NCBI GenBank assembly: GCA_042571445.1
Contig: JBHPFT010000001.1
Coordinates: 29,232-93,231, forward strand
DNA: 64,000 bases
Reading direction: 5' to 3'
From: Patescibacteria group bacterium
GTDB taxonomy: Bacteria > Patescibacteriota > WWE3 > UBA101185 > UBA10185
Shown one piece after another: positions 1-64,000 of this stretch. The translations under genes and the position numbers were made by a program. How positions within the stretch are numbered: the stretch's first letter is position 1; each line of letters starts with the position of its first letter. The notes beneath the pieces were generated by a model, which was not told the DNA's origin, ran no database searches, and was given only the letters and a program-made list of their open reading frames with translations.

Positions 1-2196
1 GTTATTGCTCTGGTTTTTCTACTACTTGCTATTATTAGTTTGGTATCCTTTTTTGCCTCTTCTTACTATGTAAATTCTAAGGTTTTGGGTTTTCTTCAAA
101 AGATTTTTGGTAATGCAGCAATCATTTTTCCTTTTTTACTTGCAAGCGTAGGGGCTTTATTTGTTGATAAGTTAAAAATTAAGTTCAAGGAAGGAAGAAT
201 TTTACTTTCCTTGGGCTTGATGTTATTTTCCCTTTCTACTCTTTTTCACATTTTTATCTCTGAAGAAAAAGCCTACGAAGTAGCTATTAAAGGAGGGGGT
301 GGAGGACTATTTGGGTATAGATCAGTAGGTATATTAGTCTCAAGCGTAGGCAAGGTTAGTGGAGTACTCATAATATTAATACTTCTAGTGATTTCCGGTA
401 TTCTTCTTTTTAATATTTCTTTTGATAGAATCATAAAACTTCTAAGTGAGAGTAAGGTCTTTGGTAAGTTTATTGAGATTCTAAAAAAGATTTTTCCTTT
501 TAAAAAGAAAGTGAAAGAAGAGGGAGATGTTGAGGTTGTGGATACAATGGGGTCTGAGGAACTCACTGTTATGGAAGATGAGGAGGAAGAAGATGAGGGC
601 GAGCCTTCGTTTGAAATTGTTCCTTCTATGGCGGAGCCCCAACGTGGGCCAGGAGGAGACTCTGCAGTACCAGGGGAAATTAATTCCCAACCATCATTAG
701 GTTTTTCTTCATTTCCTTCAGACAAGATTTGGCAGTATCCTCCCCTTGAGTTGTTATCGGATCCACCACCAAAAATGAAAGATGATTCTGATGTTGAAAA
801 GAGAATAAAAATAATTAAAGGTACTCTTAAGTCTTTTGGTGTTGAGGTTGAGGTGGCCGACGTTAGAGTAGGATCTTCTGTCACCCAATATGTTGTTAAA
901 CCAAAGTCTGTCACAAAGATCTCAAGAATTTCAAGTCTTCAGGATAACTTGGCATTGGCTTTAGCATCTCCAACTGGATCAGTAAGAATAGAAGCCCCAA
1001 TTCCTGGTAAATCAGCTATTGGTATTGAAGTACCAAACACAAATAGAACGTTAGTTTCCTTCAAACATCTCATTACTTCAGACACCATGAAGAGTATGAA
1101 GTCAAAGCTTGGAATTGTTCTTGGGGAAAGTGTTTCAGGTAAGGTTCTAGGTTATGACATTGGAAAAATGCCCCATCTTCTAATTGCGGGAACTACTGGT
1201 TCTGGAAAATCTGTTTTTATTCATAATTTGTTATTTTCGATACTGTATAGAGCTACTCCATCTGAAGTAAAACTAATTATTGTTGATCCAAAGAGGGTAG
1301 AGCTTATTCACTATCAGGGTATTCCACATCTTTTAACACCTGTTGTTACTGATATGGAAAAGGCTCCATCAGTATTTAGATGGGCTGATGCTGAAGTGAC
1401 AAAAAGATACAAACTTTTTGAACAGGCAAAAGTCAGAAATATTGACGCATACAATGAGAAATCAGGGATCCAAGTTATGCCATATATTCTAATAGTGGTT
1501 GATGAATTAAGTGACATAATGACTAGAGATCCAGCGGGAATAGAAAAAAGTATCATAAGAATAGCTCAACTTGCTAGGGCCACAGGAATTCATCTTGTTA
1601 TGGCTGTTCAGAGACCATCTACAGATATTATTACTGGTCTTATAAAAGCAAATATTCCTTGTAGAGCAGCGTTTCAGGTACTAAGTCAGGTTGACTCAAG
1701 AGTAATTATTGATCAGCCTGGTGCAGAAAAACTTCTTGGTAAAGGAGATATGCTTTTTGTTCCTCCGGATCTTTTAAAACCAACTCGTCTTCAAGGAGCC
1801 TTTATCTCAGATAGGGAGATAGAGTCGCTAGTTGAATATCTTAAAAAGCAGGGGATGGAGCCTGATTATAAAGAAGAGGTGCTTGTAACTCCTACAAACG
1901 CGAGAAGAGGAAATGGTTCTAAGACTTGGGGAAGTGATGTAGATGAGCTTTTTGATGATGCTGTAGAGATAGTTATATCGGCGGATAAAGCGTCAGCATC
2001 TCTTCTCCAAAGAAAATTATCCATAGGATATGCAAGAGCAGCAAGAATTATTGATGAAATGGAAGAAAAAGAGGTTATTGGTCCTCCAGTTAGTGGTAGT
2101 AGAGGGAGAGAGGTATTAATCTCTTCCATACCAGATAAAAATATTGAAGGGATAGTTCTTGATGAAGGGGAAGTATCAGAGAGTTTAGATGAATAA
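1..2196 (+). CDS. ftsK: DNA translocase FtsK/SpoIIIE, 5'-partial
   Basis: The reading frame is open from base 1, so the gene starts upstream of the window. Walker A motif GTTGSGKS, the DEL box and a C-terminal gamma wHTH (SIGYARAARIIDEME) are present. An acidic/Pro-rich linker follows the N-terminal TM helices. Confidence 0.9.
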   Translation, partial: VIALVFLLLAIISLVSFFASSYYVNSKVLGFLQKIFGNAAIIFPFLLASVGALFVDKLKIKFKEGRILLSLGLMLFSLSTLFHIFISEEKAYEVAIKGGGGGLFGYRSVGILVSSVGKVSGVLIILILLVISGILLFNISFDRIIKLLSESKVFGKFIEILKKIFPFKKKVKEEGDVEVVDTMGSEELTVMEDEEEEDEGEPSFEIVPSMAEPQRGPGGDSAVPGEINSQPSLGFSSFPSDKIWQYPPLELLSDPPPKMKDDSDVEKRIKIIKGTLKSFGVEVEVADVRVGSSVTQYVVKPKSVTKISRISSLQDNLALALASPTGSVRIEAPIPGKSAIGIEVPNTNRTLVSFKHLITSDTMKSMKSKLGIVLGESVSGKVLGYDIGKMPHLLIAGTTGSGKSVFIHNLLFSILYRATPSEVKLIIVDPKRVELIHYQGIPHLLTPVVTDMEKAPSVFRWADAEVTKRYKLFEQAKVRNIDAYNEKSGIQVMPYILIVVDELSDIMTRDPAGIEKSIIRIAQLARATGIHLVMAVQRPSTDIITGLIKANIPCRAAFQVLSQVDSRVIIDQPGAEKLLGKGDMLFVPPDLLKPTRLQGAFISDREIESLVEYLKKQGMEPDYKEEVLVTPTNARRGNGSKTWGSDVDELFDDAVEIVISADKASASLLQRKLSIGYARAARIIDEMEEKEVIGPPVSGSRGREVLISSIPDKNIEGIVLDEGEVSESLDE

Positions 2197-2283
2197 CAAG
2201 GAATTTTCTACAGATATAATGAAAAATGTAGTATTTCTTTTATTTGCGATCGTTGTAATCTTGGGATTAAAGCTTCTAATAGG

Positions 2284-3288
2284 CTAAAGTTTTATCTCCG
2301 CCTCAATAAAAACATCCAAATTTCCATTTAATATTTCTTCTGGGTCTGTGCTTTCCACGTTGGTCCTTAAATCTTTAACAAGCTTATATGGGTGAAGTAC
2401 ATAGTTTCTAATCTGGTTTCCCCAACCAGGAGTTTTATAGTCTCCTTTAAGCTCTCCTTTTTCTTCTTCCATCTTTTCTTGTTCTTTCTGATAAAGTTTA
2501 GACCTAAGAATCTTTAGGGCTTTCTCTCTATTTCTACCTTGGTGCCTTTCTTCTTGGCACTCCACAATTATTCCGGTAGGTATGTGTTTTACTCTTACTG
2601 CAGTAGATACTTTATTAACATTTTGGCCTCCTCTACCCCCTGATCTAAAGAAATCCCACTCCAAATCCTCATCTTTTATCTCTATTTCTATATTCTCTTC
2701 AATAATTGGAATTACCTCTATCAAGGCAAAAGAAGTTTGTCTTAAGTTATCTGCATTAAATGGAGACTGTCTAACAAGCCTGTGAACGCCACCTTCATTT
2801 TTTAGGAATCCATAAGCATAGGATCCTTCTATCTCTAATACTGCTGTTTTAATTCCTGCCTCTTCTCCCGGAGCTCTTGTTATCTCTTTTACATCCCAGT
2901 TTTTTATCTCTGCATATCTTTTATACATTCTGAGAAGCATTTCAGACCAATCCATAGCCTCTGTGCCACCTTGTCCTGCATGTATTGAGAGAAGGGCGTT
3001 AGAATTATCGTGGTCACTAGAAAGGAAAGTTTTTAATTCAAGCTTTCTAATTTCTTCTTCAAACTTCTTCGTATCGTCTTCTTCTGCATACATTTTTAAC
3101 ATCTCATAATCTTCAATTTCTGTTTCCAAAACACCTAATTCCTTTGATAAATTCTGCCCCTCTTCCCAATTTTTCCACACTTCTTCTTCACCAAGTTTTT
3201 CTTTTAGATCCTTAATTTGCCTTCTCTTATCTTCTATCTGAAGAGTATTTTTGAGTTGTTCTAATCTTTTATCTAGTTTCTCACTCAT
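2284..3288 (-). CDS. prfB: peptide chain release factor 2
   Basis: GGQ motif (GGRGGQNVNKV) and the RF2-specific SPF tripeptide (RQSPFNADN). A single uninterrupted ORF. Confidence 0.9.
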   Translation of the reverse strand: MSEKLDKRLEQLKNTLQIEDKRRQIKDLKEKLGEEEVWKNWEEGQNLSKELGVLETEIEDYEMLKMYAEEDDTKKFEEEIRKLELKTFLSSDHDNSNALLSIHAGQGGTEAMDWSEMLLRMYKRYAEIKNWDVKEITRAPGEEAGIKTAVLEIEGSYAYGFLKNEGGVHRLVRQSPFNADNLRQTSFALIEVIPIIEENIEIEIKDEDLEWDFFRSGGRGGQNVNKVSTAVRVKHIPTGIIVECQEERHQGRNREKALKILRSKLYQKEQEKMEEEKGELKGDYKTPGWGNQIRNYVLHPYKLVKDLRTNVESTDPEEILNGNLDVFIEAEIKL

Positions 3289-3304
3289 ATAGCTAATTAT
3301 ACCC

Positions 3305-3892
3305 TTACATTTCTATTGCTTCGAACACAAAATCAAACAGTGCAGTAGCCCCTTGCTTTGTCTCACTCATATTTTCTGTAGAGAATCTAATAACTAAAGG
3401 TTTTGCTTGCCCGGGATTAAAATTACCCAAAGCAATTCCTTCGGTTTTCCACTTCACAATGGTTTTCTTTCCTAAACTGTTCGGGTATTCCCCAGGATCT
3501 GCAACTCCGTCGTTGTTTGCATCAGACCACTCAAAGATCTCTGCATAGATATCTTGCCTAATATCTTGAGGATCATTTATGGTTTCATAATCTGCATTAG
3601 ACATCATCGATAATGAGGTAGTTCCACCATTAACTAATTTTATTGGGTAATCTTGTTGCCATGTTTGACCAATGTTATCAAATGAGGGCCCCGCAATTTC
3701 ATCGACTAAGTTAGCAGGGTTGGTGCCTTGGGTAGGATCGGACATAATCTTTACATCGGCACTTGCTACACTAAAGGATGACCCCAGTACTGTTCCCTCA
3801 TCAGAAAAAGCTGCGTACACAATACCTGCTGCTACTAGTATCAAGATGGTAGTAAACCCATACATAAAATGTTTTCTTTTCATATAAATCAC
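3305..3892 (-). CDS. secreted TasA/camelysin (peptidase M73)-like protein with SipW-cognate-type signal peptide
   Basis: The N-terminus has a basic stretch plus a hydrophobic helix, then AAFSDEG, resembling the A-[AY]-F-[NS]-D junction of TasA/CalY. The C-terminal LFDFVFEAIE resembles TasA KLQFSFEATQ. It sits 16 bp upstream of prfB on the same strand. Confidence 0.5.
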   Translation of the reverse strand: MIYMKRKHFMYGFTTILILVAAGIVYAAFSDEGTVLGSSFSVASADVKIMSDPTQGTNPANLVDEIAGPSFDNIGQTWQQDYPIKLVNGGTTSLSMMSNADYETINDPQDIRQDIYAEIFEWSDANNDGVADPGEYPNSLGKKTIVKWKTEGIALGNFNPGQAKPLVIRFSTENMSETKQGATALFDFVFEAIEM

Positions 3893-3983
3893 CCCCTTTT
3901 AACCAAGAATTAATATTTAGTGGATACAATGTAGGTTATTGCAATGGGGGTATCAATATATCTCCCTCTACCGAGAGTGGAAT

Positions 3984-4259
3984 ATGAGACAGCTAAGTCA
4001 AAAGATCAGGCAGGTCCGTGAAGAATATAATCTATCTCAAGAGCGTTTTGGTAAAAAAGTGGGTATTTCTGGGAAGGCGGTATCTTCTTATGAAACCGGG
4101 CGTTCAGTACCACCATTGCATGTGATAGAAAGGATAGCAGACACATATGATACCAGTTTTTTACAACTAAAAGATGAGAAAAAGACAGATTTGGAGCTAA
4201 AAATACAACAAATAAAGAATTCTCTAGGGGAAATAGAAAACATATTGATAGGAGAGTGA
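3984..4259 (+). CDS. XRE-family helix-turn-helix transcriptional regulator (SinR-like size)
   Basis: HTH_3-type motif LSQERFGKKVGISGKAVSSYETGRSVP. The ORF track starts at 3939 with TTG. The ATG at 3984 (MRQLSQ...), preceded by GAGAGTGG, is the more likely start. It is divergent from the TasA-like gene. Confidence 0.75.
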   Translation: MRQLSQKIRQVREEYNLSQERFGKKVGISGKAVSSYETGRSVPPLHVIERIADTYDTSFLQLKDEKKTDLELKIQQIKNSLGEIENILIGE

Positions 4260-4260
4260 A

Positions 4261-4746
4261 TTATCTCTTTGAGTATTGAGGTCTTTTTCTAGCCTTGTGT
4301 AGGTAATACTTCTTTCTTTCTACCATTCTTGGGTCTCTTGTGAGTAGACCATCTTTTCTTAAGGCTTTTTGATTTTCTTCACTAAGTGTAGCTAAAGCTC
4401 TTGATATTCCGTGAACCACGGCCCCAAGCTGTGCTGACTTTCCAGATCCTGCTACTTTTATACTTGCAGAAAACTTGGCTTCAGGATGGGCTACTCCAAC
4501 AGTATGGAATGGCCTAACCCACTCAAGCTGATCTACCTCAGAAGGGAAGTATTCTGTAATAGGCTTATCATTAACAGTAAATTCGCCCTTGGATTGCCAT
4601 AAAAATACTCTTGCAGTAGCTGTTTTTCTTCTACCAGTGCCTGAGATAAAACCTTTTTTAAGCTTCTTAGGCTTTTTAGGTGTTTCTATCACTACTTCTT
4701 CGGTTGTTTCTTTCTTATTTTCCTCTGGCATCTTCTTTTTTAGCAC
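4261..4746 (-). CDS. rpsI: 30S ribosomal protein S9 with Lys/Glu-rich N-terminal extension
   Basis: GRRKTATARV motif and the C-terminal ...KRPQYSKR. Confidence 0.95.
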   Translation of the reverse strand: MLKKKMPEENKKETTEEVVIETPKKPKKLKKGFISGTGRRKTATARVFLWQSKGEFTVNDKPITEYFPSEVDQLEWVRPFHTVGVAHPEAKFSASIKVAGSGKSAQLGAVVHGISRALATLSEENQKALRKDGLLTRDPRMVERKKYYLHKARKRPQYSKR

Positions 4747-5161
4747 TAAACTGTGCCTCGTGAGGGTGTTTATCCCCTACGTAAACATATAAATTAGCTA
4801 TTCTTTCCTTTTTTAACTTGTTATCAGGAAGCATTCTTTTTACAGCTTTCCTAATAACCTCAGTAGGTCTTCTTTTTTTTAAACTTTCTAAGGCTTCTGT
4901 CTTTAAACCACCTGGATATCCTGTGTGTCTGTGATAGAGCTTATCTTTTAGTTTCTTTCCTGTAACACCAATTCTCTCTGCATTAATTACAACAACTTTA
5001 TCCCCCCAGTTTTGATTGGGAACCTGCTGCACTTTGTCTTTTCCTATGAGAAGGGATGCAACTTCGGTTGCCATTCTTCCCAACACTTTGCCGTCTGCAT
5101 TAACTAAGTGCCATTTAAGCTCTCTATCTTTCATTTTAGGTACGGTTGTATTATTTTTCAT
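4715..5161 (-). CDS. rplM: 50S ribosomal protein L13
   Basis: The N-terminus KWHLVNADGKVLGRMATEVASLL is typical of L13. Confidence 0.95.
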   Translation of the reverse strand: MKNNTTVPKMKDRELKWHLVNADGKVLGRMATEVASLLIGKDKVQQVPNQNWGDKVVVINAERIGVTGKKLKDKLYHRHTGYPGGLKTEALESLKKRRPTEVIRKAVKRMLPDNKLKKERIANLYVYVGDKHPHEAQFSAKKEDARGK

Positions 5162-5597
5162 TTTTTTCTACCTTTTTCTTTGGAGAAGCTTTCTTCACCT
5201 CTTCCTTTTTGGTTTCCTTTCCCTTAACCAATTCAATTCTAGCTGTAGGAGCTTTGTCTCCATCTCTTTCACCGGTTTTAACTATCCTTGTGTATCCACC
5301 AGCTCTGTTTAGATATTTTGGAGCTACTTCTTCAATAAGTTTTTTAATTGTTTCTTCGTTTCTTAGATACTTTCTAAGGTCCTTTACAGTGTTGAACTTA
5401 ACCAGCTTATCCCCACCTTTATGAGGTTTTTTAGCTTTAGTGATAAGTTTCTCAACAAAAGGTCTTAAAACCTTGGCCTTTGATAAGGTTGTGTTTATCT
5501 TTCCGTGTTCAATAAGCTGAGATGAGAGGTTAGACATAAGGGCTTTTCTGTGTTCTTTATCTCTTCCCAATATCTTTTTTGTTACCCTATGTCTCAT
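5151..5597 (-). CDS. rplQ: 50S ribosomal protein L17 with Lys-rich C-terminal tail
   Basis: MRHRVTKKILGRDKEHRKALMSNL... is typical of L17. Confidence 0.95.
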   Translation of the reverse strand: MRHRVTKKILGRDKEHRKALMSNLSSQLIEHGKINTTLSKAKVLRPFVEKLITKAKKPHKGGDKLVKFNTVKDLRKYLRNEETIKKLIEEVAPKYLNRAGGYTRIVKTGERDGDKAPTARIELVKGKETKKEEVKKASPKKKVEKNEK

Positions 5598-5606
5598 GAA
5601 GCTCTC

Positions 5607-6524
5607 CTATTCTCTAAAACCCTCTTTTTCTAAAAGATCCTTAATCTCAGAGAGTGATTTCTCACCAACATTCTTAATATCAGCAAGATCCTCATCATTC
5701 TTTTCTGCTAGTTGATGAAGTGTTTCGATATTACTCTTTTTAAGTGCATTTATAGTTCTAGTTTGAAGAGGAAGCTCATCTACAGAAATATCTTCTGAGG
5801 GTCCTACTTTTTTAACTCGAATCTCTTCTTCTTTTTCAGGCTCTGTTTGCCAGATTTCGAAAGTACTATAGTAGTTTTTAAGAATTTGAGAAGCCTTAAC
5901 TATCGCTTCTTTTGGAGAAACACTCCCATCTGTTTCTATATTAATAATTATCTTATCAAGGTCAGTTCTTCCACCGAATCTTGTTGGTTCTACTTGGTAA
6001 TTTGCATTGAGTACAGGAGAAAAAAGGGCGTCCATAACAATAACTCCAACTTTTTGTGTTTGTCTCTCTTCCATGGGGGAGTATCCAACACCTGGTTCTA
6101 CGATGAGCTCAATCTCAATGCTTGATTTAGAGTCAGCTAGGGTTGCAATATGTTGATCTTTATTCATGACTTCTAATTCCCCGGGAACTTCAATATCTTT
6201 CGCAGTAACTTCTCCACCACCCTTTTTGACTATAGAGGCTATAACAGGATCATCAGAGTGAATATTAAATCTAACTTTTTTTAGATTTAAAGTTAGCTCA
6301 ACAACATCCTCTTTTACACCAGGGATGGTTGTAAATTGATGACTAACACTGGGTATTTTGATTTGGGTTATAGCTGCTCCCTCAATACTTGTTAAAAGAA
6401 CTCTTCTTAGAGCATTACCAAGTGTGTAACCAAAACCTGTTGGTAGGGGTTCAAAAGAATATGATCCTTTATTTCCCTTTTCTTCTATCTCTTTGACTTT
6501 TAAATTTTCTTTTGTAACTTCCAT
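5607..6524 (-). CDS. rpoA: DNA-directed RNA polymerase subunit alpha
   Basis: N-terminal domain motif PLPTGFGYTLGNALRRVLLTSIEGAA and a C-terminal CTD helix-hairpin-helix. Confidence 0.95.
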   Translation of the reverse strand: MEVTKENLKVKEIEEKGNKGSYSFEPLPTGFGYTLGNALRRVLLTSIEGAAITQIKIPSVSHQFTTIPGVKEDVVELTLNLKKVRFNIHSDDPVIASIVKKGGGEVTAKDIEVPGELEVMNKDQHIATLADSKSSIEIELIVEPGVGYSPMEERQTQKVGVIVMDALFSPVLNANYQVEPTRFGGRTDLDKIIINIETDGSVSPKEAIVKASQILKNYYSTFEIWQTEPEKEEEIRVKKVGPSEDISVDELPLQTRTINALKKSNIETLHQLAEKNDEDLADIKNVGEKSLSEIKDLLEKEGFRE

Positions 6525-6542
6525 AAAATCCTCCTTAAAAAT

Positions 6543-7151
6543 TTATCTAGAATAGAACTCAATTATAGATTGAACATCTATTCTTTCCTGAAGGTCATCC
6601 GATGTAGGTAACCTTAAATATTTTACATACTTTTCTTTAACGTTTGCACTAATCCATTCAGGCAGTACGAAGCCTTCTTTTAGATGAAGCTTCTCAAAAC
6701 TAACGGGTTTTATTATATCACCTGGTTTTAATTGTTGTGATGGTGTTCTAACTTCCTTATCGTTCACTAAGAATAGTCCTCTTCTAACAAATTGTCTTGC
6801 TTGTGCTCTAGAAACAGACAAACCACTTCTGTATACCATATTATCAATTCTAGACTCTAACTTATGCATTAAAGCGTTTCCAGCAATCCCTTTCATTTTT
6901 AAAGATTCTTCAACATATTTTCTGAACTGTCTTTCTAAAAGCCCATATATTCTTTTTGCTTTTTGTTTTTCTCTAAGCTGCTTTCCATATTCAGATTGGT
7001 TTCTTCTTCTTCTTCCTAGTCCATGTTGTCCTGGGGGCTGAGGTCTTTTTTCAAAAGCACACTTCTCAGAATCACATCTAGCGCCTTTTAAGTAAAGTTT
7101 CATTCCCTCTCTTCTACATAATCTACATTTTGGTCCAGTGTATCTTGCCAT
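6543..7151 (-). CDS. rpsD: 30S ribosomal protein S4
   Basis: MARYTGPKCRLCRREG... The ORF-track start at 7226 overlaps rpsK. The internal ATG at 7151 gives the canonical N-terminus. Confidence 0.95.
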   Translation of the reverse strand: MARYTGPKCRLCRREGMKLYLKGARCDSEKCAFEKRPQPPGQHGLGRRRRNQSEYGKQLREKQKAKRIYGLLERQFRKYVEESLKMKGIAGNALMHKLESRIDNMVYRSGLSVSRAQARQFVRRGLFLVNDKEVRTPSQQLKPGDIIKPVSFEKLHLKEGFVLPEWISANVKEKYVKYLRLPTSDDLQERIDVQSIIEFYSR

Positions 7152-7152
7152 A

Positions 7153-7533
7153 TTACATCCTTCTCTTATTCTTTGGTCTACACCCATTATGTGGCATAGG
7201 GGTTTGATCAGAAATAGATACAACATTAAGTCCGGAAGCCTTAAGTGCCTTCACAGAAGATATTCTTCCAAGTCCTGGACCTTTAATAAAAACGGATAGT
7301 TCTCTCATACCAGCATCAAATGCTTCTGCTCCAACCTTTTCCGCAGCTTTAGTTGCAGCATATGGAGTAGACTTTCTACTACCCTTGAAACCAACTTTTC
7401 CAGAACTACCAAAAAAGAGGGTGTTACCCCCATTATCTGTAATAGTAATAATAGTATTATTCATACCAGCAGTAATGTATGCTTTACCACTTGGTGTAAT
7501 ATTCTTTTTTGTTTTCTTTTTACCTTTTGGCAT
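7153..7533 (-). CDS. rpsK: 30S ribosomal protein S11
   Basis: ...GNTLFFGSSGKVGFKGSRKSTPYAA... is typical of S11. Confidence 0.95.
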   Translation of the reverse strand: MPKGKKKTKKNITPSGKAYITAGMNNTIITITDNGGNTLFFGSSGKVGFKGSRKSTPYAATKAAEKVGAEAFDAGMRELSVFIKGPGLGRISSVKALKASGLNVVSISDQTPMPHNGCRPKNKRRM

Positions 7534-7919
7534 TATGTCTTAGTTAATTTTCTCTTTAAACCTCCTACAGTTTTCTTTTTACCTTTTCTTGTTCTAGCGT
7601 TAGTTCTTGTTCTTTGGCCTCTGACTGGTAGACCAAGATGATGTCTTAAACCTCTGTAGCTTTTAATCTCTTTTAATCTTCTGATATTTTGAGTTACTTC
7701 TCTTCTAAGTTCTCCCTCAACACTAACTTCCATTTCGTTGATAGTTTTAGTGATGTTAGCAACTTCGCTATCTTTTAGATCTTTTGCTCTTGTATCAGGG
7801 TTTATACCTACTTTTTTTAATATTTCTTGTGAGGTTGTTAAACCAATACCCTTAACATAAGTTAGTGATACTTCTATTCTTTTACCTTCTGGTATGTCCA
7901 CACCTTTAATTCTTGGCAT
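7533..7919 (-). CDS. rpsM: 30S ribosomal protein S13
   Basis: [26 protein letters not shown]... Confidence 0.95.
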
Positions 7920-7920
7920 A

Positions 7921-8037
7921 TTAACCCTGTCTTTGCTTGTGTTTAGGATTTCTCTTACAAATAACCCTAACCACGCCCTTTCTTCTTATAACTTTGCAAT
8001 TTCTGCAAATTGGTTTTACAGATGCTCTAACTTTCAT
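7921..8037 (-). CDS. rpmJ: 50S ribosomal protein L36
   Basis: Not in the ORF track. The reverse complement translates to [38 protein letters not shown], a near-consensus L36 with a C-x2-C...C-x-H zinc ribbon. Confidence 0.9.
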
Positions 8038-8050
8038 ATTTATATTAAAT

Positions 8051-8269
8051 TTACTTTAAACGGTAAGTAATTCTACCTCTAGTGAGGTCATGAGGAGAAA
8101 ATTCTACACGAACTTTATCTCCTACCAAAACCCTAATATGAGCTTTCCTCATTTTCCCTGATATCATGGCCAAAGCTTCAGTTTCATCATCGAACTGAAT
8201 TTTGAACATTCCGCTCATTAGAGTCTCTACAACTTTACCGTCTTTTGTAACTGTATCCTTTGTACTCAT
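8051..8269 (-). CDS. infA: translation initiation factor IF-1
   Basis: 72 aa S1-like OB fold ([33 protein letters not shown]). Confidence 0.95.
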
Positions 8270-8413
8270 TAAATAAACGACGCGCTAGATTGTATCAAAG
8301 CCTGGAATTTACGTCAATAACAACTTAAAGACAGGTTTACAGATCTAGAGCCATGCATCCTATGTTACCATTATATATTGAAAATGCAACAAAAAACGGC
8401 TTTAATATAAAGG

Positions 8414-9688
8414 ATGCTAGATATTAATTTTATAAGGGAAAATAAAGAGAAAGTAATAAAAGCTTTAAAGGATAAGCAGCTTGAAGGAACAGTTGATATA
8501 GACGTATTAATAAAGCTTCATGATAGCTATTTAGAAGTACTAAAAGAGGTAGAAAGCCTAAGAAACCAACGAAATACCATATCTGAAAAGATATCCAAAG
8601 CAATAAAAGAAGAAAAAGATAATCTTTTAGATGAGGCTAAAAAGATAAAAGAGGAGCTTCAGGAAAAGGATAAAGAATTAGATACACTTCAAGTCAAATA
8701 TGATGAGATGATGCTTTGGGTACCAAATATTCCAGCGGAAGACGTTCCTGTAGGAAAAGATGATTCTGAAAATGTTGTATTTAAGACAGGAGGAAAGAAG
8801 CCAAAGTTTAATTTTACTCCAAAGGATCATTTAGAACTTGGAAAGTCACTAGACATCATTGATACCGATAGGGGTGTGAAGATAGCAGGTTTCAGAGGAT
8901 ACTTTCTTAAAAATGAGGGGGCAGTCTTAGAGCAGGCTATCCTAAGATATGCTTTTGAATATATGCAAAGACAGGGTTTTACGCCACTTTCTGTTCCTTG
9001 GATGGTAAATCCAGCATTTTTCACAGGAACTGGGTACTTTCCATGGGGAGAAGAAGACCACTACAAGGTTGATGATAAGGCGTTAATTGGTACCGCAGAG
9101 GTTTCTTTGACCTCATATTATGCAGGGGAAACTTTAAAAGAAGAGGATTTACCAGTTAAGCTTGTCGCTATTAGCCCCTGTTTTAGAAGAGAGGTCGGAA
9201 CATACGGACAAGATACAAAGGGAATCATTAGACTTCATCAATTTTATAAAGTAGAGCAGGTAGTTTTGTGTGAGGCAGATGAGGAAGTGTCTCGTGAGTG
9301 GCATGAAAGGATGCTTTCCTTTTCTGAGAAGATAATAAAAGATTTTAAACTTCCTTATCAAGTTCTTTTGATGTGTACTGGAGATATCGGTGCTGGGCAG
9401 AGAAAGAAGTATGATATGGAGACATGGTTTCCATCACAGCAGGTTTATAGGGAGACTCACTCTGACTCAAGCTTTTTAGATTTTCAGTCTAGAAGATTAA
9501 ACATAAAGTATAAGACGAAAGATGGGGATACCAAGTTTGTGTATACTCTTAATAACACAGTTATTGCAACGCCTAGGATAATTGCTGCAGTGATTGAAAA
9601 TTATCAAAATTCAGATGGTTCTGTAACAATTCCAAAAGTACTAAGAAAATATACTGGCTTTAATAAAATTAAGTCTAAAACTAAATGA
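8414..9688 (+). CDS. serS: seryl-tRNA synthetase
   Basis: 424 aa with an N-terminal coiled-coil arm and the class II core (motif 2/3 regions, TLNNTVIATPR). Confidence 0.9.
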   Translation: MLDINFIRENKEKVIKALKDKQLEGTVDIDVLIKLHDSYLEVLKEVESLRNQRNTISEKISKAIKEEKDNLLDEAKKIKEELQEKDKELDTLQVKYDEMMLWVPNIPAEDVPVGKDDSENVVFKTGGKKPKFNFTPKDHLELGKSLDIIDTDRGVKIAGFRGYFLKNEGAVLEQAILRYAFEYMQRQGFTPLSVPWMVNPAFFTGTGYFPWGEEDHYKVDDKALIGTAEVSLTSYYAGETLKEEDLPVKLVAISPCFRREVGTYGQDTKGIIRLHQFYKVEQVVLCEADEEVSREWHERMLSFSEKIIKDFKLPYQVLLMCTGDIGAGQRKKYDMETWFPSQQVYRETHSDSSFLDFQSRRLNIKYKTKDGDTKFVYTLNNTVIATPRIIAAVIENYQNSDGSVTIPKVLRKYTGFNKIKSKTK

Positions 9689-10374
9689 GTATATTCAGTG
9701 AGTTGAAACCTCCTGAAGTTATATATCAAGGTTCTTCAAAATATAATCCAGATATAAAGATAATTAAAGTTGGGAAAACATTGAGATTAACAGTGGATGG
9801 GTACATTCAATCTGTAAATTATGATTCTCCTGCTTGTGGAAAGCTCTTTACCGGTAAGGTGGTAGATTTGGTCAAAAGAGAAGTACCTGACGCAGATAAT
9901 TTTTTAGTTTTAGGATTAGGTGGGGGAACAATGCAAAAGCTAATCTCTATGAAATTTGAAGACCCAGAGGTTGTGAGTGTAGATATTGATTCTCAGATGG
10001 TAGAGATAGCTAGGGAATTCTATAATATTGATTCAATTCCTAAACACAGAATAATAGTAGACGATGCCTTAAGGGTAGTGGTGGAACCTGATGAGAATGA
10101 TTTGGAAAAAAATGAATTTGATGTAGCTATCGTAGATATATTTGTTGGTAACTCATCTCCAGATCTAATAAAAACAGGAAATTTCATTGTCCATCTAAAA
10201 AGATTAGTTAAACCCAGTGGTCTAATTGTATTTAACAGAAACTACACTACAGAGTTTCAAGAGGGGGCAGACCTCTTTTCAGAATATCTAGAGGATCACC
10301 TGAAAGATGTGAGGACAGAAGTAGTGGCGGGGTATTCTAACTCAGATAACATTCTTATTTATGGTAGAGTGTAA
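9685..10374 (+). CDS. spermidine-synthase-like (PABS) methyltransferase-fold protein, short form
   Basis: VLGLGGGT nucleotide-binding loop, VDIDSQMVEIAREFY and DVAIVDIF acidic motifs. It lacks the N-terminal oligomerisation domain of canonical SpeE. Confidence 0.5.
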   Translation: MSIFSELKPPEVIYQGSSKYNPDIKIIKVGKTLRLTVDGYIQSVNYDSPACGKLFTGKVVDLVKREVPDADNFLVLGLGGGTMQKLISMKFEDPEVVSVDIDSQMVEIAREFYNIDSIPKHRIIVDDALRVVVEPDENDLEKNEFDVAIVDIFVGNSSPDLIKTGNFIVHLKRLVKPSGLIVFNRNYTTEFQEGADLFSEYLEDHLKDVRTEVVAGYSNSDNILIYGRV

Positions 10375-10380
10375 CTAATT

Positions 10381-11196
10381 ATGAGCCTACTTCAAGCTTT
10401 AATATTAGGAATAATACAGGGAATTACAGAGTTTTTCCCCATTTCCTCATCAGGACATCTTGCAGTTATTCCAAGTTTTCTAGACTGGCCCCAACAACCA
10501 CTAGTTTTTGATACTTCAGTCCATCTAGGAACAGCTCTTGCTTTATTAGTAGTATTTAGAAAAGAAATTGGAAACATAATCTCTTCATTAGTTAAAGACC
10601 TTTCCTCAAAAGGATTAACATTTAAGGAATATTCAGAAGATTCGATCTTTGGCTATAAACTATTAATTGGATCTATCCCAGCAGGATTGATAGGGTACTT
10701 TTTAAGAGATTTCTTTGAGAATGATGTTCGAGGGGTGCTAATTATTGTGATCTCCCTTCTTTTTGGAAGTATACTCATGGCTTTGGCAGAAAAAGTTCAG
10801 AAGAAGAGGTTACTATCAAAAGATGAACTAGATATAAAACAGGTTTTTGGGGTAGGGATATTTCAAGCCCTTGCTCTTTTCCCAGGAGTGTCTAGATCAG
10901 GAAGTACTATATCAGGAGGAATGTTTCTCGGATTAAACAGAGAGCACGCCACAAAGTTTTCATTTTTGCTTTCAATCCCTATTGTTATTGCAGCAGGTCT
11001 ATTTGAGATAGGAAGTTCATTTTCTAATCTTTCTTCCCTTAATTACCAACCACTGGTAGTTGGGTTCTTAGCTAGTTATGGAACAGCAATATTTGCGATC
11101 AGATTTCTACTTAACTTTGTTAAGAGTAAAAGTCTGCATCCCTTTGTGTTATACAGAGTAGTCCTTGCATTAATTCTTTTGACAGCACTCTTTTAA
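10381..11196 (+). CDS. uppP: undecaprenyl-diphosphatase
   Basis: GITEFFPISSSGHL N-terminal signature and the PG(V/I)SRSG(S/A)TI motif (PGVSRSGSTISGG). Polytopic membrane protein. Confidence 0.9.
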   Translation: MSLLQALILGIIQGITEFFPISSSGHLAVIPSFLDWPQQPLVFDTSVHLGTALALLVVFRKEIGNIISSLVKDLSSKGLTFKEYSEDSIFGYKLLIGSIPAGLIGYFLRDFFENDVRGVLIIVISLLFGSILMALAEKVQKKRLLSKDELDIKQVFGVGIFQALALFPGVSRSGSTISGGMFLGLNREHATKFSFLLSIPIVIAAGLFEIGSSFSNLSSLNYQPLVVGFLASYGTAIFAIRFLLNFVKSKSLHPFVLYRVVLALILLTALF

Positions 11197-11223
11197 TTTC
11201 TTCGATGATATAATCATTGTGTT

Positions 11224-13779
11224 ATGTTTGGTAAACTTTTTGATCCTAACAAGAAACAATTAAAGGCTGTAGAGCCTATTGTTGAAAGGATAAACTCTCT
11301 TGAAGAAGAAACTAAGAAGCTTTCTGATAGTGAGATAAAAGCAAAGACCCAGAAGTGGAAAGAAGAACTCAAAGAGATGTCTTTTAATGAGCAGGAGAAG
11401 TACTTGGACAAGATTTTGCCTGAGGCCTTTGCACTAGTTAGAGAGGCTGCTGTTAGATCTTTAGAACAAAGACACTACGATGTACAAATTATGTCCGGCA
11501 TAGCACTTCATCAAGGTAAGGTCGTTGAACAAAAAACTGGTGAAGGTAAAACTTTAACTGCCACACTTCCTCTTTACCTAAACTCCCTTACTGGTAGAGG
11601 AGTTCATCTAGTTACTCCAAACGATTACCTATCAAGACGTGACGCTGGGTGGATGGGACGTGTTTACGAGGTACTGGGAGTTACTGTTGGAGTTATTACG
11701 CAAGAAAAAGCTTTTATTTATGATCCTGAGTATGAAGGAACTGAGTTTGGTGATGTTTTTGGCATTCATTTAAAGGAAGTTGCAAGACAAAAAGTATATC
11801 AATGTAATATTACATACGGTACAAACCATGAGTTTGGGTTTGACTACCTTCGTGACAATATGGTTAGGGGCTTATCAGACATGGTACAGACAAACCCAAA
11901 TGGAGATTGGGGCATTCACAACTACTCCATTGTTGATGAAGCTGACTCAATATTAATAGATGTTGCTCGTACTCCTCTTATTATCTCTGCACCAGATACA
12001 AAACCTTCTGAGAGATATCACCAAGTAAATAAAATTATTAAATCTCTTCAAAAAGATTCTGACTATGAAGTTGATGAGAAATTTAGAAATGCAACTCTTA
12101 CTGACCTTGGAGTTAGAAGAGTAGAGAGATTAGTTGGAGTGGGAAATCTTTATGAACAAGACTTTGAGATGGTTCACCTTATTGAGCAGGCCTTAGTCGC
12201 TAATACTTTGTATGTTAAAGATAAGGACTATGTTGTTAAAGGAGGTAGTGTTGTTATTGTCGATCAATTTACTGGAAGACTTCTACCAAGCAATAGATTT
12301 AGCCATGGACTCCATCAAGCAATTGAAGCTAAAGAAGGTGCAACCATTCAACAGGAAAGTAAAACCCTGGCTGAAATTTCATATCAGAACTACTTTAGAA
12401 TGTACACAAAACTTGCTGGTATGACTGGTACTGCAGCTACAGAAGCAGAAGAGTTTTATAAGATATATAAACTTGATGTTGTTGTTGTACCAACAAATAA
12501 GCCAATAGTAAGAAAGGACCAGAATGATGTTGTTTATAAGACTGAGGCTGCTAAGTTTAAGGCTGTGGCAGATGAAATAGAAGAAAGACACAAAAAAGGC
12601 CAACCAGTTCTAGTTGGTACTACATCTGTTGAGAGAAGTGAGCTCTTACATAACTTTCTTCAGAGAAGAAAGATTTCTCACGAAATACTAAATGCTAAAA
12701 ACCATGAAAGAGAGGCTTTAATTATTGCTCAGGCTGGAAGAGAGGGAGCAGTAACAATAAGTACTAACATGGCAGGTCGTGGTGTTGACATTATCTTAGG
12801 GGGAGATCCATCTGAGGAAGGTACTCAAGAAAAGATAAAAGGGGTTGGTGGCCTTTATGTTATTGGTACTGAGAGGCATGAGTCTCGAAGAATTGATAAT
12901 CAGCTAAGAGGAAGATCAGGAAGACAGGGAGACCCTGGAGAATCTAGATTCTTTGTATCACTTCAAGATGACTTAATGAGAATCTTTGGTGGGGAACAGG
13001 TCCAAAGAATTATGGATAAGTTTGGACTTGAAGAAAACGTTCCACTTGAGGCTGGAATTGTTTCAAAAGCTATAGAAAATGCTCAAAAGAGAGTAGAGGG
13101 GTTTAACTTTGATAGAAGAAAGCAATTGGTTGAGATGGATGACATTATGAACACTCATAGAGAGGTAGTTTATAAGCTAAGGAGAAGGTTACTTGAGTTA
13201 AGTGAAGGAAATGCAGATCACAAAGATTGGGTAATAGGTAAACTTTCAGAGAATTCTTCTTTTGATGGAAAAGTTTGGGAGGAAAAAGAGAATTTATTTG
13301 GTGCTGATAACTGGCTTAAAGTGGTTGCAGGACTTTCCCTGCCTGTAATAGATATGTTGTGGATGGCACATCTTGTTGATATGGATCAAGTTAGAGAGGG
13401 AATTGGTCTTAGAGGGTATGCTCAAAGAGATCCAATGGTTGAATACAAAAGAGAGGGGCATGAGAGATTTGAAGTACTTCTTTCAAGAGTTTATTCAATG
13501 GTTGGGGAGAGACTCTCTGCCGTATCAAGGGAAGTAACTCCACAAAGAGAGGCAGCAGTGCTACCTAAGAATGTTGAATATCAAAAGGGTGAGTTTGAAT
13601 CAGGAGTTTCAGAAGAAGCAGCTCAGGTTCAAGAACAAGAATCTAAAGTTGTGGATTCTTCTGGAAGACAGTTTAAGGTTGAGAAGGTAGAGTCAAATGT
13701 AGAGAAGGTCGGTAGAAACGATCCATGTCCATGTGGGAGTGGACTAAAATACAAGAAGTGCCATGGAAAGAATGACTAA
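11224..13779 (+). CDS. secA: preprotein translocase ATPase SecA
   Basis: 851 aa with DEAD-like motor motifs and a C-terminal zinc-binding tail (CPCGSGLKYKKCHG). Confidence 0.95.
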   Translation: MFGKLFDPNKKQLKAVEPIVERINSLEEETKKLSDSEIKAKTQKWKEELKEMSFNEQEKYLDKILPEAFALVREAAVRSLEQRHYDVQIMSGIALHQGKVVEQKTGEGKTLTATLPLYLNSLTGRGVHLVTPNDYLSRRDAGWMGRVYEVLGVTVGVITQEKAFIYDPEYEGTEFGDVFGIHLKEVARQKVYQCNITYGTNHEFGFDYLRDNMVRGLSDMVQTNPNGDWGIHNYSIVDEADSILIDVARTPLIISAPDTKPSERYHQVNKIIKSLQKDSDYEVDEKFRNATLTDLGVRRVERLVGVGNLYEQDFEMVHLIEQALVANTLYVKDKDYVVKGGSVVIVDQFTGRLLPSNRFSHGLHQAIEAKEGATIQQESKTLAEISYQNYFRMYTKLAGMTGTAATEAEEFYKIYKLDVVVVPTNKPIVRKDQNDVVYKTEAAKFKAVADEIEERHKKGQPVLVGTTSVERSELLHNFLQRRKISHEILNAKNHEREALIIAQAGREGAVTISTNMAGRGVDIILGGDPSEEGTQEKIKGVGGLYVIGTERHESRRIDNQLRGRSGRQGDPGESRFFVSLQDDLMRIFGGEQVQRIMDKFGLEENVPLEAGIVSKAIENAQKRVEGFNFDRRKQLVEMDDIMNTHREVVYKLRRRLLELSEGNADHKDWVIGKLSENSSFDGKVWEEKENLFGADNWLKVVAGLSLPVIDMLWMAHLVDMDQVREGIGLRGYAQRDPMVEYKREGHERFEVLLSRVYSMVGERLSAVSREVTPQREAAVLPKNVEYQKGEFESGVSEEAAQVQEQESKVVDSSGRQFKVEKVESNVEKVGRNDPCPCGSGLKYKKCHGKND

Positions 13780-15350
13780 TTCCCTAAAGCCTGAGTAGTA
13801 GTTTGGAGAGCTACTGTACAGTCTGCATTTCCTGGGGCTAGTTGAAGACACTGCTCAAAGTATGTCTTAGCCTCTTGGAGGTTTCCTTCTTTATAAGAAA
13901 TAAATCCTAACTTATATGCAGCTTGATATAAAAGTGGGTTCATTTTATAGGACTGAAGAAGGTACTGCTTAGCTTTTTCAAGATCTCCCTTTTGAAGATA
14001 TGAAAAACCAATATTATGTATTGCATCTGCATAGTTTGGTCTTAATGCTACTGATTTCTTGAAGTTTTCTATTGCTAGATCATAGTTTCCTTCGTTTGCG
14101 TATACATCTCCTAAGTTGTTATACACACGGTAGCTATATGGGGCTGTTTTCATAGTTGCATACCATAGATTTTTACTATTTTTCAAATCATTTGTTCTTA
14201 AAATTGTTCTAACTGAATAGAAGATAAGTATGATTGTAACTAGTACTGCTGTTAAGTCTTTCATATCTGTTTTTTTCTCTGCCCTAAAGATTAGTACTGC
14301 TACGATCATAGAAAAGAATGCTGAAGCTATATATAGGTATCTTTCTGCAATAGACCAAGCAATAAGAATGGGGCTAAAACTAGGAAGCATTGATAAAAAG
14401 ATTATCATTCCAAATCCAGCTAACATTCTCTCCTTTTTGATTAGTTTAATAATTGCCCAAACAACGGCAATTGCTGTAAGCACCATCATTGCGTAGTTAA
14501 AACTCGTAATTACTTTTCCTTCGTGATAAATACTAAGTCTTAGAGGAAAAACTAAGAGCCTAGTTGCCATAGCAATTGTGTAGGGAATTCTATTTAATAG
14601 TGGTGTTGCTCCTTCTACATCTAGGTAGTGCTTAGTTTCAAGTACCTCAACTCTACTTTGAAGTTCTGGTACAACATTAAGCATAACGAATGCAACTGAA
14701 ACAATGGCATAGGGAATATAAAATTTAATATTTTTCCACTCGATCTTTTTTTCAAATACGAATTGGTCTAAAGCTACTATTATGAAAGGAGTAATTAGTG
14801 ACCAAGGGTCGCGCATAGAAAGAAGATTAAGAGCAAAGATACCCATTGAAGCATATAGGAACTTTTTATTCTTAGAATTTTTATATATTACAAATGAAAT
14901 TAAGGTGGTGAATATAAAGATGGAGTTGATGAGGTATCCTCTGCTTGAAATCCAACCTACAGTTTCACTATTTACAGGGTGTAGGGCGAACAAGAGACTT
15001 GTTACCACAGCCCCCCTTTTTCCTATAAGCAAATATGCAAGTACAAAGATTAATATAGTGTCTATGATATGAAAGATAATAGAACCAACATGAAATGCTG
15101 ACGGAGTCACTCCAAACAGTTTTATAATGGTAGCTGCATAAATAGGTCCTAATGATAATTTTTTTACAGTACCTTCGAAATTTCTTAGGTCCTGGTTATA
15201 AATAATTCCAGTGTTATCATCGAGATTTAAGAATTCTCCATTTGCTAAATTTCCATAGGCAATAACTATAGTTACAGCCAGAATTAAAAAAAATACTAGA
15301 TTTTTTTTAAGAAGTCTTCCTAGGTCCTTTATAGTTTCTACTTTTTCCAT
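13776..15350 (-). CDS. polytopic membrane protein with C-terminal TPR repeats (TMTC/PMT-like putative glycosyltransferase)
   Basis: About 10 predicted TM helices, then at least 4 TPR repeats (YANEGNYDLAIENFKKSVALRPNYADAIHNIGFSYLQKGDLEKAKQY...). Confidence 0.6.
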   Translation of the reverse strand: MEKVETIKDLGRLLKKNLVFFLILAVTIVIAYGNLANGEFLNLDDNTGIIYNQDLRNFEGTVKKLSLGPIYAATIIKLFGVTPSAFHVGSIIFHIIDTILIFVLAYLLIGKRGAVVTSLLFALHPVNSETVGWISSRGYLINSIFIFTTLISFVIYKNSKNKKFLYASMGIFALNLLSMRDPWSLITPFIIVALDQFVFEKKIEWKNIKFYIPYAIVSVAFVMLNVVPELQSRVEVLETKHYLDVEGATPLLNRIPYTIAMATRLLVFPLRLSIYHEGKVITSFNYAMMVLTAIAVVWAIIKLIKKERMLAGFGMIIFLSMLPSFSPILIAWSIAERYLYIASAFFSMIVAVLIFRAEKKTDMKDLTAVLVTIILIFYSVRTILRTNDLKNSKNLWYATMKTAPYSYRVYNNLGDVYANEGNYDLAIENFKKSVALRPNYADAIHNIGFSYLQKGDLEKAKQYLLQSYKMNPLLYQAAYKLGFISYKEGNLQEAKTYFEQCLQLAPGNADCTVALQTTTQALGN

Positions 15351-15382
15351 TACATTGTTATTATATATAGTGATTTAAAAAT

Positions 15383-15928
15383 ATGAAGATTAAAAATTTT
15401 TTACTAGAACTTGTTGAAACCTTTTTAACCTCTCTAGTGGTTATTCTAATATTATACGTATTAATTGCGAGTATTGAAGTTGTTTATGGTGCTAGTATGG
15501 AACCTAGCTTCTATTCCGGGGAAAGGATACTTGTTGATAAGATAACAAAGAGACTTAGGGAGTTTGAAAGAGGGGAGGTAGTAGTGTTTTATCCTCCTGG
15601 AGATGACTCTAAGCACTACATCAAAAGAATAATTGGTATTCCTGGAGATATTATTAAAATAATAGATTGTAAGGTTTTAATATCAAGGGAAGGTGAAAAG
15701 TTTGAACTTGATGAAACATACCTTTCTGAGGAAGTTTGTACTGCAGGAAGCTCGGTAATAAAGGAAGGAAGGTCTCTTAGAGTTGGGGATGAAAAGTATC
15801 TCCTTTTAGGCGATAACAGAGATTCTTCCCTTGATAGTCGAGTTTTGGGCTTAGTGGAGGAGAAAAAGATAATTGGTAGAGTAATTTTTAGGTTTTGGCC
15901 AATTTCTCGTGTAGGCTTCGTAAATTAA
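15383..15928 (+). CDS. lepB: signal peptidase I (P-type, Ser/Lys dyad)
   Basis: Box B GASMEPSF (catalytic Ser), box D YIKRIIGIPGD (catalytic Lys) and box E GDNRDSSLDSR. Confidence 0.9.
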   Translation: MKIKNFLLELVETFLTSLVVILILYVLIASIEVVYGASMEPSFYSGERILVDKITKRLREFERGEVVVFYPPGDDSKHYIKRIIGIPGDIIKIIDCKVLISREGEKFELDETYLSEEVCTAGSSVIKEGRSLRVGDEKYLLLGDNRDSSLDSRVLGLVEEKKIIGRVIFRFWPISRVGFVN

Positions 15929-15931
15929 GTA

Positions 15932-15960
15932 TTGACAAGCTATACTCTATGTGGTAATTT
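15932..15960 (+). promoter_or_regulatory. candidate sigma70-type promoter for rpoB (TTGACA-17 nt-TAATTT)
   Basis: Exact -35 hexamer TTGACA with a 17-nt spacer to TAATTT, about 150 nt upstream of the rpoB start. Confidence 0.3.
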
Positions 15961-15984
15961 TCGCTCTGTTCCAAAAAGTGCCGT

Positions 15985-16041
15985 AGTTTCAACAAAATCT
16001 CAGGTTACCTTGACGAGATAAACTCTGTTTTGGTTGAAACT
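15985..16041 (+). promoter_or_regulatory. long inverted repeat / stem-loop in the rpoB leader
   Basis: AGTTTCAACAAAA ...30 nt... TTTTGGTTGAAACT forms a near-perfect 13-bp stem. It is not followed by a U-tract, so it is not a terminator. Confidence 0.35.
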
Positions 16042-16112
16042 AAAATAAATATTAAAAAGTATCAAAAAAAGTAGTAATATATAGTTTGACCTGTTTTTAT
16101 ACATAAAATCTA

Positions 16113-19100
16113 ATGAGAGAAACCTTTTCTGAAAGAAAAATAGCCCTTCCTATACCTAACCTTGTAGGTGTGCAATTAGAGTCATATAATTGGTTGAGAG
16201 GACAGGGTTTGAACGAAGTCCTAGATGAACTAGGAACTATTGAAGATACTTCAGGAAGAGGTTGGATTGTTAAGCTTACACACCCAAGAATAGACAAGGA
16301 GAACATCTCCGAAGAGGAGGCCAAAAGAACCGGTAGAAACTACGACGCCCCCTGGTATGTAAAAGCGACTATAGAAGATCCCATTAACAAAAAGAAAAAG
16401 AGCCATGAAATATATATGGGTGATATTCCCCTTATGACAGAAAAGGGGACTTTTGTTATTAATGGGGTAGAAAGAATCATTATTAACCAATTAATTAGGG
16501 CCGAGGGAGTTCTTTTTACAGGTGAGTATTCTCCAGTTACGGGTCAGTTTTTAGCAGGTGCTAAAGTTCTTCCAAGAAGTGGTGTTTGGTTAGAATTTGA
16601 AACATCTAGAAGGACTGGGGTGTTAACTCTTAGAATAGACAGAAAAAGGAAGATTACAGCCACAACTCTTCTTAGAATACTTGGTTTAGAAACAGACGAT
16701 GATATTAGAGATGCCTTTGCAGATGCAGAAACAAACCCAGAAATTAACTATACAGAGGCAACACTAGCTAAGGATCCTTCAAATGGCTATGATGAGGCTT
16801 GTCTTGAGGTCTACAAAAAGATGAGACCAGGAGAGCCCTTAATTCTTGAGAATGCAAAATCCCTAATAAATGCAATGTTTTTCAATAAACGAAGATATAG
16901 TTTGGGGCCGGTAGGAAGATTTAAATTAAATCAGACACTCGGTTTAGATTTTCCTAACGATCCTGAGCATAGACTTTTGCAATTAGAGGACCTCATTAAG
17001 ATTATTTCAAGAATAATTGAATTAAATAATGGTATTGGAGAGCCCTCTGATGTTGATTTCTTAGGAAATAGGAGAGTTAAGAGTATGGGAGAACTACTTC
17101 AATGGCAAATGAGAATTGGGTTTCTAAGAATGGAAAAGAACATAAAGGAAAGAATGAGCCTTGCTCCAAGAGAGATCTTACCAGATCCTTCTACTTTGAT
17201 ATCTCCAAGGGCTATTGCCGCAGCAATTCACAGCTTTTTCGCAACAGGACAGCTTTCCCAGCTACATGATCAGCAAAACCCACTTACAGCACTTGATCAC
17301 TTGAGAAGGCTTTCTGTTTTAGGACCAGGTGGTTTAACAAAAGAAAGAGCAAGTTTTTCAGTCAGAGACGTTCATAACTCCTATTTTGGAAAAGTATGCC
17401 CTGTTAGAACGCCAGAGGGTCCTAATGTTGGTCTTATTAACTATCTTTCTATGTATGCAAAGGTAAATGAGTATGGATTTTTAGAAACACCTTATATTAA
17501 GCTTAAAAAAGAGAAAAATGGAAAGGTAAGAATTACTAATAAAGTAGAGTATTTAGCTGCATATCAAGAGGCAGAGGTTACTATCACCGATCAATCAGTA
17601 AGAATTGACAACAATGGTTATATCATAGATGAACAAATTCCACTAAGAAAAGGTGGGGAATTCTTTCTTGGAGAGTCATCTGCAGCTGAATACATTGAGG
17701 TTGTTCCAAGACAGGTTCTTGGTATAGTTGCAGGCTTAGTTCCTTTTGTTCAGAATAATGAGGTTACTCGTGTAACCATGGGTACCCAACAAATGTCACA
17801 AGCAGTTCCTCTAGTTAAACCACAAAAACCAATTGTTGGTACAGGAATTGAAGCGGATGTAGCAAAAAATACTGATGCGGTAATTTATGCAGAGGGTAAT
17901 GGGGTAGTTGAGTATGCAGATTCCCAAAAGGTAATTATTAAATATTCAGGGGGTGAAAAAAATAGAAAAGTTGAGTACACCGTTGGTAAGTTTGTTCAAA
18001 GCAACAGTGACACTTGTTATAACCAGAAAGTGAAGGTAGAAACAGGCCAAAAGGTAAAAGAAGGAGATGTCTTAGCAGAAGGCCCTTCTATTGATGATGG
18101 TGAGTTGGCAATTGGTACAAACATGAGAATTGCCTACATGATTTACAGAGGTTTAGAGTATGAAGACGGTATTGTTGTCTCTGATAGATTGGTTAAGGAA
18201 GACGTTCTAACTTCTATTAGAATTTCTGATCACCCAATTAAGGTTCAGGAAACAAAGTTAGGTCCAGAAGAAATTACAAGGGATATTCCAAATGTTTCAG
18301 AGGAGATTTTAAGAAATCTTGATGAAGATGGAATTGTTGCTGTTGGTTCTAAAGTTAAATCTGGAGATATTTTAGTTGGTAAGGTAGCTCCTAAAGGTGA
18401 AGTTGACTTAACAGCTGAAGAAAGACTTCTTAGAGCTATCTTTGGTGAGAAAGCTAAAGATGTTAGAGATACTTCTTTAAGAATGCCTCATGGTGAACAC
18501 GGTACTGTCATTGGAGTAAAAAAAGTAACAAAGGAAGAAAATGATTCTCTTCCGGCAGGCACCATTGAGGAGATAACAATTTATGTTGCTCAACAGAAAA
18601 AGATTGAGGTTGGGGATAAACTCGCTGGCAGACACGGAAATAAAGGGGTAATTTCTGCAATTGTTCCTGCAATAGACATGCCAACAATGTCTGATGGCAC
18701 ATCTATGGATATTATTTTCTCTTCAGAAACAGCTCTTAGAAGAATGAATCTTGGACAGATGCTTGAGTCTTCTCTCGGTATGGCTGGTGAGAAACTTGGT
18801 AAATATTACGAGATTCCCTCTCTCCAAAAGATTCCTGAGGGGATGATTGAAGACGAACTTGGGAAGGCCGGTTATCCCGTAACGGGAAAGATGAAGCTTA
18901 TAGATGGCAGGACTGGGGAATATTTTGATAATCCTATTGTTGTTGGATCCGCCTATATTTTGAAACTTGTACACATGAGTGAAGAAAAGATGCACGCCAG
19001 AGCAACAGGTCCTTACTCTTTGATTACTCAGCAACCACTTGGTGGAAAGGCACAGTTTGGTGGACAGAGATTTGGTGAGATGGAAGTATGGGCACTAGAA

Positions 19101-19424
19101 TCATATGGTGCTGCACACATTCTTCAAGAGATGTTAACAATCAAATCTGATGACATGCTAGGTAGAGTTCAGGCATATAGTGCTATGGTTCAGGGAAATG
19201 AGATTCCAGGACCAACAGTTCCTGAAACATTCAAGCTTTTAATTAGAAAGTTAAATGGTTTGGGTTTGGCCTTAGAAGCATACTCTGTTGAAAAGAGTTC
19301 TGAGGAAGAGAAGACAGGAAAAAATGAAGAGATACAGGAGATCTTGGAGGAGCCAAAAGAGGGAATAGATAAAGAGGATTTAGAAAGTTTATCTGAAAAA
19401 ACTTTAGAAAAGGAACAAAAATGA
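16113..19424 (+). CDS. rpoB: DNA-directed RNA polymerase subunit beta
   Basis: 1103 aa with conserved beta motifs (e.g. GDKLAGRHGNKG). Confidence 0.97.
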   Translation: MRETFSERKIALPIPNLVGVQLESYNWLRGQGLNEVLDELGTIEDTSGRGWIVKLTHPRIDKENISEEEAKRTGRNYDAPWYVKATIEDPINKKKKSHEIYMGDIPLMTEKGTFVINGVERIIINQLIRAEGVLFTGEYSPVTGQFLAGAKVLPRSGVWLEFETSRRTGVLTLRIDRKRKITATTLLRILGLETDDDIRDAFADAETNPEINYTEATLAKDPSNGYDEACLEVYKKMRPGEPLILENAKSLINAMFFNKRRYSLGPVGRFKLNQTLGLDFPNDPEHRLLQLEDLIKIISRIIELNNGIGEPSDVDFLGNRRVKSMGELLQWQMRIGFLRMEKNIKERMSLAPREILPDPSTLISPRAIAAAIHSFFATGQLSQLHDQQNPLTALDHLRRLSVLGPGGLTKERASFSVRDVHNSYFGKVCPVRTPEGPNVGLINYLSMYAKVNEYGFLETPYIKLKKEKNGKVRITNKVEYLAAYQEAEVTITDQSVRIDNNGYIIDEQIPLRKGGEFFLGESSAAEYIEVVPRQVLGIVAGLVPFVQNNEVTRVTMGTQQMSQAVPLVKPQKPIVGTGIEADVAKNTDAVIYAEGNGVVEYADSQKVIIKYSGGEKNRKVEYTVGKFVQSNSDTCYNQKVKVETGQKVKEGDVLAEGPSIDDGELAIGTNMRIAYMIYRGLEYEDGIVVSDRLVKEDVLTSIRISDHPIKVQETKLGPEEITRDIPNVSEEILRNLDEDGIVAVGSKVKSGDILVGKVAPKGEVDLTAEERLLRAIFGEKAKDVRDTSLRMPHGEHGTVIGVKKVTKEENDSLPAGTIEEITIYVAQQKKIEVGDKLAGRHGNKGVISAIVPAIDMPTMSDGTSMDIIFSSETALRRMNLGQMLESSLGMAGEKLGKYYEIPSLQKIPEGMIEDELGKAGYPVTGKMKLIDGRTGEYFDNPIVVGSAYILKLVHMSEEKMHARATGPYSLITQQPLGGKAQFGGQRFGEMEVWALESYGAAHILQEMLTIKSDDMLGRVQAYSAMVQGNEIPGPTVPETFKLLIRKLNGLGLALEAYSVEKSSEEEKTGKNEEIQEILEEPKEGIDKEDLESLSEKTLEKEQK

Positions 19425-22400
19425 AAGATATAAATAAACTAAAAGATTTTGATGCTTTAAGAATATATCTTGCTTCAAGCGAGGAGATTCTTGGTTGGTC
19501 TTATGGTGAGGTTACAAAGCCAGAAACAATAAACTATAGAACATATAAGTCAGAAAGAGACGGCCTTTTCGATGAGAGAATATTTGGGCCATCAAAAAAT
19601 TACGAGTGTTATTGTGGAAAATATAAAGGTATTAGATATAAAGGCGTAGTTTGTGATAAGTGTGGCGTTGAGGTCACTCACAGTAGAGTAAGAAGAGAAA
19701 GAATGGGGCACATCACATTAGCATGTCCTGTTGCCCATGTATGGTTTTTTAAAGGCATTCCATCAAAAATGGCACTTCTTTTAAGTATCACTCCTAGAAA
19801 TGTTGAATCAGTTGTATACTTTGCTTCATTTATTGTTACAGAGGTAAATCCAGAGAAGAAAGCCAAAGCAATAAGTCAGGTTGCAAAAGACTCAGAAGCA
19901 GCAAGAAACGTTGTACAGAAAGAACTTGATGGTGAAACAGAGAAGCTTCAAAAAGAGCTAGAGAAGGTTTTAAAGCAAAAAGATGAGCTAAAAGCAAAAG
20001 AAGAGAGCCTAAAGATGAAACAAAAAATTCAGGCTCTAAAGAGTGCATATGATAAGAAATTTGAAGAGCAGGAAAAGAGATTTAAACTTATTCAAAAGAA
20101 AATAGAGAGTGTTGGGATGTACGCTATAATCTCAGAGAACGAATATATTTCCCTATATAGTTACTTAAATAAGTTCTGCAAACTAGAAATTGGTGCTAGT
20201 GCTCTTCAGGGAATTCTTGAGAGCATGGATTTAAACGCCATCTCAGAGCAGTTAAGGGAAGACCTTCATAAGGCGAAAGGCCAAAAAGCTCAAAAGATAA
20301 CAAAGAGACTTGGAGTTATTGAGAAATTTAGAAAAGCAAACATTTCTCCCGACAGAATGATCATGGAAGTTATTCCAGTAATTCCTCCTGATTTAAGACC
20401 AATGGTTCAGCTAGATGGTGGCAGGTTTGCAACATCTGATCTTAATGATTTATATAGAAGACTTATTAATAGAAATAATAGACTTAAGAGACTTTTAGAT
20501 CTTGGTGCACCAGAGATTATTGTTAGAAATGAAAAAAGAATGTTGCAGGAATCAGTTGATGCTTTGTTTGACGATTCAAAGAGAAGAAAGAAGTCAAGGC
20601 CATCAAGAAGAAAGCAACTAAGATCTCTTGCTAGCATGATAAAAGGAAAGCAAGGTATTTTCAGACTTAACTTACTTGGTAAGAGGGTTGACTATTCAGG
20701 AAGGGCTGTAATTATTGGAGGACCTAAACTGAAACTTGATGAATGTGGTATTCCAAAAGATATGGCACTTGAGTTATTTAAGCCTATGGTTTTGAGAGAA
20801 ATTTTGGCAAGAGGGTATGCCCCCAATGTTAAGAGTGCTAAATACTACTTAGAAGGAAAATCTCCTGAAGTTTGGGATATCTTAGAGGAGGTTGTTGAAG
20901 GGCACCCAGTTCTTTTGAATAGAGCCCCAACACTTTGGAGGCTTGGTATTCAGGCTTTTTATCCAAAACTTATCGAAGGTAACGCTATTAGGCTCCATCT
21001 ATGTGTATGTGCTGGATTTAATGCTGACTTTGATGGTGACCAAATGGCAGTACACATTCCTTTGTCTGAGGAGGCAAAAAAAGAGGCAAAAGAGCTTATG
21101 ATATCAACAAATAACCTACTTAGACCATCAGACGGTTCGCCAATCTCTGTACCGTCAAAGATAATGCTATTTGGTGTTTACTACTTAACTTCCATTGATG
21201 ATACCCTTCCTCTCTTTGAGAGACCTTTCGCGTCTGAGGATGAACTAATGTATGCCTGCGATATTACAAGAGAGGTTGGACTTAGGCAGAAGGCTAGGTT
21301 ACTAATGGACGGTGAACTAGTGGAAATAACTCCTGGAAGAATAATTTTCAATAGAATTGTGCCAGAAGGCTTTGGTTTTATAAACGAAACTATGGACAAA
21401 ACACGTGCTACCGATCTTCTTACAAGAGCACTAAGTAGTAATAACAAGGAAATAATCATTAAACTTATAGATGACGTTAAGAACATGGGACTTAAGTACG
21501 GAACTGATTGTGGTCAATCAGTCTCACTCTCTGACATTGATATTCCAGAGAGTAGAGTAAAGATTATTGATGCTGGTAAACAACAAGTTGCTGAATTCGA
21601 TAGTTACTTTAAGAGGGGTTTAATCACTATAGAGGAGGCAAGAACTAAAAAGAAAGATGTTTGGACTAATGTTAGATCCGAGTTGGACGATGCAGTGTGG
21701 GAAACTATGGATAAGCACAATCCTATAAAATCCCTTGTTATATCAGGTACAACTAAGACCTCAAGAGATCAGATTAACCAGCTAGCAGGTATGAAGGGTC
21801 TTGTTATGGATCCTACAGGAAAGGTTGTCGAAACTCCTATCCTTGGAAACTTTAAGGAAGGGCTTTCCGCATTTGAGTATTTTATTGGCTCTCGAGGTGC
21901 TAGAAAAGGACTTGTTGACAGAGGTCTTAAAACTGCTGATGCAGGTTATCTAACTAGGAGACTTGTTGACGTATGCCAGGATATGATTGTCAGACAAGCT
22001 GATTGTGGCACCGAAGAAGGACGTGAAATGGAAGTTGGGAAAGGAACTCTTCTTCAAACCTTCACAGAAAGAGTAATTGGTAGGGCGCTGGCTCAAAGCG
22101 TTAAAAAAGGCTCTAAAACTATCGTTAAAAAGGGCACACTCTTAACAGTAAAGGACATATTAGAGATAGAGAAATCTGGAGCAAAATCTATCTTTATTAG
22201 ATCCCCAATGCATTGTGAGACAAGAAGAGGTATTTGTTCTATATGTTATGGTACTGATTTAATGACAGGTAAACTTGTTGAAGTTGGAAGTGCAGTTGGA
22301 GTAGCAGCAGCTCAGTCAATTGGAGAGCCTGGTGCACAGCTTACAATGAAGACATTCCACACAGGGGGTATTGCAGGCAAGGATATTACTCAAGGTCTTC

Positions 22401-23095
22401 CAAGGGTTGAGGAGCTAGTTGAGGCGAGAGCACCTAAGCTTTTATCTGTTATGGCTGAGATCACTGGTATAGCAAAGGTAGAAAAGAATGGTGATGAGAG
22501 AAAAATATTAATAATTCCTTCAGATTCTGGTGAGGAAAAAGTTGAATATCTTGTGGATCCTGTTGAAGAAATAATTATTAAAGATGGAGAACTCGTTGTT
22601 AAGGGTCAGAAACTAACAAGTGGAAACCTAAACCTTGCAGATTTGTATAGGACTGTTGGTGTTGATGAGACTAAGAAATATGTTATTGAAGAGATTCAGA
22701 ATGTTTATGCATCTCAAGGTGTTGCTTTAAATGATAAACACCTAGAAGTTGTTGTGAGCCAGATGTTTAACCATGTTAAGATAGAGGATCCCGGTGACAC
22801 AGAGTTTATGACAGGGGAACTTTCTACAAGAGCAAGCTTTGACGAAGAAGCAGAAAGAGTGTTGGCTAGCGGTGGGGCACCTGCGACAGGTAAGCTTGTG
22901 ATGCTGGGTATTACTAAAGCTGCATTAAAGACAGATAGTTGGTTATCAGCGGCCTCATTTATTCATACAAGTAACGTACTTACTGATGCTGCTTGTTCTG
23001 GAAGAGTAGATAATCTCGCAGGACTGAAAGAAAACGTAATTATTGGTAGACTAATCCCAACAGGAGAAAGAGCTATACCTGATTCTGAGGAATAA
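19421..23095 (+). CDS. rpoC: DNA-directed RNA polymerase subunit beta'
   Basis: 1224 aa with the NADFDGDQM catalytic motif and an N-terminal zinc-binding Cys cluster. ATGA overlap with rpoB. Confidence 0.97.
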   Translation: MKDINKLKDFDALRIYLASSEEILGWSYGEVTKPETINYRTYKSERDGLFDERIFGPSKNYECYCGKYKGIRYKGVVCDKCGVEVTHSRVRRERMGHITLACPVAHVWFFKGIPSKMALLLSITPRNVESVVYFASFIVTEVNPEKKAKAISQVAKDSEAARNVVQKELDGETEKLQKELEKVLKQKDELKAKEESLKMKQKIQALKSAYDKKFEEQEKRFKLIQKKIESVGMYAIISENEYISLYSYLNKFCKLEIGASALQGILESMDLNAISEQLREDLHKAKGQKAQKITKRLGVIEKFRKANISPDRMIMEVIPVIPPDLRPMVQLDGGRFATSDLNDLYRRLINRNNRLKRLLDLGAPEIIVRNEKRMLQESVDALFDDSKRRKKSRPSRRKQLRSLASMIKGKQGIFRLNLLGKRVDYSGRAVIIGGPKLKLDECGIPKDMALELFKPMVLREILARGYAPNVKSAKYYLEGKSPEVWDILEEVVEGHPVLLNRAPTLWRLGIQAFYPKLIEGNAIRLHLCVCAGFNADFDGDQMAVHIPLSEEAKKEAKELMISTNNLLRPSDGSPISVPSKIMLFGVYYLTSIDDTLPLFERPFASEDELMYACDITREVGLRQKARLLMDGELVEITPGRIIFNRIVPEGFGFINETMDKTRATDLLTRALSSNNKEIIIKLIDDVKNMGLKYGTDCGQSVSLSDIDIPESRVKIIDAGKQQVAEFDSYFKRGLITIEEARTKKKDVWTNVRSELDDAVWETMDKHNPIKSLVISGTTKTSRDQINQLAGMKGLVMDPTGKVVETPILGNFKEGLSAFEYFIGSRGARKGLVDRGLKTADAGYLTRRLVDVCQDMIVRQADCGTEEGREMEVGKGTLLQTFTERVIGRALAQSVKKGSKTIVKKGTLLTVKDILEIEKSGAKSIFIRSPMHCETRRGICSICYGTDLMTGKLVEVGSAVGVAAAQSIGEPGAQLTMKTFHTGGIAGKDITQGLPRVEELVEARAPKLLSVMAEITGIAKVEKNGDERKILIIPSDSGEEKVEYLVDPVEEIIIKDGELVVKGQKLTSGNLNLADLYRTVGVDETKKYVIEEIQNVYASQGVALNDKHLEVVVSQMFNHVKIEDPGDTEFMTGELSTRASFDEEAERVLASGGAPATGKLVMLGITKAALKTDSWLSAASFIHTSNVLTDAACSGRVDNLAGLKENVIIGRLIPTGERAIPDSEE

Positions 23096-23098
23096 TAT

Positions 23099-23512
23099 AT
23101 GCCTACAACAAATCAATTAATAAAGAAAAAAAGAAGAAAAAAGGTAAAAAAAGCCTCTACACCGGCTTTGAAAGAGCATTTTAATACAAAATTTAGAAAA
23201 GTTGTTAGATTTCCTTCTCCTTTAAAGAGAGGTGTTATTCTTCAGGTTAGAACACTAACCCCTAAAAAACCTAACTCAGCACTAAGAAAAGCCGCAAGGG
23301 TGAGGCTTTCAAATGGTAGAGAAGTTACAGCATACATTCCTGGTGAGGGACACAATCTTCAAGAACACTCTGTTGTCTTAGTAAAAGGCGGTAAAGTTCA
23401 AGATCTTCCTGGTATTAAATATGAAATTGTTAGAGGGACGCTTGATCTTTCTGGAGTATTAGACAGAAAGAGTAGCAGATCAATTTATGGAACAAGAAAG
23501 CCAAAGGAGTAA
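23099..23512 (+). CDS. rpsL: 30S ribosomal protein S12 (Lys-rich N-terminal insertion)
   Basis: [10 protein letters not shown]..., then PALK, ...KKPNSALRK... and [14 protein letters not shown]. Confidence 0.95.
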
Positions 23513-23515
23513 CAA

Positions 23516-23983
23516 ATGAGGGGAAGACGGGCAAAGAAGAGACAAATAATTCCTGATTCTGTTCACAAGTCCAGAGTTGTAACTAGAATGATTAATGTTG
23601 TTATGGAGAAAGGTAAGAAGTCTATTGCACAAAATATTGTTTATGGTGCTATTGAAAAGCTTTCTGAGGATCCAAAGGAAGCTCTAAAGATATTTGAAGA
23701 AGCTATTAAAAAGGTTATGCCCCAACAGGAAGTTAGGTCTAGAAGAGTTGGTGGAGCAACATATCAGGTACCTATGCCCTTAAAACATGATAGATCTGAG
23801 GCTTTAGCAATTAGATGGATTATAAATGCTGCAAGATCAAAGTCCGGAAAACCTATGGCAGACAAGCTTTTCGAGGAATTGAAGAACGCCCATGAGGGTA
23901 TTGGTGACTCAATTAAGAAGAAAGAGGACACTCATAAAATGGCTGAGGCCAACAGAGCTTTTGCCCATTTTGCTAGATATTAA
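23516..23983 (+). CDS. rpsG: 30S ribosomal protein S7
   Basis: MRGRRAKKRQIIPDS... is typical of S7. Confidence 0.95.
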   Translation: MRGRRAKKRQIIPDSVHKSRVVTRMINVVMEKGKKSIAQNIVYGAIEKLSEDPKEALKIFEEAIKKVMPQQEVRSRRVGGATYQVPMPLKHDRSEALAIRWIINAARSKSGKPMADKLFEELKNAHEGIGDSIKKKEDTHKMAEANRAFAHFARY

Positions 23984-24019
23984 AGTAATTTCCATGTATA
24001 TTTTTAAAGACTAATAAGT

Positions 24020-26107
24020 ATGGCAGAAGAAATTAAAACAAAAAAATATCCCCTAGAAAAAATCCGAAATATCGGGATTATTGCCCATATAGATGCAGGT
24101 AAAACCACTACTACTGAAAGAATCCTTTACTATACTGGTAAAACTTACAAGATTGGAGATATTGATGAGGGCACCACAGTAACAGATTGGATGGATCAGG
24201 AAAGAGAACGAGGTATAACAATTCAATCTGCTGCAATCACAACTTTTTGGAAAGATCACAGAATAAATATTATTGATACCCCAGGACATGTTGACTTCAC
24301 TGCAGAAGTTGAAAGATCTTTACGAGTGCTTGATGGTGGGGTAATCCTTTTAGATGGTTCACAAGGGGTTGAACCTCAATCAGAGACTGTTTATAGACAA
24401 GCCCAAAAGTATGATGTTCCCCTTCTTTTCTTCATAAATAAGCTAGATAAGGTTGGTGGAGATTTTTATATGTCAGTAGCATCAATTTCTGAAAAGCTTA
24501 CCGAAAAAGCTCTTCCTATTCAGGTCCCTATCGGTAGAGAGGGAGATTTCACTGGAATGGTGGATCTAATCAAGATGAAGGCCTATAAGTTTGAAGGAAA
24601 ACTTGGTGAAGAGGTTATCGAATATGAAATTCCAGAAGAGTTGATGGATAAAGTTAAGGAGTACAGAAAAGCAATGATGGAAAGAGTTGCAGAAGCTGAT
24701 GATAAGTTGATTGAGAAGTATTTAGGTGGACAGGACCTAACTGAGGAGGAGATAAAATCAGGATTAAGAAAGCTAACTATAGAAGCTAAAGTTTATCCTA
24801 CCTTTTGTGGCTCTTCACTTCATAACAAAGGAGCTCAGAAACTGTTAGATGGCGTCATTGATTACTTACCCTCCCCAAAGGATAAACCACCTGTTATGGG
24901 TATAGAAGAGAAGTCTGAGAAGCAATTTGAACTTCCTGCAGATGAGGAAGGTCCTTTTGCTGGTCTCGCTTTTAAAGTTCAGACCGACCCTTATGTTGGA
25001 AGACTTACATATTTTAGAGTCTACTCTGGAAAAGCCACAGCAGGCTCATATATTTACAATGCTACAACTGGAGAAAAAGAAAGACTCGGAAGAATAATTT
25101 TAATGCATGCCAATAAAAGAGAAGAGATAAAAGAGGTTACAGCAGGTGAAATTGCTGCAGCTGTAGGAATAAAAGCTACAACTGGAGATACACTTTGTAG
25201 TGAAGATAAACCTATTCTTTTGGATAAAATTAGTTTTGCTAAGCCTGTTATTGGTGTAGCTATAGAGCCGAAAACTAAATCTGACAAAGATAAAATGGGT
25301 GAGGTTATTAAGAAGTTTTTAGAGGAAGATCCCACGCTTGAGGTGAAAACTAACAACGAAACAGGTCAAACGCTTTTGTATGGTATGGGAGAGCTTCATC
25401 TTGAGATTATTGTTGATCGAATGAGACGAGAGTTTAAGTTGGAGGTAAATACAGGTAAGCCTCAGGTTGCATACAGAGAGACAGTTAGAAATGCTGTAGA
25501 TAAGGAAGGAAAGTATATTAGACAAACTGGTGGTAGGGGTCAGTATGGCCATGTTGTTATTAAGGTGGAGCCTTTAGAACGAGGAGAAGGTTTTGAGTTT
25601 GTAGACAAGGTTGTTGGAGGAAATATTCCAAAAGAGTATATTCCAGCTGTAGAAAAAGGTATAAAGGAAGCTGCTGAAAATGGCACTATAGCAGGATATC
25701 CTTTAGTTGATTTCAGAGTAACTTTGTATGATGGATCTTTCCACGAAGTTGACTCTTCTGAGATGGCCTTCAAGATGGCAGCTATTTCTGCTTTAAGAAT
25801 GGCCCAAAGAGCTGCTGATTCCTTCATTTTGGAACCAATAATGAAAGCAGAGGTAGTAGTTCCTGAGGAATACATGGGAGATGTTATTGGTAATCTTTCC
25901 TCAAAAAGAGGTAAGATTGAAGGAACTGAGTCTAGAGGAAAAGCTGTTATTATCTCAGCTAAGGTTCCTCTTGCAGAAATGTTTGGGTATGCAACTGAGC
26001 TTAGGGGGATGACTCAAGGAAGAGGATCCTCTACAATGGAACCCAGTCACTATCAAGAAGTTCCTGCAAATATTGCAGAACAGATTGTTAGTGGAGCTCA
26101 GAGTTAA
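24020..26107 (+). CDS. fusA: elongation factor G
   Basis: 695 aa with a GTPase G domain (AHIDAGKTT, DTPGHVDF, NKLD) and EF-G domains II-V. Confidence 0.97.
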   Translation: MAEEIKTKKYPLEKIRNIGIIAHIDAGKTTTTERILYYTGKTYKIGDIDEGTTVTDWMDQERERGITIQSAAITTFWKDHRINIIDTPGHVDFTAEVERSLRVLDGGVILLDGSQGVEPQSETVYRQAQKYDVPLLFFINKLDKVGGDFYMSVASISEKLTEKALPIQVPIGREGDFTGMVDLIKMKAYKFEGKLGEEVIEYEIPEELMDKVKEYRKAMMERVAEADDKLIEKYLGGQDLTEEEIKSGLRKLTIEAKVYPTFCGSSLHNKGAQKLLDGVIDYLPSPKDKPPVMGIEEKSEKQFELPADEEGPFAGLAFKVQTDPYVGRLTYFRVYSGKATAGSYIYNATTGEKERLGRIILMHANKREEIKEVTAGEIAAAVGIKATTGDTLCSEDKPILLDKISFAKPVIGVAIEPKTKSDKDKMGEVIKKFLEEDPTLEVKTNNETGQTLLYGMGELHLEIIVDRMRREFKLEVNTGKPQVAYRETVRNAVDKEGKYIRQTGGRGQYGHVVIKVEPLERGEGFEFVDKVVGGNIPKEYIPAVEKGIKEAAENGTIAGYPLVDFRVTLYDGSFHEVDSSEMAFKMAAISALRMAQRAADSFILEPIMKAEVVVPEEYMGDVIGNLSSKRGKIEGTESRGKAVIISAKVPLAEMFGYATELRGMTQGRGSSTMEPSHYQEVPANIAEQIVSGAQS

Positions 26108-26194
26108 GTGTAGTTAAAGGAAAAAGTCTTGATTTTTAAGTCTTTATTTGATTAACTATCACTTGCTTAAGTACTTATTTTTGGCCTAATAGCA

Positions 26195-26234
26195 CCGTTC
26201 CGAACGTCAGCGAGCGTTCTTTAACAAAAGAACC
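26195..26234 (+). promoter_or_regulatory. overlapping alternative hairpins in the tuf 5' leader
   Basis: CGTTC-C-GAACG-TCAGCGAG-CGTTCTTT-AACAA-AAGAACC has four segments able to pair 1:2, 2:3 or 3:4. A TTGCTT-17-CTAATA promoter-like pair lies about 10-30 nt upstream. Confidence 0.3.
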
Positions 26235-26298
26235 TTCGCAAAACGTGCAGAATGGCTGTTAAAAGGAAAACAGTTTATTTACTGAAAGGAAATTAAAA

Positions 26299-27477
26299 AT
26301 GGCAGATTTTGTTAGAAGTAAAGAACACGTAAATATCGGTACTATTGGTCATGTTGACCATGGTAAAACAACCTTAACATCAGCAATAACTAAGGTGCTT
26401 GCTGACAAAGGGATGGCCGAGTTTTTAGCTTTTGAGAATATTGATAAAGCCCCTGAGGAAAAAGAAAGAGGAATTACAATCAATATTACTCACGTTGAGT
26501 ATGAAACAGAAAAGAGACATTATGCTCACATTGATGCACCAGGTCACAGAGACTACATCAAGAACATGATCACAGGTGCAGCTCAAATGGATGGAGCAAT
26601 CTTAGTTGTTTCTGCTCCAGATGGTCCTATGCCTCAAACAAGAGAGCATATATTACTTGCAAAGCAGGTAAACGTACCATCAATGGTAGTTTTTCTTAAC
26701 AAGACAGACATGGTCGATGACGCAGAATTATTGGATCTTGTCGAACTTGAGATTAGAGAATTACTAACCAAGTATGGATTTGATGGAGATAACATCCCGA
26801 TCATTAAAGGTTCAGCACTTAAGGCCTTAGAAGGTGATGCTGAAGCTGTAAAAAGCATCGAAGAGCTAATGGCTGCAGTTGATGAGCACATTCCAACTCC
26901 CGAAAGAGAGCTTGATAAGCCTTTCTTAATGTCTGTTGAGGACGTATTCACAATTTCTGGTAGAGGTACAGTTGTTACCGGAAGAGTGGAAAGAGGGAAG
27001 ATAGCCTTAAATGATGCAATTGAGATAGTTGGAATTAGAGATACTCAAAAATCAATTGTTACTGGTGTTGAGATGTTCAGAAAGTCAATGAAGGAAGCTC
27101 AAGCTGGTGATAACGTTGGAATTCTCTTGAGAGGAATTGAAAGAACTGATGTTGAAAGAGGTCAGGTACTAGCTGCACCAGGATCAGTTCAACCTCATAC
27201 AGAGTTTGAGGCTGAAGTTGTTGTTTTGTCAAAAGAAGAGGGTGGAAGACATAAGCCATTCTTCACAGGTTACAGACCACAATTTTATGTTAGAACCACA
27301 GACGTTACTGGAGAGGTAACTCTTCCAGATGGTGTTGAGATGGTTATGCCTGGTGACAACGTTAAAATGACTGTTAAGCTTATTACGCCAGTTGCTATCG
27401 AAGATGGCATGAGATTTGCTATCAGAGAAGGTGGTAACACTGTTGGTGCTGGAGTTGTAAGTAAGGTTATTAAATAA
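26299..27477 (+). CDS. tuf: elongation factor Tu
   Basis: 392 aa with [18 protein letters not shown] and NKTD. Confidence 0.97.
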
Positions 27478-27494
27478 CAGATGGAAAAACTGAG

Positions 27495-27519
27495 AAAACC
27501 CCGCTAGTCGGGGTTTTTT
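27495..27519 (+). terminator. rho-independent terminator after tuf
   Basis: AAAACCCCG-CTAGT-CGGGGTTTTTT. A GC stem with a 5-nt loop and a U-tract. rpsJ starts about 10 nt downstream. Confidence 0.7.
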
Positions 27520-27529
27520 CATTAAGATC

Positions 27530-27850
27530 ATGGCAAAAGGAAGTAAAGACAGCAAGATAAGAATAAAACTTAAATCCTATGATAGTAGGATAGTTGATCT
27601 TAGTTGTTCAAAAATTGTTGATACAGCAGTAAGAACAGGGGCAACGATAGTAGGGCCAGTACCACTACCTACAAGAATAGAAAGATTCACAGTGATTAGA
27701 GGCCCACACATTGACAATAGATCAAGAGAGCAGTTTGAGTTAAGAACCCATAAAAGGGTTATAGACGTGTTGAATCCAACATCCTCAACTATTGAAACGT
27801 TGAGTAAGCTGAGCCTGCCTGCAGGTGTTGGAATTTCAATAAAAATGTAG
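27530..27850 (+). CDS. rpsJ: 30S ribosomal protein S10
   Basis: ...IRIKLKSYD...[14 protein letters not shown]... Confidence 0.95.
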
Positions 27851-27932
27851 TATTCTACAAGGGTTTTGATAAATTTAATGATAAATTTAGTTACATAACT
27901 AATAATTTATAAACAAGGGGTTATTCGAGGCA

Positions 27933-27952
27933 GGGCGCCCTTGGGCGCTAAT
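27933..27952 (+). terminator. GC-rich hairpin plus T-tract between rpsJ and rplC (attenuator/terminator-like)
   Basis: GCGCCC-TT-GGGCGC is a perfect 6-bp GC stem followed by TAATTTTTATTT. Coordinates are accurate to about +/-2 nt. The 90-nt rpsJ-rplC spacer is atypically long. Confidence 0.4.
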
Positions 27953-27964
27953 TTTTATTTAAAA

Positions 27965-28414
27965 ATGGACAACAAGACAATAAAAGGAAAAAAACTGAAT
28001 ATGAGCCAAGTTTTTGGTGAAAACGGTAAAGTGATACCAGTCACTGTTATTGGTGTTGATGAGAAAGTTGATCCATCTTTAGAGGGAGTAGACGTTGTTG
28101 TGATAGGAAAATCAAAAGGTAAGGGGTTTACTGGTGTTATGAAAAGATGGGGATTTAAAGGTGGTCCTGCAACAAGAGGACAAGGAATTACTTCAAGAAC
28201 ACCAGGGTCAATTGGAAGCCAAACCCCTGGTAGAGTTTATAAAGGGAAGAAAATGGCTGGTAGAAAAGGAAACGTTAGGGTAACCATTAAGGGTTTAAAG
28301 ATTGTTAAAGTTGAAGATAATTCAGTTTATGTTTCTGGTCCCGTTCCAGGTGCTAGAAATTCAAAAATTACTCTAGAAGTATTAAGTGGTAAGGAAGAAA
28401 AAGATGAAAGTTAA
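27965..28414 (+). CDS. rplC: 50S ribosomal protein L3 (reduced, about 150 aa)
   Basis: The N-terminus [21 protein letters not shown] aligns to the L3 N-terminus, and the GKGFTG...GSIG...PG(R/K)V.KGKKMAG core is present. The central roughly 60 aa of E. coli-type L3 are missing. The ORF track extends to 27941 (TTG), which lies inside the hairpin. The ATG at 27965 is the more likely start. Confidence 0.85.
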
Positions 28415-29054
28415 AGTATTAGATACAAAGGGATCAACAATTGAAGAAATCACTTTGAGTGATGATGTATTTGGTATTAAGCCAAATGAAACACTACTTG
28501 CTCAGTATGTAAGGGTGTTTAGTGTAAACCAAAGGCAAGGAACATCTTCAACAAAAACTAGATCAGAAGTATCAGGTGGAGGTAAAAAGCCTTGGAGGCA
28601 AAAAGGAACAGGAAGAGCAAGACACGGATCAATTAGAAGCCCTATTTGGGTTGGTGGTGGAGTTGCTCATGGCCCAAAGCCATACAAACCAAATCTTAAA
28701 ATGCCAAAAAAGATGAGAGCCCTAGCCTTTAAGTCTGCTCTTTCGTCTAAGTTTAAAGATAAAGAAGTTACTATTTTAGATAAAGTTAAGTTTGATAAAC
28801 CAAGTACAAAAACTATGGCTAGTATATTAGAAAAACTTAAGATTAGTGGTAGTACTCTTCTAGTTTGGTTCAAAAAGGATGAAAATCTAGTTAAGAGCGC
28901 ATCTAATATTCCTGGTCTGAGAACCAGGAATTCTAGTAGTTTAAATACGTTTGATGTGCTTAGATCAAAAAATACTATCTTTTTAAAAGATGCAATTCTT
29001 GATGTCGAAAAAAAGTGCTTGGGTAAAAAGGAGACCAAAGATGAGGATAAGTAA
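28386..29054 (+). CDS. rplD: 50S ribosomal protein L4
   Basis: [23 protein letters not shown](I/Q)W.GGG.(A/V)(H/F)GP. An alternative ATG start at 28404. Confidence 0.95.
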
Positions 29055-29334
29055 AATAATAATAAAACCAATAGTTACAGAAAAAACTACTCTTTTAGCA
29101 GCTAGTGAGAACAGATATGTATTTGCAGTTGATGTTAAAGCCAGTAAGGAAGACATTAAAAAAGAGTTGAAGAAGCTCTTTAATGTTGATGTAGTTGATA
29201 TCAGAACAATGGTTATGCCCGGTAAGAAGAAAAGAATCATGAAAACAAGAAGTTTTACAAAAACAAGTAAGTGGAAAAAGGCCATAGTTAGGTTAAAAAA
29301 AGATCAGAAGATAGATCTTTTTCCAAAGGAATAA
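29041..29334 (+). CDS. rplW: 50S ribosomal protein L23
   Basis: [17 protein letters not shown]... The ORF-track start at 28990 is an upstream in-frame extension overlapping rplD. Confidence 0.9.
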   Translation: MRISKIIIKPIVTEKTTLLAASENRYVFAVDVKASKEDIKKELKKLFNVDVVDIRTMVMPGKKKRIMKTRSFTKTSKWKKAIVRLKKDQKIDLFPKE

Positions 29335-29337
29335 CAA

Positions 29338-30162
29338 ATGATTAAAACATATAAACCTACAAGTGAAGGATTAAGAAGAAGAAAGACCCTAGTTAAAGAG
29401 GTCTCTAGAGGTCGTCCCCTAAAAAAACTAACAAAGGGAATAGCTGGTCCTTCTGGAAGAGGTAATGGAAGGGTTTCTGTTAGACATAAGCAAAGAGGTG
29501 CAAAAAAACTTTATAGAACTATTGATTTCAAAAGAGATAAAAGAGATATTCCTGGAAAGGTAGTTGATATACAAGATGATCCAAACAGAGGTTGTAATAT
29601 TGCCTTAATAAATTATCCTGATGGAGAAAAGAGATACATTTTAGCACCTGAGGGGTTAAAAGCTGGGTCCTCCGTGGTTTCTGGTGAAAAAGCTTCTTTT
29701 GATGTTGGTAACGCTCTTCCTCTCTCTAGAATTCCTCTTAGCATGCCTGTCCATAATATTGAGACTAACCCTGGTGCAGGAGGAGCACTTGTTAGAGGTG
29801 CTGGAAATACTGCTCTTATAGTTGCAAAGGAAGGTAATTATGTTAATGTTAGGCTTCCAAGTGGCGAAGTTAAGAAGTTTCTTGGAAACTGCTACGCAAC
29901 TATTGGTTCTTTAAGTAATCCTGATAGAAGAAATGTTAGACTTGGAAAAGCTGGTAGAAAGAGGTATCTTGGGTCTCGACCATCAGTTAGAGGTGTTGCT
30001 ATGAATGATCCTAAAAAGGACCATCCTCATGCTGGAAAATATAAAACTAGTGGTATTGGAATGTCTTCACCAAAGACTCCATGGGGTAAAAAAGCTCGTG
30101 GTGTGAGAACAAGAAAGAGAAAAAGGACTAATCGTACTATAGTTAAGAGTAGGAGAAAATAA
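29338..30162 (+). CDS. rplB: 50S ribosomal protein L2
   Basis: 274 aa with the ...GRRNV... and HPHAGKYK... regions. Confidence 0.95.
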
Positions 30163-30163
30163 T

Positions 30164-30439
30164 ATGTCTAGATCACTTAAAAAAGGAATATTTGTAGATG
30201 AAAAGTTAATGAAAAAAGTTAAGAAAGCCTTGGAAACAAAGGATAGAACTCCTATTAAGACTTGGTCTAGAAGATCAACAGTTGTTCCTGAGATGGTAGG
30301 ACTTACCTTTGGGGTTCATAATGGTAGAAAACATGTAGAAGTATTTATTACTGAGGCTATGGTTGGCCATAAGCTTGGTGAGTTTGCTCCAACAAGAACA
30401 TTTAGAGCACACTCTTCAAAGAAAAGAGAAGAAGAATAA
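30164..30439 (+). CDS. rpsS: 30S ribosomal protein S19
   Basis: [14 protein letters not shown]... and ...[13 protein letters not shown]. Confidence 0.95.
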
Positions 30440-30441
30440 CT

Positions 30442-30873
30442 ATGAATAATGAAGTTACAGCAAAACACAGATACGCAAGACTATCGCCTAAGAAAACAGC
30501 GATAGTTATGGATTTGGTAAGAGGGAAGTCCCTTGAAGAAGCTAAGATTATTCTTTCTTTTGATAAAACTAAACCCGCAAAGATAGTTTTAAAGGTTATT
30601 AAGTCCGCAGAAGCTAACGCTTTAAATAAAAATATTGATATCTCAAGTTTGACCTTATCAGAAATTTATGTTTCTCCTGGACCGATGCAAAAAAGATGGA
30701 AGGCCGGATCCAGAGGAAGAGTAGATCCTTTTGTGAGAAGAACAAGTCATATTTATGTTAAGCTCTCAGGTCCTGTGATAGAAACTCCTAAGAAAGCTGA
30801 GCCTAAAAAAGAAGAAAAACCAGTAAAGAAGACTGAGAAAAAGGAAGTTACCAAAAAGGAGGAAAAGAAGTAA
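30442..30873 (+). CDS. rplV: 50S ribosomal protein L22 with Lys/Glu-rich C-terminal tail
   Basis: ...ARLSPKK...LVRGKSLEEA... Confidence 0.9.
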   Translation: MNNEVTAKHRYARLSPKKTAIVMDLVRGKSLEEAKIILSFDKTKPAKIVLKVIKSAEANALNKNIDISSLTLSEIYVSPGPMQKRWKAGSRGRVDPFVRRTSHIYVKLSGPVIETPKKAEPKKEEKPVKKTEKKEVTKKEEKK

Positions 30874-31508
30874 TGGGACAAAAGATTAATCCACTCGGGT
30901 TCAGGCTCGGAATATCTAAGGATTGGTCATCCAGATGGTTTGCTGGTAAGAATCAGTATGCCGATTTAGTATTTGAAGATCAAAAGATAAGAAAACTTAT
31001 TGAAGATAAACTTAGTATTGCTGGTCTTAAGGATGTTGACATTGAAAGAACTGAAAGTGAGGTAAGCATATTGATTAAGGTTTCAAAACCAGGTGTTGTT
31101 ATTGGTAAAGGTGGTACAGGCGTTGAAGAGTTGGAAAAAGAGATTAAAAAGATAACTAAAGGCAAAAAAATTAAGATTACTGCAGAAGGAACTAACTCTC
31201 CAGAGACAGAAGCTAGGCTTGTTGCTGACTACATTGGTAGACAGCTTAAAAGGAGAATTCCCTATCGTAGGGTTGCTAATTTTGCACTTCACTCCGCTAT
31301 TGATAAGGGCGCAAAAGGGATAAAAATTCAGCTCTCTGGTGTTTTAAGTGGAAGTAACACAGTTTCTAGAACTGAGAAGTTCAAAGAAGGGGCTGTTCCT
31401 CTTCAGACATTAAGAGCCGATATTGATTATGCAAGTGTTCCTTGCCAACTTCTTTATGGAACTATTGGTGTAAAAGTTTGGATATATAAAGGAGAAAAGG
31501 AGATTTAA
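30873..31508 (+). CDS. rpsC: 30S ribosomal protein S3 (short, 211 aa)
   Basis: [24 protein letters not shown] plus a KH domain. There is no C-terminal extension. Confidence 0.95.
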
Positions 31509-31510
31509 TA

Positions 31511-31921
31511 ATGTTATTAATGCCTCGAAAAGTAAAATTTAGGAAACAGCAAAGAGGAACTAACAGAGGCAAAGCTGTGAGAGGAAGTACACTTGCTTTT
31601 GGTGACTATGGTCTTAAAGCTACAGATAGAATTTTACTAACTTCAAGACAGATTGAGGCTGCTAGAAAAGCTGTTATGCATGAAACAAAAAGAGGTGGAA
31701 AGCTCTGGATAAGAGTATTTCCAGATAAGTCTATATCTAAAAAAGCTGCTGAAACAAGAATGGGAAGTGGCAAAGCACCAACAGACCACTATGCTGCAAC
31801 TGTAAAGCCTGGGAAGATTATTTTTGAGCTTGCTGGTGTAACTGATGAGGTTGCTAAAAAAGCTTTTCACAAGGCTGCTGCCAAGTTACCAGTAAAAACT
31901 AAGATTATTAAAAAGGACTGA
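31511..31921 (+). CDS. rplP: 50S ribosomal protein L16
   Basis: [16 protein letters not shown]... Confidence 0.95.
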
Positions 31922-31922
31922 C

Positions 31923-32138
31923 ATGAAAATAGAAGACTTAAAGAAAAAATCAAAATCTGAATTACACAAAGCTTTAAAAGAAGCCAGAGGAAACCTTAGT
32001 AAGTTAAAGATCGAGGTTATTGAGAAGAAAGAAAAGAATATTAAAAAGATTGGGATATTAAGAAAAGATATCGCTAGGATAAGGACTATATTAAATGAGA
32101 AAAAAGAGGAGGTAAAAACAAATGCCAAAAAGAATTAA
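31923..32138 (+). CDS. rpmC: 50S ribosomal protein L29
   Basis: 71 aa helical protein in the canonical position between rplP and rpsQ. Confidence 0.8.
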   Translation: MKIEDLKKKSKSELHKALKEARGNLSKLKIEVIEKKEKNIKKIGILRKDIARIRTILNEKKEEVKTNAKKN

Positions 32139-32364
32139 AGGAAAAGTAGTTTCAAATAAAATGCAAAAAACTGTTGTTGTAGCAGTTGATAAAAGAGTTA
32201 GACACCCAATGTATGAAAAAGTACTGAAAAGAACTAGAAGATTTAAAGCAAGAGATGAAATTGGAGTAAAGATGGGAGACCAGGTCGTTATTGAAGAGTG
32301 TAGGCCACTAAGTAAAGAGGTAAGCTTTAAAGTTATTGAGGTTTTAGGTAAGGAGAAGAAATAA
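32122..32364 (+). CDS. rpsQ: 30S ribosomal protein S17
   Basis: ...KGKVVSNKMQKTVVV.V... is an S17 OB fold. Confidence 0.9.
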   Translation: MPKRIKGKVVSNKMQKTVVVAVDKRVRHPMYEKVLKRTRRFKARDEIGVKMGDQVVIEECRPLSKEVSFKVIEVLGKEKK

Positions 32365-32729
32365 TGGTACCAGTAGGCGCGGTGATAAAACCAGCAGATA
32401 ACTCAGGCGCTCATAAGTTAAAGCTTATTGGAATACCTGGATCGGCTAAAAAGTCAGCAATAATTGGTGATACAGTTACTGTTGTAATCAGCGGTGCTGA
32501 TTCAACTGGTGTTGTTAAAGACCACTCAATAGTAAAGGCAATACTTGTTAGAACCAAGAAAGAGACAAGAAGAAAAGATGGTAGCTACATTAGATTTGAT
32601 GATAACGCTGCTGTGGTTGTTGATAAAGAAGGAAATATGATTGGGAGCAGAGTATTTGGTCCAGTTGCAAGAGAAATTAGAGACAGAGGATATTTGAAAA
32701 TAGTGTCTCTTGCCAAGGAGGTATGGTAA
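32364..32729 (+). CDS. rplN: 50S ribosomal protein L14
   Basis: ...ADNSGA... and ...IRFDDNAAV... Confidence 0.95.
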   Translation: MVPVGAVIKPADNSGAHKLKLIGIPGSAKKSAIIGDTVTVVISGADSTGVVKDHSIVKAILVRTKKETRRKDGSYIRFDDNAAVVVDKEGNMIGSRVFGPVAREIRDRGYLKIVSLAKEVW

Positions 32730-33040
32730 TGAGGATCAAAAAAGGCGACAAAGTAAAGGTAATAACTGGTAAAGATAAGGGTAAGACCGGTACTATTCTC
32801 ATGGTTCTAGAGGATAGAGGTAAAGTACTTGTTGAAGGTATAAACATGGTCAAAAAGCATGTTAAACCTGGAACTGTTTCTAAAGAAGGTGGGATAGTTA
32901 GTATTGAAAAGCCAATTGATGTCAGTAACGTGATGTTTTTTGATGAGAAGAACAAGCATCCTACAAGAATTGGTTTTAAAGTATCAGATGGGAAAAAGTA
33001 TAGGATTTCAAAAAAGACAGGTGAAATTTTAGATAAATAA
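32723..33040 (+). CDS. rplX: 50S ribosomal protein L24
   Basis: MRIKKGDKVKVITGKDKGKTG... (KOW motif). Confidence 0.95.
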   Translation: MVMRIKKGDKVKVITGKDKGKTGTILMVLEDRGKVLVEGINMVKKHVKPGTVSKEGGIVSIEKPIDVSNVMFFDEKNKHPTRIGFKVSDGKKYRISKKTGEILDK

Positions 33041-33042
33041 CT

Positions 33043-33582
33043 ATGAACAGAATGAAGGAACAATACATTAAAAAAGTTAGACCAGCTGTTTTAAAGCAGT
33101 TTGGTATGAAAAATATTATGCAAGTATCTCAAATCAAAAAAGTGGTGCTAAATGCTGGTATTGGTTCTTTTATGGATAATAAAGATGCTGTAGAAGGTTT
33201 TGTTCAGGAGCTAAGTGATCTATCGGGACAAAAAGCATATCCTAGAAAGGCAAGGCTTAGTGAGGCAGGTTTTAAGATTAAAAAAGGAGATATAGTTGGA
33301 TACGCTGTAACCTTGAGGGGAGAAAGAATGTGGGCATTTTTAGATAAGTTAATTAATATTGCTTTTCCGAGAATTAGAGATTTTAGAGGATTTAGTGTAG
33401 ACTCCTTTGATAGCAGTGGAAACTACTCAGTAGGTATAAGGGAGCACACAATATTTCCTGAAGTTAATCCTAATACCACAAAAGGTATTAGAAGTATGCA
33501 GGTAAGTATAGTTTTTAATTCTGATGAGAAGGAAATGAATAAATTTGTGTTAAGTGAGCTTGGGTTTCCTTTTAGGGAGTAA
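33043..33582 (+). CDS. rplE: 50S ribosomal protein L5
   Basis: 179 aa in the canonical position, with the ...GFSVD...GNYS.GI.E... region. Confidence 0.95.
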
Positions 33583-33584
33583 AT

Positions 33585-33770
33585 ATGGCAAAAAAGTCAA
33601 TGATAGCAAGACATAAGAAGAAAAAAAGATTTGATGTTAGAGACTATAACAGGTGTTCTTTGTGTGGTAACCCAAGAGGCTATATTAGAAGATTTAAGAT
33701 GTGTAGGAAGTGTTTTAGAGAATTCGCTCACAAGGGCGTGCTTCCTGGAGTTAGAAAGGCAAGCTGGTAA
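33585..33770 (+). CDS. rpsZ: 30S ribosomal protein S14 type Z (zinc-binding)
   Basis: 61 aa with C-x2-C...C-x2-C ([20 protein letters not shown]). Confidence 0.95.
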
Positions 33771-33772
33771 TT

Positions 33773-34171
33773 ATGAGTATGGATAGAATATCAAACATGT
33801 TAAGCTCCATAAAAAATGCCTCTATGGTAAAAAAAGATTTTGTTGAAGTTATTCACTCTAAAGAATGTGAAAACATAGCAAAGGTATTAGAAAAAGGTGG
33901 TTTTGTAGCTGCAGTTAAAGCTTTTAAACCAAAAGAGACAAAGAGAAAAATGTTGAGAATAGATTTAATTAATGAGGAAGGTGAAGCAAAAATACGTAAT
34001 GTTAAAAGAATTTCAAAACCAGGAAAGAGAATATATAGAGGAGTAAGTCAGTTGAAGCCTGTTCAAAGTGGCTTTGGTCTTTTGGTTGTTTCTACATCCA
34101 GAGGAGTAATGTCTGGGAGTGAGGCTAAAAAGAAAAAGCTAGGTGGAGAAGTTTTATTTGAGGTTTACTAA
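33773..34171 (+). CDS. rpsH: 30S ribosomal protein S8
   Basis: ...DRISNMLSSIKNA... Confidence 0.95.
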   Translation: MSMDRISNMLSSIKNASMVKKDFVEVIHSKECENIAKVLEKGGFVAAVKAFKPKETKRKMLRIDLINEEGEAKIRNVKRISKPGKRIYRGVSQLKPVQSGFGLLVVSTSRGVMSGSEAKKKKLGGEVLFEVY

Positions 34172-34173
34172 AG

Positions 34174-34737
34174 ATGAGTAGAATAGGAAAAGCGCCAATT
34201 GATATACCAGAAGGAGTAACCGTTGAAATTTCGGGTACTAAGGTTGTTGTTAAGGGCCTAAAAGGTGAGCTAGCTCAGGATATTAGGCATGAGATAAAAG
34301 TTGAGGTAAAAGATGGGCAAGTGTTAGTTAGCATGGAAAAAGATATTAAAAAAGCACCTGCTTTTTGGGGTTTAACAAGAGCTTTGATTGCAAATATGGT
34401 AAAAGGTGTGACTGAAGGATTTGAAAAAAAGTTAGAATTGGTTGGAGTAGGGTATAGGGTAAAGCAGGTATCAAACGACACTATTGAGATGACTTTGGGT
34501 TTTTCACACCCTGTTAAGTATAAGGCTCCAGAAGGTGTTGAAATTAAGGTTGAAGATGAGAAAAACATTACAATTATGGGTGCTAACAAACAACTTGTTG
34601 GTTTAGCAGCTGCAAATATTAGAAAACTTAGAAAGCCAGAACCATATAAGGGTAAAGGTGTTAGATACAAAGGCGAGGTTGTGAAAAAGAAAGCTGGTAA
34701 AGCAGGAAAAGTTGGTGCAGGAGGGGTAGGAGCATAA
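34174..34737 (+). CDS. rplF: 50S ribosomal protein L6
   Basis: [16 protein letters not shown]... Confidence 0.95.
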
Positions 34738-34738
34738 T

Positions 34739-35089
34739 ATGTATCACGTTAAATTACGAAAAACAGGTAAAGAAAAAAGAAAACTTAGAGTTAGAAAGAA
34801 AATCTTTGGTACAGCTGAGAAACCAAGACTTTCTATCTTTAGATCAAATAAAAATATTAGAGCTCAACTAATTGATGACGAGAGTGGAGTGACTCTTGTG
34901 AGTGCTAACACCACTTCTCTTAAAGGGAAAAGTAAGACCGAGATAGCATCTAAAGTTGGTGAGGAATTAGCTAAAAAAGCTTTAGAAAAAAAGATAAAAC
35001 ATGTTGTTTTTGATAGATCTGGATACAGATATCATGGAAGAGTAAAAGCTTTAGCTGATGGTGCCCGTAAAGGAGGATTAAAGTTATGA
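34739..35089 (+). CDS. rplR: 50S ribosomal protein L18
   Basis: ...PRLS.FRSNK.I.AQ.IDD... Confidence 0.95.
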
Positions 35090-35613
35090 CAGAGAAGAAA
35101 ATAAAAGAAAAAGAAGCGCAAAAAAAGCCAGTTAAAAAAGAAGTAAAGGCCCCAAGGAATGGGGATGTGAAGACTTCCGCAAAAATAAGTGAGTTTGAAG
35201 AAAGAGTTTTAGAAATAAGAAGGGTATCAAAGAAGATAAAGGGTGGAAATGCTATTGGATTTACAGCACTAGTGGTAACTGGTGATAAAAGTGGAACCAT
35301 TGGTTATGGATATGGGAAAGCAAGAAGTGTTGCTGCTGCTATCCATAAAGCTATAGCTACTGCAAAAAAGAATAATACCAAGTTAAAAATCAAGGATGGT
35401 ACTATAGCGCATTCTGTGGAAGCCAAGATTGGTGGTGCTAAGGTGCTTTTAAAACCAGCCCCAGAGGGTTCTGGAATTATTGCAGGTGGGTCAGTAAGAG
35501 TAGTAGTAGATCTTGCTGGAATAGAAAATATTTCTTCTAAGATGCTTGGCTCAAATAATAAACTAGCTAATGTTAGGTGTGCAATAAAGGCTTTGAAAAA
35601 ACTTAAGGAGTAA
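35086..35613 (+). CDS. rpsE: 30S ribosomal protein S5
   Basis: ...V.KG(G)........VV.GD..G..G.G.GKA..V..AI.KA... It is followed directly by rplO, with no rpmD. Confidence 0.95.
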
Positions 35614-35615
35614 TT

Positions 35616-36056
35616 ATGAATCTATCTAATTTACCAAAAACAACACAAAGGAAGAAAAAAAGACTAGGTAGAGGTTACTCTAGTGGTAAAGGTGGCCACA
35701 CCGTAGGTAGAGGTACTAAAGGTCAGAAGGCTCGAGGCAGTAGAAAGATTCCTTTGGGGTTTGAAGGTGGCCAAATCCCCCTTTACAAAAGGCTACCTCA
35801 GATTGGTGGTTTTAGAAGTCTAAGAATAGGCCGGACAGTAAATATTAATCTGAGGGATCTTAACGTTTTTAGAGCTGGTTCTAAGGTTACACCCCAATCT
35901 TTAGTAGAAAAAAAGATTATAAGAAGAGTACCAAAAGGTGGTGTTAAAATATTAAGTGAAGGAAAACTTGAAAAGAATTTAACTTTATCAGGTTTTACCT
36001 ATTCAAAAACTGCTAAAGAAAAAATTGAAAAATCTGGTTCTAAAATAAATGCTTAA
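35616..36056 (+). CDS. rplO: 50S ribosomal protein L15
   Basis: MNLSNL...KKKRLGRGYSSGKGGHTVGRGTKGQKAR. Confidence 0.95.
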   Translation: MNLSNLPKTTQRKKKRLGRGYSSGKGGHTVGRGTKGQKARGSRKIPLGFEGGQIPLYKRLPQIGGFRSLRIGRTVNINLRDLNVFRAGSKVTPQSLVEKKIIRRVPKGGVKILSEGKLEKNLTLSGFTYSKTAKEKIEKSGSKINA

Positions 36057-37305
36057 AATTTTTAAGTTTCCGCAACTTAGAAGAAAATTACTTTTTACCC
36101 TACTAATAATTATTGCTTTCAGGCTGTTTGCGCATATTCCTGTGCCTGGGGTTGATACAGCAGCAATTAGGGCGTATCTATCAAGTAATGTATTTTTTGG
36201 TCTTTTTGACCTTTTTAGTGGCGGTGGATTTCAAAACTTTTCAATTGTTACACTTGGGCTAGCTCCCTATATTAACGCCTCCATTATTGTCCAACTTTTA
36301 ACAATGATGGTTCCAGCTCTTGAGGAGCTCCAAAAAGAAGGAGAATATGGGAGAGAAAAGATAAATATGTATACCAAACTTTTAGGGTTACCTTTAGCGT
36401 TAGTTCAGTCATATGGAATTTACTTTCTTCTTAGTAAACAAGGAATAATTACGCCTCTTGGCTTTTTTGACTTAGTAGTTTTAATGCTCTCACTAATTGC
36501 GGGCTCCTTCCTCTTGGTTTGGGTTGGGGAACTTGCTTCAGAATATGGTGTTGGAAATGGTATATCCTTATTAATATTTGTTTCTATTATTAGTAGACTC
36601 CCTCAAGGACTTCTAAACGTTATTGCAGGGATTGGGTCAGTGGGATTGGGATCAATTCTTGTTTTTGGATTACTCGCTCTAGTAGTTATAGTAGGGGTGG
36701 TTTTAGTTAATGAAGGCACTAGAAATGTAAACTTAGAATATGGGAGAAGGGGTACTAGATCTCAAAAAGTTACTAACTTTTTACCAATAAAAATAAATCA
36801 AGCTGGAGTTATCCCAATTATCTTTGCAGTATCTTTAGTATCACTCCCTTCACTTATTGGAGGTCCCCTGTCTGCATCAGAAAAACCAGGACTTGCACGT
36901 GTAGGAAGTTTATTAGCACAAGGTTTTAATACTAATTCCTTTGGGTATAATATGCTTTACTTCCTTTTGGTTGTTAGTTTTACGTTCTTTTATACGTCTA
37001 TCCAATTTGATCCTGAGAAGATAGCTGAGGATATTAAAAAAAGAGGAGGATTTATTCCTGGAGTCAGACCTGGAAAGACTACATCTGACTATCTAAAAAA
37101 GATTGTAGATAGGATTACTCTTTCTGGCGCACTATTTTTAGGTTTGATTGCTATACTACCTTACCTTTTACAGTCTGTAATTAAAGTTCAAGGGTTAAGT
37201 ATTGGAGGAACAGGGCTACTTATTGTTGTCTCTGTGGTACTAGAGACTGTTAGGCAAATTGACGCACTAATGGTAACAAGAAGTTATGATAAGTATTTAA
37301 TGTGA
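36049..37305 (+). CDS. secY: preprotein translocase subunit SecY
   Basis: 418 aa with 10 TM segments, in the canonical position after rplO. Confidence 0.95.
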   Translation: MLKIFKFPQLRRKLLFTLLIIIAFRLFAHIPVPGVDTAAIRAYLSSNVFFGLFDLFSGGGFQNFSIVTLGLAPYINASIIVQLLTMMVPALEELQKEGEYGREKINMYTKLLGLPLALVQSYGIYFLLSKQGIITPLGFFDLVVLMLSLIAGSFLLVWVGELASEYGVGNGISLLIFVSIISRLPQGLLNVIAGIGSVGLGSILVFGLLALVVIVGVVLVNEGTRNVNLEYGRRGTRSQKVTNFLPIKINQAGVIPIIFAVSLVSLPSLIGGPLSASEKPGLARVGSLLAQGFNTNSFGYNMLYFLLVVSFTFFYTSIQFDPEKIAEDIKKRGGFIPGVRPGKTTSDYLKKIVDRITLSGALFLGLIAILPYLLQSVIKVQGLSIGGTGLLIVVSVVLETVRQIDALMVTRSYDKYLM

Positions 37306-37317
37306 TTAAATAATATT

Positions 37318-37584
37318 ATGTTTGATAAGGTAAAGGAATTAAATAAGCTAAGAAAAGTTCAAGGGGAGATTAAAAAAGAACTAGAACAGATCTTTGTTAG
37401 TAATGAGAAGTCTGGGTTGAAGATAGTAGTTAGAGGAGACAAAAAGATTCAAAAGATAGAGGTTAATGGAGAAGATCAGAAAGATCTGAAAGATTTAGTG
37501 AATGATACCTTTAAAGATGTAGATAAGAAGGTAGAAAAACAAATGAGAGGTCGTATGGGAGACCTTGGTTTACCTGGATTTTAA
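37318..37584 (+). CDS. ybaB: nucleoid-associated protein YbaB/EbfC family
   Basis: 88 aa. MFDKVKELNKLRKVQGEIKKELEQI... ends in ...MGDLGLPGF. This parallels YbaB [28 protein letters not shown] ... LPPGF. Confidence 0.7.
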   Translation: MFDKVKELNKLRKVQGEIKKELEQIFVSNEKSGLKIVVRGDKKIQKIEVNGEDQKDLKDLVNDTFKDVDKKVEKQMRGRMGDLGLPGF

Positions 37585-37587
37585 TAT

Positions 37588-38211
37588 ATGAAGGTACTTT
37601 TTATTGGTCCACAAGGAAGTGGGAAAGGAACAATAGGGGAGATGATCTCCGAGTATTCTGGAATCCCTATCATTTCTTCTGGACAAACCCTAAGAGAAAT
37701 TCCTAAAGACCACCCCTGGTATGAAGAAATCAATGATCAGATGAATAAAGGGGTACTGGTTGAGCAGTCTAGAGTAGCCCAGCTTCTTAGAGAAAAGCTC
37801 CAACAAGACAAGTATAATAATGGTTTTATTATGGATGGGTGGTTTAGAGCTCAAAAGGATGTAGATTTGTTTGACCCAGGATTTGATAAAGCAGTCTATT
37901 TAAATATTTCGAGGGAAGAAACCCTAAAAAGACTAACTTCAAGAAGAACCTGCAGTAAGTGCGGAGATATATATAACACTATTACTCTTCCACCTAAGGT
38001 AAAGGGGGTGTGTGATGAATGTGAGGGGGAGCTCTACCAGAGAAAGGATGATATACCTGAGGCAATAAATAAGAGATTAGATGTATTTGAAAAGGAGACA
38101 TTACCAATAATAGAGATGTTAAGAAAAAATGGAATACTTATAGAGGTTGACGCTATGGAAACACCACAAGAAGTGTTTGAGAAAGTGAAAAAGGTACTAG
38201 ACCTTAAATAA
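37588..38211 (+). CDS. adk: adenylate kinase (zinc-binding LID)
   Basis: P-loop GPQGSGKGT. The LID has CSKCGDIY...CDEC (4 Cys). Confidence 0.95.
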   Translation: MKVLFIGPQGSGKGTIGEMISEYSGIPIISSGQTLREIPKDHPWYEEINDQMNKGVLVEQSRVAQLLREKLQQDKYNNGFIMDGWFRAQKDVDLFDPGFDKAVYLNISREETLKRLTSRRTCSKCGDIYNTITLPPKVKGVCDECEGELYQRKDDIPEAINKRLDVFEKETLPIIEMLRKNGILIEVDAMETPQEVFEKVKKVLDLK

Positions 38212-39003
38212 GCTTTCTATTATGCCAGGAATTATCACAAGGCAAAATGTAGCTAATTTTTCCAATATAGATCTAGATTTTTTAACCTCGTCAAGTCTGA
38301 ACTGAAAATCTCCCCATGTCTCTCCCTGAGGATTTTTTAGAAAGTTTTCACAAGTGTTTAAAATACTTTCCCACTTTTCTTTTTCTATCTCAACATCGGC
38401 TTCTTGTAGTGCGAGTATCATTCTTGAGGGAATTCCAGATCTCCAAGCAGCCCAAACATAGTAGTCTCTTTCTTTTAGAGCCTTTCCCATGTCTGTAGTT
38501 TCAAAATCATCAAATGTTTTTAAAGCTAGATCTATGCCCTCCTGAACCTTACCATTAACAACTAAGGTGGGGGCTAGAAATGCATTTAGTTCTAGAAGCT
38601 GTTCCTTGTTTTCTTGTTTTCTAATTAGTTCTATTGATTTCTTGTATTCTTTTTGTGCTCTAATGTGGTTTCCTTTATATGTATTTACCCTTCCTAGGAA
38701 TCTGTGAGATATCGCTTTTAAATCTTCAATATTATTTTCTTTAATAATCTTGTGAGCTTTTAGAGCAGCTTTTCCCATTTCTAAAGTTTCTTTTTGCACA
38801 ATATTTTCATCTGGTAAATCAGATGATTTTTCAGTCATTACTAGGTGTTGGTGTACTAGGGATGACTCCCAATAGAGTTTTGCTAATGTTTCCATATCAT
38901 CCTTTTCTGAAACCTCTTTTATTGCTTCAGAAATATATTTTAAGGCCTCGTCTTCTTTTCCTTTTTCTTCCCTTATCTTTGCTATATCCTCAAGGCTTTT
39001 CAT
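38197..39003 (-). CDS. hypothetical helical cytoplasmic protein (268 aa)
   Basis: A long ORF with a balanced, charged, alpha-helical-looking composition. No recognisable catalytic motif. Its 3' end overlaps the adk stop convergently. Confidence 0.5.
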   Translation of the reverse strand: MKSLEDIAKIREEKGKEDEALKYISEAIKEVSEKDDMETLAKLYWESSLVHQHLVMTEKSSDLPDENIVQKETLEMGKAALKAHKIIKENNIEDLKAISHRFLGRVNTYKGNHIRAQKEYKKSIELIRKQENKEQLLELNAFLAPTLVVNGKVQEGIDLALKTFDDFETTDMGKALKERDYYVWAAWRSGIPSRMILALQEADVEIEKEKWESILNTCENFLKNPQGETWGDFQFRLDEVKKSRSILEKLATFCLVIIPGIIESLFKV

Positions 39004-39044
39004 ACCCTTATTTTAGCATGTTTATTGGTGTTATAATTTCACTA

Positions 39045-39989
39045 ATGGAGCCTAATAGTCCTAAAAAAGCTAATTTTTGGAGAAAAAATGTTAAGTCTAT
39101 TGAGAAGTATCAGTTTGTACATCGCTTCTTGCCACATGAAGAGGAACAGAGACGTTCTAAGTTTTTATCCAATGGAGCAATGTTTTTGTACTGTGTGTTT
39201 GTATTTTCTATCACAGTAACATTTAGATTCTTACCAAAACTTGCACCCGGGATACTAGGCTATGCTTCAAATATTAACGTCTCAGATCTTTTATCACAGA
39301 CAAATCAAAAGCGTGCTGAAAAAGGACTTCCTCCATTGAGATTAAATAGTACCCTTTCTGAGGCAGCAAAGCGTAAGGCCTACCATATGTTTGAAAATGA
39401 TTATTGGTCGCATATTTCTCCTGATGGTACTGAGCCGTGGGATTTTATTCTAGGTCAGGGTTATGACTATATCTATGCTGGAGAAAACCTCGCTAAAAAC
39501 TTTTCTAGTTCAAAACAAGTTGTAGAAGGGTGGTACAACTCTCCAACCCACAAGAGTAACTTACTGGGGAGTAACTATGATGAGATAGGTTTTGCAGTTG
39601 TTAATGGAACTTTAGATGGATACGAGACTACTCTTGTAGTTCAAATGTTTGGGAGGCCTAGAGACAGGACACAAATTGCTAGTGTATTGGAGGAAGAAGA
39701 ATTATTAGAAGAAGTTTCTGTTTTGGAAGAAGTACCAGAGCCAGTTATGGGAACTCAAATTACTGTGAATCCTCAGGAAGTTGAACCCACACTTGATGTA
39801 ACAAAGGTTTCTAGGAGTATGAGTCTAACTTTTGGTGGATTTGTTGGCTCTTTGTTAGCTCTTGATGTCTGGTATTCAAAAAAGAAGGGTATAAAAAAGT
39901 TCACAGGACACACCTTTGCTCACTTAACTATTCTTTTGATGGTTATTGTTAGTATTTGGTTTGTGTTTAAACCAGGACTTGTTTTATGA
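39045..39989 (+). CDS. membrane-anchored CAP/SCP (PR-1/YkwD-like) domain protein
   Basis: An N-terminal TM anchor (MFLYCVFVFSITVTF) precedes a CAP domain (RKAYHMFENDYWSHISPDG ... GENLAKNF ... GWYNSPTHKSNLL...YDEIGFAV). A Glu-rich linker and a C-terminal TM helix follow. The start is uncertain, with candidate ATGs at 39018 and 39045. The ORF-track start at 38823 is an antisense-overlap artefact. Confidence 0.65.
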   Translation: MEPNSPKKANFWRKNVKSIEKYQFVHRFLPHEEEQRRSKFLSNGAMFLYCVFVFSITVTFRFLPKLAPGILGYASNINVSDLLSQTNQKRAEKGLPPLRLNSTLSEAAKRKAYHMFENDYWSHISPDGTEPWDFILGQGYDYIYAGENLAKNFSSSKQVVEGWYNSPTHKSNLLGSNYDEIGFAVVNGTLDGYETTLVVQMFGRPRDRTQIASVLEEEELLEEVSVLEEVPEPVMGTQITVNPQEVEPTLDVTKVSRSMSLTFGGFVGSLLALDVWYSKKKGIKKFTGHTFAHLTILLMVIVSIWFVFKPGLVL

Positions 39990-40246
39990 TTGATAACCTA
40001 AAAGAAAACCTTATTGAATATTTAATACTTTTTGTTGCTGTTGCAGTATTTTTAGTTCTTTTCTTTCTCTTTAGGTTTGATAAATCATCTCTTTTGATAG
40101 TGTCTTCACTTGGTTCGATCTTTTATGTTGGGTGGGGTATAATTCACCACATGCTAAGGGGCAGATTAACGAAGATAATTACCTTGGAATACCTACTATT
40201 TGGACTTTTGGTGTTTTTGCTTCTTTTCACTGTCTTAAATTTTTAA
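39986..40246 (+). CDS. small 2-3 TM membrane protein, unknown function
   Basis: 86 aa and strongly hydrophobic. Translationally coupled (overlapping stop/start) to the flanking genes. Confidence 0.4.
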   Translation: MIDNLKENLIEYLILFVAVAVFLVLFFLFRFDKSSLLIVSSLGSIFYVGWGIIHHMLRGRLTKIITLEYLLFGLLVFLLLFTVLNF

Positions 40247-40247
40247 T

Positions 40248-41366
40248 ATGAAAGTAGTAATAGTAATTCCTACATACAATGAAGCTGAAAATATTGGTCG
40301 TCTACTTGATGAGGTGAGTAAAGAAATTGGAAAGATTTCTCACGAGACAAGAGTACTAATAGTTGATGGTAGTTCCCCTGATGGTACAGCTGATGTTGTG
40401 AGAGAAAAGATGAAGTCCTACAAGTTTTTAGATATTGTGGTTAAGGAAAAGGGAGGACTTGGTGCAGACTACATTTACGGATTTAATCATGCTATGGAGA
40501 AGATGGGAGCAGACATAATTGTTGAAATGGATGCAGATTTTCAACATGACCCTAAAGACCTTCCTCGTTTAGTTGCAGAAATTGATAATGGTTACGACTA
40601 TATTATTGGGAGTAGATTTGTTAAGGGTGGTAGTATTCCAAAAGAGTGGGAATTCAAAAGGAAGCTTTTTAGTAGACTTGGAAATATTGTGTCTAAAGTA
40701 ATTTTAGGAATATTTAATATTAATGATTTCACAACTGGGTACAAGGTTTCTAGGGTTAAAGGGTTTGTAGATCAAATTGATTTTGATGCTGTTTTATCAA
40801 AAGGTTTTGCATACAAGATAAACCTTTTATTTAATATGTGCCAGTTAGGGGCTAAGGTAAAGGAAGTTCCTATTCAGTTTGCGACAAGAGACGAGGGTTC
40901 TTCCAAAATGGAGGGAAATAATTTGATGGACTCTTTGAGGGTGGTAGTTACTCTTAGACTTAAGGATAAAAAAACTCAAAGATTTTTAAAGTTCTGTGTT
41001 GTTGGATTTACCGGACTCTTTGTTGACTCCGGTCTTTTTAATTTATTTAGAGTCACAGTTTTTAGTTCTAAAGTATCTTCTCTAGTATCTGGATTTATCG
41101 CAATGATAACTACATTTCTATTAAATAACTTCTGGTCATTTAAAGAAAACAAGTTAGAGGGAGCAGGAAAGAAAGCATCTAGTTTTGTAGTTTACATAAT
41201 TTCTTCTTACGTCCCAATACTTTTTAGATCTTGGTTAATTAAGTTTAGTATTGATAGGTTTGGCGACACATTTATTGTTTCTAATGCAGCTTTCTTTATA
41301 GGAATTGTAATTGGACTAATTTGGAACTTTACTGTGTACAGTAGGATAATATGGAAGGATAAATAA
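40248..41366 (+). CDS. GT2 polyprenyl-phosphate sugar synthase (Dpm1/GtrB-like) fused to a GtrA-like membrane domain
   Basis: N-terminal IVIPTYNEAENI ... VDGSSPDGT ... DAD GT-A signature. The C-terminal roughly 130 aa have 4 TM helices (GtrA-like). Confidence 0.8.
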   Translation: MKVVIVIPTYNEAENIGRLLDEVSKEIGKISHETRVLIVDGSSPDGTADVVREKMKSYKFLDIVVKEKGGLGADYIYGFNHAMEKMGADIIVEMDADFQHDPKDLPRLVAEIDNGYDYIIGSRFVKGGSIPKEWEFKRKLFSRLGNIVSKVILGIFNINDFTTGYKVSRVKGFVDQIDFDAVLSKGFAYKINLLFNMCQLGAKVKEVPIQFATRDEGSSKMEGNNLMDSLRVVVTLRLKDKKTQRFLKFCVVGFTGLFVDSGLFNLFRVTVFSSKVSSLVSGFIAMITTFLLNNFWSFKENKLEGAGKKASSFVVYIISSYVPILFRSWLIKFSIDRFGDTFIVSNAAFFIGIVIGLIWNFTVYSRIIWKDK

Positions 41367-41367
41367 T

Positions 41368-42132
41368 ATGGAATATTCAATTGTTACACCAGCTTATAAC
41401 GAAGAAGACAAAATAACAGCTACTTTAACCCAGGCGGTTGGTTTTATGAGAGGTTTTAGTGACAGTTTTGAAGTAATTATTGTTAACGATGGTTCCAAAG
41501 ATTCTACAGAAGAGAAGGTGAAAGCATACTCTAAGGACAATCCTGAAGTTAAACTTCTTTCTATCCCACATAAAGGAAAGGGTGTTGCTGTATCGGCAGG
41601 TATTATGGCTGCAGAGGGAAAGTATATTTATATGGCTGATGCTGACCTTTCAGCGCCTATTAACGAACTCAAAAAACTTTCTGTTTGGATGATAGATCAG
41701 GATTACGATATTGTTATTGCAAGTAGAGAGGGTGTTGGGGCTAAAAGAGTTGGAGAACCTTTTTATAGGCATATTATGGGAAGAGTATTTAATATTATGA
41801 TTCAGATACTTGTACTACCTGGCATATCCGATACTCAATGTGGTTTCAAACTTTTCAAGAATAAGGTAGCAAAAGATGTATTTGGAAAGCTTAAAATCTA
41901 TAATATTGAAGGTAAGGAGCTTCAAGACGCATATCTCGGAGCATGGGATGTTGAGGTTTTGTATTTAGCACGTAAGATGGGGTATACTATCAAACAGGTT
42001 CCCGTGACCTGGACCTATGTTAAGACTACCAGGTTAAAACCTTTGAAGGACTCGGCCAAAATGGCTCTTGATGTCTTAAAAATAAGACTGAATGATTTAA
42101 AGGGTAAATATAAAACTGCCCAAAAACCCTAA
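41368..42132 (+). CDS. GT2 glycosyltransferase (dolichyl/polyprenyl-phosphate beta-glucosyltransferase-like)
   Basis: IVTPAYNEEDKI ... VNDGSKDST ... DADL. Confidence 0.8.
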   Translation: MEYSIVTPAYNEEDKITATLTQAVGFMRGFSDSFEVIIVNDGSKDSTEEKVKAYSKDNPEVKLLSIPHKGKGVAVSAGIMAAEGKYIYMADADLSAPINELKKLSVWMIDQDYDIVIASREGVGAKRVGEPFYRHIMGRVFNIMIQILVLPGISDTQCGFKLFKNKVAKDVFGKLKIYNIEGKELQDAYLGAWDVEVLYLARKMGYTIKQVPVTWTYVKTTRLKPLKDSAKMALDVLKIRLNDLKGKYKTAQKP

Positions 42133-42185
42133 ACTTTAGAGCCACGTATTTTATTTTTGCAGCTGTTGTGCTGTGAGGAGGACGA

Positions 42186-43559
42186 TTGATGAATATTTGT
42201 GTAGTTGGAACAGGGTATGTTGGTTTGGTTGGTGCCGCTATATTTGCAGATTGGGGAAACAGAATTATTGGTGTTGACATAGATGCAGAAAAGATAGAAA
42301 GAATAAAAAACGGTGAAATGCCGATATTTGAACCTGGTCTTTCCGAAATTGTTTCTAAAAATATTAAGAATGGAAATTTATCTTTTACTACATCTCTAGC
42401 AGAAGGTATGTCTGACGCAGAGATTGTTTTTATATGTGTGGGAACTCCAGAAAGTGACACAGGGCATGCTGATCTTTCTGCAATTTGGAAAGTATCTCAA
42501 GAGATTGGACAAAATCTTGGTAGTTATAAAGTAGTTGTTGTTAAAAGTACTGTACCAGTTGGTACAAATGAAAAGATTAAAGGAATTATTAAAGAGAATC
42601 TAGTATTTCAAACAGATTTTGATGTTGTTTCTAATCCAGAGTTCTTAAGAGAGGGGTACTCTGTTGAGGACATGATGGATCCGGATAGAACTGTTATAGG
42701 ATCAGACTCTGAAAGGGCACTTTCGATAATGAGAAGACTCTACGAACATTTAGGGAAACCAATTGTTGCATGTGATTTTAGATCAGCGGAAATGATTAAG
42801 TACGCTTCAAATGCATTTTTGGCTACTAAAATATCCTTTATTAATGAAATGGGACAGCTTTGTGAAAGGGCAGGAGCAGATGTATCCATGGTTGCAAAGG
42901 GAATGGGTCTCGATAATAGAATTGGTCCCAGGTTCTTAAATGCAGGTGTAGGTTACGGAGGAAGTTGTTTTCCTAAAGATGTTGAAGCTTTATATAAAAC
43001 ATCTACTGATCAAGCGTATGACTTTAAGCTTCTAAGGGGTGTTATGGAAGTTAATTCCACGCAAAAAGATCATTTTGTGTCAAAGATTACAAGGTATTTT
43101 GGTAAGAATCTATCTGGAAAAACAATTGCAGTACTAGGTCTTGCCTTCAAGCAAAACACAGATGATACTCGAGAGTCCGTTGCAATTAAAATAGTTAAAA
43201 TGTTGAGAGGCTTAGGAGCTGATATAAGAGTATACGATCCTGAGGCAATGTATAACGCTAAGAGAGAACTTGGGGAATCAGGAGTTACGTATTGCTTAGA
43301 CAAGTATGAGACTCTTGAAGGAGCAGATGCACTTGCGATTCTTACGGAGTGGCCTGATTTTGCGTCTTTGGATCTAAACAGAGTAAAAGACACTCTTAGA
43401 ACACCAACAATTTTTGATGGTAGAAATCTTTTAGATAGTAAAAAGGCTGAATCTTTAGGCTTTATATACTTCTGTGTTGGAATAAGAACTAACGGTACAG
43501 AGCTTCTAGATAAAAGACCTACCGGACATCCTGGTGTAATATTAAAGAATGGAAGGTAA
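42186..43559 (+). CDS. ugd: UDP-glucose 6-dehydrogenase
   Basis: N-terminal Rossmann fold VVGTGYVGLV and the catalytic GGSCFPKD motif. 457 aa. Confidence 0.9.
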   Translation: MMNICVVGTGYVGLVGAAIFADWGNRIIGVDIDAEKIERIKNGEMPIFEPGLSEIVSKNIKNGNLSFTTSLAEGMSDAEIVFICVGTPESDTGHADLSAIWKVSQEIGQNLGSYKVVVVKSTVPVGTNEKIKGIIKENLVFQTDFDVVSNPEFLREGYSVEDMMDPDRTVIGSDSERALSIMRRLYEHLGKPIVACDFRSAEMIKYASNAFLATKISFINEMGQLCERAGADVSMVAKGMGLDNRIGPRFLNAGVGYGGSCFPKDVEALYKTSTDQAYDFKLLRGVMEVNSTQKDHFVSKITRYFGKNLSGKTIAVLGLAFKQNTDDTRESVAIKIVKMLRGLGADIRVYDPEAMYNAKRELGESGVTYCLDKYETLEGADALAILTEWPDFASLDLNRVKDTLRTPTIFDGRNLLDSKKAESLGFIYFCVGIRTNGTELLDKRPTGHPGVILKNGR

Positions 43560-44757
43560 AAAACGGGTATTAATATTTATTCCCGAATTTCCAAAATTAA
43601 CAGAAACCTTTATTGAAAGGGAAATCTCCAAGTTAGTGGAAAGAAATAATCTTGATATTACAGTAGTTGCTCTAGGAAAGGGTAGGGGAAAGGTATCTGA
43701 TAATCTTTTAGATAGAGTTCATTACGAAAGGATTACCATTCCGATATGTATATCTGCAGCTTTTACTTATCTATCCAAGATTGGACAAATAGTTAAGATA
43801 TTTAAAGAGTTAAGAGACTCTGGTAAAGGAATTATTGGAAAGATCTACATCTTTCTTAAATCTGTAGCGTATACAAAGATATTTAGTGAGTATAAGCCTG
43901 ATCTAGTATTTGCTCATTTTATGGCAGCTCCTTCCACAATGGCTATGATTTCAGCAAGAATTTTAGGAGTGCCCTTTGCTGTATCAGCTCACGCTAGGGA
44001 TATTACTGTAGAAGCAGAGTATGTTGAAGAAAAGATTAGACTGGCTAAGTTTATAACAATATGTAATAAAAATGCCTATAACTACCTTCTGAGAATGAGT
44101 AATGTTGATAATCCTAGCAATGTTCACTTAATTTATCATGGGGTTGATTTTGAAAAGCTACTGAAAAGTGTTCCTAAGGTAAATATTAGAAAATCTGTAC
44201 CAGTCCTTCTTTCCGTAGGTAGATTTACTGAAAAGAAAGGGTACAAGTATCTTGTAGAAGCCTCAAAAATACTTAGAGATAGAAAAATAGCTCATGAGAT
44301 TAAGATTATTGCTGCTGGCCCATTGTACAAAAATATACAGATGAGTATTAAGAAGTATAAGCTGGAGGATAAAATCGAGATTTTAGGAGGTGGGCAAGGA
44401 TTACCTTTTACAAAGGTTGCAAAGTATTACAGGATTGCAGATGCATATGTATTTCCAAGTATAGAAACAAGTAATGGAGATATGGATGGAGTTGCAAATG
44501 TATTGCTTGAGGCAGCTGCTTTTAAACTTCCTATTGTTGCTACAGACTCAGGAGGGACCACTGAAGTTATTAGGAATAATGAAACGGGAGTAGTTGTTCC
44601 TCAAAGAGATCCTGAGAAGCTCGCAGATGGGATACAGGTAGTGCTTCAAGATAAAGATTTTGCTAAAAATATAGGAGAAAATGCTTATAATTACGTGTTG
44701 AAAAGATTTAACTTAGATGAAAATATTAAGAAGTTAGAGGAGTTAATTATTAAATGA
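43549..44757 (+). CDS. GT4 family glycosyltransferase
   Basis: The C-terminal GT-B fold has the E-x7-E region (LLEAAAFKLPIVATDSGGTTEVI). Confidence 0.8.
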   Translation: MEGKKRVLIFIPEFPKLTETFIEREISKLVERNNLDITVVALGKGRGKVSDNLLDRVHYERITIPICISAAFTYLSKIGQIVKIFKELRDSGKGIIGKIYIFLKSVAYTKIFSEYKPDLVFAHFMAAPSTMAMISARILGVPFAVSAHARDITVEAEYVEEKIRLAKFITICNKNAYNYLLRMSNVDNPSNVHLIYHGVDFEKLLKSVPKVNIRKSVPVLLSVGRFTEKKGYKYLVEASKILRDRKIAHEIKIIAAGPLYKNIQMSIKKYKLEDKIEILGGGQGLPFTKVAKYYRIADAYVFPSIETSNGDMDGVANVLLEAAAFKLPIVATDSGGTTEVIRNNETGVVVPQRDPEKLADGIQVVLQDKDFAKNIGENAYNYVLKRFNLDENIKKLEELIIK

Positions 44758-45944
44758 GGATAGCAGTATTTATTAAATCTACAACATTTCATAAAGGTTA
44801 TGGAGGACTTCAGACCCAGAATAAAGCTCTTTGCGAAGAGCTTACAAAGAGGGGTCATGAAATAACAGTTTTTTCTCCACAGCTTGAGTTAAAGGAGGAA
44901 AAGAAGGATGAAAATGGAGTTAAATATATTTTTGTGCCTTGCATATACAAAAAATACATTCTTTCAAGGTTTAACAAAAATAGTTGGAGAAAGAAGTCCA
45001 TTGAAGCTTTTGAAAAGATTCACTCGAAGAAGAAATTTAATCTTGTTTTAAGTCAAAGTTCAGCAGGAGAAAGTGTAGTTTTGAAGAGATTTAAGCTAAG
45101 AATTCCTATCGTTTCAGTTTCCCATGGAACGATTCTTTCAGAGTTTAAAACGTTTGTTGCAAACATGAAACTTCCAAGAGATTTCTTTAAACTTCTTCTA
45201 AATACACAATACTTTCTAAGACAGTATTTTGGTAAGCAAAGAAGATTTGTTTTGGGAGCAGATAAAGTAATTGCAGTCTCAGATATTGTTAGAGAATCTT
45301 TGTTGGAAGAAACCTTTATACATGAAAGGGATATAGTTACTGTGTATAACGGGTTTGACAAGAAAAAGATAGATGATATTGACGTTTTAAAACATGACGA
45401 CGGGTTAATCAGAATTATATTTATAGGAAGAATAGAAAAATCGAAGGGAGTGTTTATCTTGATTAAGATGCTTGAAGAGATGGAACTTAAAAACTTTAAA
45501 CTTTTCTTTGTTGGAGGAGGTTCGGATCTTGATGAGTTAAAAACAAGAGTAGACAAGTCAGATATTTCCTCAAGTGTGGAGTTTCACACTGAACTTAACC
45601 ATATAGAAGCGCTTTCTAAGCTAAAAGAGTCAGATATTTTAGTTTTTCCAACCCAGCGAGTGGAAGGATTTCCTATGGTATTAATTGAATCTATGTTTGC
45701 AAAAGTTCCTGTCGTAGCATTTAGTCAGGGTGGTGTTAAGTACGGAGTAAAGGATAAAGAAACCGGATTTTTAATTGAGCCTACTAACACAGAGGGATTT
45801 AAAGAAGCACTTTTAAGGCTTTTTGAGAATAAGACTCTGAGAGAAAGTTTTGGTAGCAGAGCAGGAGAATGGGGAGAAAAGGAGTTCACAATTGAACACA
45901 TGGTTGATGAATATGAAAAGATATTCGAAGAGGTATCAAAATGA
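44754..45944 (+). CDS. GT4 family glycosyltransferase
   Basis: GT-B architecture with VLIESMFAKVPVVAFSQGG...ETGFL. Confidence 0.8.
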   Translation: MRIAVFIKSTTFHKGYGGLQTQNKALCEELTKRGHEITVFSPQLELKEEKKDENGVKYIFVPCIYKKYILSRFNKNSWRKKSIEAFEKIHSKKKFNLVLSQSSAGESVVLKRFKLRIPIVSVSHGTILSEFKTFVANMKLPRDFFKLLLNTQYFLRQYFGKQRRFVLGADKVIAVSDIVRESLLEETFIHERDIVTVYNGFDKKKIDDIDVLKHDDGLIRIIFIGRIEKSKGVFILIKMLEEMELKNFKLFFVGGGSDLDELKTRVDKSDISSSVEFHTELNHIEALSKLKESDILVFPTQRVEGFPMVLIESMFAKVPVVAFSQGGVKYGVKDKETGFLIEPTNTEGFKEALLRLFENKTLRESFGSRAGEWGEKEFTIEHMVDEYEKIFEEVSK

Positions 45945-47137
45945 AAATATTAAGAATAATTTATGATTGGCCACCACCGTGGCAGGGGCTAGGACCACAT
46001 CCATATGAGCTTACTAAAGCACAGCTACAGCTTGGCCATGAAATTGATATATTATGTGGTAGATGGCCAAAAGCAGGACCAGTAGAAAAGCCCGCAGGAG
46101 TCAAAATGCACCCAATACTAAGAGAACCTTTTAATGGAGCAATCTTTTTTACTAGTTCAGTAATCCTTTTTTTCAAATACTTGTCTTTTAGAAGAAAGAA
46201 TAAGGTAGATATTATCCACTCTCACGGGCATTTTGCTATTTGGATATATCTTTATAGATTTCTTCTTCAAAGATTCTTTCCTTGGTCTAAGGAGCTAAAA
46301 ACTCCATTTGTTGTTCATTTCCACAATATTGCAAAGGATAGATGGGAGAAGATGGAGAAACAAGGAAAGGAGATAAAAAGTATGTCTAAAAAATTTAGTT
46401 GGCCTATGTCTGTTTTCTCGGATAGAAAATCTGTAGAAACCGCTTCTGCCTGTATTTTTGTTAGTGACGAGAATAAAGCCAAGGCTATTGAGCTTTATGG
46501 AGCAGATAAAAGAAGATGTTTTGTTGTTGAGTCGGGAGTAAACTCAACACTTTTTAAAAGGGTTTCTGATATTGAAAGAGAAAAATCGAGAAAGGATCTT
46601 GGATTAGATAGATACGACAAGGTTATATTAAATCATGGTGCTATGGTTGAAAGAAAGAATATTCATCTTTTGGTAGAATCTTTGGAGTTTTTACCTGATG
46701 ATTATAGACTTCTTCTTGTGGGATCTGGTGATAGTGATTATGTATTAAAGCTTAATGAAATAATAAAAGACAAGAAACTTATGAGCAGAGTAATTCAGGT
46801 TGGATACACACCATATCCCCAGACCCCAATTTCATACCAGGTTTCAGATATTTTTGTTTTGCCCTCTTCATGGGAAGGGTTGCCAAAGGTTGTTATGCAA
46901 GGACTTAGTTGTGGGGTACCTTGTTTAGTTTCAGGTTTTAAGCTTTCTGAGGATATAGATGGTCTTTTCTATCTAAAAGATAAAAAACCACAAAGTATCG
47001 CTCAAGAAATTCGAAGAATTCTTAATAGTAATCCCCGCGTTGATATAGATAAAGTTACAATAAATTACTCCTGGCTAAAGCGTGCTGAAGGAGTAGAGAA
47101 AGTTTATGATTTTGCCATTAAAAATTACTTGGTCTAA
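45941..47137 (+). CDS. GT4-like glycosyltransferase
   Basis: GT-B-like. VVMQGLSCGVPCLVS resembles the GT4 nucleotide-sugar-binding region. More divergent than the other two. Confidence 0.65.
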   Translation: MKILRIIYDWPPPWQGLGPHPYELTKAQLQLGHEIDILCGRWPKAGPVEKPAGVKMHPILREPFNGAIFFTSSVILFFKYLSFRRKNKVDIIHSHGHFAIWIYLYRFLLQRFFPWSKELKTPFVVHFHNIAKDRWEKMEKQGKEIKSMSKKFSWPMSVFSDRKSVETASACIFVSDENKAKAIELYGADKRRCFVVESGVNSTLFKRVSDIEREKSRKDLGLDRYDKVILNHGAMVERKNIHLLVESLEFLPDDYRLLLVGSGDSDYVLKLNEIIKDKKLMSRVIQVGYTPYPQTPISYQVSDIFVLPSSWEGLPKVVMQGLSCGVPCLVSGFKLSEDIDGLFYLKDKKPQSIAQEIRRILNSNPRVDIDKVTINYSWLKRAEGVEKVYDFAIKNYLV

Positions 47138-48686
47138 AAAAATATACATATATCTCTTATTTATAATTCTTCATTTTTTCTTAATGAATGTGAATACTGC
47201 AGAGTGGGGTGATACCTACAGGATTTTAAGGGGGTCGGAGTTTATTAGAGATAGTTTTTCTTACCCAATAGATGAGAAAAGACCTCCATTATTTTCTCTT
47301 ATTTTGGCAATCAGACCATCGTGTGTTGATCAGGTAGTTTGGGGTAGGGGAGTGATGCTTATTATCAGTCTAGGAGTATTTTATGTTTTTGATAAATTTA
47401 CTGATTTAATTTTTAAAAAAGAAAAAATTAAAAACATTTGTCTATTATTATTTGTTCTAAACCCCGTACTTTTATATTGGTCGTTAAGAGTATACGCAGA
47501 CACTCTTTTTGCCCTTTTGGTTCTGACTTCTTTTTTCTTAATCAAAAAGTGGGAAAAGAAGTTAGACACACGAAAAGTAGTAGTTTTAGGTCTTTTGTCA
47601 GGCCTTTCCATACTCACTAGATATGAAGGATACATTTTGTTTACCTCTATATTCGTTGGAGTCACGTTTTTAGGTGCAGAGGTAGATTTTAAGCTCAAAA
47701 AGGTTTTGAAACTGCTTAGATCTAGGTCTAAAAATCTTATTATTCTAGGTTTAACGACGTTCTTATCAGTACTTCCATATCTTGCGTTTCGTAATCCCCT
47801 AACCTCTCAATATTTCTCTGAACCACAAAGAAGAGTCTACGATACTAAAATGATTTGGGTCTATTTTGTTTCTTTAATATATATATTTGGATTCGTTTAT
47901 GGATTTTTCTTCTTGTTTAAAAAATCTAATGTGGTCATAGATTTTCTTAAAAAGAATGTGGGAATCCTAACATTTCTTGTTATTGAGAGTGTTTTAATTC
48001 TTTTGTGGCCAGCAGCCATTCCCAGACTTTTCGTCCCAATAATACCTTTCTTAGTAGTACTTTTTATGCTTTCCTTTGAAAAGCTTACAAGTTCAGCAAA
48101 GGTGCTTAGTTTTAAAGACTACACACTCCTAGGTTTTCTATTAGGTTTTTATGTTAGTAGTCAGTACTTTCTAAGACTTCAGTTTATGATTCTTAACACA
48201 AAAGTATTTGCTTTTCTTGTTGTTCTACAGCTCGTGATGGTGTTTTTTATGTATAAAAGAAAGTATTTTGTTTTTATCTATCTATCTCTAATCTCATGTA
48301 CTGTATGGTCTCTTGCCACAATCTATTTACATAAGGATATTTACACTGCTGTTAAAGCAGCTTCCATTTATGCAAGAAGAAACATTAAGGGAAATATTGG
48401 ATTTAATGATGTGACGAGTATTTCTGATTGGTATATTAATAACGCCAGTCCATCTTCTGATATTTCTGGATTTTTCTACTCTTTGCACTCTGATGAATCA
48501 GTAGGATATGGAAAACTTACAGATCATAAGATAACTCACCTACTTGTTACAAATGAAGACAGTGTTTCTGTGAACCCAGAGATTGAAAGAAAAAGTTACC
48601 TAAAGTTAGTTAAAGATTTTAGGTATAATATCGGGAGTAGGCATTTTTATGCCAGAGTTTATGAATTTAGAGGAGGTTTTAGATGA
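47106..48686 (+). CDS. GT-C fold membrane glycosyltransferase (ArnT/PMT, GT39/83-like)
   Basis: At least 11 TM helices. An acidic motif in the first extracytoplasmic loop (PIDEKRPP) and GLSILTRYEGY resemble the ArnT/PMT family. Confidence 0.65.
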   Translation: MILPLKITWSKKIYIYLLFIILHFFLMNVNTAEWGDTYRILRGSEFIRDSFSYPIDEKRPPLFSLILAIRPSCVDQVVWGRGVMLIISLGVFYVFDKFTDLIFKKEKIKNICLLLFVLNPVLLYWSLRVYADTLFALLVLTSFFLIKKWEKKLDTRKVVVLGLLSGLSILTRYEGYILFTSIFVGVTFLGAEVDFKLKKVLKLLRSRSKNLIILGLTTFLSVLPYLAFRNPLTSQYFSEPQRRVYDTKMIWVYFVSLIYIFGFVYGFFFLFKKSNVVIDFLKKNVGILTFLVIESVLILLWPAAIPRLFVPIIPFLVVLFMLSFEKLTSSAKVLSFKDYTLLGFLLGFYVSSQYFLRLQFMILNTKVFAFLVVLQLVMVFFMYKRKYFVFIYLSLISCTVWSLATIYLHKDIYTAVKAASIYARRNIKGNIGFNDVTSISDWYINNASPSSDISGFFYSLHSDESVGYGKLTDHKITHLLVTNEDSVSVNPEIERKSYLKLVKDFRYNIGSRHFYARVYEFRGGFR

Positions 48687-49372
48687 AGTTATCGATAGTT
48701 ATACCTGTTTATAATGAGAAGGATACACTTGAGCAGATTGTTGATTTGGTCAGGGGCGTTGAGGGTATTAATAAGGAAATAGTAATGGTAGATGACGGGT
48801 CTACAGACGGCTCTGTTGAAATCTTAAAGAACTTAAAAGAAAAGTATTTTGATATAAAAGTTATTTATAAAGATAAAAATGCTGGAAAAGGAGATAGTCT
48901 TAGAATGGGATTTGAGCACACTACTGGTGATTACGTAATTATTCAAGATGCAGATTTGGAATACGACCCTCAGGATTACAAGAAATTATTAAAAGTATTA
49001 GAAGAAAAAAACGTAGATGTAGTTTATGGATCTAGATTCAAAGGTAAGTCTGAAGATATGTCTGGACTTCATTACTTCGGTAATAAATTATTAACTTTAA
49101 TAGCAAATTTTTTGTTTGGAGTAGCGCTTACTGACATGGAAACTTGTTATAAACTTATGCCTGGAGACTTCATAAGAAATGTGAAGATAGAAGCCAAAAG
49201 GTTTGACTTTGAACCAGAAATTACAGCGAAAATACTAAAGGCAGGACTTAAGATAAGAGAGGTACCTATTTCATATAAAGGTAGAGGTTTTGATGAAGGC
49301 AAAAAAATTACCTGGAGAGATGGTTTTTCAGCTTTGTATACTTTAATCAAGTACAGATTCTTTAAGAAGTAA
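48683..49372 (+). CDS. GT2 polyprenyl-phosphate glycosyltransferase (ArnC/Dpm1-like, soluble/peripheral)
   Basis: IVIPVYNEKDTL ... VDDGSTDGS ... QDADLEYDP. Confidence 0.8.
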   Translation: MKLSIVIPVYNEKDTLEQIVDLVRGVEGINKEIVMVDDGSTDGSVEILKNLKEKYFDIKVIYKDKNAGKGDSLRMGFEHTTGDYVIIQDADLEYDPQDYKKLLKVLEEKNVDVVYGSRFKGKSEDMSGLHYFGNKLLTLIANFLFGVALTDMETCYKLMPGDFIRNVKIEAKRFDFEPEITAKILKAGLKIREVPISYKGRGFDEGKKITWRDGFSALYTLIKYRFFKK

Positions 49373-49375
49373 CTT

Positions 49376-51433
49376 ATGAAAATAGTAAAGTTTGTTAAGC
49401 AAAACATCTTTTTAATTATTCTTTTTGGTGTCATTTTTATTAATCTTGCTGTTGGTCTTAGAATAAACGTATTTAGATATAATAATTTTGATTTTGGAAA
49501 GTTTGACCTTGGAAATATGACTCAGATGGTTTGGAACACCCTTCATGGAAGACTACTCTATCTCACTGACTACTTTGGAGCAAATCTACCGCGTTGGGCG
49601 ATGAGTCATGTTGATCCAATATTGCTTTTGTTTGTGCCAGTATTCGCAGTTTTCCAACACCCTTTAACTTTGGTCTTTTCTCAGATGGTATTAATAGTTT
49701 TTTCTTCTCTTATTGTTTATAAGGTAGCTTTACTTGAGCTAGAATCTAGGTTTGCAGCAGGTATCCTTGGCATCGCTTTTCTTTTCTACCCAGCTATTGG
49801 GTATATCAATTCTCAAACGGGTTTTCATGGAGTATCCGTTGTAATTCCCTTTTTTCTAGGAGCATTTTACATTTTTGAATTAATGCACAAGACTCAAAAC
49901 TTCTCAAAAAAGAATCTTACTATCTTTTGGATACTCCTTGTTTTGACAATGTCGGGAAAAGAGCAAATTCCTCTATATATTTTTATGCACGGTTTATTTA
50001 TTTTTCTTTGTAGGAAGGGTGAAAAAGCTAAAAAGATAAGTATTCAGATGATGGGTGTGAGTTTAATTTGGTTTGTTGTGGCTTTTTTTGTAATTATTCC
50101 AAGATTTGCACATCACAGAGTTGCAGGATACGAGAAATTTTCTAAGTCTATAGGTGTGGAAGTAGATCCAAATAGAGATGTAGCTTTGCCAAACTATTTT
50201 TTGAGTAGATATGACGCGTTTGGAGACTCATACTCTGATGTTGTTGTAAATGTGTTGTTAGACCATAGAAAGGCAATAAAAGTCATTTTTGGAGGAGAAA
50301 GGCCAGAAAATCTTCAAAGAACCTTCACTCCTGTACTTTTTTTACCTCTTCTTCACCCAGGAACCTTTATGATGGCTGTTCCTGATATGGCAATAAACTA
50401 TTTAACTTCAGCAGGGGGAATTGGTACAGCTGAGATAGAAAACCATAGAATATCAATGATTATTCCAGTTTTGTTTATTTCCACTATTTTTACGATCTCC
50501 TTTTTCAGTAAAAATCTTAATAAGATAAGTAAATGGATTAAGATAGTCTTACCCACAGCGGTGCTAGTATCCTGCGTTATTACGGCCTTTAAGTACAATA
50601 GCCCTATTTACCTATGGTTAGAACAGGCTATTAGAAAAAGAGTACTTGCAGATTATGAGAAAGACCCACTTAAGGAGGATTTAAAGATTGGTGGAGTTGT
50701 TAAGATCTCTGACTTAGAAAATAAAGATATTTTGTGTGCACAAGCTATGGTAAATACGATTCCAGACGGTGCTTCGGTTTCTGGCCCAGACTTTTTAGGA
50801 GCACACTTGAGTATGAGAGAAACTTACGCTATCTTTCCTGCTTTGTGGAATAGTGCAGATTACGTAATCGTTGACGTCTTTTCTAGAAAGATTCTTACTA
50901 TCCTAGACTTAGATACAAACATTGTAAGAGATGTTGTTGGGGATTTAATAAAAAGTGAGAATTATAAGTTGATGACAGGGTGTGGGAACCTTTTCCTGTT
51001 TGAAAGAGTAGGCTCATATGAAAAAGAAGAGATTTTACCACTTCAAGAGAGATACCTTTATCCTGAGAAGTATGATTATGAAATTTACTCAAACCTAAAT
51101 GTTGTTGATTTTAATATTCCAAGAGAGATCTCAAGGGGAACTCTCTCACGAGCTAGGATAGTTTATGGAAAAAGAACAAATGAGTCGCTTGATGGATATG
51201 TTTTGTATATGACATATGTAAATTCTGAAACTGGAGAGGTGTATCAGGCTGCAAATCTACCCTCTTTTGCCATAACCAGACCAGAGTCTTGGACCAAAAG
51301 CCGTTACTATATTGAAGACATTGATATTGCGTTTCCAAAGTATTTAAAACCTGGAACATACAGAGCATTTATTAGTATGAGTAATAAAGTAAAGATCAGA
51401 AGCGTGTACCTTTCTGATATTGAGGTAAATTAG
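49376..51433 (+). CDS. DUF2079-like polytopic membrane protein with about 260-aa C-terminal extracytoplasmic domain (putative GT-C)
   Basis: The N-terminal roughly 420 aa have about 11 TM helices, including NFDFGKFDLGNMTQMVWNTLHG. A hydrophilic C-terminal domain follows. Confidence 0.5.
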   Translation: MKIVKFVKQNIFLIILFGVIFINLAVGLRINVFRYNNFDFGKFDLGNMTQMVWNTLHGRLLYLTDYFGANLPRWAMSHVDPILLLFVPVFAVFQHPLTLVFSQMVLIVFSSLIVYKVALLELESRFAAGILGIAFLFYPAIGYINSQTGFHGVSVVIPFFLGAFYIFELMHKTQNFSKKNLTIFWILLVLTMSGKEQIPLYIFMHGLFIFLCRKGEKAKKISIQMMGVSLIWFVVAFFVIIPRFAHHRVAGYEKFSKSIGVEVDPNRDVALPNYFLSRYDAFGDSYSDVVVNVLLDHRKAIKVIFGGERPENLQRTFTPVLFLPLLHPGTFMMAVPDMAINYLTSAGGIGTAEIENHRISMIIPVLFISTIFTISFFSKNLNKISKWIKIVLPTAVLVSCVITAFKYNSPIYLWLEQAIRKRVLADYEKDPLKEDLKIGGVVKISDLENKDILCAQAMVNTIPDGASVSGPDFLGAHLSMRETYAIFPALWNSADYVIVDVFSRKILTILDLDTNIVRDVVGDLIKSENYKLMTGCGNLFLFERVGSYEKEEILPLQERYLYPEKYDYEIYSNLNVVDFNIPREISRGTLSRARIVYGKRTNESLDGYVLYMTYVNSETGEVYQAANLPSFAITRPESWTKSRYYIEDIDIAFPKYLKPGTYRAFISMSNKVKIRSVYLSDIEVN

Positions 51434-51447
51434 GGTAACATTTAAGT

Positions 51448-52911
51448 ATGAGAGACTTAGTTAAATGGCAAGTAGTGAGTTTCACTTCAAGAATGTTGGC
51501 AATGGCTCTTGGCTTGGTCCAGACCTTTGTTATCATTCGAATTTTAAGCGTAGGTGAATGGGGGCTTGTTCAGCTTGCAGTGTCTATTGGAGGAGCACTT
51601 GGTATTTATCAACACCTAGGACTTGCATCAGCTAGTACAAGGGAAATCTCTTCAGCAAAGGATAAAAAGCAGATCACTAAGATATTTGTAACCTCTGCTT
51701 TTGTTAGATATTGTGTAACCCTACCATTAGCGGTAGGTCTTTTCTTTCTTTCTAAACACATTGCACTTAATCTATATAAGAATTCTGATCTAATATTTCC
51801 ACTCAGGGTTTATGCAGTTTCTCTTATATTTCAAGGTATCCAAAGTATTCTTAACTCCGTAATTTCAGGAACAAAGAGATTCAAAGAGTTATTTATTTAT
51901 CAAGTAGCTATAGCGGGTGTAAGTGTTGGTTTATATATTCCTCTTGTGTATTTCTTTAAAGTTAGTGGATTTTTCTATGCATTTTTAGCCTTTAATATTA
52001 TTTCTTCTATAGCTTTATCTGTTGTTGCTTTTAGACCATTTAAAGGTAAGTTTGTGTTCCCTAATAGGAAAGAGTTTATAGTACTTCTCAAGGAGATATT
52101 TTCCATCAGTATCGCTATATATGTAGTAAAAATCATTTATACTAACTGGGAAAAGCTCGGAAGTAATTTCTTAGGTCTTTCTAATTCACCAGAAGTTGTA
52201 GCTATATATGCTTTTGCACTCTTGTATGCTAAAAAACTCATGAATATATCAGATTCTGTAACAGCAGTTAACCTGCCTGTTTTATCTGAGAAGTACTCGA
52301 AAGATATAAAGGAGTTTAGGATGACTTTTTCAGAAAACTTTAACAAGGTATTCTCCCTTATTGTATTCATTGGTGCTTTTGCCTCATATTTTGCACCTAT
52401 TGCAATAAGAGTTTTAGTGGGAAGTGATAAGTACGATGCGTCCTTGCCTTTAATTGCTCCTATGGTGTTAGCTTTTATGATGTACTCATTTATAAACATC
52501 TTTAATTCTTCTGTGATGATTCCTGCAAAACTTTCTAAATCTATGGTTCTTAGTTATGGCCTTTTAATTATTGGATCAGGGGCATTTTTTGGAGTAACTT
52601 TTAAATTTATGGAGTTACTCCCTGCTGTAGCTTGGGGAATGGCTTTTGGTGGTATTGTTTCATTTTTTGCCATGAATATGATTATAAAAAAGAAACTTAT
52701 GTCTGTGTTTTTCCATACTGATCACACTATGGTTTTGATCCAGGCATTTAGTATTGCTTGGTTATGTGTAGTCGAAAACGTTGTTGTTAAAGGATTTGCA
52801 TTTGTTCCTTTCGCATTTTTATTAGGCTGGTCCTTTTTTATCTCAGGATTTATTAAGAAAAGTGATGTTTTGTACATTAGATCTAAAATAAAGTTATCCA
52901 GGAAGAAATGA
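51448..52911 (+). CDS. Wzx-like oligosaccharide flippase (MOP superfamily polysaccharide biosynthesis protein)
   Basis: 487 aa with about 14 TM helices and short loops, typical of the PST family. Confidence 0.7.
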   Translation: MRDLVKWQVVSFTSRMLAMALGLVQTFVIIRILSVGEWGLVQLAVSIGGALGIYQHLGLASASTREISSAKDKKQITKIFVTSAFVRYCVTLPLAVGLFFLSKHIALNLYKNSDLIFPLRVYAVSLIFQGIQSILNSVISGTKRFKELFIYQVAIAGVSVGLYIPLVYFFKVSGFFYAFLAFNIISSIALSVVAFRPFKGKFVFPNRKEFIVLLKEIFSISIAIYVVKIIYTNWEKLGSNFLGLSNSPEVVAIYAFALLYAKKLMNISDSVTAVNLPVLSEKYSKDIKEFRMTFSENFNKVFSLIVFIGAFASYFAPIAIRVLVGSDKYDASLPLIAPMVLAFMMYSFINIFNSSVMIPAKLSKSMVLSYGLLIIGSGAFFGVTFKFMELLPAVAWGMAFGGIVSFFAMNMIIKKKLMSVFFHTDHTMVLIQAFSIAWLCVVENVVVKGFAFVPFAFLLGWSFFISGFIKKSDVLYIRSKIKLSRKK

Positions 52912-54428
52912 AAAAAAGAACAAAAACCCTTTTGATAGGTCTTTTTATCCTGGCCTTTCTTGGGACTCGTATTCCAAGGCTTGCAAAAGATGTAATAAAT
53001 CCAGATGGAGTTAATTGGCATTACAGATCTCAACAGTTTGTAGTAGGTTTAAAGACATTTGATTTTAAAAAAACATATCAACACTATCATCCCGGAGTTA
53101 CTCTAATGTGGATTAGTGGAATACCTATTGAAATATATAAGCAAGTTACTAATACACCGCACTACGATGTTAGAAATTTTCAAGTATTTGATACTGTGGC
53201 CAAAATATCTGTTGTAGTTTCCCAGCTTATTCTTTCGTTTATTGTTTTATGTCTTTTAGATAAGATTATTGGGTTTGAAAGAGCCTTTTTAACGCTAAGT
53301 TTATTCACTTTTGAACCATTCGTTGTGGGAAACTCACGACTTTACCACATGGATATACTAGTAACCCTAATATTGTTTATTGGACTTCTCTATTCATTCA
53401 TTAATTTAAGGGAATCTAGTATAAAAGTGAGTGTTCTATCTGGATTATTTCTGGCTTTAGCATTTTTAACTAAAAGCATTGCTATTGGTGGAGTAGTTTA
53501 CGTTCTAATTTATATGTTAGTTACAAAAATGGAAAAGAAATATCTTGGAGTTGTTTTACTAGCTTTTTTTGTTTTTACCTTTTTTTTGTTCCCAGCACTT
53601 TGGAAAGATCCAATCTACTTTTTAGGAGAAATATTTAGAGAAGGAGAAAGAGTAGGTATAAGAAAAGGTCACGGACAGATTCTTTTTGGAGAATACACAA
53701 GAAACGCTGGAGTGTTTTTTTATCCCCTGGTTTTACTCATGAAGGTTTCCCCCCTTGTGTTAATTGGAGTAATTCTGTTTAAGGTAGTATCTTTAGATAG
53801 TTTCAAGAAGTTATTTAGGAGCACAAAAGAGAAGTTACACAACTTAACTGTATTTCTAGGTATTTTTTATCTTGGGTACATCGGTGTAATGACACTTCCC
53901 TCTAAAAAGATAGATAGATATATGTTAGTTGTTTATCCATTTCTAGCATATGTTGCAGCAATAGGGTTTAGTAAGGTTTTTAATAGGCTTAAAAATAAGA
54001 CTATTTTCTTAGTATTGTCAGGAGTTTCAGTAGCTATTTTTTGGATTTTTCCTTTAATAAAACTCTTTCCATACTACTTTACATATACAAGTCCAGTATT
54101 TGGAAGTGCGGAACGTGCAAATAGCGTTATTGCTCAAAAACCTTTTGGAGTTGGAACTTATGATTTGAAGTATCATATTATTGAAAAGTATGGAGAAGAG
54201 ATAAAACTTGGGTTTATAGATACTAAACCTATGAAGTCTACCTACTCTAACTCAAAAGTATTTGATGTTAGAGTATCTGGTACCAGTGATTATGATCTAT
54301 TAGTATTAGGAGTTAACGAGGAAATTCCTGAGAAGGTACTTCAAAGTGATAACACCTTTGAGAAAGATTCATCTTTATGGATTAATGGACTTGAGTATTG
54401 GAGGATCTATGTCAAAAAAGAAAATTAA
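52908..54428 (+). CDS. GT-C fold membrane glycosyltransferase, paralogue A
   Basis: Multi-TM. Shares KTYQ.YHPGVTLMW and the following loop with the gene at 55874. GLFLALAFLTKSIAIGG resembles the ArnT/PMT motif. Confidence 0.65.
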   Translation: MKKRTKTLLIGLFILAFLGTRIPRLAKDVINPDGVNWHYRSQQFVVGLKTFDFKKTYQHYHPGVTLMWISGIPIEIYKQVTNTPHYDVRNFQVFDTVAKISVVVSQLILSFIVLCLLDKIIGFERAFLTLSLFTFEPFVVGNSRLYHMDILVTLILFIGLLYSFINLRESSIKVSVLSGLFLALAFLTKSIAIGGVVYVLIYMLVTKMEKKYLGVVLLAFFVFTFFLFPALWKDPIYFLGEIFREGERVGIRKGHGQILFGEYTRNAGVFFYPLVLLMKVSPLVLIGVILFKVVSLDSFKKLFRSTKEKLHNLTVFLGIFYLGYIGVMTLPSKKIDRYMLVVYPFLAYVAAIGFSKVFNRLKNKTIFLVLSGVSVAIFWIFPLIKLFPYYFTYTSPVFGSAERANSVIAQKPFGVGTYDLKYHIIEKYGEEIKLGFIDTKPMKSTYSNSKVFDVRVSGTSDYDLLVLGVNEEIPEKVLQSDNTFEKDSSLWINGLEYWRIYVKKEN

Positions 54429-55887
54429 TATACTAGCTCTAATAGTTTTTATAGCACTTCTTTTTCGTTTGATGGGTATAAAGCATGGATTTCCCTTCAT
54501 TTTTCATCCAGATGAGCCAACTATTGTTAGGTCAGCTCTTGGAGTGAGATTTTATCCTAATCCAGGGCACTTCGACTGGCCACATCTATACATTTACCTT
54601 AACTACTTCTTATATATGATCTTTGCTAGGGTAAGAAATATTGCAGGAAGCTTAGGTTTAAGAGAAATAATTCCAATTTTGTGGGATGAGTCGGTAATTT
54701 TTTATCTTCTAACTAGGTGTTTTACTGCAATTTTAGGAGCTCTCACAACTATTCCAGTATATTTATCAGCAAAGAAGTTATTTAGTAAGAAGGTGGCTAT
54801 TGTTTCTGCTTTAGGGTTTGCATGTTTACCTTTTCATATTTGGCATTCACACTATTCTTTGTCTGATGCCCCTATGGTATTTATGCTTTCGTGGGCAATG
54901 TACTTTGGAGTAAAAATATACAAAGAAGGAAAATTAATTGATTATATTTTAGCGGGTCTTTTTGTAGGATTATCTGCATCCACAAAATATAATGGAGGAC
55001 TCTCTGCCTTAGTAATACCCCTTGCTTACATTCTAAGAAAAATACAAAATAAAAAGCCCATAATTGAGTGGAGGGAGATACAACGAATTGTAATTTCTGG
55101 GATAGTTTCCATCGCTGGATTTATTTTAGGTACGCCGTATTCTGTATTGGACTTTGCTACATTTACTCGAACAGATGGGCCAAAAGGAGCTTTGTGGCAG
55201 TTTAAAAATGTTGGATCAGTTAGTTTTCCAGAACATATAATTAAATTCTTTTCGGATTTGGAAACAAAACTTCCAGATGATCTAGGTTACACAGTGTTGG
55301 CTTTGTTTGTTGCTTGTTGGATAGTTGTTGTTTTAAAGATTATTAAAAAGAAGGTGACTGAGGAGTATTTTTCTCTCTTACTCTTTCTAATTCCTCCACT
55401 TTTATATATTTGGTATATCTCGGGCTTTGAAAAGAGTAGATCTCACTACTATATGATTTCTTACCCATTCATAGCAGTGGTGTTTGGTCACTTTGTTTTG
55501 TCTCTTTCAAACTTTTTTAAGAACAAAAAACTGGGGTTGTATCTTTCAGTGTTGATGGTGGTTGCTCCAATGATCTTTTCTATCAAAAATACCTATACAT
55601 TTATTAGAGGAGACACAAGAAACGATCTAAAAGAGTGGTTAGTATCTAGTTTAGAGCCCGGTGAGCCAATAATATATAACGACAGGAAGGCAGAGGATGT
55701 AATTAATCATCTTGGAGCACCGAAATACAAGGGTCTTTCGTACATGGGAGAGTTGGAAAGGGCAATGGTGATAATAATTAACCCAAACGAGATAAGTGTT
55801 CCAGAGAATTTAAGTGAGGAACATTATATTGGAAACAAACTTAGGCTGGGTCCTGAGATAAAGGTGTATAGATATGAAACTAATTAA
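54409..55887 (+). CDS. GT-C fold membrane glycosyltransferase (ArnT/PMT-like)
   Basis: FHPDEPT, then LSASTKYNGGL (ArnT/PMT-type motif), in a multi-TM protein. The start is chosen at MSKKKINIL. The ORF-track start at 54346 overlaps the upstream gene by 83 nt. Confidence 0.65.
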   Translation: MSKKKINILALIVFIALLFRLMGIKHGFPFIFHPDEPTIVRSALGVRFYPNPGHFDWPHLYIYLNYFLYMIFARVRNIAGSLGLREIIPILWDESVIFYLLTRCFTAILGALTTIPVYLSAKKLFSKKVAIVSALGFACLPFHIWHSHYSLSDAPMVFMLSWAMYFGVKIYKEGKLIDYILAGLFVGLSASTKYNGGLSALVIPLAYILRKIQNKKPIIEWREIQRIVISGIVSIAGFILGTPYSVLDFATFTRTDGPKGALWQFKNVGSVSFPEHIIKFFSDLETKLPDDLGYTVLALFVACWIVVVLKIIKKKVTEEYFSLLLFLIPPLLYIWYISGFEKSRSHYYMISYPFIAVVFGHFVLSLSNFFKNKKLGLYLSVLMVVAPMIFSIKNTYTFIRGDTRNDLKEWLVSSLEPGEPIIYNDRKAEDVINHLGAPKYKGLSYMGELERAMVIIINPNEISVPENLSEEHYIGNKLRLGPEIKVYRYETN

Positions 55888-57484
55888 GAGATTTAAATAT
55901 GAAATATTAGCTGTATTCTTTTTTGTTTTGATTAGAGTTCCTAATCTGGGAAGAGACATTTTCAACACAGATGCTTGGAAGTGGAAGACTAGAACTTACG
56001 ATTTTAATACAGGGGTCTTTACTCTGGATTTTGAGAAAACATATCAAAAGTATCATCCTGGTGTAACTTTAATGTGGGTAGGGTCAGCTGGAGTTAAGAT
56101 TCAAAATTTCTATCATAAAGTTATTCTTAATGACCCAGGTGAAGAACTACTAAATATATTTGAACTTCACTTCATCCAAAAATTGCTAGTAGTCACAGTT
56201 ATTGGGACCTCACTGGCTTTTTGTTTCTATGTTCTGCGAAGTTTGTTTGGTTTACAATTTGCTACTCTATCTACTTTTCTACTTTCGTTTGAACCCTTTT
56301 ATTTAGCTTTAACACGGGTTTTTCACTTGGAGGGGCTAGTTTCTACATTTATGTTAGCAAGTGTCTTATGGCTTTTTTACTATCTTTTTGATACCACTTT
56401 TAGAAAAAGGTTAGTAGTGTCTGCAATTTTTGCAGGTTTTTCATTTCTAACCAAAACTTCTTCTATTTACCTTTTACCTTTCACTCTTCTTGTAGTATTT
56501 TTAAATACTTATAGTAAAGATGATGTGTGGAATAGTTTTAAATCTACAATTTTAATTGTTTTAAAATGGTTTGGAATTTCTCTTTTAATCTTTGTAGCTT
56601 TATGGCCGGCACTTTGGGTTACACCTCTTGATGTAATTTTAGAACTTTATAGAGGTATTGCAGTGATAGGCGTAGAAAGAGAACACATTCAAGTTTATTT
56701 TAGCAAACTGGTTAAGAATCCAGGCCCAACTTTTTATCCGGTGGTTTTGGCTCTAAAATCTTTTGTGTTTTTACTTCCAGGTCTTTTAGGAACACTTGCT
56801 TTTTTAAAGGGCTTTGATGAAAAAAAGAAAAGATTTGTGAAGTTTTTACTAATATATTCATTTTTCTATTTCCTACAACTTACAATCCCATCAAAAAAAC
56901 TAGATAGATATATTCTCCCAGCTTTAATGTCTTTTTCACTTGTTTCTACTATGTTTTACTATTGGGTTTTAGGGAGACTGAAGAAGGGTAGGAAGTTTTT
57001 ACTTGTATTTATAATAGTTACTCCTATTCTCACTGCTATTAGTATCCATCCAGATTATCTTTCGTATCACAATCCACTTTTTGGAGGACTAGAGACTGGG
57101 ATAAAAGTCTTAGAACCAAAATGGATGATTGGTACTTCTGAGATCGTTTCCTACTTTGAAGAGATACGTGAAGATGAAAACTGGGAGAAACCTTCTTCTG
57201 ACACTTCTCTCGAAGCTCTGATTGGTTCAGAAAGAGTTGAGAGGGTTTTAGTGGTAGGGTTACCAGAAAAGTATTATACTCAAATTTGGCCCTTTCTTAG
57301 AGAGAAAAATATTTGGCCAGCCATTAAAGATTTAACAGCTTTTGCTAAACATGCAAAGTATTTTATTTACCCTGTTTGGCAAGATAGTAGTAGCTTTGAG
57401 GATAGATTTGAGATAGAGTATCTCGGCTCTATTAAAAAGGACGGAGTAGACTTGTACAACGTTTATAAAAGGATTTATCGGTGA
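55874..57484 (+). CDS. GT-C fold membrane glycosyltransferase, paralogue B
   Basis: EKTYQKYHPGVTLMWVG... closely parallels 52908..54428. GFSFLTKTSSIYL motif. At least 11 TM helices. Confidence 0.65.
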   Translation: MKLIKRFKYEILAVFFFVLIRVPNLGRDIFNTDAWKWKTRTYDFNTGVFTLDFEKTYQKYHPGVTLMWVGSAGVKIQNFYHKVILNDPGEELLNIFELHFIQKLLVVTVIGTSLAFCFYVLRSLFGLQFATLSTFLLSFEPFYLALTRVFHLEGLVSTFMLASVLWLFYYLFDTTFRKRLVVSAIFAGFSFLTKTSSIYLLPFTLLVVFLNTYSKDDVWNSFKSTILIVLKWFGISLLIFVALWPALWVTPLDVILELYRGIAVIGVEREHIQVYFSKLVKNPGPTFYPVVLALKSFVFLLPGLLGTLAFLKGFDEKKKRFVKFLLIYSFFYFLQLTIPSKKLDRYILPALMSFSLVSTMFYYWVLGRLKKGRKFLLVFIIVTPILTAISIHPDYLSYHNPLFGGLETGIKVLEPKWMIGTSEIVSYFEEIREDENWEKPSSDTSLEALIGSERVERVLVVGLPEKYYTQIWPFLREKNIWPAIKDLTAFAKHAKYFIYPVWQDSSSFEDRFEIEYLGSIKKDGVDLYNVYKRIYR

Positions 57485-58755
57485 GAACTTTACTAACAAA
57501 GTTAAAACAAAATACAGATCTATATAACACTGTAGTTGTAGGGGTGGGGAGTATTATAGCTTCAATCTTTAGCTATTTTTTACAACTATACCTTGGTAGA
57601 AATCTCACAGTTTCTGATTTTGGAGCTTTTAGTGCCCTTTTATCTTTGTATTACTTAATAAATGTTCCAGCGACAGTGTTTAGTACGTCTTTGGTAAAAA
57701 CAGTTTCTGAGATGGATCCCCAAAAAGACAAAGATAGAATCACCTACCTTTTTTCTAGACTGGGACAACTTGCTATTTTAGTTGGGTTTTCCATTTTCTT
57801 AGGAGTTTTTGCATTTAGGTTTGTTATCTCAGATCAACTTCAGATATCAAATACTGGAGCAATATCAGTTTATGGGATATTAATGGGACTTGGATTTGTG
57901 GGACTTTTGCCCCACTCATATCTTCAAGGTCTTCAGAAGTTTACCATGTTTGCAATTTACTTGATTGTTATCAATATAAATAGATTTATTATTCCAGCTA
58001 TTTTAGTGGCTTTAAGTTTTGGTTTGACTGGGGTTTTTAGTGGTATGTCTATAGCTATACTTTTGTCGTTTTTGATAGGTTTTCTATTCTTAAAAAGTAA
58101 TTTTAGTAAAGTAGACAAAAGTATTTCTCTTTCGGGTGAGTTCAAAAAGCTCTTGTCATTAAGTCTACCTGTTCTTTTAATACACTTTTGTATGATGGCC
58201 ATGAATAACGTAGATGTGATATTAATAAAAAAGTATTTTGATGAGATTACAGCTGGATATTATGCAGGAACAGTTACTCTTGGAAAGATAATATTATTTG
58301 GAGCAGGGGCAGTTACCATAGTTATGTATCCAAGAATTTCAGCGCTACACTCAAAAGGTCAGGAATATAGAAAGATCTTTAGAAATCTGTTTACTCTTCA
58401 GATCATAATAGTACTATCTGCCGTGACCGTCTTTGCACTACTTCCTGGTTTCATTACTAACCTCTTTTTTGGAGAAAGATTCTTGGATTCTATTTCTTAC
58501 CTTCCTTTCTTCTCAATATTTATTGGACTTTATGTTTTTGTTTATTTTCTAACCATGTTTAGTTTAGCTATAGATAAAAGGAAAGTTTATATGATTCTCA
58601 TTCCCCTTGTACTTACACAGTTTTTATTAATTACATTCTTTCACTCAACAATATTTCAAGTTATTAAAATCAATATTTTTGTATGTATAATAGCCCTAAT
58701 CGCCCTTTTAGCGTTTACACTGCCCAAAATATTAGTTGATGCCAAGGAAAAATAA
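57481..58755 (+). CDS. Wzx-like flippase / polysaccharide biosynthesis membrane protein (second copy)
   Basis: 424 aa with about 12-14 TM helices. GTG start. Confidence 0.65.
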   Translation: MRTLLTKLKQNTDLYNTVVVGVGSIIASIFSYFLQLYLGRNLTVSDFGAFSALLSLYYLINVPATVFSTSLVKTVSEMDPQKDKDRITYLFSRLGQLAILVGFSIFLGVFAFRFVISDQLQISNTGAISVYGILMGLGFVGLLPHSYLQGLQKFTMFAIYLIVININRFIIPAILVALSFGLTGVFSGMSIAILLSFLIGFLFLKSNFSKVDKSISLSGEFKKLLSLSLPVLLIHFCMMAMNNVDVILIKKYFDEITAGYYAGTVTLGKIILFGAGAVTIVMYPRISALHSKGQEYRKIFRNLFTLQIIIVLSAVTVFALLPGFITNLFFGERFLDSISYLPFFSIFIGLYVFVYFLTMFSLAIDKRKVYMILIPLVLTQFLLITFFHSTIFQVIKINIFVCIIALIALLAFTLPKILVDAKEK

Positions 58756-60577
58756 GAAAAAGAAGTTAGTTTCTATAATAATTCCTGCCTACAAACAAGA
58801 AAAGACCATTAGAAAAGATATTCTAAATATCTATGATACGATGTCCCAGACTAGATGGAATTTTGAGATTATTGTTGTTGTGGATGGGATGGTTGACAAG
58901 ACTTTTGAGAGACTGAAACCCATTAGAAAGAAAAAGATAAAGGTTTTCAGATATAAAACAAATAGGGGTAAGGGGTACGCCTTAAGATATGGTACTGCAA
59001 GATCGGTAGGTGACTACGTGTGTTTCCTTGATGCTGGGATGGATATTGATCCTAATGGAATAAGTATGCTTTTAGAGCATATGGAGTGGTATGGGGCTGA
59101 TGTAGTGATAGGTAGCAGCAGACATCCCGCTTCAAAGAGTAACTATCCTCTAATCAGGAAAATATATAGTGCTGGCTATCACACTCTTGTAAGAATACTT
59201 TTTGGTCTTAAGGTTAAAGACACTCAAAGAGGCATGAAAGTTTTTAGGAGGGAAGTTTTAGAAAAGATTTTACCGAGACTTTTGGTTAAAAGATTTGCAA
59301 CAGACATTGAAATGCTTGCTGTAGCTAAACATTTGGGTTTTGGAAAGATTTATGAGGCTCCTGTAGATGTAAACTGGGAGGAAAATAAAACATCGTTTAC
59401 TGGAAAGGTACTTTTTGATAAGAATATTCAGCGAATGATTATTGATACTCTTGCTGTATTTTATAGATTAAAAATTCTCAGATATTATCGTGACGAGAAT
59501 AGGGATAGATGGTTGTACAGAAAAGAGCTAGATATAAAGGCTGATATTAGAGGTAAGGAGGATATTAAATTTAGTATCATCATTCCCGTCAGGAAGATAA
59601 ATAACTACGTGAAGGAAAGTATTCCACATATTTTGAATCTAAACTACCAAAATTTTGAGGTAATAATAATTTCTGATAGATCAGAAAGGAATACTTTTAG
59701 AGATAGAAGGGTAAAAACTATGTCCTCAAAAGATCCTACTCCGAGTCCAAAGAGAAATCTTGGTGCAAAAAAAGCAAAAGGTGAGATATTAGTTTTTATG
59801 GACGATGACGCTTTTCCTGAAGATGACTGGTTGGACAGGGCTTACGAGATATTTAAAGATAGGAGTGTATATGCCCTAGGAGGACCTGCAGCAACACCAA
59901 AGGAAGTAGGCTTACTAGAAAGACTTGGAGGCAGGGTATTTGAATCTTGGCTTGCAAGTGGGGGAACTACATATAGATATAGACCAAGGCAGGAAAGATT
60001 AGTTAAAGATTATCCTTCAGTTAATCTTTTTGTTAGAAAGAAAGCCTTTAATAAGATAGGTGGTTTTTCGACAGAATTTTGGCCAGGAGAAGACACAAAA
60101 CTTTGCCTCGACCTTGTAAATTTACATGGTGGCAGAGGTTTTCCTTATGATCCCTCACCTATTGTCTACCACCATCGAAGAGAACTCTTACTACCTCACC
60201 TAAAACAAGTTTCTAGATATGGAAGACACAGGGGACAGTTTGCAAAGATTTTTCCAGAGACTTCAAGAGTTCCTTCATACTTTGTTCCCCTTCTCTTTGT
60301 TCTTGGGTTAGTCCTGGGTCCTGTTGCATCAATATTTATTCCCAAACTTTGGGTAGTGTACTTCTGTGTTCTTGCAGCTTACCTAGTATTGCTTCTTATC
60401 GAAAGTATAAATGTTTTTCTATCGGAATTAAGTTTTAAAGCTCTAATATATTTTATGATAGGTATATTTTGGACACATGTTGTGTATGGTGTAAACTTTC
60501 TAATAGGTCTTATTAAAAAGCCCAAGCTTACACCAAAAAAAGTAGACTATAAGACCGGAAAGTATCTAGAAGGATAA
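58736..60577 (+). CDS. tandem double-GT2 glycosyltransferase with C-terminal TM anchor
   Basis: Two consecutive GT-A modules. The first is SIIIPAYKQEKTI...VVDG...DAGMD. The second is SIIIPVRKINNYV...FMDDDAF. About 3-4 C-terminal TM helices follow. Confidence 0.75.
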   Translation: MMPRKNKKKKLVSIIIPAYKQEKTIRKDILNIYDTMSQTRWNFEIIVVVDGMVDKTFERLKPIRKKKIKVFRYKTNRGKGYALRYGTARSVGDYVCFLDAGMDIDPNGISMLLEHMEWYGADVVIGSSRHPASKSNYPLIRKIYSAGYHTLVRILFGLKVKDTQRGMKVFRREVLEKILPRLLVKRFATDIEMLAVAKHLGFGKIYEAPVDVNWEENKTSFTGKVLFDKNIQRMIIDTLAVFYRLKILRYYRDENRDRWLYRKELDIKADIRGKEDIKFSIIIPVRKINNYVKESIPHILNLNYQNFEVIIISDRSERNTFRDRRVKTMSSKDPTPSPKRNLGAKKAKGEILVFMDDDAFPEDDWLDRAYEIFKDRSVYALGGPAATPKEVGLLERLGGRVFESWLASGGTTYRYRPRQERLVKDYPSVNLFVRKKAFNKIGGFSTEFWPGEDTKLCLDLVNLHGGRGFPYDPSPIVYHHRRELLLPHLKQVSRYGRHRGQFAKIFPETSRVPSYFVPLLFVLGLVLGPVASIFIPKLWVVYFCVLAAYLVLLLIESINVFLSELSFKALIYFMIGIFWTHVVYGVNFLIGLIKKPKLTPKKVDYKTGKYLEG

Positions 60578-60829
60578 ATGTCTGAAGTAATATATAAAAA
60601 TAAGGACTCTGAGGTAATAATTAAAATATTAACTCACAAATGTATTAGTGCAGCTACATGTATTGTTAGAGCTCCAAACACCTTCGAATTGGACGATGAC
60701 GGAATCGCTTACTGCAAGAAAGGAACATGGGACGAGGCAGAGAAAATAATAGAGGGAGCCAAAACCTGTCCTACAACTGCAATTATTGTTGAGGATTTAG
60801 ATGGAAATCAGCTTTATCCAGATTTGTGA
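60578..60829 (+). CDS. small single-cluster ferredoxin-like protein
   Basis: 83 aa. C-x5-C (CISAATC) ... C ... C-P (KTCPTTAIIVEDLDG) aligns with Pyrococcus-type monocluster ferredoxins (CIGDAIC...CPVSAITIEEA). Confidence 0.6.
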   Translation: MSEVIYKNKDSEVIIKILTHKCISAATCIVRAPNTFELDDDGIAYCKKGTWDEAEKIIEGAKTCPTTAIIVEDLDGNQLYPDL

Positions 60830-60842
60830 TATTCTTTAAATC

Positions 60843-62426
60843 ATGCCTAAAAAGAAAGTTAAAGTAGTAGTTGGATATCCACCTGTTGAGTCTAAAAAAG
60901 GTGTGCCTCTTTTGTCTCAGAATAGGCAGTTTCAATATTTTAATGCTCCAACATTTATTTATCCCATGGTTCCTGCATATGCTGCATCCTTAGCTAAGAA
61001 ACGAGGGTATGATGTTTATTGGATGGACGGTATCGCAGAAGGTAAAAAGTATAACAAGTGGGTGGGGGAACTAGTAACTTTAGAACCAGACTTTATTCTG
61101 ATTGAGGTGAAGGCTCCAATAGTTAAGAAGTTTTGGAAAAAAGTTGATGATATTAAGAAAAGATGCCCGGAGACGATAGTGGTTTTATCTGGTGACCATG
61201 TTACATATGATCCTGTGGAAACACTGGATAACTGCAAAGTAGACTATATTATTACTGGGGGAGACTATGACTTTGTTTTCTCAGATCTACTAGATGCTTT
61301 AACTAAAGGAAATACTTTTCCAGGTGGAGTATGGAGTAGAAAAGAATCTAAGGGATTTGAAAAGAAGGGAAGGTACTGGTGTACGGGGGGAATGGATTTG
61401 CATCATAATCTTGATGATTTACCTTTTGTTGACAGAGATTTAACCAAATGGAAGCTTTATGCGTATGCAAACGGTAATTATAAGTTTAAACCAGCAACAT
61501 ACATGTATTCTGGAAGAGATTGTTGGTGGAATAGATGCACTTTTTGTATTTGGGATCATGTTTTGTATCCCCCAGGAAAATATAGAAGGTTTTCTCCAGA
61601 AAGACTCTTTGCTGAGGTTAAACATGTCGTAGATAACTACGGTGTGAAAGAGATATTTGATGATGCAGGAACCCTATTTGTTGGTCCCCCTCTTAAGAAG
61701 TTTTGTGAGATGTTAATTGATTCTGGTTATAACAAGAAAGTTGTTTACAGCTGCAATATGAGAATAAATGCTTTAACACGTGAGTATTACGATTTAATGG
61801 CAGAAGCTAACTTTAGATTTATTCTTTATGGACTTGAGTCAGGAAACCAAGAAACTCTAGATAAACTAGATAAAGGACTCAGGGTTGAAGAGATTGAGCC
61901 CAATCTTAAAAATGCTAAAGAAGCGGGTCTTGAGCCCCACGTAACTATAATGCTTGGGTATCCTTGGGAAACTGAGGAAATGGCCCAAAATACCATTAAT
62001 GTATCAAAAGAACTATTTAAAAAGGGCTACGTAGATACAATGCAAGCAACTATCGTTATTCCTTATCCAGGTTCCCCATTATACAAACAATGTCAGGAAA
62101 ATGATTGGTTCCAAGTAGATCCAAAAGATTATGAGAAGTTTGATATGAGACATCCTGTTATGAAAGTACCTTTTAGTAATGAGAGGCTTTTAGAACTCAC
62201 ACAGTCTCTTTACTCATCTTTCTTTAGTCCTCAGTATTTGTGGAGAAAAATAAAGGCAATTAGAACAAAAGAAGATATTAGGTGGTTTTTCATGGCAGCT
62301 CGAAGACTTCTTGCCCATCTTTTAGATTTTGATAAAGAGCAAGAGGGAGTTAATTGGTGGCACCCGAAGTTTTGGATAGATGCCGTTAAGAGTATGCTTG
62401 GTCATCTGAAAAAGTCTAATAAATAA
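60843..62426 (+). CDS. B12-binding-domain radical SAM protein
   Basis: The N-terminal domain has the class-B rSAM signature VVVGYPP...P.VPAYAASLAKKRGYDV. A Cys triad GRDCWWNRCTFC (C-x4-C-x2-C, aromatic after the last Cys) starts at about residue 228. A GLESG glycine-rich SAM-binding motif lies downstream. Confidence 0.8.
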   Translation: MPKKKVKVVVGYPPVESKKGVPLLSQNRQFQYFNAPTFIYPMVPAYAASLAKKRGYDVYWMDGIAEGKKYNKWVGELVTLEPDFILIEVKAPIVKKFWKKVDDIKKRCPETIVVLSGDHVTYDPVETLDNCKVDYIITGGDYDFVFSDLLDALTKGNTFPGGVWSRKESKGFEKKGRYWCTGGMDLHHNLDDLPFVDRDLTKWKLYAYANGNYKFKPATYMYSGRDCWWNRCTFCIWDHVLYPPGKYRRFSPERLFAEVKHVVDNYGVKEIFDDAGTLFVGPPLKKFCEMLIDSGYNKKVVYSCNMRINALTREYYDLMAEANFRFILYGLESGNQETLDKLDKGLRVEEIEPNLKNAKEAGLEPHVTIMLGYPWETEEMAQNTINVSKELFKKGYVDTMQATIVIPYPGSPLYKQCQENDWFQVDPKDYEKFDMRHPVMKVPFSNERLLELTQSLYSSFFSPQYLWRKIKAIRTKEDIRWFFMAARRLLAHLLDFDKEQEGVNWWHPKFWIDAVKSMLGHLKKSNK

Positions 62427-63978
62427 TCGATAGCTGGTTTATTCTAACTTGAGTTGGTCCCCACATATATCTGTTATCTCTATACATTGACATATTATCA
62501 GGATCATTTACTACAGAGTTATTTTCAATAAATATCTTTGCTCCTAGTCCAAGAGATTCTTGTGGGATTAAAACGTCTAGATCCATAGTTTTTTTCATCC
62601 GAGGTCTAATTTTTAGCTTTATCTCTTCTTTTCCGACCACTGTGATACTAGATCCCTTTGTTAAAGTTATGTTTAAAAAGAGATATCTAGTATTAGCATC
62701 TAAGGCGCTGTTAAAAACAAGTTTTGGTTTATCCTTTAGATCGGAAAATACGTTTGCAGATAGTAGTTTTGCATTTAGAGCATTCAAATTTTTCTTATAC
62801 GCTATTTCAAAGTATGGCAGCTCACCCTTTTTTCCTGAGTATATTAAGGCGAAGTTATTTACAAACTCTGTTTCGAGATAATCTAGAATATCTAGATCAA
62901 ATGTTATTACTCTTTTTGATTTAAGTAGCTCTTTTAAACCTTCCGCATCTAAAGTCAACCTCATATACTCTAAATTAGCTTTTATATAGATACTTTCATC
63001 AAAGATTTTGATTATATACTTACTTTCACCTTTCCCTTGGGATGTTTCTACTAGAACTAGAGTATCGCTATCAGTGGTTTGGGCTGCTGCGCTCACAATA
63101 CTACTTCTGTATTTATAGTCTCTAAAGGGTTCAAAAAGAGTTTCTTTCCACCTTGAGAAGTGGATAAGAAGTAAAGCTAATCCAGTTACTAGTACAGCTT
63201 TATTGGTCTTTTTAATATTTTTTAGATTTTCTATTCCTAAAGCACCTAAAAGAGAGGCAGGTATATATAGAGGTAATTGAAATCTTGTTGTAGCAAAGCT
63301 TAGAAATACCATTCCTACATACGGTATTGACGTTATAAGGATTGGAAGTCCTTTCTTTGAGAATACCGATGTGGAAACTAAGAAAAGTAGTAACCAGAAG
63401 TAAACACCTTGATAACTCAGTAGGAGATAAAACTTGTCTATCCTTGGGTTATTAAAATGTTCCAGATTATCAAATAGGCCTCTATGCGGAATAAGAAGAT
63501 GTTGAACTTTATCTATGGCCAGTCTCATAAATAGTACGGGGTGTTCTAGTATCCACTCTATTGCACCTTTTCTTAAAGCTTTATCAAGGCTTGATTCTAT
63601 ACTTACTCTTCTCTCTTTCATTAAATTCTTATCACCAATAATCTCCTCTATTTTTGCATCGGGGGAGATTATCGCTCTTCCACTTTGTATCGAATCATTA
63701 TTCCCGAGAAGCATATTAATACCTCCATTTGTGGCTATAGAGGTAAACTGACCTGCCAATAAACTATTTCTAACTATCCAGGAGGTACAGACTAAAAAGC
63801 TGGTTATTGCGATTGTGGTAATTTTCTTATTAAGTTTTTTGTTTCTGACAGACTCATAACCAGCTAGTATAAAAAGTAGTGGTATGTAAACGATATAGAT
63901 TGGTCTCACAAGTACTAATAAGCCACCACAAATTCCACCCAAAATTGGAAAACTTCTCTCTTCTTTTTTTAAAGACAT
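62416..63978 (-). CDS. GT-C fold membrane glycosyltransferase (ArnT-like), possibly N-terminally incomplete
   Basis: 520 aa, multi-TM, convergent with the rSAM gene. The frame stays open upstream of the first ATG to the window edge, so the true start may lie outside the window. Confidence 0.55.
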   Translation of the reverse strand: MSLKKEERSFPILGGICGGLLVLVRPIYIVYIPLLFILAGYESVRNKKLNKKITTIAITSFLVCTSWIVRNSLLAGQFTSIATNGGINMLLGNNDSIQSGRAIISPDAKIEEIIGDKNLMKERRVSIESSLDKALRKGAIEWILEHPVLFMRLAIDKVQHLLIPHRGLFDNLEHFNNPRIDKFYLLLSYQGVYFWLLLFLVSTSVFSKKGLPILITSIPYVGMVFLSFATTRFQLPLYIPASLLGALGIENLKNIKKTNKAVLVTGLALLLIHFSRWKETLFEPFRDYKYRSSIVSAAAQTTDSDTLVLVETSQGKGESKYIIKIFDESIYIKANLEYMRLTLDAEGLKELLKSKRVITFDLDILDYLETEFVNNFALIYSGKKGELPYFEIAYKKNLNALNAKLLSANVFSDLKDKPKLVFNSALDANTRYLFLNITLTKGSSITVVGKEEIKLKIRPRMKKTMDLDVLIPQESLGLGAKIFIENNSVVNDPDNMSMYRDNRYMWGPTQVRINQLSIIY

Positions 63979-64000
63979 GAGTGTTGAGTAGATTATTACC

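Follow-up and report, generated by a model that had tools for sequence, protein, structure and literature searches.

The window, a stretch of 64,000 nucleotides, contains a run of about 20 sugar-handling genes with unusually many membrane GT-C sugar transferases, which raises the question of what these genes build and on which side of the membrane. By computation we examined which genes are present, to which families and folds their products belong, which catalytic-type residues are conserved, how the operon is built and how far its synteny extends. The results showed an operon of about 20 genes and about 22 kb (38.8-62.4 kb of the window; Table 1), in which all genes lie on the same strand and neighbours overlap or are separated by gaps of no more than 53 bp; the cluster extends past the window end. 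The gene inventory of this glycan locus is real, and Pfam confirmed most of it: as the earlier note had listed, there are three DPMS/GtrB/ArnC-like GT2 enzymes (one fused to GtrA), ugd, three GT4 enzymes, two MOP/Wzx flippases and a double GT2. We found that the double GT2 holds a fourth DPMS-like domain. At least six GT-C proteins had also been counted; five complete ones were upheld by Pfam, paralogy and AlphaFold models, whereas the one at 62416 is cut by the window end and passes PMT_2 through its full-length form, P0121. No paper describing this WWE3 operon was found in the literature. The operon is a variant of an already known assembly logic, and our preferred reading is an assembly line in two compartments that makes a core glycoconjugate of the envelope.

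Table 1. Features of the glycan operon and related genes, with window coordinates
Feature	Position	Strand	Basis
UppP/BacA undecaprenyl-diphosphate phosphatase	10381..11196	+	BacA E 9.8e-78
GT-C-like membrane protein with C-terminal TPR repeats, outside operon	13776..15350	-	TPR_8 E 1e-21
CAP/SCP-domain membrane protein	38823..39989	+	Pfam CAP E 2.5e-20
86-aa putative membrane protein	39986..40246	+	ORF; conserved in most WWE3 loci
Predicted polyprenyl-phosphate sugar synthase, archaeal DPMS type	40248..41366	+	GT2 catalytic domain and 4-TM GtrA/DPMS domain
GT2b, GtrB/DPMS-like, without TM helices	41368..42132	+	Pfam GT2 104.6 bits
UDP-glucose 6-dehydrogenase Ugd (predicted UDP-glucuronic acid maker)	42186..43559	+	All three UDPG_MGDP_dh domains
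Three consecutive GT4 (GT-B), cytoplasmic	43549-44757, 44754-45944, 45941-47137	+	Pfam Glycos_transf_1 / Glyco_transf_4
GT-C1, ArnT-like, about 12 TM helices and small C-terminal domain	47106..48686	+	AlphaFold model, Foldseek
GT2c, DPMS-like, without TM helices	48683..49372	+	Pfam GT2 130.9 bits
DUF2079 GT-C with C-terminal alpha/beta and beta-sandwich domain of about 245 aa	49376..51433	+	Pfam, AlphaFold
MOP-superfamily (Wzx-like) flippase 1	51448..52911	+	Polysacc_synt_3 70.4 bits, Polysacc_synt 61.5 bits, both over cutoff
GT-C3, PMT_2 type	52908..54428	+	PMT_2 29.9 bits, over cutoff 26.1
GT-C4, most PMT-like GT-C	54409..55887	+	PMT_2 52 bits, PMT 45 bits, both over gathering score
GT-C5, paralogue of GT-C3	55874..57484	+	PMT_2 24.8 bits, slightly under cutoff
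MOP-superfamily (Wzx-like) flippase 2	57481..58755	+	Polysacc_synt_3 51.4 bits, Polysacc_synt 46.1 bits
Double GT2 fusion: N-terminal DPMS-like domain and second GT2 with C-terminal TM helices	58736..60577	+	Pfam
Small 4Fe-4S ferredoxin	60578..60829	+	Fer4_13 E 4e-9
B12-binding radical-SAM enzyme, HpnJ-like	60843..62426	+	Radical_SAM 73 bits and B12-binding match
GT-C6, C-terminal 527 aa of a 742-aa PMT_2-type GT-C	62416..64000	-	Frame open to window end

The polytopic proteins were compared with known families and structures. GT-C1 matched PMT_2 weakly (E 7e-4), and Foldseek placed its AF2 model (pLDDT 90) closest to ArnT (5f15/5ezm; E 7e-7, TM 0.57), followed by STT3, ALG9, AglB and AftD, with further matches to Pmt and Emb; all 19 significant PDB matches (E <= 0.001) were GT-C enzymes. 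The DUF2079 protein (Pfam E 8.6e-36; pLDDT 88.5) gave 17 matches at the same threshold, every one a GT-C enzyme (AglB, STT3, DPY19, ArnT), and its C-terminal beta-sandwich showed a weak likeness to the Wzt O-antigen-binding domain 2r5o (E 5e-3), a fold class that matches promiscuously. HHalign revealed that GT-C1, GT-C3, GT-C4 and GT-C5 are homologous to one another (87-100% probability), with about 95% for GT-C3 against GT-C1 and GT-C4 and 100% for GT-C3 against GT-C5, which are 30% identical over 511 aa (E 9e-54). GT-C4 also matched yeast Pmt1 (6p25_A, E 7e-6); a GTG at 54346 is readable as its start, and its orthologues begin at ATG 54409. The first 215 aa of GT-C6 lie beyond the window, and the 100% identical full-length protein scored 32.1 bits with PMT_2, most of the match falling outside the window.

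In each GT-C, the loop that follows TM1 holds aspartates shared by at least 95% of orthologues. Conserved residues include E33-W-G-D36 and E57-K-R59 in the first outer loop of GT-C1 (at least 95% of 61 orthologues), D39, D44, D65, H78 and D80 in the DUF2079 protein (at least 95% of 72 orthologues), an invariant N31-P32-D33 after TM1 of GT-C3, the D56-E57 'DE' motif and D77 of GT-C4 (numbered from 54346), and D33 of GT-C5. Under the positive-inside rule the aspartate loop is predicted to face outward, because a K/R-rich N-terminus and TM1 precede it, as had been expected for the acidic loops. These comparisons, including the modelled folds of GT-C1 and the DUF2079 protein, support the view that the polytopic proteins are GT-C enzymes and not transporters. 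The division of labour proposed earlier, with lipid-linked donors made inside and GT-C enzymes acting outside, was borne out by family and fold.

We then considered whether the locus follows a Wzx/Wzy route, which the earlier note had argued against, having recognised no Wzy, Wzz, WaaL or initiating phosphoglycosyltransferase (PGT). Bac_transf, Glycos_transf_4, Wzy_C and Wzz had no Pfam match among the window ORFs tested, and no PGT, Wzy, Wzz or WaaL occurs in the window; a search for transferases that would link the completed glycan to the wall or to a protein (LCP, WaaL/PglL, STT3 with WWDYG) likewise found none. The absences stood, but the argument built on them held only in part, since two Wzx-like flippases together with three GT4s suggest a lipid-linked oligosaccharide branch. 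A Wzx-dependent, PP-linked branch is likely because in one related locus (L063) a Bac_transf PGT precedes the GT4 trio at a distance of 44 bp; among about 80 loci, this is the only one with a PGT beside the cluster. In a distant relative (L083), and only there, a Wzy_C-PMT_2 fusion closes the cluster.

The L063 PGT, the L083 Wzy_C fusion, the Wzt-like domain and an LPG_synthase_TM gene, which 51 loci carry between Wzx1 and GT-C3, are hints toward a glycan or lipid-linked oligosaccharide branch, and our best guess for the acceptor is an acidic heteropolysaccharide or lipoglycan anchored in the membrane or wall. A surface protein, pilin or S-layer, the acceptor proposed earlier, may still be a candidate. 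Other features point to proteins rather than a polymer as acceptors, namely the PMT-type DE motif in GT-C4, the GT-C with TPR repeats that lies between secA and lepB, and reports of S-layers in CPR cells (PMC6146748). In addition to the anchored polysaccharide or lipoglycan that we favour, at least the PMT-like GT-C4 may glycosylate secreted proteins. The protein at 13776, previously described as a TPR-bearing GT-C, has strong TPR repeats, but its PMT_2 match is weak and under cutoff (E 8.7e-4); the order secA, GT-C-TPR, lepB recurs in L087 (87% identity) and L088 (50%). The uppP gene, suggested earlier to serve carrier recycling, did match BacA, but it lies 29 kb from the operon, with secA, rpoBC and the ribosomal operon in between, and no link between uppP and the operon was found.

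To characterize the cytoplasmic enzymes, we compared them with solved structures and family models. Four GT2 domains had polyprenyl-phosphate glycosyltransferases (P. furiosus DPMS, ArnC and GtrB) as their best solved-structure matches. The GtrA-fused enzyme (Glycos_transf_2 88 bits, GtrA_DPMS_TM 53.5 bits) matched P. furiosus DPMS 5mlz over its full length (E 5.7e-42) and conserves D95-x-D97, while GT2b matched GtrB sll0501 (E 1.2e-16), DPMS (3e-14) and ArnC (3e-12) and conserves D91-x-D93. GT2c was closest to 5mlz (E 5.5e-21), then ArnC (8e-17), and its best NCBIfam match was AglJ (111 bits, under cutoff). In the double enzyme (two Glycos_transf_2 stretches and Glyco_trans_2_3), the N-terminal domain best matched 5mlz (E 1.5e-14); the two enzymes of this fusion are encoded by separate genes in other WWE3 genomes, as in L010 (the RAAC2 complete genome) and L051. 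GT2b and GT2c could instead be ordinary soluble GT2s that extend a lipid-linked glycan and do not make polyprenyl-phosphate sugars, as both lack TM helices; the structure matches above are consistent with synthases, the reading we retain. The GT4 trio has no TM helices. Ugd exceeded the cutoff of the NCBIfam NDP-sugar dehydrogenase model (476 bits) and scored 554 bits with TuaD and 393 bits with AglM, each under its equivalog cutoff. Because the equivalog models AglJ, ArnC, PpgS, TuaD and HpnJ all remained far below their cutoffs, the substrates cannot be named.

From these results we infer sugar identities, step order, flippase assignments and the acceptor as follows. Inside the cell, Ugd would supply UDP-glucuronic acid, and the GT4 trio, together with the double enzyme's second GT2, would assemble an oligosaccharide on a lipid carrier of the membrane, primed most likely by a phosphoglycosyltransferase encoded elsewhere. 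The four DPMS/GtrB/ArnC-like domains would charge polyprenyl phosphate with single sugars. The two flippases and the GtrA-like TM domain would transfer the lipid-linked sugars outward, probably assisted by the LPG_synthase_TM protein in most relatives, and outside the membrane the five to six GT-Cs, with their conserved aspartate in the first outer loop, would attach single sugars stepwise. The GT2c gene always adjoins the DUF2079 gene and, among the 13 core genes, is surpassed in conservation only by ugd (median 67% vs 68%), with 61-76% identity across WWE3 and 43-47% in a distant group. In this reading the adjoining pair is the oldest synthase/transferase couple.

Beyond the earlier inventory, we observed the 86-aa putative membrane protein, the ferredoxin, the HpnJ-like radical-SAM enzyme and the continuation of the cluster past the window. 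A CAP orthologue (46-86% identity) precedes the operon in most relative loci reaching that far; the true start of the CAP gene probably lies about 70 codons into the ORF. The 86-aa gene shares 4 bp with the CAP gene and is separated by 1 bp from the DPMS-like gene, and its product, 36-84% identical in most WWE3 loci, has two to three hydrophobic stretches that by eye resemble TM helices and no family match in Pfam or NCBIfam. The ferredoxin (60-80% identity in loci extending to it) is likely the electron donor for the adjoining radical-SAM enzyme, whose best NCBIfam match was HpnJ (161 bits, E 4.6e-47; the equivalog cutoff of 578 is far above). GT-C6 is convergent with the operon and starts a variable region; it is only 41% identical to its L004 orthologue, whereas neighbouring genes reach 67-89%. 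This distal region, from 62416(-) past the window, probably provides strain-specific decoration.

Finally, we searched for the locus among species representatives and found 80 loci, including one in the complete genome CP006914.1; nearly all are labelled WWE3 or unclassified Patescibacteria/'Saccharibacteria'. All 46 loci with full flanks showed the same gene order on the same strand, and 31 of them held all 13 core genes. The arrangement is far beyond chance, because these 46 full-length loci of other WWE3 species are collinear without exception. The operon always lies directly behind the ribosomal-protein/secY/adk block, with its genes following secY-ybaB-adk-CAP also in genomes where GT-C1 is only 40-45% identical, and core-gene median identities (40-68%) match those of the housekeeping genes adk (41-51%) and secY (63-67%). 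A distant group (DUF2079 28-35% identical) retains GT-C1-GT2c-DUF2079-Wzx1-GT-C4/5. The locus had earlier been termed an island; a mobile island was rejected, given no compositional break, no tRNA and vertical inheritance throughout the WWE3 class in the same place behind the ribosomal/secY/adk block. Kantor et al. (2013) reported abundant glycosyltransferases, notably in WWE3, where they could identify no complete peptidoglycan pathway (PMC3812714). Inherited vertically, the operon belongs to the core of candidate division WWE3 (Katanobacteria, CPR/Patescibacteria), and its products probably make an important glycan of the cell surface, with part of the assembly taking place outside the membrane.

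The first 38 kb of the window carry housekeeping genes (ftsK, release factor, rpoA, ribosomal proteins, serS, uppP, secA, lepB, rpoBC, fusA, tuf, the S10/spc ribosomal operon, secY and adk), with a 195-aa ORF without Pfam match between the release-factor gene and ribosomal protein genes (3305-3892, minus strand). From 38.8 to 62.4 kb all genes lie on the plus strand, and their ORFs overlap or are separated by gaps of at most 53 bp. We assigned the families in this locus by Pfam and NCBIfam searches, and the genes are listed in the table below. The inventory in the earlier note proved correct, its omissions being the ferredoxin, the radical-SAM enzyme and the 86-aa membrane protein. A promoter and terminator scan gave a site count not above that of shuffled controls.

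Genes of the glycan locus, with start or range in the window, strand and basis of assignment
Product	Position	Strand	Basis or remark
CAP-domain membrane protein	38823-39989 (as listed)	+	first gene of the run
86-aa membrane protein	39986-40246	+	2-3 TM helices, no family match
GT2 with GtrA/DPMS-type TM domain (GT2-GtrA)	40248	+	Pfam/NCBIfam
GT2 (GT2b)	41368	+	Pfam/NCBIfam
Ugd	42186	+	Pfam/NCBIfam
Three GT4s	43549, 44754, 45941	+	Pfam/NCBIfam
GT-C1	47106	+	sub-threshold PMT_2 and modelled fold
GT2 (GT2c)	48683	+	Pfam/NCBIfam
DUF2079 protein	49376	+	Pfam and modelled fold
MOP/Wzx-like flippase 1 (Wzx1)	51448	+	Polysacc_synt_3/Polysacc_synt
GT-C3, GT-C4, GT-C5	52908, 54409, 55874	+	PMT_2/PMT, paralogy
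MOP/Wzx-like flippase 2	57481	+	Polysacc_synt_3/Polysacc_synt
Double GT2 with C-terminal TM helices	58736-60577	+	Pfam/NCBIfam
Small 4Fe-4S ferredoxin	60578	+	Pfam/NCBIfam
B12-binding radical-SAM enzyme	60843-62426	+	Pfam/NCBIfam
GT-C6	62416 to window end	-	convergent; frame open at window edge

The CAP-domain ORF as listed begins about 70 codons 5' of the starts of its orthologues, and the real start probably lies near 39045. A minus-strand ORF of 268 aa with faint TPR matches (38197-39003) overlaps it and is also called in L001, one of the numbered loci from relatives. At the other end, the GT-C6 ORF corresponds to the last 527 residues of the 742-aa protein P0121 (100% identical), which NCBI labels a GT39-family protein from 'Patescibacteria group bacterium'. 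Its frame merely exits the window, and an alternative genetic code or a frameshift was ruled out.

The earlier note had proposed that the polytopic proteins of the locus are GT-C glycosyltransferases. The five complete candidates have 7-12 TM segments by hydropathy. GT-C4 scored 45 bits against Pfam PMT (cutoff 22.7), was also above the PMT_2 threshold, matched yeast Pmt1 (6p25_A, E 7e-6) and carries the conserved loop-1 DE motif (D56-E57), which by Pfam match and motif places it with PMT (GT39). GT-C3 was above the PMT_2 threshold, as was full-length P0121, whose GT87 match was sub-threshold only, while GT-C5 fell just under the cutoff yet is a clear paralogue of GT-C3. A PDB sequence-profile search with the GT-C1, DUF2079 and GT-C3 families returned nothing significant, and only fold comparison was informative. 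The fold was compared for two of the six proteins, GT-C1 and the DUF2079 protein, and the other four were assigned from Pfam PMT_2/PMT and from HHalign links to GT-C1 and to GT-C4 (ORF read from 54346).

The AF2 models of both proteins showed a helical bundle followed by a C-terminal alpha/beta or beta domain. With the GT-C1 model, built with 51 homologues (pLDDT 90, pTM 0.90), all 19 Foldseek matches with E <= 0.001 were GT-C enzymes, ArnT at the top (E 7e-7) followed by STT3, ALG9, AglB and AftD; most of the top 40 were GT-C as well, and Pmt, Emb, DPY19, ALG3 and AftB fell just short of the E 0.001 threshold. For the DUF2079 model (pLDDT 88.5) the top 17 fold matches were all GT-C (AglB, STT3A/B, DPY19, ArnT), the best being AglB at E 5.6e-7, with TM scores of only 0.36-0.44, and its C-terminal beta-sandwich weakly resembled the O-antigen-binding domain of Wzt. 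The multi-TM proteins had no Wzy_C or transporter match in Pfam, and the fold matches of both models with E <= 0.001 were all GT-C. We therefore rejected their interpretation as transporters or O-antigen polymerases, and the GT-C proposal stands.

Profile-profile comparison of orthologue alignments (HHalign) showed that GT-C1, GT-C3, GT-C4 and GT-C5 are mutually homologous (87-100% probability), and that DUF2079 is a separate family at the sequence level. Only GT-C3 and GT-C5 are BLAST-detectable paralogues, the other relations being visible at profile or fold level only, so an origin of the set by recent tandem duplication was ruled out. In all five complete GT-Cs, Asp or Glu residues kept in at least 95% of 51-72 orthologues lie in the loop after a K/R-rich N-terminus and TM1 (GT-C1 D36/E57; DUF2079 D39/D44/D65/D80; GT-C3 D33; GT-C4 D56-E57/D77; GT-C5 D33). 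The catalytic acid of GT-C enzymes sits in the first loop after TM1. By the positive-inside rule the acidic loop is predicted to face outward, and use of a lipid-phosphate-linked sugar donor by the GT-C candidates is suggested indirectly, the co-encoded DPMS-like synthases being consistent with it. A WWDYG-type motif is absent from all GT-C proteins of the locus, with no WWD in any; the STT3 Pfam match of GT-C4 (E 0.006) is below cutoff, and DUF2079 resembles AglB/STT3 in fold only.

We then considered the GT2 enzymes as candidate donor synthases. GT2-GtrA aligned over its full length, including four TM helices, to the Pyrococcus furiosus DPMS structure 5mlz (E 6e-42), and the closest solved structures for GT2c, GT2b and the N-terminal half of the double GT2 were DPMS 5mlz, ArnC or GtrB. 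The D-x-D motif (D-A-D) is conserved in these DPMS-like GT2s, which likely belong to the polyprenyl-phosphate sugar synthase activity class. The earlier note was thus right about the Dpm1/ArnC type and had undercounted, since there are four such domains, including the N-domain of the double GT2, and not three. Orthology to a characterised synthase (ArnC, AglJ, PpgS, PgfS or DPMS) was not found, with NCBIfam equivalog scores far below cutoff (for example AglJ 111 against 325, ArnC 68 against 529). The best NCBIfam match of two GT2s was AglJ (111 and 75 bits), the second GT2 domain matched the glucuronosyltransferase AglG (62 bits), and Ugd matched AglM at 393 bits; TuaD, TuaC and TuaG of the Bacillus subtilis teichuronic acid operon were also among the best matches.

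GT2-GtrA carries a 4-TM GtrA/DPMS domain, and GT2b and GT2c have no TM helix. The latter two resemble the TM-less human DPM1 and would then need a partner, and they could equally be ordinary soluble GT2s. The 86-aa protein is encoded directly 5' of the DPMS-like genes and kept in most WWE3 loci; we speculate that it could be a membrane anchor for GT2b and GT2c, as DPM2/DPM3 are for human DPM1. In the complete RAAC2_WWE3_1 genome (CP006914.1; L010:19516-21355) and in L051 (19170-21000), neighbouring but distinct genes encode the two halves of the double GT2, and the single ORF in the window lineage and in the relative L004 is a gene fusion or has lost a stop codon.

Two proteins scored above the gathering score of Polysacc_synt_3/Polysacc_synt, in agreement with Wzx-type flippases. 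Pfam found no PGT, Wzy, Wzz, WaaL or LCP in the window, so the statement in the earlier note that this is no classic Wzy route holds for this stretch. To the relatives' loci we applied a clustering of 137 ORFs of at least 200 aa unmatched to window genes, which gave 50 clusters; Pfam was run on 34 representatives, and most of the others were already annotated. One of the 34 was a Bac_transf PGT of PglC size (L063:1136-1828, 193.6 bits), found 44 bp 5' of the GT4 trio in a divergent WWE3-type genome; it is the only PGT beside the cluster in about 80 loci. Wzy_C, Wzz and LCP were found neither in the 10 kb beyond the window end (L004) nor in the scanned representative ORFs from about 75 WWE3 loci. 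A distant relative has a single ORF fusing Wzy_C (O-antigen ligase/polymerase-like) to PMT_2 (L083:20206-22062), which ends its cluster and runs off the locus. The GT4/Wzx part most likely acts on a PP-linked oligosaccharide that would be primed in trans.

Homologues of GT-C1 and DUF2079 came overwhelmingly from candidate division WWE3 and unclassified Patescibacteria. Four relatives have the genes in the same order behind secY-ybaB-adk-CAP, three of them with a GT-C1 identity of only 40-45%. With the DUF2079 alignment we scanned a single genome for each species and obtained 80 loci, including that of RAAC2_WWE3_1; a scan with the single GT-C3 protein as query yielded no loci. All 46 loci with 10 kb on both sides were collinear on one strand, and 31 of these held all 13 core genes. 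Across the 46, median identity to the window was 68% for ugd, 67% for GT2c, 63% for GT2b, 60% for GT2-GtrA, 55% for GT4c, 53% for DUF2079, 52% for Wzx1 and 41-49% for the GT-Cs, the same range as for adk (41-51%) and secY (63-67%). Wherever the flank extends that far, the locus lies after secY-adk-CAP. GC content is low throughout the window (about 0.35) without a compositional break at the locus (0.33-0.37 inside, 0.33-0.39 outside), and no tRNA or integrase was found there. These results, together with the collinearity, led us to reject a horizontally acquired or mobile island, and the 'island' of the earlier note is better described as a conserved core operon. The housekeeping-level conservation of the operon favours a structural product over a variable antigen. 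Of candidate acceptor proteins, only the CAP-domain protein is co-conserved in the locus.

Some features differ between lineages. A distant group, with DUF2079 28-35% identical, keeps GT-C1-GT2c-DUF2079-Wzx1-GT-C4/5 and has further PMT_2 genes. In 51 loci a gene for a flippase-like LPG_synthase_TM protein of about 295 aa lies between Wzx1 and GT-C3 (for example L002:15716-16603 and L006:15969-16859); tblastn found no remnant of it in the window, whose lineage has lost the gene. Of the divergent loci, L064 and L078 were inspected closely, and in both of them epimerase/dehydratase genes stand in place of ugd. Many loci with the WWE3-type operon (L018-L086) come from MAGs titled 'uncultured Candidatus Saccharibacteria', and one from 'Candidatus Nomurabacteria'; these titles look like coarse or wrong taxonomic assignments.

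The operon ends with the ferredoxin and radical-SAM pair (60578-62426), which is kept in L004, in L051 and partly in L010. For the radical-SAM enzyme the top-scoring family was HpnJ at 161 bits, well under the cutoff. In hopanoid synthesis HpnJ catalyses ring contraction of a lipid-linked glucosamine, and the match suggests that the operon's enzyme rearranges or methylates a lipid-linked sugar by radical chemistry. The GT-C6 orthologue in L004 is 41% identical, against 67-89% for the other genes of that genome, and beyond it (L004:1-10020) are genes for another PMT_2 protein of 724 aa, for two methyltransferases and a DegT aminotransferase, and for a GT2, a GT4 and a GT4 fused to an acetyltransferase. 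The same region holds an 1185-aa polytopic protein without Pfam match whose N-terminus (TM1, then 'KDDW') looks GT-C-like. Because GT-C6 diverges and L004 holds further glycan genes beyond it, the cluster extends past the window end as a variable region.

The picture best supported by these genes would be a two-compartment assembly line. At the inner face, a lipid-linked oligosaccharide and several polyprenyl-phosphate monosaccharides would be made; the MOP flippases and the GtrA-like domain, in most relatives also the LPG_synthase_TM protein, would translocate them; and outside, the GT-C enzymes would glycosylate stepwise. GT2c and DUF2079 may form a donor-synthase/transferase pair like ArnC/ArnT, because they are invariably adjacent and co-conserved. 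The variable distal tail would supply decoration.

Two kinds of acceptor are hinted at, and they are not mutually exclusive. A polymer or lipoglycan would be favoured by how many donors and GT-Cs there are, by the Wzt-like domain and by the PGT and Wzy_C of divergent relatives, and the PMT-type GT-C4, a TPR-bearing GT-C between secA and lepB, the upstream CAP protein and the distinct S-layer reported for CPR cells (PMC6146748) would favour a protein. The gene for this TPR-bearing GT-C-like protein (13776-15350, minus strand) is flanked by secA and the signal peptidase gene lepB (11224-15928). This order is kept in L087 (87% identity) and L088 (50%) and hints that the protein may be connected with Sec-exported proteins. 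An unrelated 88-kb metagenome contig (Ga0194053_10000042, L089, 4472-13246) has at least five distant homologues of the gene in tandem (23-29% identity), so GT-C paralogue arrays are present in other uncultured lineages too.

The logic of the operon appears closest to that of the mycobacterial LM/LAM/arabinogalactan, Haloferax Agl, Gtr/Arn/Rgt and ER ALG systems, and at the sequence level it is a member of none. Mycobacterial and corynebacterial PIM-LM-LAM and arabinogalactan synthesis uses the GT4s PimA and PimB' and the polyprenyl-P-mannose synthase Ppm1, then the GT-Cs PimE, MptA/B/C, EmbA/B/C and AftA-D. Cytoplasmic GT4 steps, flipping, many different GT-Cs adding single sugars outside from polyprenyl-phosphate donors, and a core, lineage-defining envelope polymer made without Wzy (proposed in the case of the operon) are the shared traits, and AftD, Emb and AftB structures are among the fold matches of GT-C1. 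However, there is no sequence orthology; the operon's GT-Cs are PMT_2/ArnT-like or DUF2079 and not GT53, GT85, GT87 or GT89; the WWE3 genes are gathered in a single compact operon that also includes ugd and two MOP flippases; and the host belongs to the CPR, has a genome of about 0.9 Mb and is not known to possess a mycolate or arabinogalactan wall.

The Haloferax volcanii Agl pathway (AglJ, AglG, AglI, AglE, AglM, AglR, AglD, AglS and AglB; PMC3871713) resembles the putative WWE3 pathway in that DPMS-like GT2s serve both to begin a glycan on a polyprenyl monophosphate and to produce a distinct lipid-P-sugar donor, hexuronic acid comes from a UDP-glucose dehydrogenase, a Wzx-like flippase and extracellular GT-Cs follow, and the genes are clustered. 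Unlike it, the WWE3 operon has matches far below the Agl equivalog cutoffs, no WWDYG AglB/STT3 and many more GT-Cs. Three-component periplasmic systems comprise GtrA/GtrB/GtrC, ArnC/ArnT, RgtE/RgtA-D (with polyprenyl-P-galacturonic acid) and the Gram-positive CsbB/GtcA/YfhO. As in the WWE3 operon, the genes for a polyprenyl-P-sugar synthase of the GT2 family, a GT-C and a small flippase-like TM module (GtrA) lie side by side, and in Rgt the donor is a uronic acid derived from Ugd. These systems add one sugar to an existing glycoconjugate with one GT-C each, whereas the WWE3 operon combines GT4s and MOP flippases with five to six GT-Cs or more and with four synthase domains.

The eukaryotic ER pathway uses cytosolic ALG1/2/11, RFT1, DPM1 and ALG5, the luminal GT-Cs ALG3/9/12/6/8/10, and STT3. 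Cytosolic GT4-type enzymes, a MOP-like flippase candidate and at least two DPM1-type synthases feeding a GT-C series across the membrane are common to it and the proposed WWE3 pathway, and ALG9, ALG3 and STT3 structures are among the fold matches of the modelled GT-Cs. In contrast to the ER pathway, the WWE3 locus has no ALG7- or WecA-type enzyme, and no sequence-level relation was detected, the Pfam matches being only PMT_2, PMT, weak STT3 and DUF2079. Actinobacterial protein O-mannosylation consists of Ppm1 and a single Pmt (GT39); GT-C4, with its PMT and PMT_2 scores, DE motif and Pmt1 match, and the DPMS-like synthases are alike, but a single Pmt leaves the GT4s, Wzx flippases, ugd and other GT-Cs unexplained.

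Dedicated protein glycosylation, which the earlier note had favoured, is in our judgement unlikely, though it deserves to be taken seriously. The target would be an S-layer protein, pilin or other secreted protein modified in the manner of Haloferax Agl: an AglJ-like DPMS enzyme would start the glycan on polyprenyl monophosphate without need of a PGT, GT2s and GT4s would extend it with GlcA from the AglM-like Ugd, an AglR-like Wzx would flip it, and AglS- or PMT-like GT-Cs would attach it to protein and use polyprenyl-P-sugars to supply its terminal residues. The gene content does parallel the Agl set (PMC3871713), with AglJ, AglG and AglM matches in NCBIfam, but all of these are far below the equivalog cutoffs, and although the closest folds to DUF2079 are AglB and STT3, no GT-C has the WWDYG-type oligosaccharyltransferase motif. 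GT-C4, above the PMT threshold and with the DE motif, the conserved placement of the TPR-bearing GT-C between secA and lepB, and the distinct S-layer on CPR cells (PMC6146748) point towards a protein, but the CAP-domain protein is the only co-conserved candidate acceptor at the locus, and five to eight GT-Cs with four donor synthases far exceed the need of any known protein O- or N-glycosylation system. The window lacks a PGT, as this scheme would have it, yet the PGT beside the GT4 trio in L063 argues for PP-linked priming, and the tight GT2c-DUF2079 pairing suggests a monosaccharide donor and not en bloc glycan transfer.

An ordinary Wzx/Wzy-dependent locus for capsule, EPS or a teichuronic-acid-like polymer, with PGT, polymerase and ligase elsewhere and the GT-Cs acting only as Gtr-type side-chain decorators, seems to us quite improbable. 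Two Wzx-like flippases, three GT4s, ugd and GT2s are what such a locus would contain, TuaD, TuaC and TuaG are among the best NCBIfam matches, and a PGT and a Wzy_C domain do occur in the L063 and L083 clusters, respectively. However, Wzy_C, Wzz and LCP are absent from the window, from the 10 kb beyond it in L004 and from the scanned ORFs of about 75 WWE3 loci, and O-antigen and capsule loci are normally hypervariable, whereas this one is collinear across the class and conserved like housekeeping genes. The GT-Cs also outnumber each other enzyme class, and the oldest conserved sub-module is GT-C/GT2/GT-C/Wzx, not PGT/Wzy. Least probable are co-located but independent three-component systems (GtrA/GtrB/GtrC- or ArnC/ArnT-like), each pair with its own target (membrane lipid, wall or protein) and no single product: synthase-GT-C adjacency (GT2c-DUF2079, GT-C1-GT2c), four synthase-like domains for five to six GT-Cs, and the strong divergence of the GT-C families (DUF2079 unrelated by sequence, the rest matching at HHalign level only) would fit them, but overlapping ORFs and strict collinearity of 13 core genes in 46 species argue for one co-regulated pathway, and such simple systems have no use for a GT4 trio, ugd or two MOP flippases.

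Returning to the two-compartment assembly line, a more far-reaching version, to which we assign a low probability, is that the operon makes the principal envelope polymer or S-layer glycan of WWE3 by an ER/archaeal-style pathway, in which GT4s would work inside, MOP proteins would flip, a GT-C series fed by DPM1-like synthases would work outside, and the DUF2079 protein with its STT3-like fold would hand the glycan on. If true, the operon would encode a bacterial equivalent of the luminal ALG pathway, the first of its kind. The product could then be a wall polymer that replaces peptidoglycan partly or wholly, because WWE3 has been reported to have no complete identifiable peptidoglycan pathway, in a study that also found abundant glycosyltransferases 'particularly' in WWE3 (Kantor et al. 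2013; PMC3812714). In our literature search we found neither the WWE3 operon nor a function for DUF2079 described, and no account of CPR being enriched in GT-Cs. According to a genomic survey, glycan biosynthesis beyond peptidoglycan and LPS is almost missing in Patescibacteria (PMC7137472), and the WWE3 operon contrasts with this picture.

WWE3, an entire lineage of class rank whose genomes measure about 0.9 Mb, spends 2.5-4% of its DNA on one strictly conserved, GT-C-dominated glycan operon. To our knowledge no isolate of WWE3 exists, and the operon offers a class-wide, testable handle on its cell envelope glycoconjugate. The modelled GT-C fold gives a first structural assignment for the uncharacterised DUF2079 family, here paired with a putative dedicated DPMS-like synthase. 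Most work on multi-donor GT-C logic has so far concerned mycobacteria, archaea and the eukaryotic ER, and the operon offers a compact bacterial system in which to study the supply of a GT-C series by several polyprenyl-phosphate donors.

Follow-up and report, generated by a model that had tools for sequence, protein, structure and literature searches.

A widespread ferredoxin and radical SAM gene pair in a glycan locus of Patescibacteria, with a possible role in tailoring an envelope sugar

The radical SAM (rSAM) enzyme described here is a member of an uncharacterised clade of enzymes, widespread among Patescibacteria of the WWE3 and Microgenomates types. We tentatively propose, at somewhat less than even confidence, that it works with the ferredoxin encoded just upstream as an electron-donor/enzyme module, which would tailor a sugar in a cell-envelope glycan pathway of this tiny-genome, WWE3-type Patescibacterium. 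A full-text literature search on radical SAM enzymes in Patescibacteria and the Candidate Phyla Radiation found no paper describing the family. All positions refer to the window, that is, the whole stretch of 64,000 nucleotides that was analysed.

The gene pair and its glycan locus

A first, sequence-only reading had described the pair as a small monocluster ferredoxin followed by a 527-aa B12-domain rSAM enzyme. Both open reading frames are found in place and both are supported by Pfam, although the gap between them is 13 nt (60830-60842) and not 14 nt. On the upstream side the spacing is tighter still: the TAA stop codon of the GT2 gene abuts the ferredoxin ATG, with nothing in between. Downstream, a minus-strand gene overlaps the 3' end of the rSAM gene by 11 nt and marks the edge of the plus-strand operon (Table 1). 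Its 520-aa product is not conserved, and the genes downstream of rSAM vary among loci.

Table 1. Position of the gene pair, its neighbours and the main elements of the rSAM enzyme in the window
Feature	Position	Strand	Basis
GT-C (PMT_2-like) membrane glycosyltransferase, last of four paralogues	55874..57484	+	Pfam PMT_2 24.8 bits, below the cut-off of 26.1
Wzx-type (Polysacc_synt) flippase, in the conserved cassette	57481..58755	+	Pfam
Fused dual GT2 glycosyltransferase, 613 aa	58736..60577	+	Pfam Glycos_transf_2, two domains
Single-cluster ferredoxin, 83 aa	60578..60829	+	ORF and Pfam
rSAM enzyme, 527 aa	60843..62426	+	ORF and Pfam
N-terminal Rossmann (cobalamin-binding-like) domain of rSAM, about aa 1-160	60843..61322	+	
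Cluster-binding motif CWWNRCTFC of rSAM (C227, C232, C235), CX4CX2C	61521..61547	+	Translation
Convergent membrane protein, 520 aa	62416..63978	-	ORF; faint NCBIfam matches only

The first domain of the dual GT2 resembles polyprenyl-phosphate-sugar synthases, with sub-threshold NCBIfam matches to PpgS, ArnC and AglJ. The second has sub-threshold matches to MftF, EpsD and AglG, and ends in hydrophobic segments that are membrane-spanning in appearance. Genes for UppP/BacA and UDP-glucose dehydrogenase also lie within the window. Among the window proteins scanned, we found neither matches to hopanoid-pathway families nor cobalamin uptake genes.

We compared gene order in 58 Patescibacteria genomes with enough upstream sequence, spanning WWE3 to Roizmanbacteria. 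A homologue of the dual GT2, usually split into two genes, stands upstream of the rSAM gene in all 58 loci. A Wzx flippase is present no more than 5 kb upstream in 44 loci, and 43 have a ferredoxin gene upstream in the same orientation, directly adjacent in 31 of them. In related genomes a GT-C gene commonly precedes that of Wzx (32 of the 58 loci). The conserved order is GT-C, Wzx, GT2, GT2, (ferredoxin), rSAM; our scan of species-level genomes found this cassette in about 480. Complete genomes with the rSAM gene include CP006914.1 and MEWB01000001.1. The ferredoxin is absent from about a quarter of loci and is therefore not obligatory.

The other neighbours of the rSAM gene are all glycan enzymes: a GalE-like epimerase, a DegT aminotransferase, GT4, methyltransferases and a GT-C with TPR repeats. 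Relatives at about 40% identity, from metagenome-assembled genomes that include ones labelled Omnitrophica and Elusimicrobiota, occur in glycan loci as well; of three such loci examined, two have a GT2 gene immediately before that of the rSAM enzyme. The neighbours of one relative (L083) are nucleotide-sugar enzymes, so that the substrate could be a nucleotide sugar and not a lipid-linked one. Altogether, the Pfam context and the conservation of the pair with GT2, Wzx and GT-C in dozens of genomes bear out its earlier placement in a glycosyltransferase/glycan locus. The synteny with GT2, Wzx and ferredoxin, the glycan-enzyme neighbours and the recurrence of glycan loci in other phyla are a first argument for sugar tailoring.

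The same observations make it highly improbable that the adjacency is incidental and that the enzyme serves an unrelated pathway, for instance peptide or RNA modification. What speaks for such a role are weak NCBIfam matches to the RiPP-maturing rSAMs ApyD (79.6 bits) and rSAM_ocin_1 (63.8 bits) and to MiaB/RimO, together with the presence of MiaB and RimO among the structural matches of the enzyme model. The RiPP and MiaB matches are, however, far under their cut-offs and generic to the fold. Moreover, we noticed no small, conserved ORF for a precursor peptide when the neighbouring genes were clustered, and GT2 adjacency holds throughout the genomes compared.

The ferredoxin passes the Pfam cut-offs of both Fer4_13 (37.4 bits, cut-off 24.5) and Fer4_15 (32.7 bits, cut-off 22.4). 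Its ligand pattern, C22-x2-A25-x2-C28 ... C64-P65, is a [3Fe-4S]-type motif. Across 44 sequences (the window copy and 43 homologues), C22, C28 and C64-P65 are conserved in at least 90%, and C46 is not conserved. Position 25 is alanine in nearly all and cysteine in two homologues, which suggests a cluster of the [3Fe-4S] type. Such a cluster might reduce that of an rSAM enzyme only poorly. The ferredoxin is the probable electron donor to the rSAM enzyme.

Fold and cysteine triad of the rSAM enzyme

The enzyme is laid out as an N-terminal B12-binding-type Rossmann domain, an rSAM partial TIM barrel and a C-terminal helical cap; Trp/Phe/Lys-rich helices occupy its C-terminal region. In the HMM search that the sequence-only reading had proposed, Radical_SAM (PF04055) scores 73 bits against a cut-off of 29.5, and B12-binding (PF02310) scores 25.4 bits, slightly under its cut-off of 32.1, which relatives pass at 34-40 bits. 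Structures of B12-domain rSAM enzymes match the AlphaFold2 model along its entire length, AprD4 best of all; the cluster loop itself is modelled at low confidence (pLDDT 57-66).

The Rossmann domain has a long β1-α1 loop, LSQNRQFQYFN, that is almost invariant. The SAM-binding motifs FDDAGT, ESGN and GYPWET show little or no variation across 61 aligned sequences. Judged by these alignments, the rSAM core and the cysteine triad are under strong purifying selection. Three cysteines outside the triad also stand out in the family alignment, C304 as invariant and C288 and C417 as nearly so. An auxiliary second cluster on these three residues found no support: HpnJ and AprD4 also have a cysteine at the position of C304. 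C288 and C417 are without a cysteine counterpart in HpnJ.

CWWNRCTFC had been named as the only candidate triad, and it is indeed the sole match to C-x(2-8)-C-x(2-3)-C in the protein. The motif is kept as CWW[NGA][RK]C[TV]FC in all 120 closest homologues (64-89% identity) and aligns, with a one-residue insertion, onto the canonical CRSKCTFC (CX3CX2C) of HpnJ. The inteins found in relatives sit precisely at Cys1 and Cys3, which fits catalytic sites. Taken together, the alignments support C227, C232 and C235 as the predicted site of the SAM-cleaving [4Fe-4S] cluster, with a CX4CX2C spacing that is real; the conserved triad, its alignment on HpnJ and the inteins form a second argument for sugar tailoring by this enzyme.

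The spacing had also been presented as an unusual, non-canonical feature. OxsB, a cobalamin-dependent rSAM enzyme of solved structure, also has CX4CX2C (PMC9204698), and the Cys1-Cys2 loops in relatives of the clade span 3 to 18 residues. The spacing is for these reasons not novel in B12-domain rSAM enzymes, and the motif itself is no discovery. The sequence-only reading had further named three findings that would speak against it, namely canonical ligands elsewhere in the protein, an N-terminal domain lacking the B12 fold, and a gene pair not conserved with glycosylation genes; none of them was observed.

Known relatives and the question of cobalamin

The best curated family for the enzyme is HpnJ (TIGR03471), at 161 bits, well under the cut-off of 577.6. 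BLASTP against HpnJ of Paraburkholderia graminis gives 28% identity over 465 aligned positions (E 3e-40), and the homology is collinear over the full length: Rossmann domain, rSAM core and C-terminal cap. Both proteins show [DE]-[YF]-D-F in place of the GEGE of typical class B enzymes, both are encoded beside a GT2 (hpnJ-hpnI), and the presumed substrate of both is glycosylated and lipid-linked. HpnJ is a hopanoid-associated rSAM enzyme, proposed to ring-contract bacteriohopanetetrol glucosamine to a cyclitol ether. The two differ in the triad, since the one annotated HpnJ examined has CX3CX2C, and in their partners: the clade often comes with a dedicated ferredoxin, whereas none is present in the one hpnJ locus examined. 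The neighbouring GT2 is no homologue of HpnI (E 0.71), which rules out a GT2-rSAM module shared with hopanoid clusters.

The second curated family is BchE (TIGR02026), at 96.4 bits against a cut-off of 481.35. BchE is the anaerobic Mg-protoporphyrin monomethyl ester cyclase, and there are no photosynthesis genes near the rSAM gene. Several source databases automatically annotate homologues as BchE; these labels are almost certainly wrong.

Several relatives of the HpnJ, BchE and ladderane type act in lipid pathways, and the enzyme could by analogy modify a lipid, either the polyprenyl carrier or a membrane lipid, in place of the sugar. The NCBIfam matches to hopanoid-associated HpnJ and to a ladderane lipid-biosynthesis B12/rSAM family (53.9 bits) point in this direction, and the C-terminal Trp/Phe/Lys-rich helices might attach to a membrane. 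We nevertheless consider a lipid substrate improbable. Both matches are far under their cut-offs, the proposed target of HpnJ is itself a sugar head group and not a hydrocarbon, and no lipid-synthesis genes are conserved beside rSAM, the conserved neighbours being glycan enzymes in Patescibacteria and other phyla alike.

The best structural match, AprD4 (PDB 6fd2), is an rSAM 1,2-diol dehydratase whose substrate is the aminoglycoside paromamine. It shares the two-domain layout, including a B12-like Rossmann domain, it acts on a sugar, and its sequence match is significant over the rSAM core. Identity is only about 15%, however, and the score against NF033070 is 44.7, below the cut-off of 500. 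AprD4 operates in antibiotic biosynthesis with the reductase AprD3, and not in an envelope glycan locus.

OxsB (PDB 5ul2-5ul4) is another non-methylating enzyme that acts on a sugar ring, catalysing the cobalamin-dependent ring contraction of a deoxyadenosine phosphate. It is far larger (about 730 residues against 527), the surplus including an extra N-terminal domain, and partners with OxsA in a nucleoside antibiotic pathway. OxsB has no sequence match to our enzyme at E < 0.01, and its structural match is weaker than those of AprD4, MgmA and TsrM. Calditol synthase (Cds, Saci_1489) of Sulfolobus, an rSAM enzyme proposed to convert a lipid-linked hexose head group to a five-membered carbocycle (PMC13459092), sets a functional precedent for such tailoring of a sugar on a lipid. 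Cds is archaeal and tied to tetraether lipids, and it is compared here by function.

The earlier assignment to class B is supported by the Radical_SAM core and, less firmly, by the B12-type Rossmann domain; the use of cobalamin that this label implies is put in doubt by the best structural match, as AprD4 does not bind cobalamin (PMC12931638). Together with ArsL, it demonstrates that members of this similarity network can be without the cofactor (PMC12931638). In cobalamin-binding enzymes, the cobalamin tail is contacted by G-x-S/T-x-X after β3, Gly-Gly on β4 and Gly-Glu at the start of α5 (PMC9204698). A profile search of the PDB aligned the N-terminal domain to TokK and MgmA, in both cases without statistical significance. 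These weak alignments place I-E88-(T/V)-K90-A-P92, G117-D118 and G139-G140-D141-Y142 at the cobalamin-tail sites. Read this way, GG is replaced by G-D and GEGE by G-G-D-Y, both invariant in the family, so that one Gly is kept and GE is not; the Ser contacting DMB aligns with an invariant Glu. The invariant K90 falls, by the same weak alignment, where TsrM and TokK have the residue beneath the cobalt.

These observations pull in two directions. Cobalamin binding is possible because the N-terminal domain is very highly conserved and K90 is invariant at the putative sub-cobalt position. On the other side, AprD4 is cobalamin-free and the cobalamin-tail motifs look diverged in the weak alignments; the puzzle of cofactor supply raised earlier may for these reasons not exist. 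To our knowledge, Patescibacteria are not expected to synthesise cobalamin. The enzyme may not need it.

This bears on the possibility that the enzyme is a genuine cobalamin-dependent class B C-methyltransferase, which, like GenK and MoeK5, would methylate the same glycan intermediate at an unactivated carbon of its sugar, with cobalamin taken up from a host or from the surroundings. Methylases are the majority of the characterised class members, a fact that counts against any non-methylating reading. Sequence similarity networks also group HpnJ with Fom3 and MoeK5 (PMC9204698), and the conserved B12-binding-type domain, the relatives that pass the PF02310 cut-off and the position of K90 would all fit. 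Against methylation stand the cobalamin-free AprD4, the replaced tail motifs and DMB-contacting Ser, the expected lack of cobalamin synthesis, and the nearest named families, HpnJ and BchE, which are non-methylases. The GenK/Fom3-type methylation once offered as an example is one candidate chemistry, though not that of the nearest named relatives. We regard a C-methyltransferase as a minority possibility, to be taken seriously all the same.

A proposed tailoring step and its meaning

That HpnJ is the best named family, that AprD4 is cobalamin-free and that UppP/BacA and UDP-glucose dehydrogenase are encoded in the window is a third argument for the sugar-tailoring module. In such a pathway, the adjacent dual GT2 would build a polyprenyl-phosphate-linked mono- or disaccharide on the cytoplasmic side of the membrane. 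The ferredoxin, presumably co-transcribed and with a cluster of the predicted [3Fe-4S] type, would reduce the [4Fe-4S] cluster held by the CX4CX2C triad, whose extra residue would merely lengthen the Cys1-Cys2 loop. Cleavage of SAM would yield a 5'-deoxyadenosyl radical, presumed to abstract a hydrogen atom from a sugar carbon. Wzx would then flip the modified intermediate and GT-C enzymes would transfer it outside the cell.

The likeliest reaction does not transfer a methyl group and resembles those of HpnJ or AprD4, whether as a rearrangement, a dehydration or a ring contraction. It is possible to go further and picture a cobalamin-independent, ferredoxin-driven clade that rearranges the skeleton of a polyprenyl-phosphate-linked sugar supplied by the GT2 pair, for instance by contracting its ring to a carbocyclic cyclitol, in the manner of HpnJ or Cds, or by dehydrating it as AprD4 does. 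In this full form the proposal is speculative, and we think it unlikely to be right in every part.

The Cys1-Cys2 loops of the clade and its relatives, 3 to 18 residues long, offer a natural series on the variation that is tolerated at an rSAM cluster site. Cys-less paralogues of the clade exist as well. Whether or not the enzyme needs cobalamin bears on the trust that 'B12-binding rSAM' annotations deserve in genomes that do not synthesise it. The cassette is in addition a compact and testable gene set for heterologous reconstitution.

Little is known of the surface glycans of Patescibacteria, ultra-small bacteria for which a life attached to hosts is assumed. The presence of the cassette in about 480 species-level genomes suggests that a widespread envelope glycan is tailored by radical chemistry. 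If the cobalamin-independent rearrangement proves true, an unusual sugar would mark the cell envelope of a large group of ultra-small bacteria.

Family placement of the radical SAM protein

ORF calling recovers the ferredoxin gene and the radical SAM (rSAM) gene where the sequence-only reading had placed them; the gap between the two, given there as 14 nt, counts 13 nt. An AlphaFold2 model of the rSAM protein, built from a 61-sequence alignment, has a mean pLDDT of 84.5 and a pTM of 0.87, with the cluster loop at a pLDDT of only 57-66.

The protein passes no curated NCBIfam model: it scores 161 bits with HpnJ (cut-off 577.6), 96 with BchE (481) and 44.7 with AprD4 (500). Its alignment with HpnJ is collinear, running from the Rossmann domain through to the helices at the C terminus, with 28% identity over 465 aligned positions. 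The protein therefore represents a separate clade of the B12-binding-domain rSAM group, outside the curated families, and its nearest relative is HpnJ by sequence and AprD4 by structure. Many homologues (P0002, P0006, P0010, P0015 and others) carry the database labels [quoted passage not shown] (BchE) or "YgiQ"; these are unsupported, the former because of the BchE score. Of 8,000 candidates scored, over 4,300 clusters built at 90% identity reach E <= 1e-5. We found no paper describing this family in the literature searched; neither the domain architecture nor the motif variant is new, and rSAMs that tailor sugars are likewise known.

Features of the window bearing on the gene pair and its glycan locus
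Feature	Position	Strand	Description
Undecaprenyl-diphosphatase (BacA) gene	10381-11196		
Glycan locus	40248-60577		GT2-GtrA fusion and further GT2 genes, UDP-glucose dehydrogenase, three GT4 genes, four PMT_2-like GT-C, DUF2079 protein, two Wzx-type flippases, fused dual GT2
GT-C and flippase genes	47106-57484	+	
Dual GT2	58736-60577	+	613-aa fusion; TTG start; 20-nt overlap with Wzx gene
Single-cluster ferredoxin	60578-60829	+	83 aa; Fer4_13 37.4 bits, Fer4_15 32.7 bits
rSAM protein	60843-62426	+	527 aa; Pfam Radical_SAM, aa 225-386, 73 bits; Pfam B12-binding, aa 45-139, 25.4 bits, slightly below the 32.1-bit gathering score
CWWNRCTFC motif	61521-61547		Sole such Cys triad in the rSAM protein
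Convergent multi-pass membrane protein	62416-63978	-	520 aa; 11-nt overlap with the rSAM 3' end

A variable cluster loop

Each of the 120 closest database clusters (64-89% identity) carries the motif CWW[NGA][RK]C[TV]FC, and the 61-sequence alignment shows no change at C227, C232 or C235, whereas the positions between them vary. MAFFT and BLASTP align the triad onto the canonical CRSKCTFC of HpnJ (an annotated protein from a Paraburkholderia graminis plasmid), with a one-residue gap between Cys1 and Cys2, which assigns the three cysteines as the predicted SAM-cluster ligands. The site singled out earlier thus holds as the real one, no ligands with canonical spacing lying elsewhere. Its CX4CX2C spacing is a known variant: OxsB, a solved cobalamin-dependent rSAM, carries it (PMC9204698). 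Within the clade the Cys1-Cys2 loop has three (CPMKCSFC), four (CWWGKCTFC) or seven residues (CWWRKDGGCTFC), and loops of 9 and of 17-18 residues also occur.

In some relatives, inteins with homing endonucleases sit exactly at Cys1 or Cys3. Full inteins (Intein_splicing plus LAGLIDADG homing endonuclease) are found in P0122 (972 aa), P0123 (911 aa), P0124-P0126, P0338 and P0359. That of P0122 precedes Cys3 (CWWGKCTF|C...VKN|CSW) and that of P0123 precedes Cys1 (GRD|C...VHN|CWW...); these are two independent insertion sites, at most 9 residues apart.

Five near-full-length paralogues (P0140, P0142, P0149, P0155 and P0156; 31-37% identity to the window protein) have all three cysteines replaced, as in RDSDWGQSSLGS. 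Pfam scans of two of them, P0140 and P0142, still give Radical_SAM matches and show the B12-binding domain, in P0142 only below the cut-off. The five are probably catalytically dead rSAM proteins.

A recurring glycan cassette

Scanning species-representative genomes for a sequence pattern gave 480 loci; the 80 that we retrieved come from WWE3, Roizmanbacteria, Microgenomates or generically labelled metagenome-assembled genomes. ORF clustering reveals a recurring cassette: GT-C (PMT_2), Wzx, GT2, GT2, (ferredoxin), rSAM. Where 5 kb or more of upstream sequence is available (58 loci), a homologue of the window's dual GT2 lies upstream on the same strand in every case, a Wzx flippase in 44 and a ferredoxin gene in 43 (directly adjacent in 31, at least 400 nt upstream in 12). 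GalE-like epimerases, DegT aminotransferases, GT4s, SAM methyltransferases and GT-C proteins with TPR repeats also recur. A CX7 sister clade, about 40% identical to the window protein and including proteins from metagenome-assembled genomes labelled Omnitrophica, Elusimicrobiota and Deltaproteobacteria, has its gene inside glycan loci on all three contigs examined, directly after a GT2 gene in two. A further relative lies among GT2, GalE and methyltransferase genes on a Lawsonia plasmid. The pair's association with glycosylation genes, which the sequence-only reading had left exposed to refutation, is therefore conserved, and a role unrelated to the glycan locus is very improbable.

The Lawsonia intracellularis plasmid 1 (NC_008012.1, 27 kb) bears a glycan-type cluster made up of GT2, GalE, GT2, a SIS-domain protein, two rSAM genes and five class I methyltransferases. 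Of the two rSAM proteins, one shares 29% identity with ours and has canonical CX3CX2C spacing. Genes downstream of the rSAM gene are not conserved across related genomes; in the window, the 520-aa membrane protein has no Pfam match and just faint matches to Leptospira GT-C-like families.

The ORF map places an ORF of about 320 aa between ferredoxin and rSAM genes in a number of loci comparable to the 12 with a distant ferredoxin. This protein (L016:6963-7922 (+); 11 of the 80 loci, a WWE3-type subset, have equivalents) is encoded just upstream of rSAM, mostly with the ferredoxin gene immediately before it. Its sequence matches nothing in Pfam and contains CPSHPG and CYCDRC; the window has no copy.

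In the window copy of the ferredoxin and 43 homologues, C22, C28 and C64-P65 are conserved and C46 of the window copy is not. Position 25, a Cys in [4Fe-4S] ferredoxins, is Ala, with Cys kept in two homologues; the resulting pattern, C-x2-A-x2-C ... C-P, is the one typically seen in [3Fe-4S] ferredoxins.

The TAA stop of the dual GT2 gene abuts the ferredoxin ATG. The GT2 pair forms two adjacent genes in most related genomes; in an Elusimicrobiota relative (L084), a 1103-aa multi-GT2 fusion immediately precedes the rSAM gene. All NCBIfam matches of the window fusion are sub-threshold: domain 1 matches the polyprenyl-phosphate-sugar synthases PpgS, ArnC and AglJ, and domain 2 AglG, EpsD and MftF, enzymes extending lipid-linked sugars. 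Action of the rSAM protein on a lipid appears improbable.

Cobalamin and the possible chemistry

Several observations count for cobalamin binding: relatives pass PF02310, the N-terminal domain is extremely conserved in the 61-sequence alignment (its loop LSQNRQFQYFN almost invariant), and in a weak alignment an invariant Lys of the clade falls on the residue beneath cobalt in TsrM and TokK. Against it stand the sites corresponding to the cobalamin-contact motifs known from OxsB, TsrM and TokK (G-x-S/T-x-X, Gly-Gly, Gly-Glu), which weak alignments give as I-E88-T/V-K90-A-P92, G117-D118 and G139-G140-D141-Y142. AprD4 and ArsL homologues, moreover, share the similarity network yet bind no cobalamin (PMC12931638). 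The cobalamin-supply puzzle raised earlier may or may not be real, and cobalamin-dependent C-methylation strikes us as rather unlikely. Over all rivals we tentatively prefer a non-methylating chemistry of HpnJ or AprD4 type.

Protein identities, triad conservation and synteny are established; beyond these, we infer the following steps. The GT2 pair would make a lipid-linked, or possibly a nucleotide-linked, sugar; the ferredoxin would reduce the rSAM cluster, and a 5'-deoxyadenosyl radical would abstract a hydrogen atom from the sugar. Wzx would then flip the tailored intermediate, and GT-C enzymes would transfer it outside the cell. With four paralogous PMT_2-like GT-C, one DUF2079 protein and two Wzx-type flippases in a single locus, this small genome makes a heavy investment in extracytoplasmic glycosylation.
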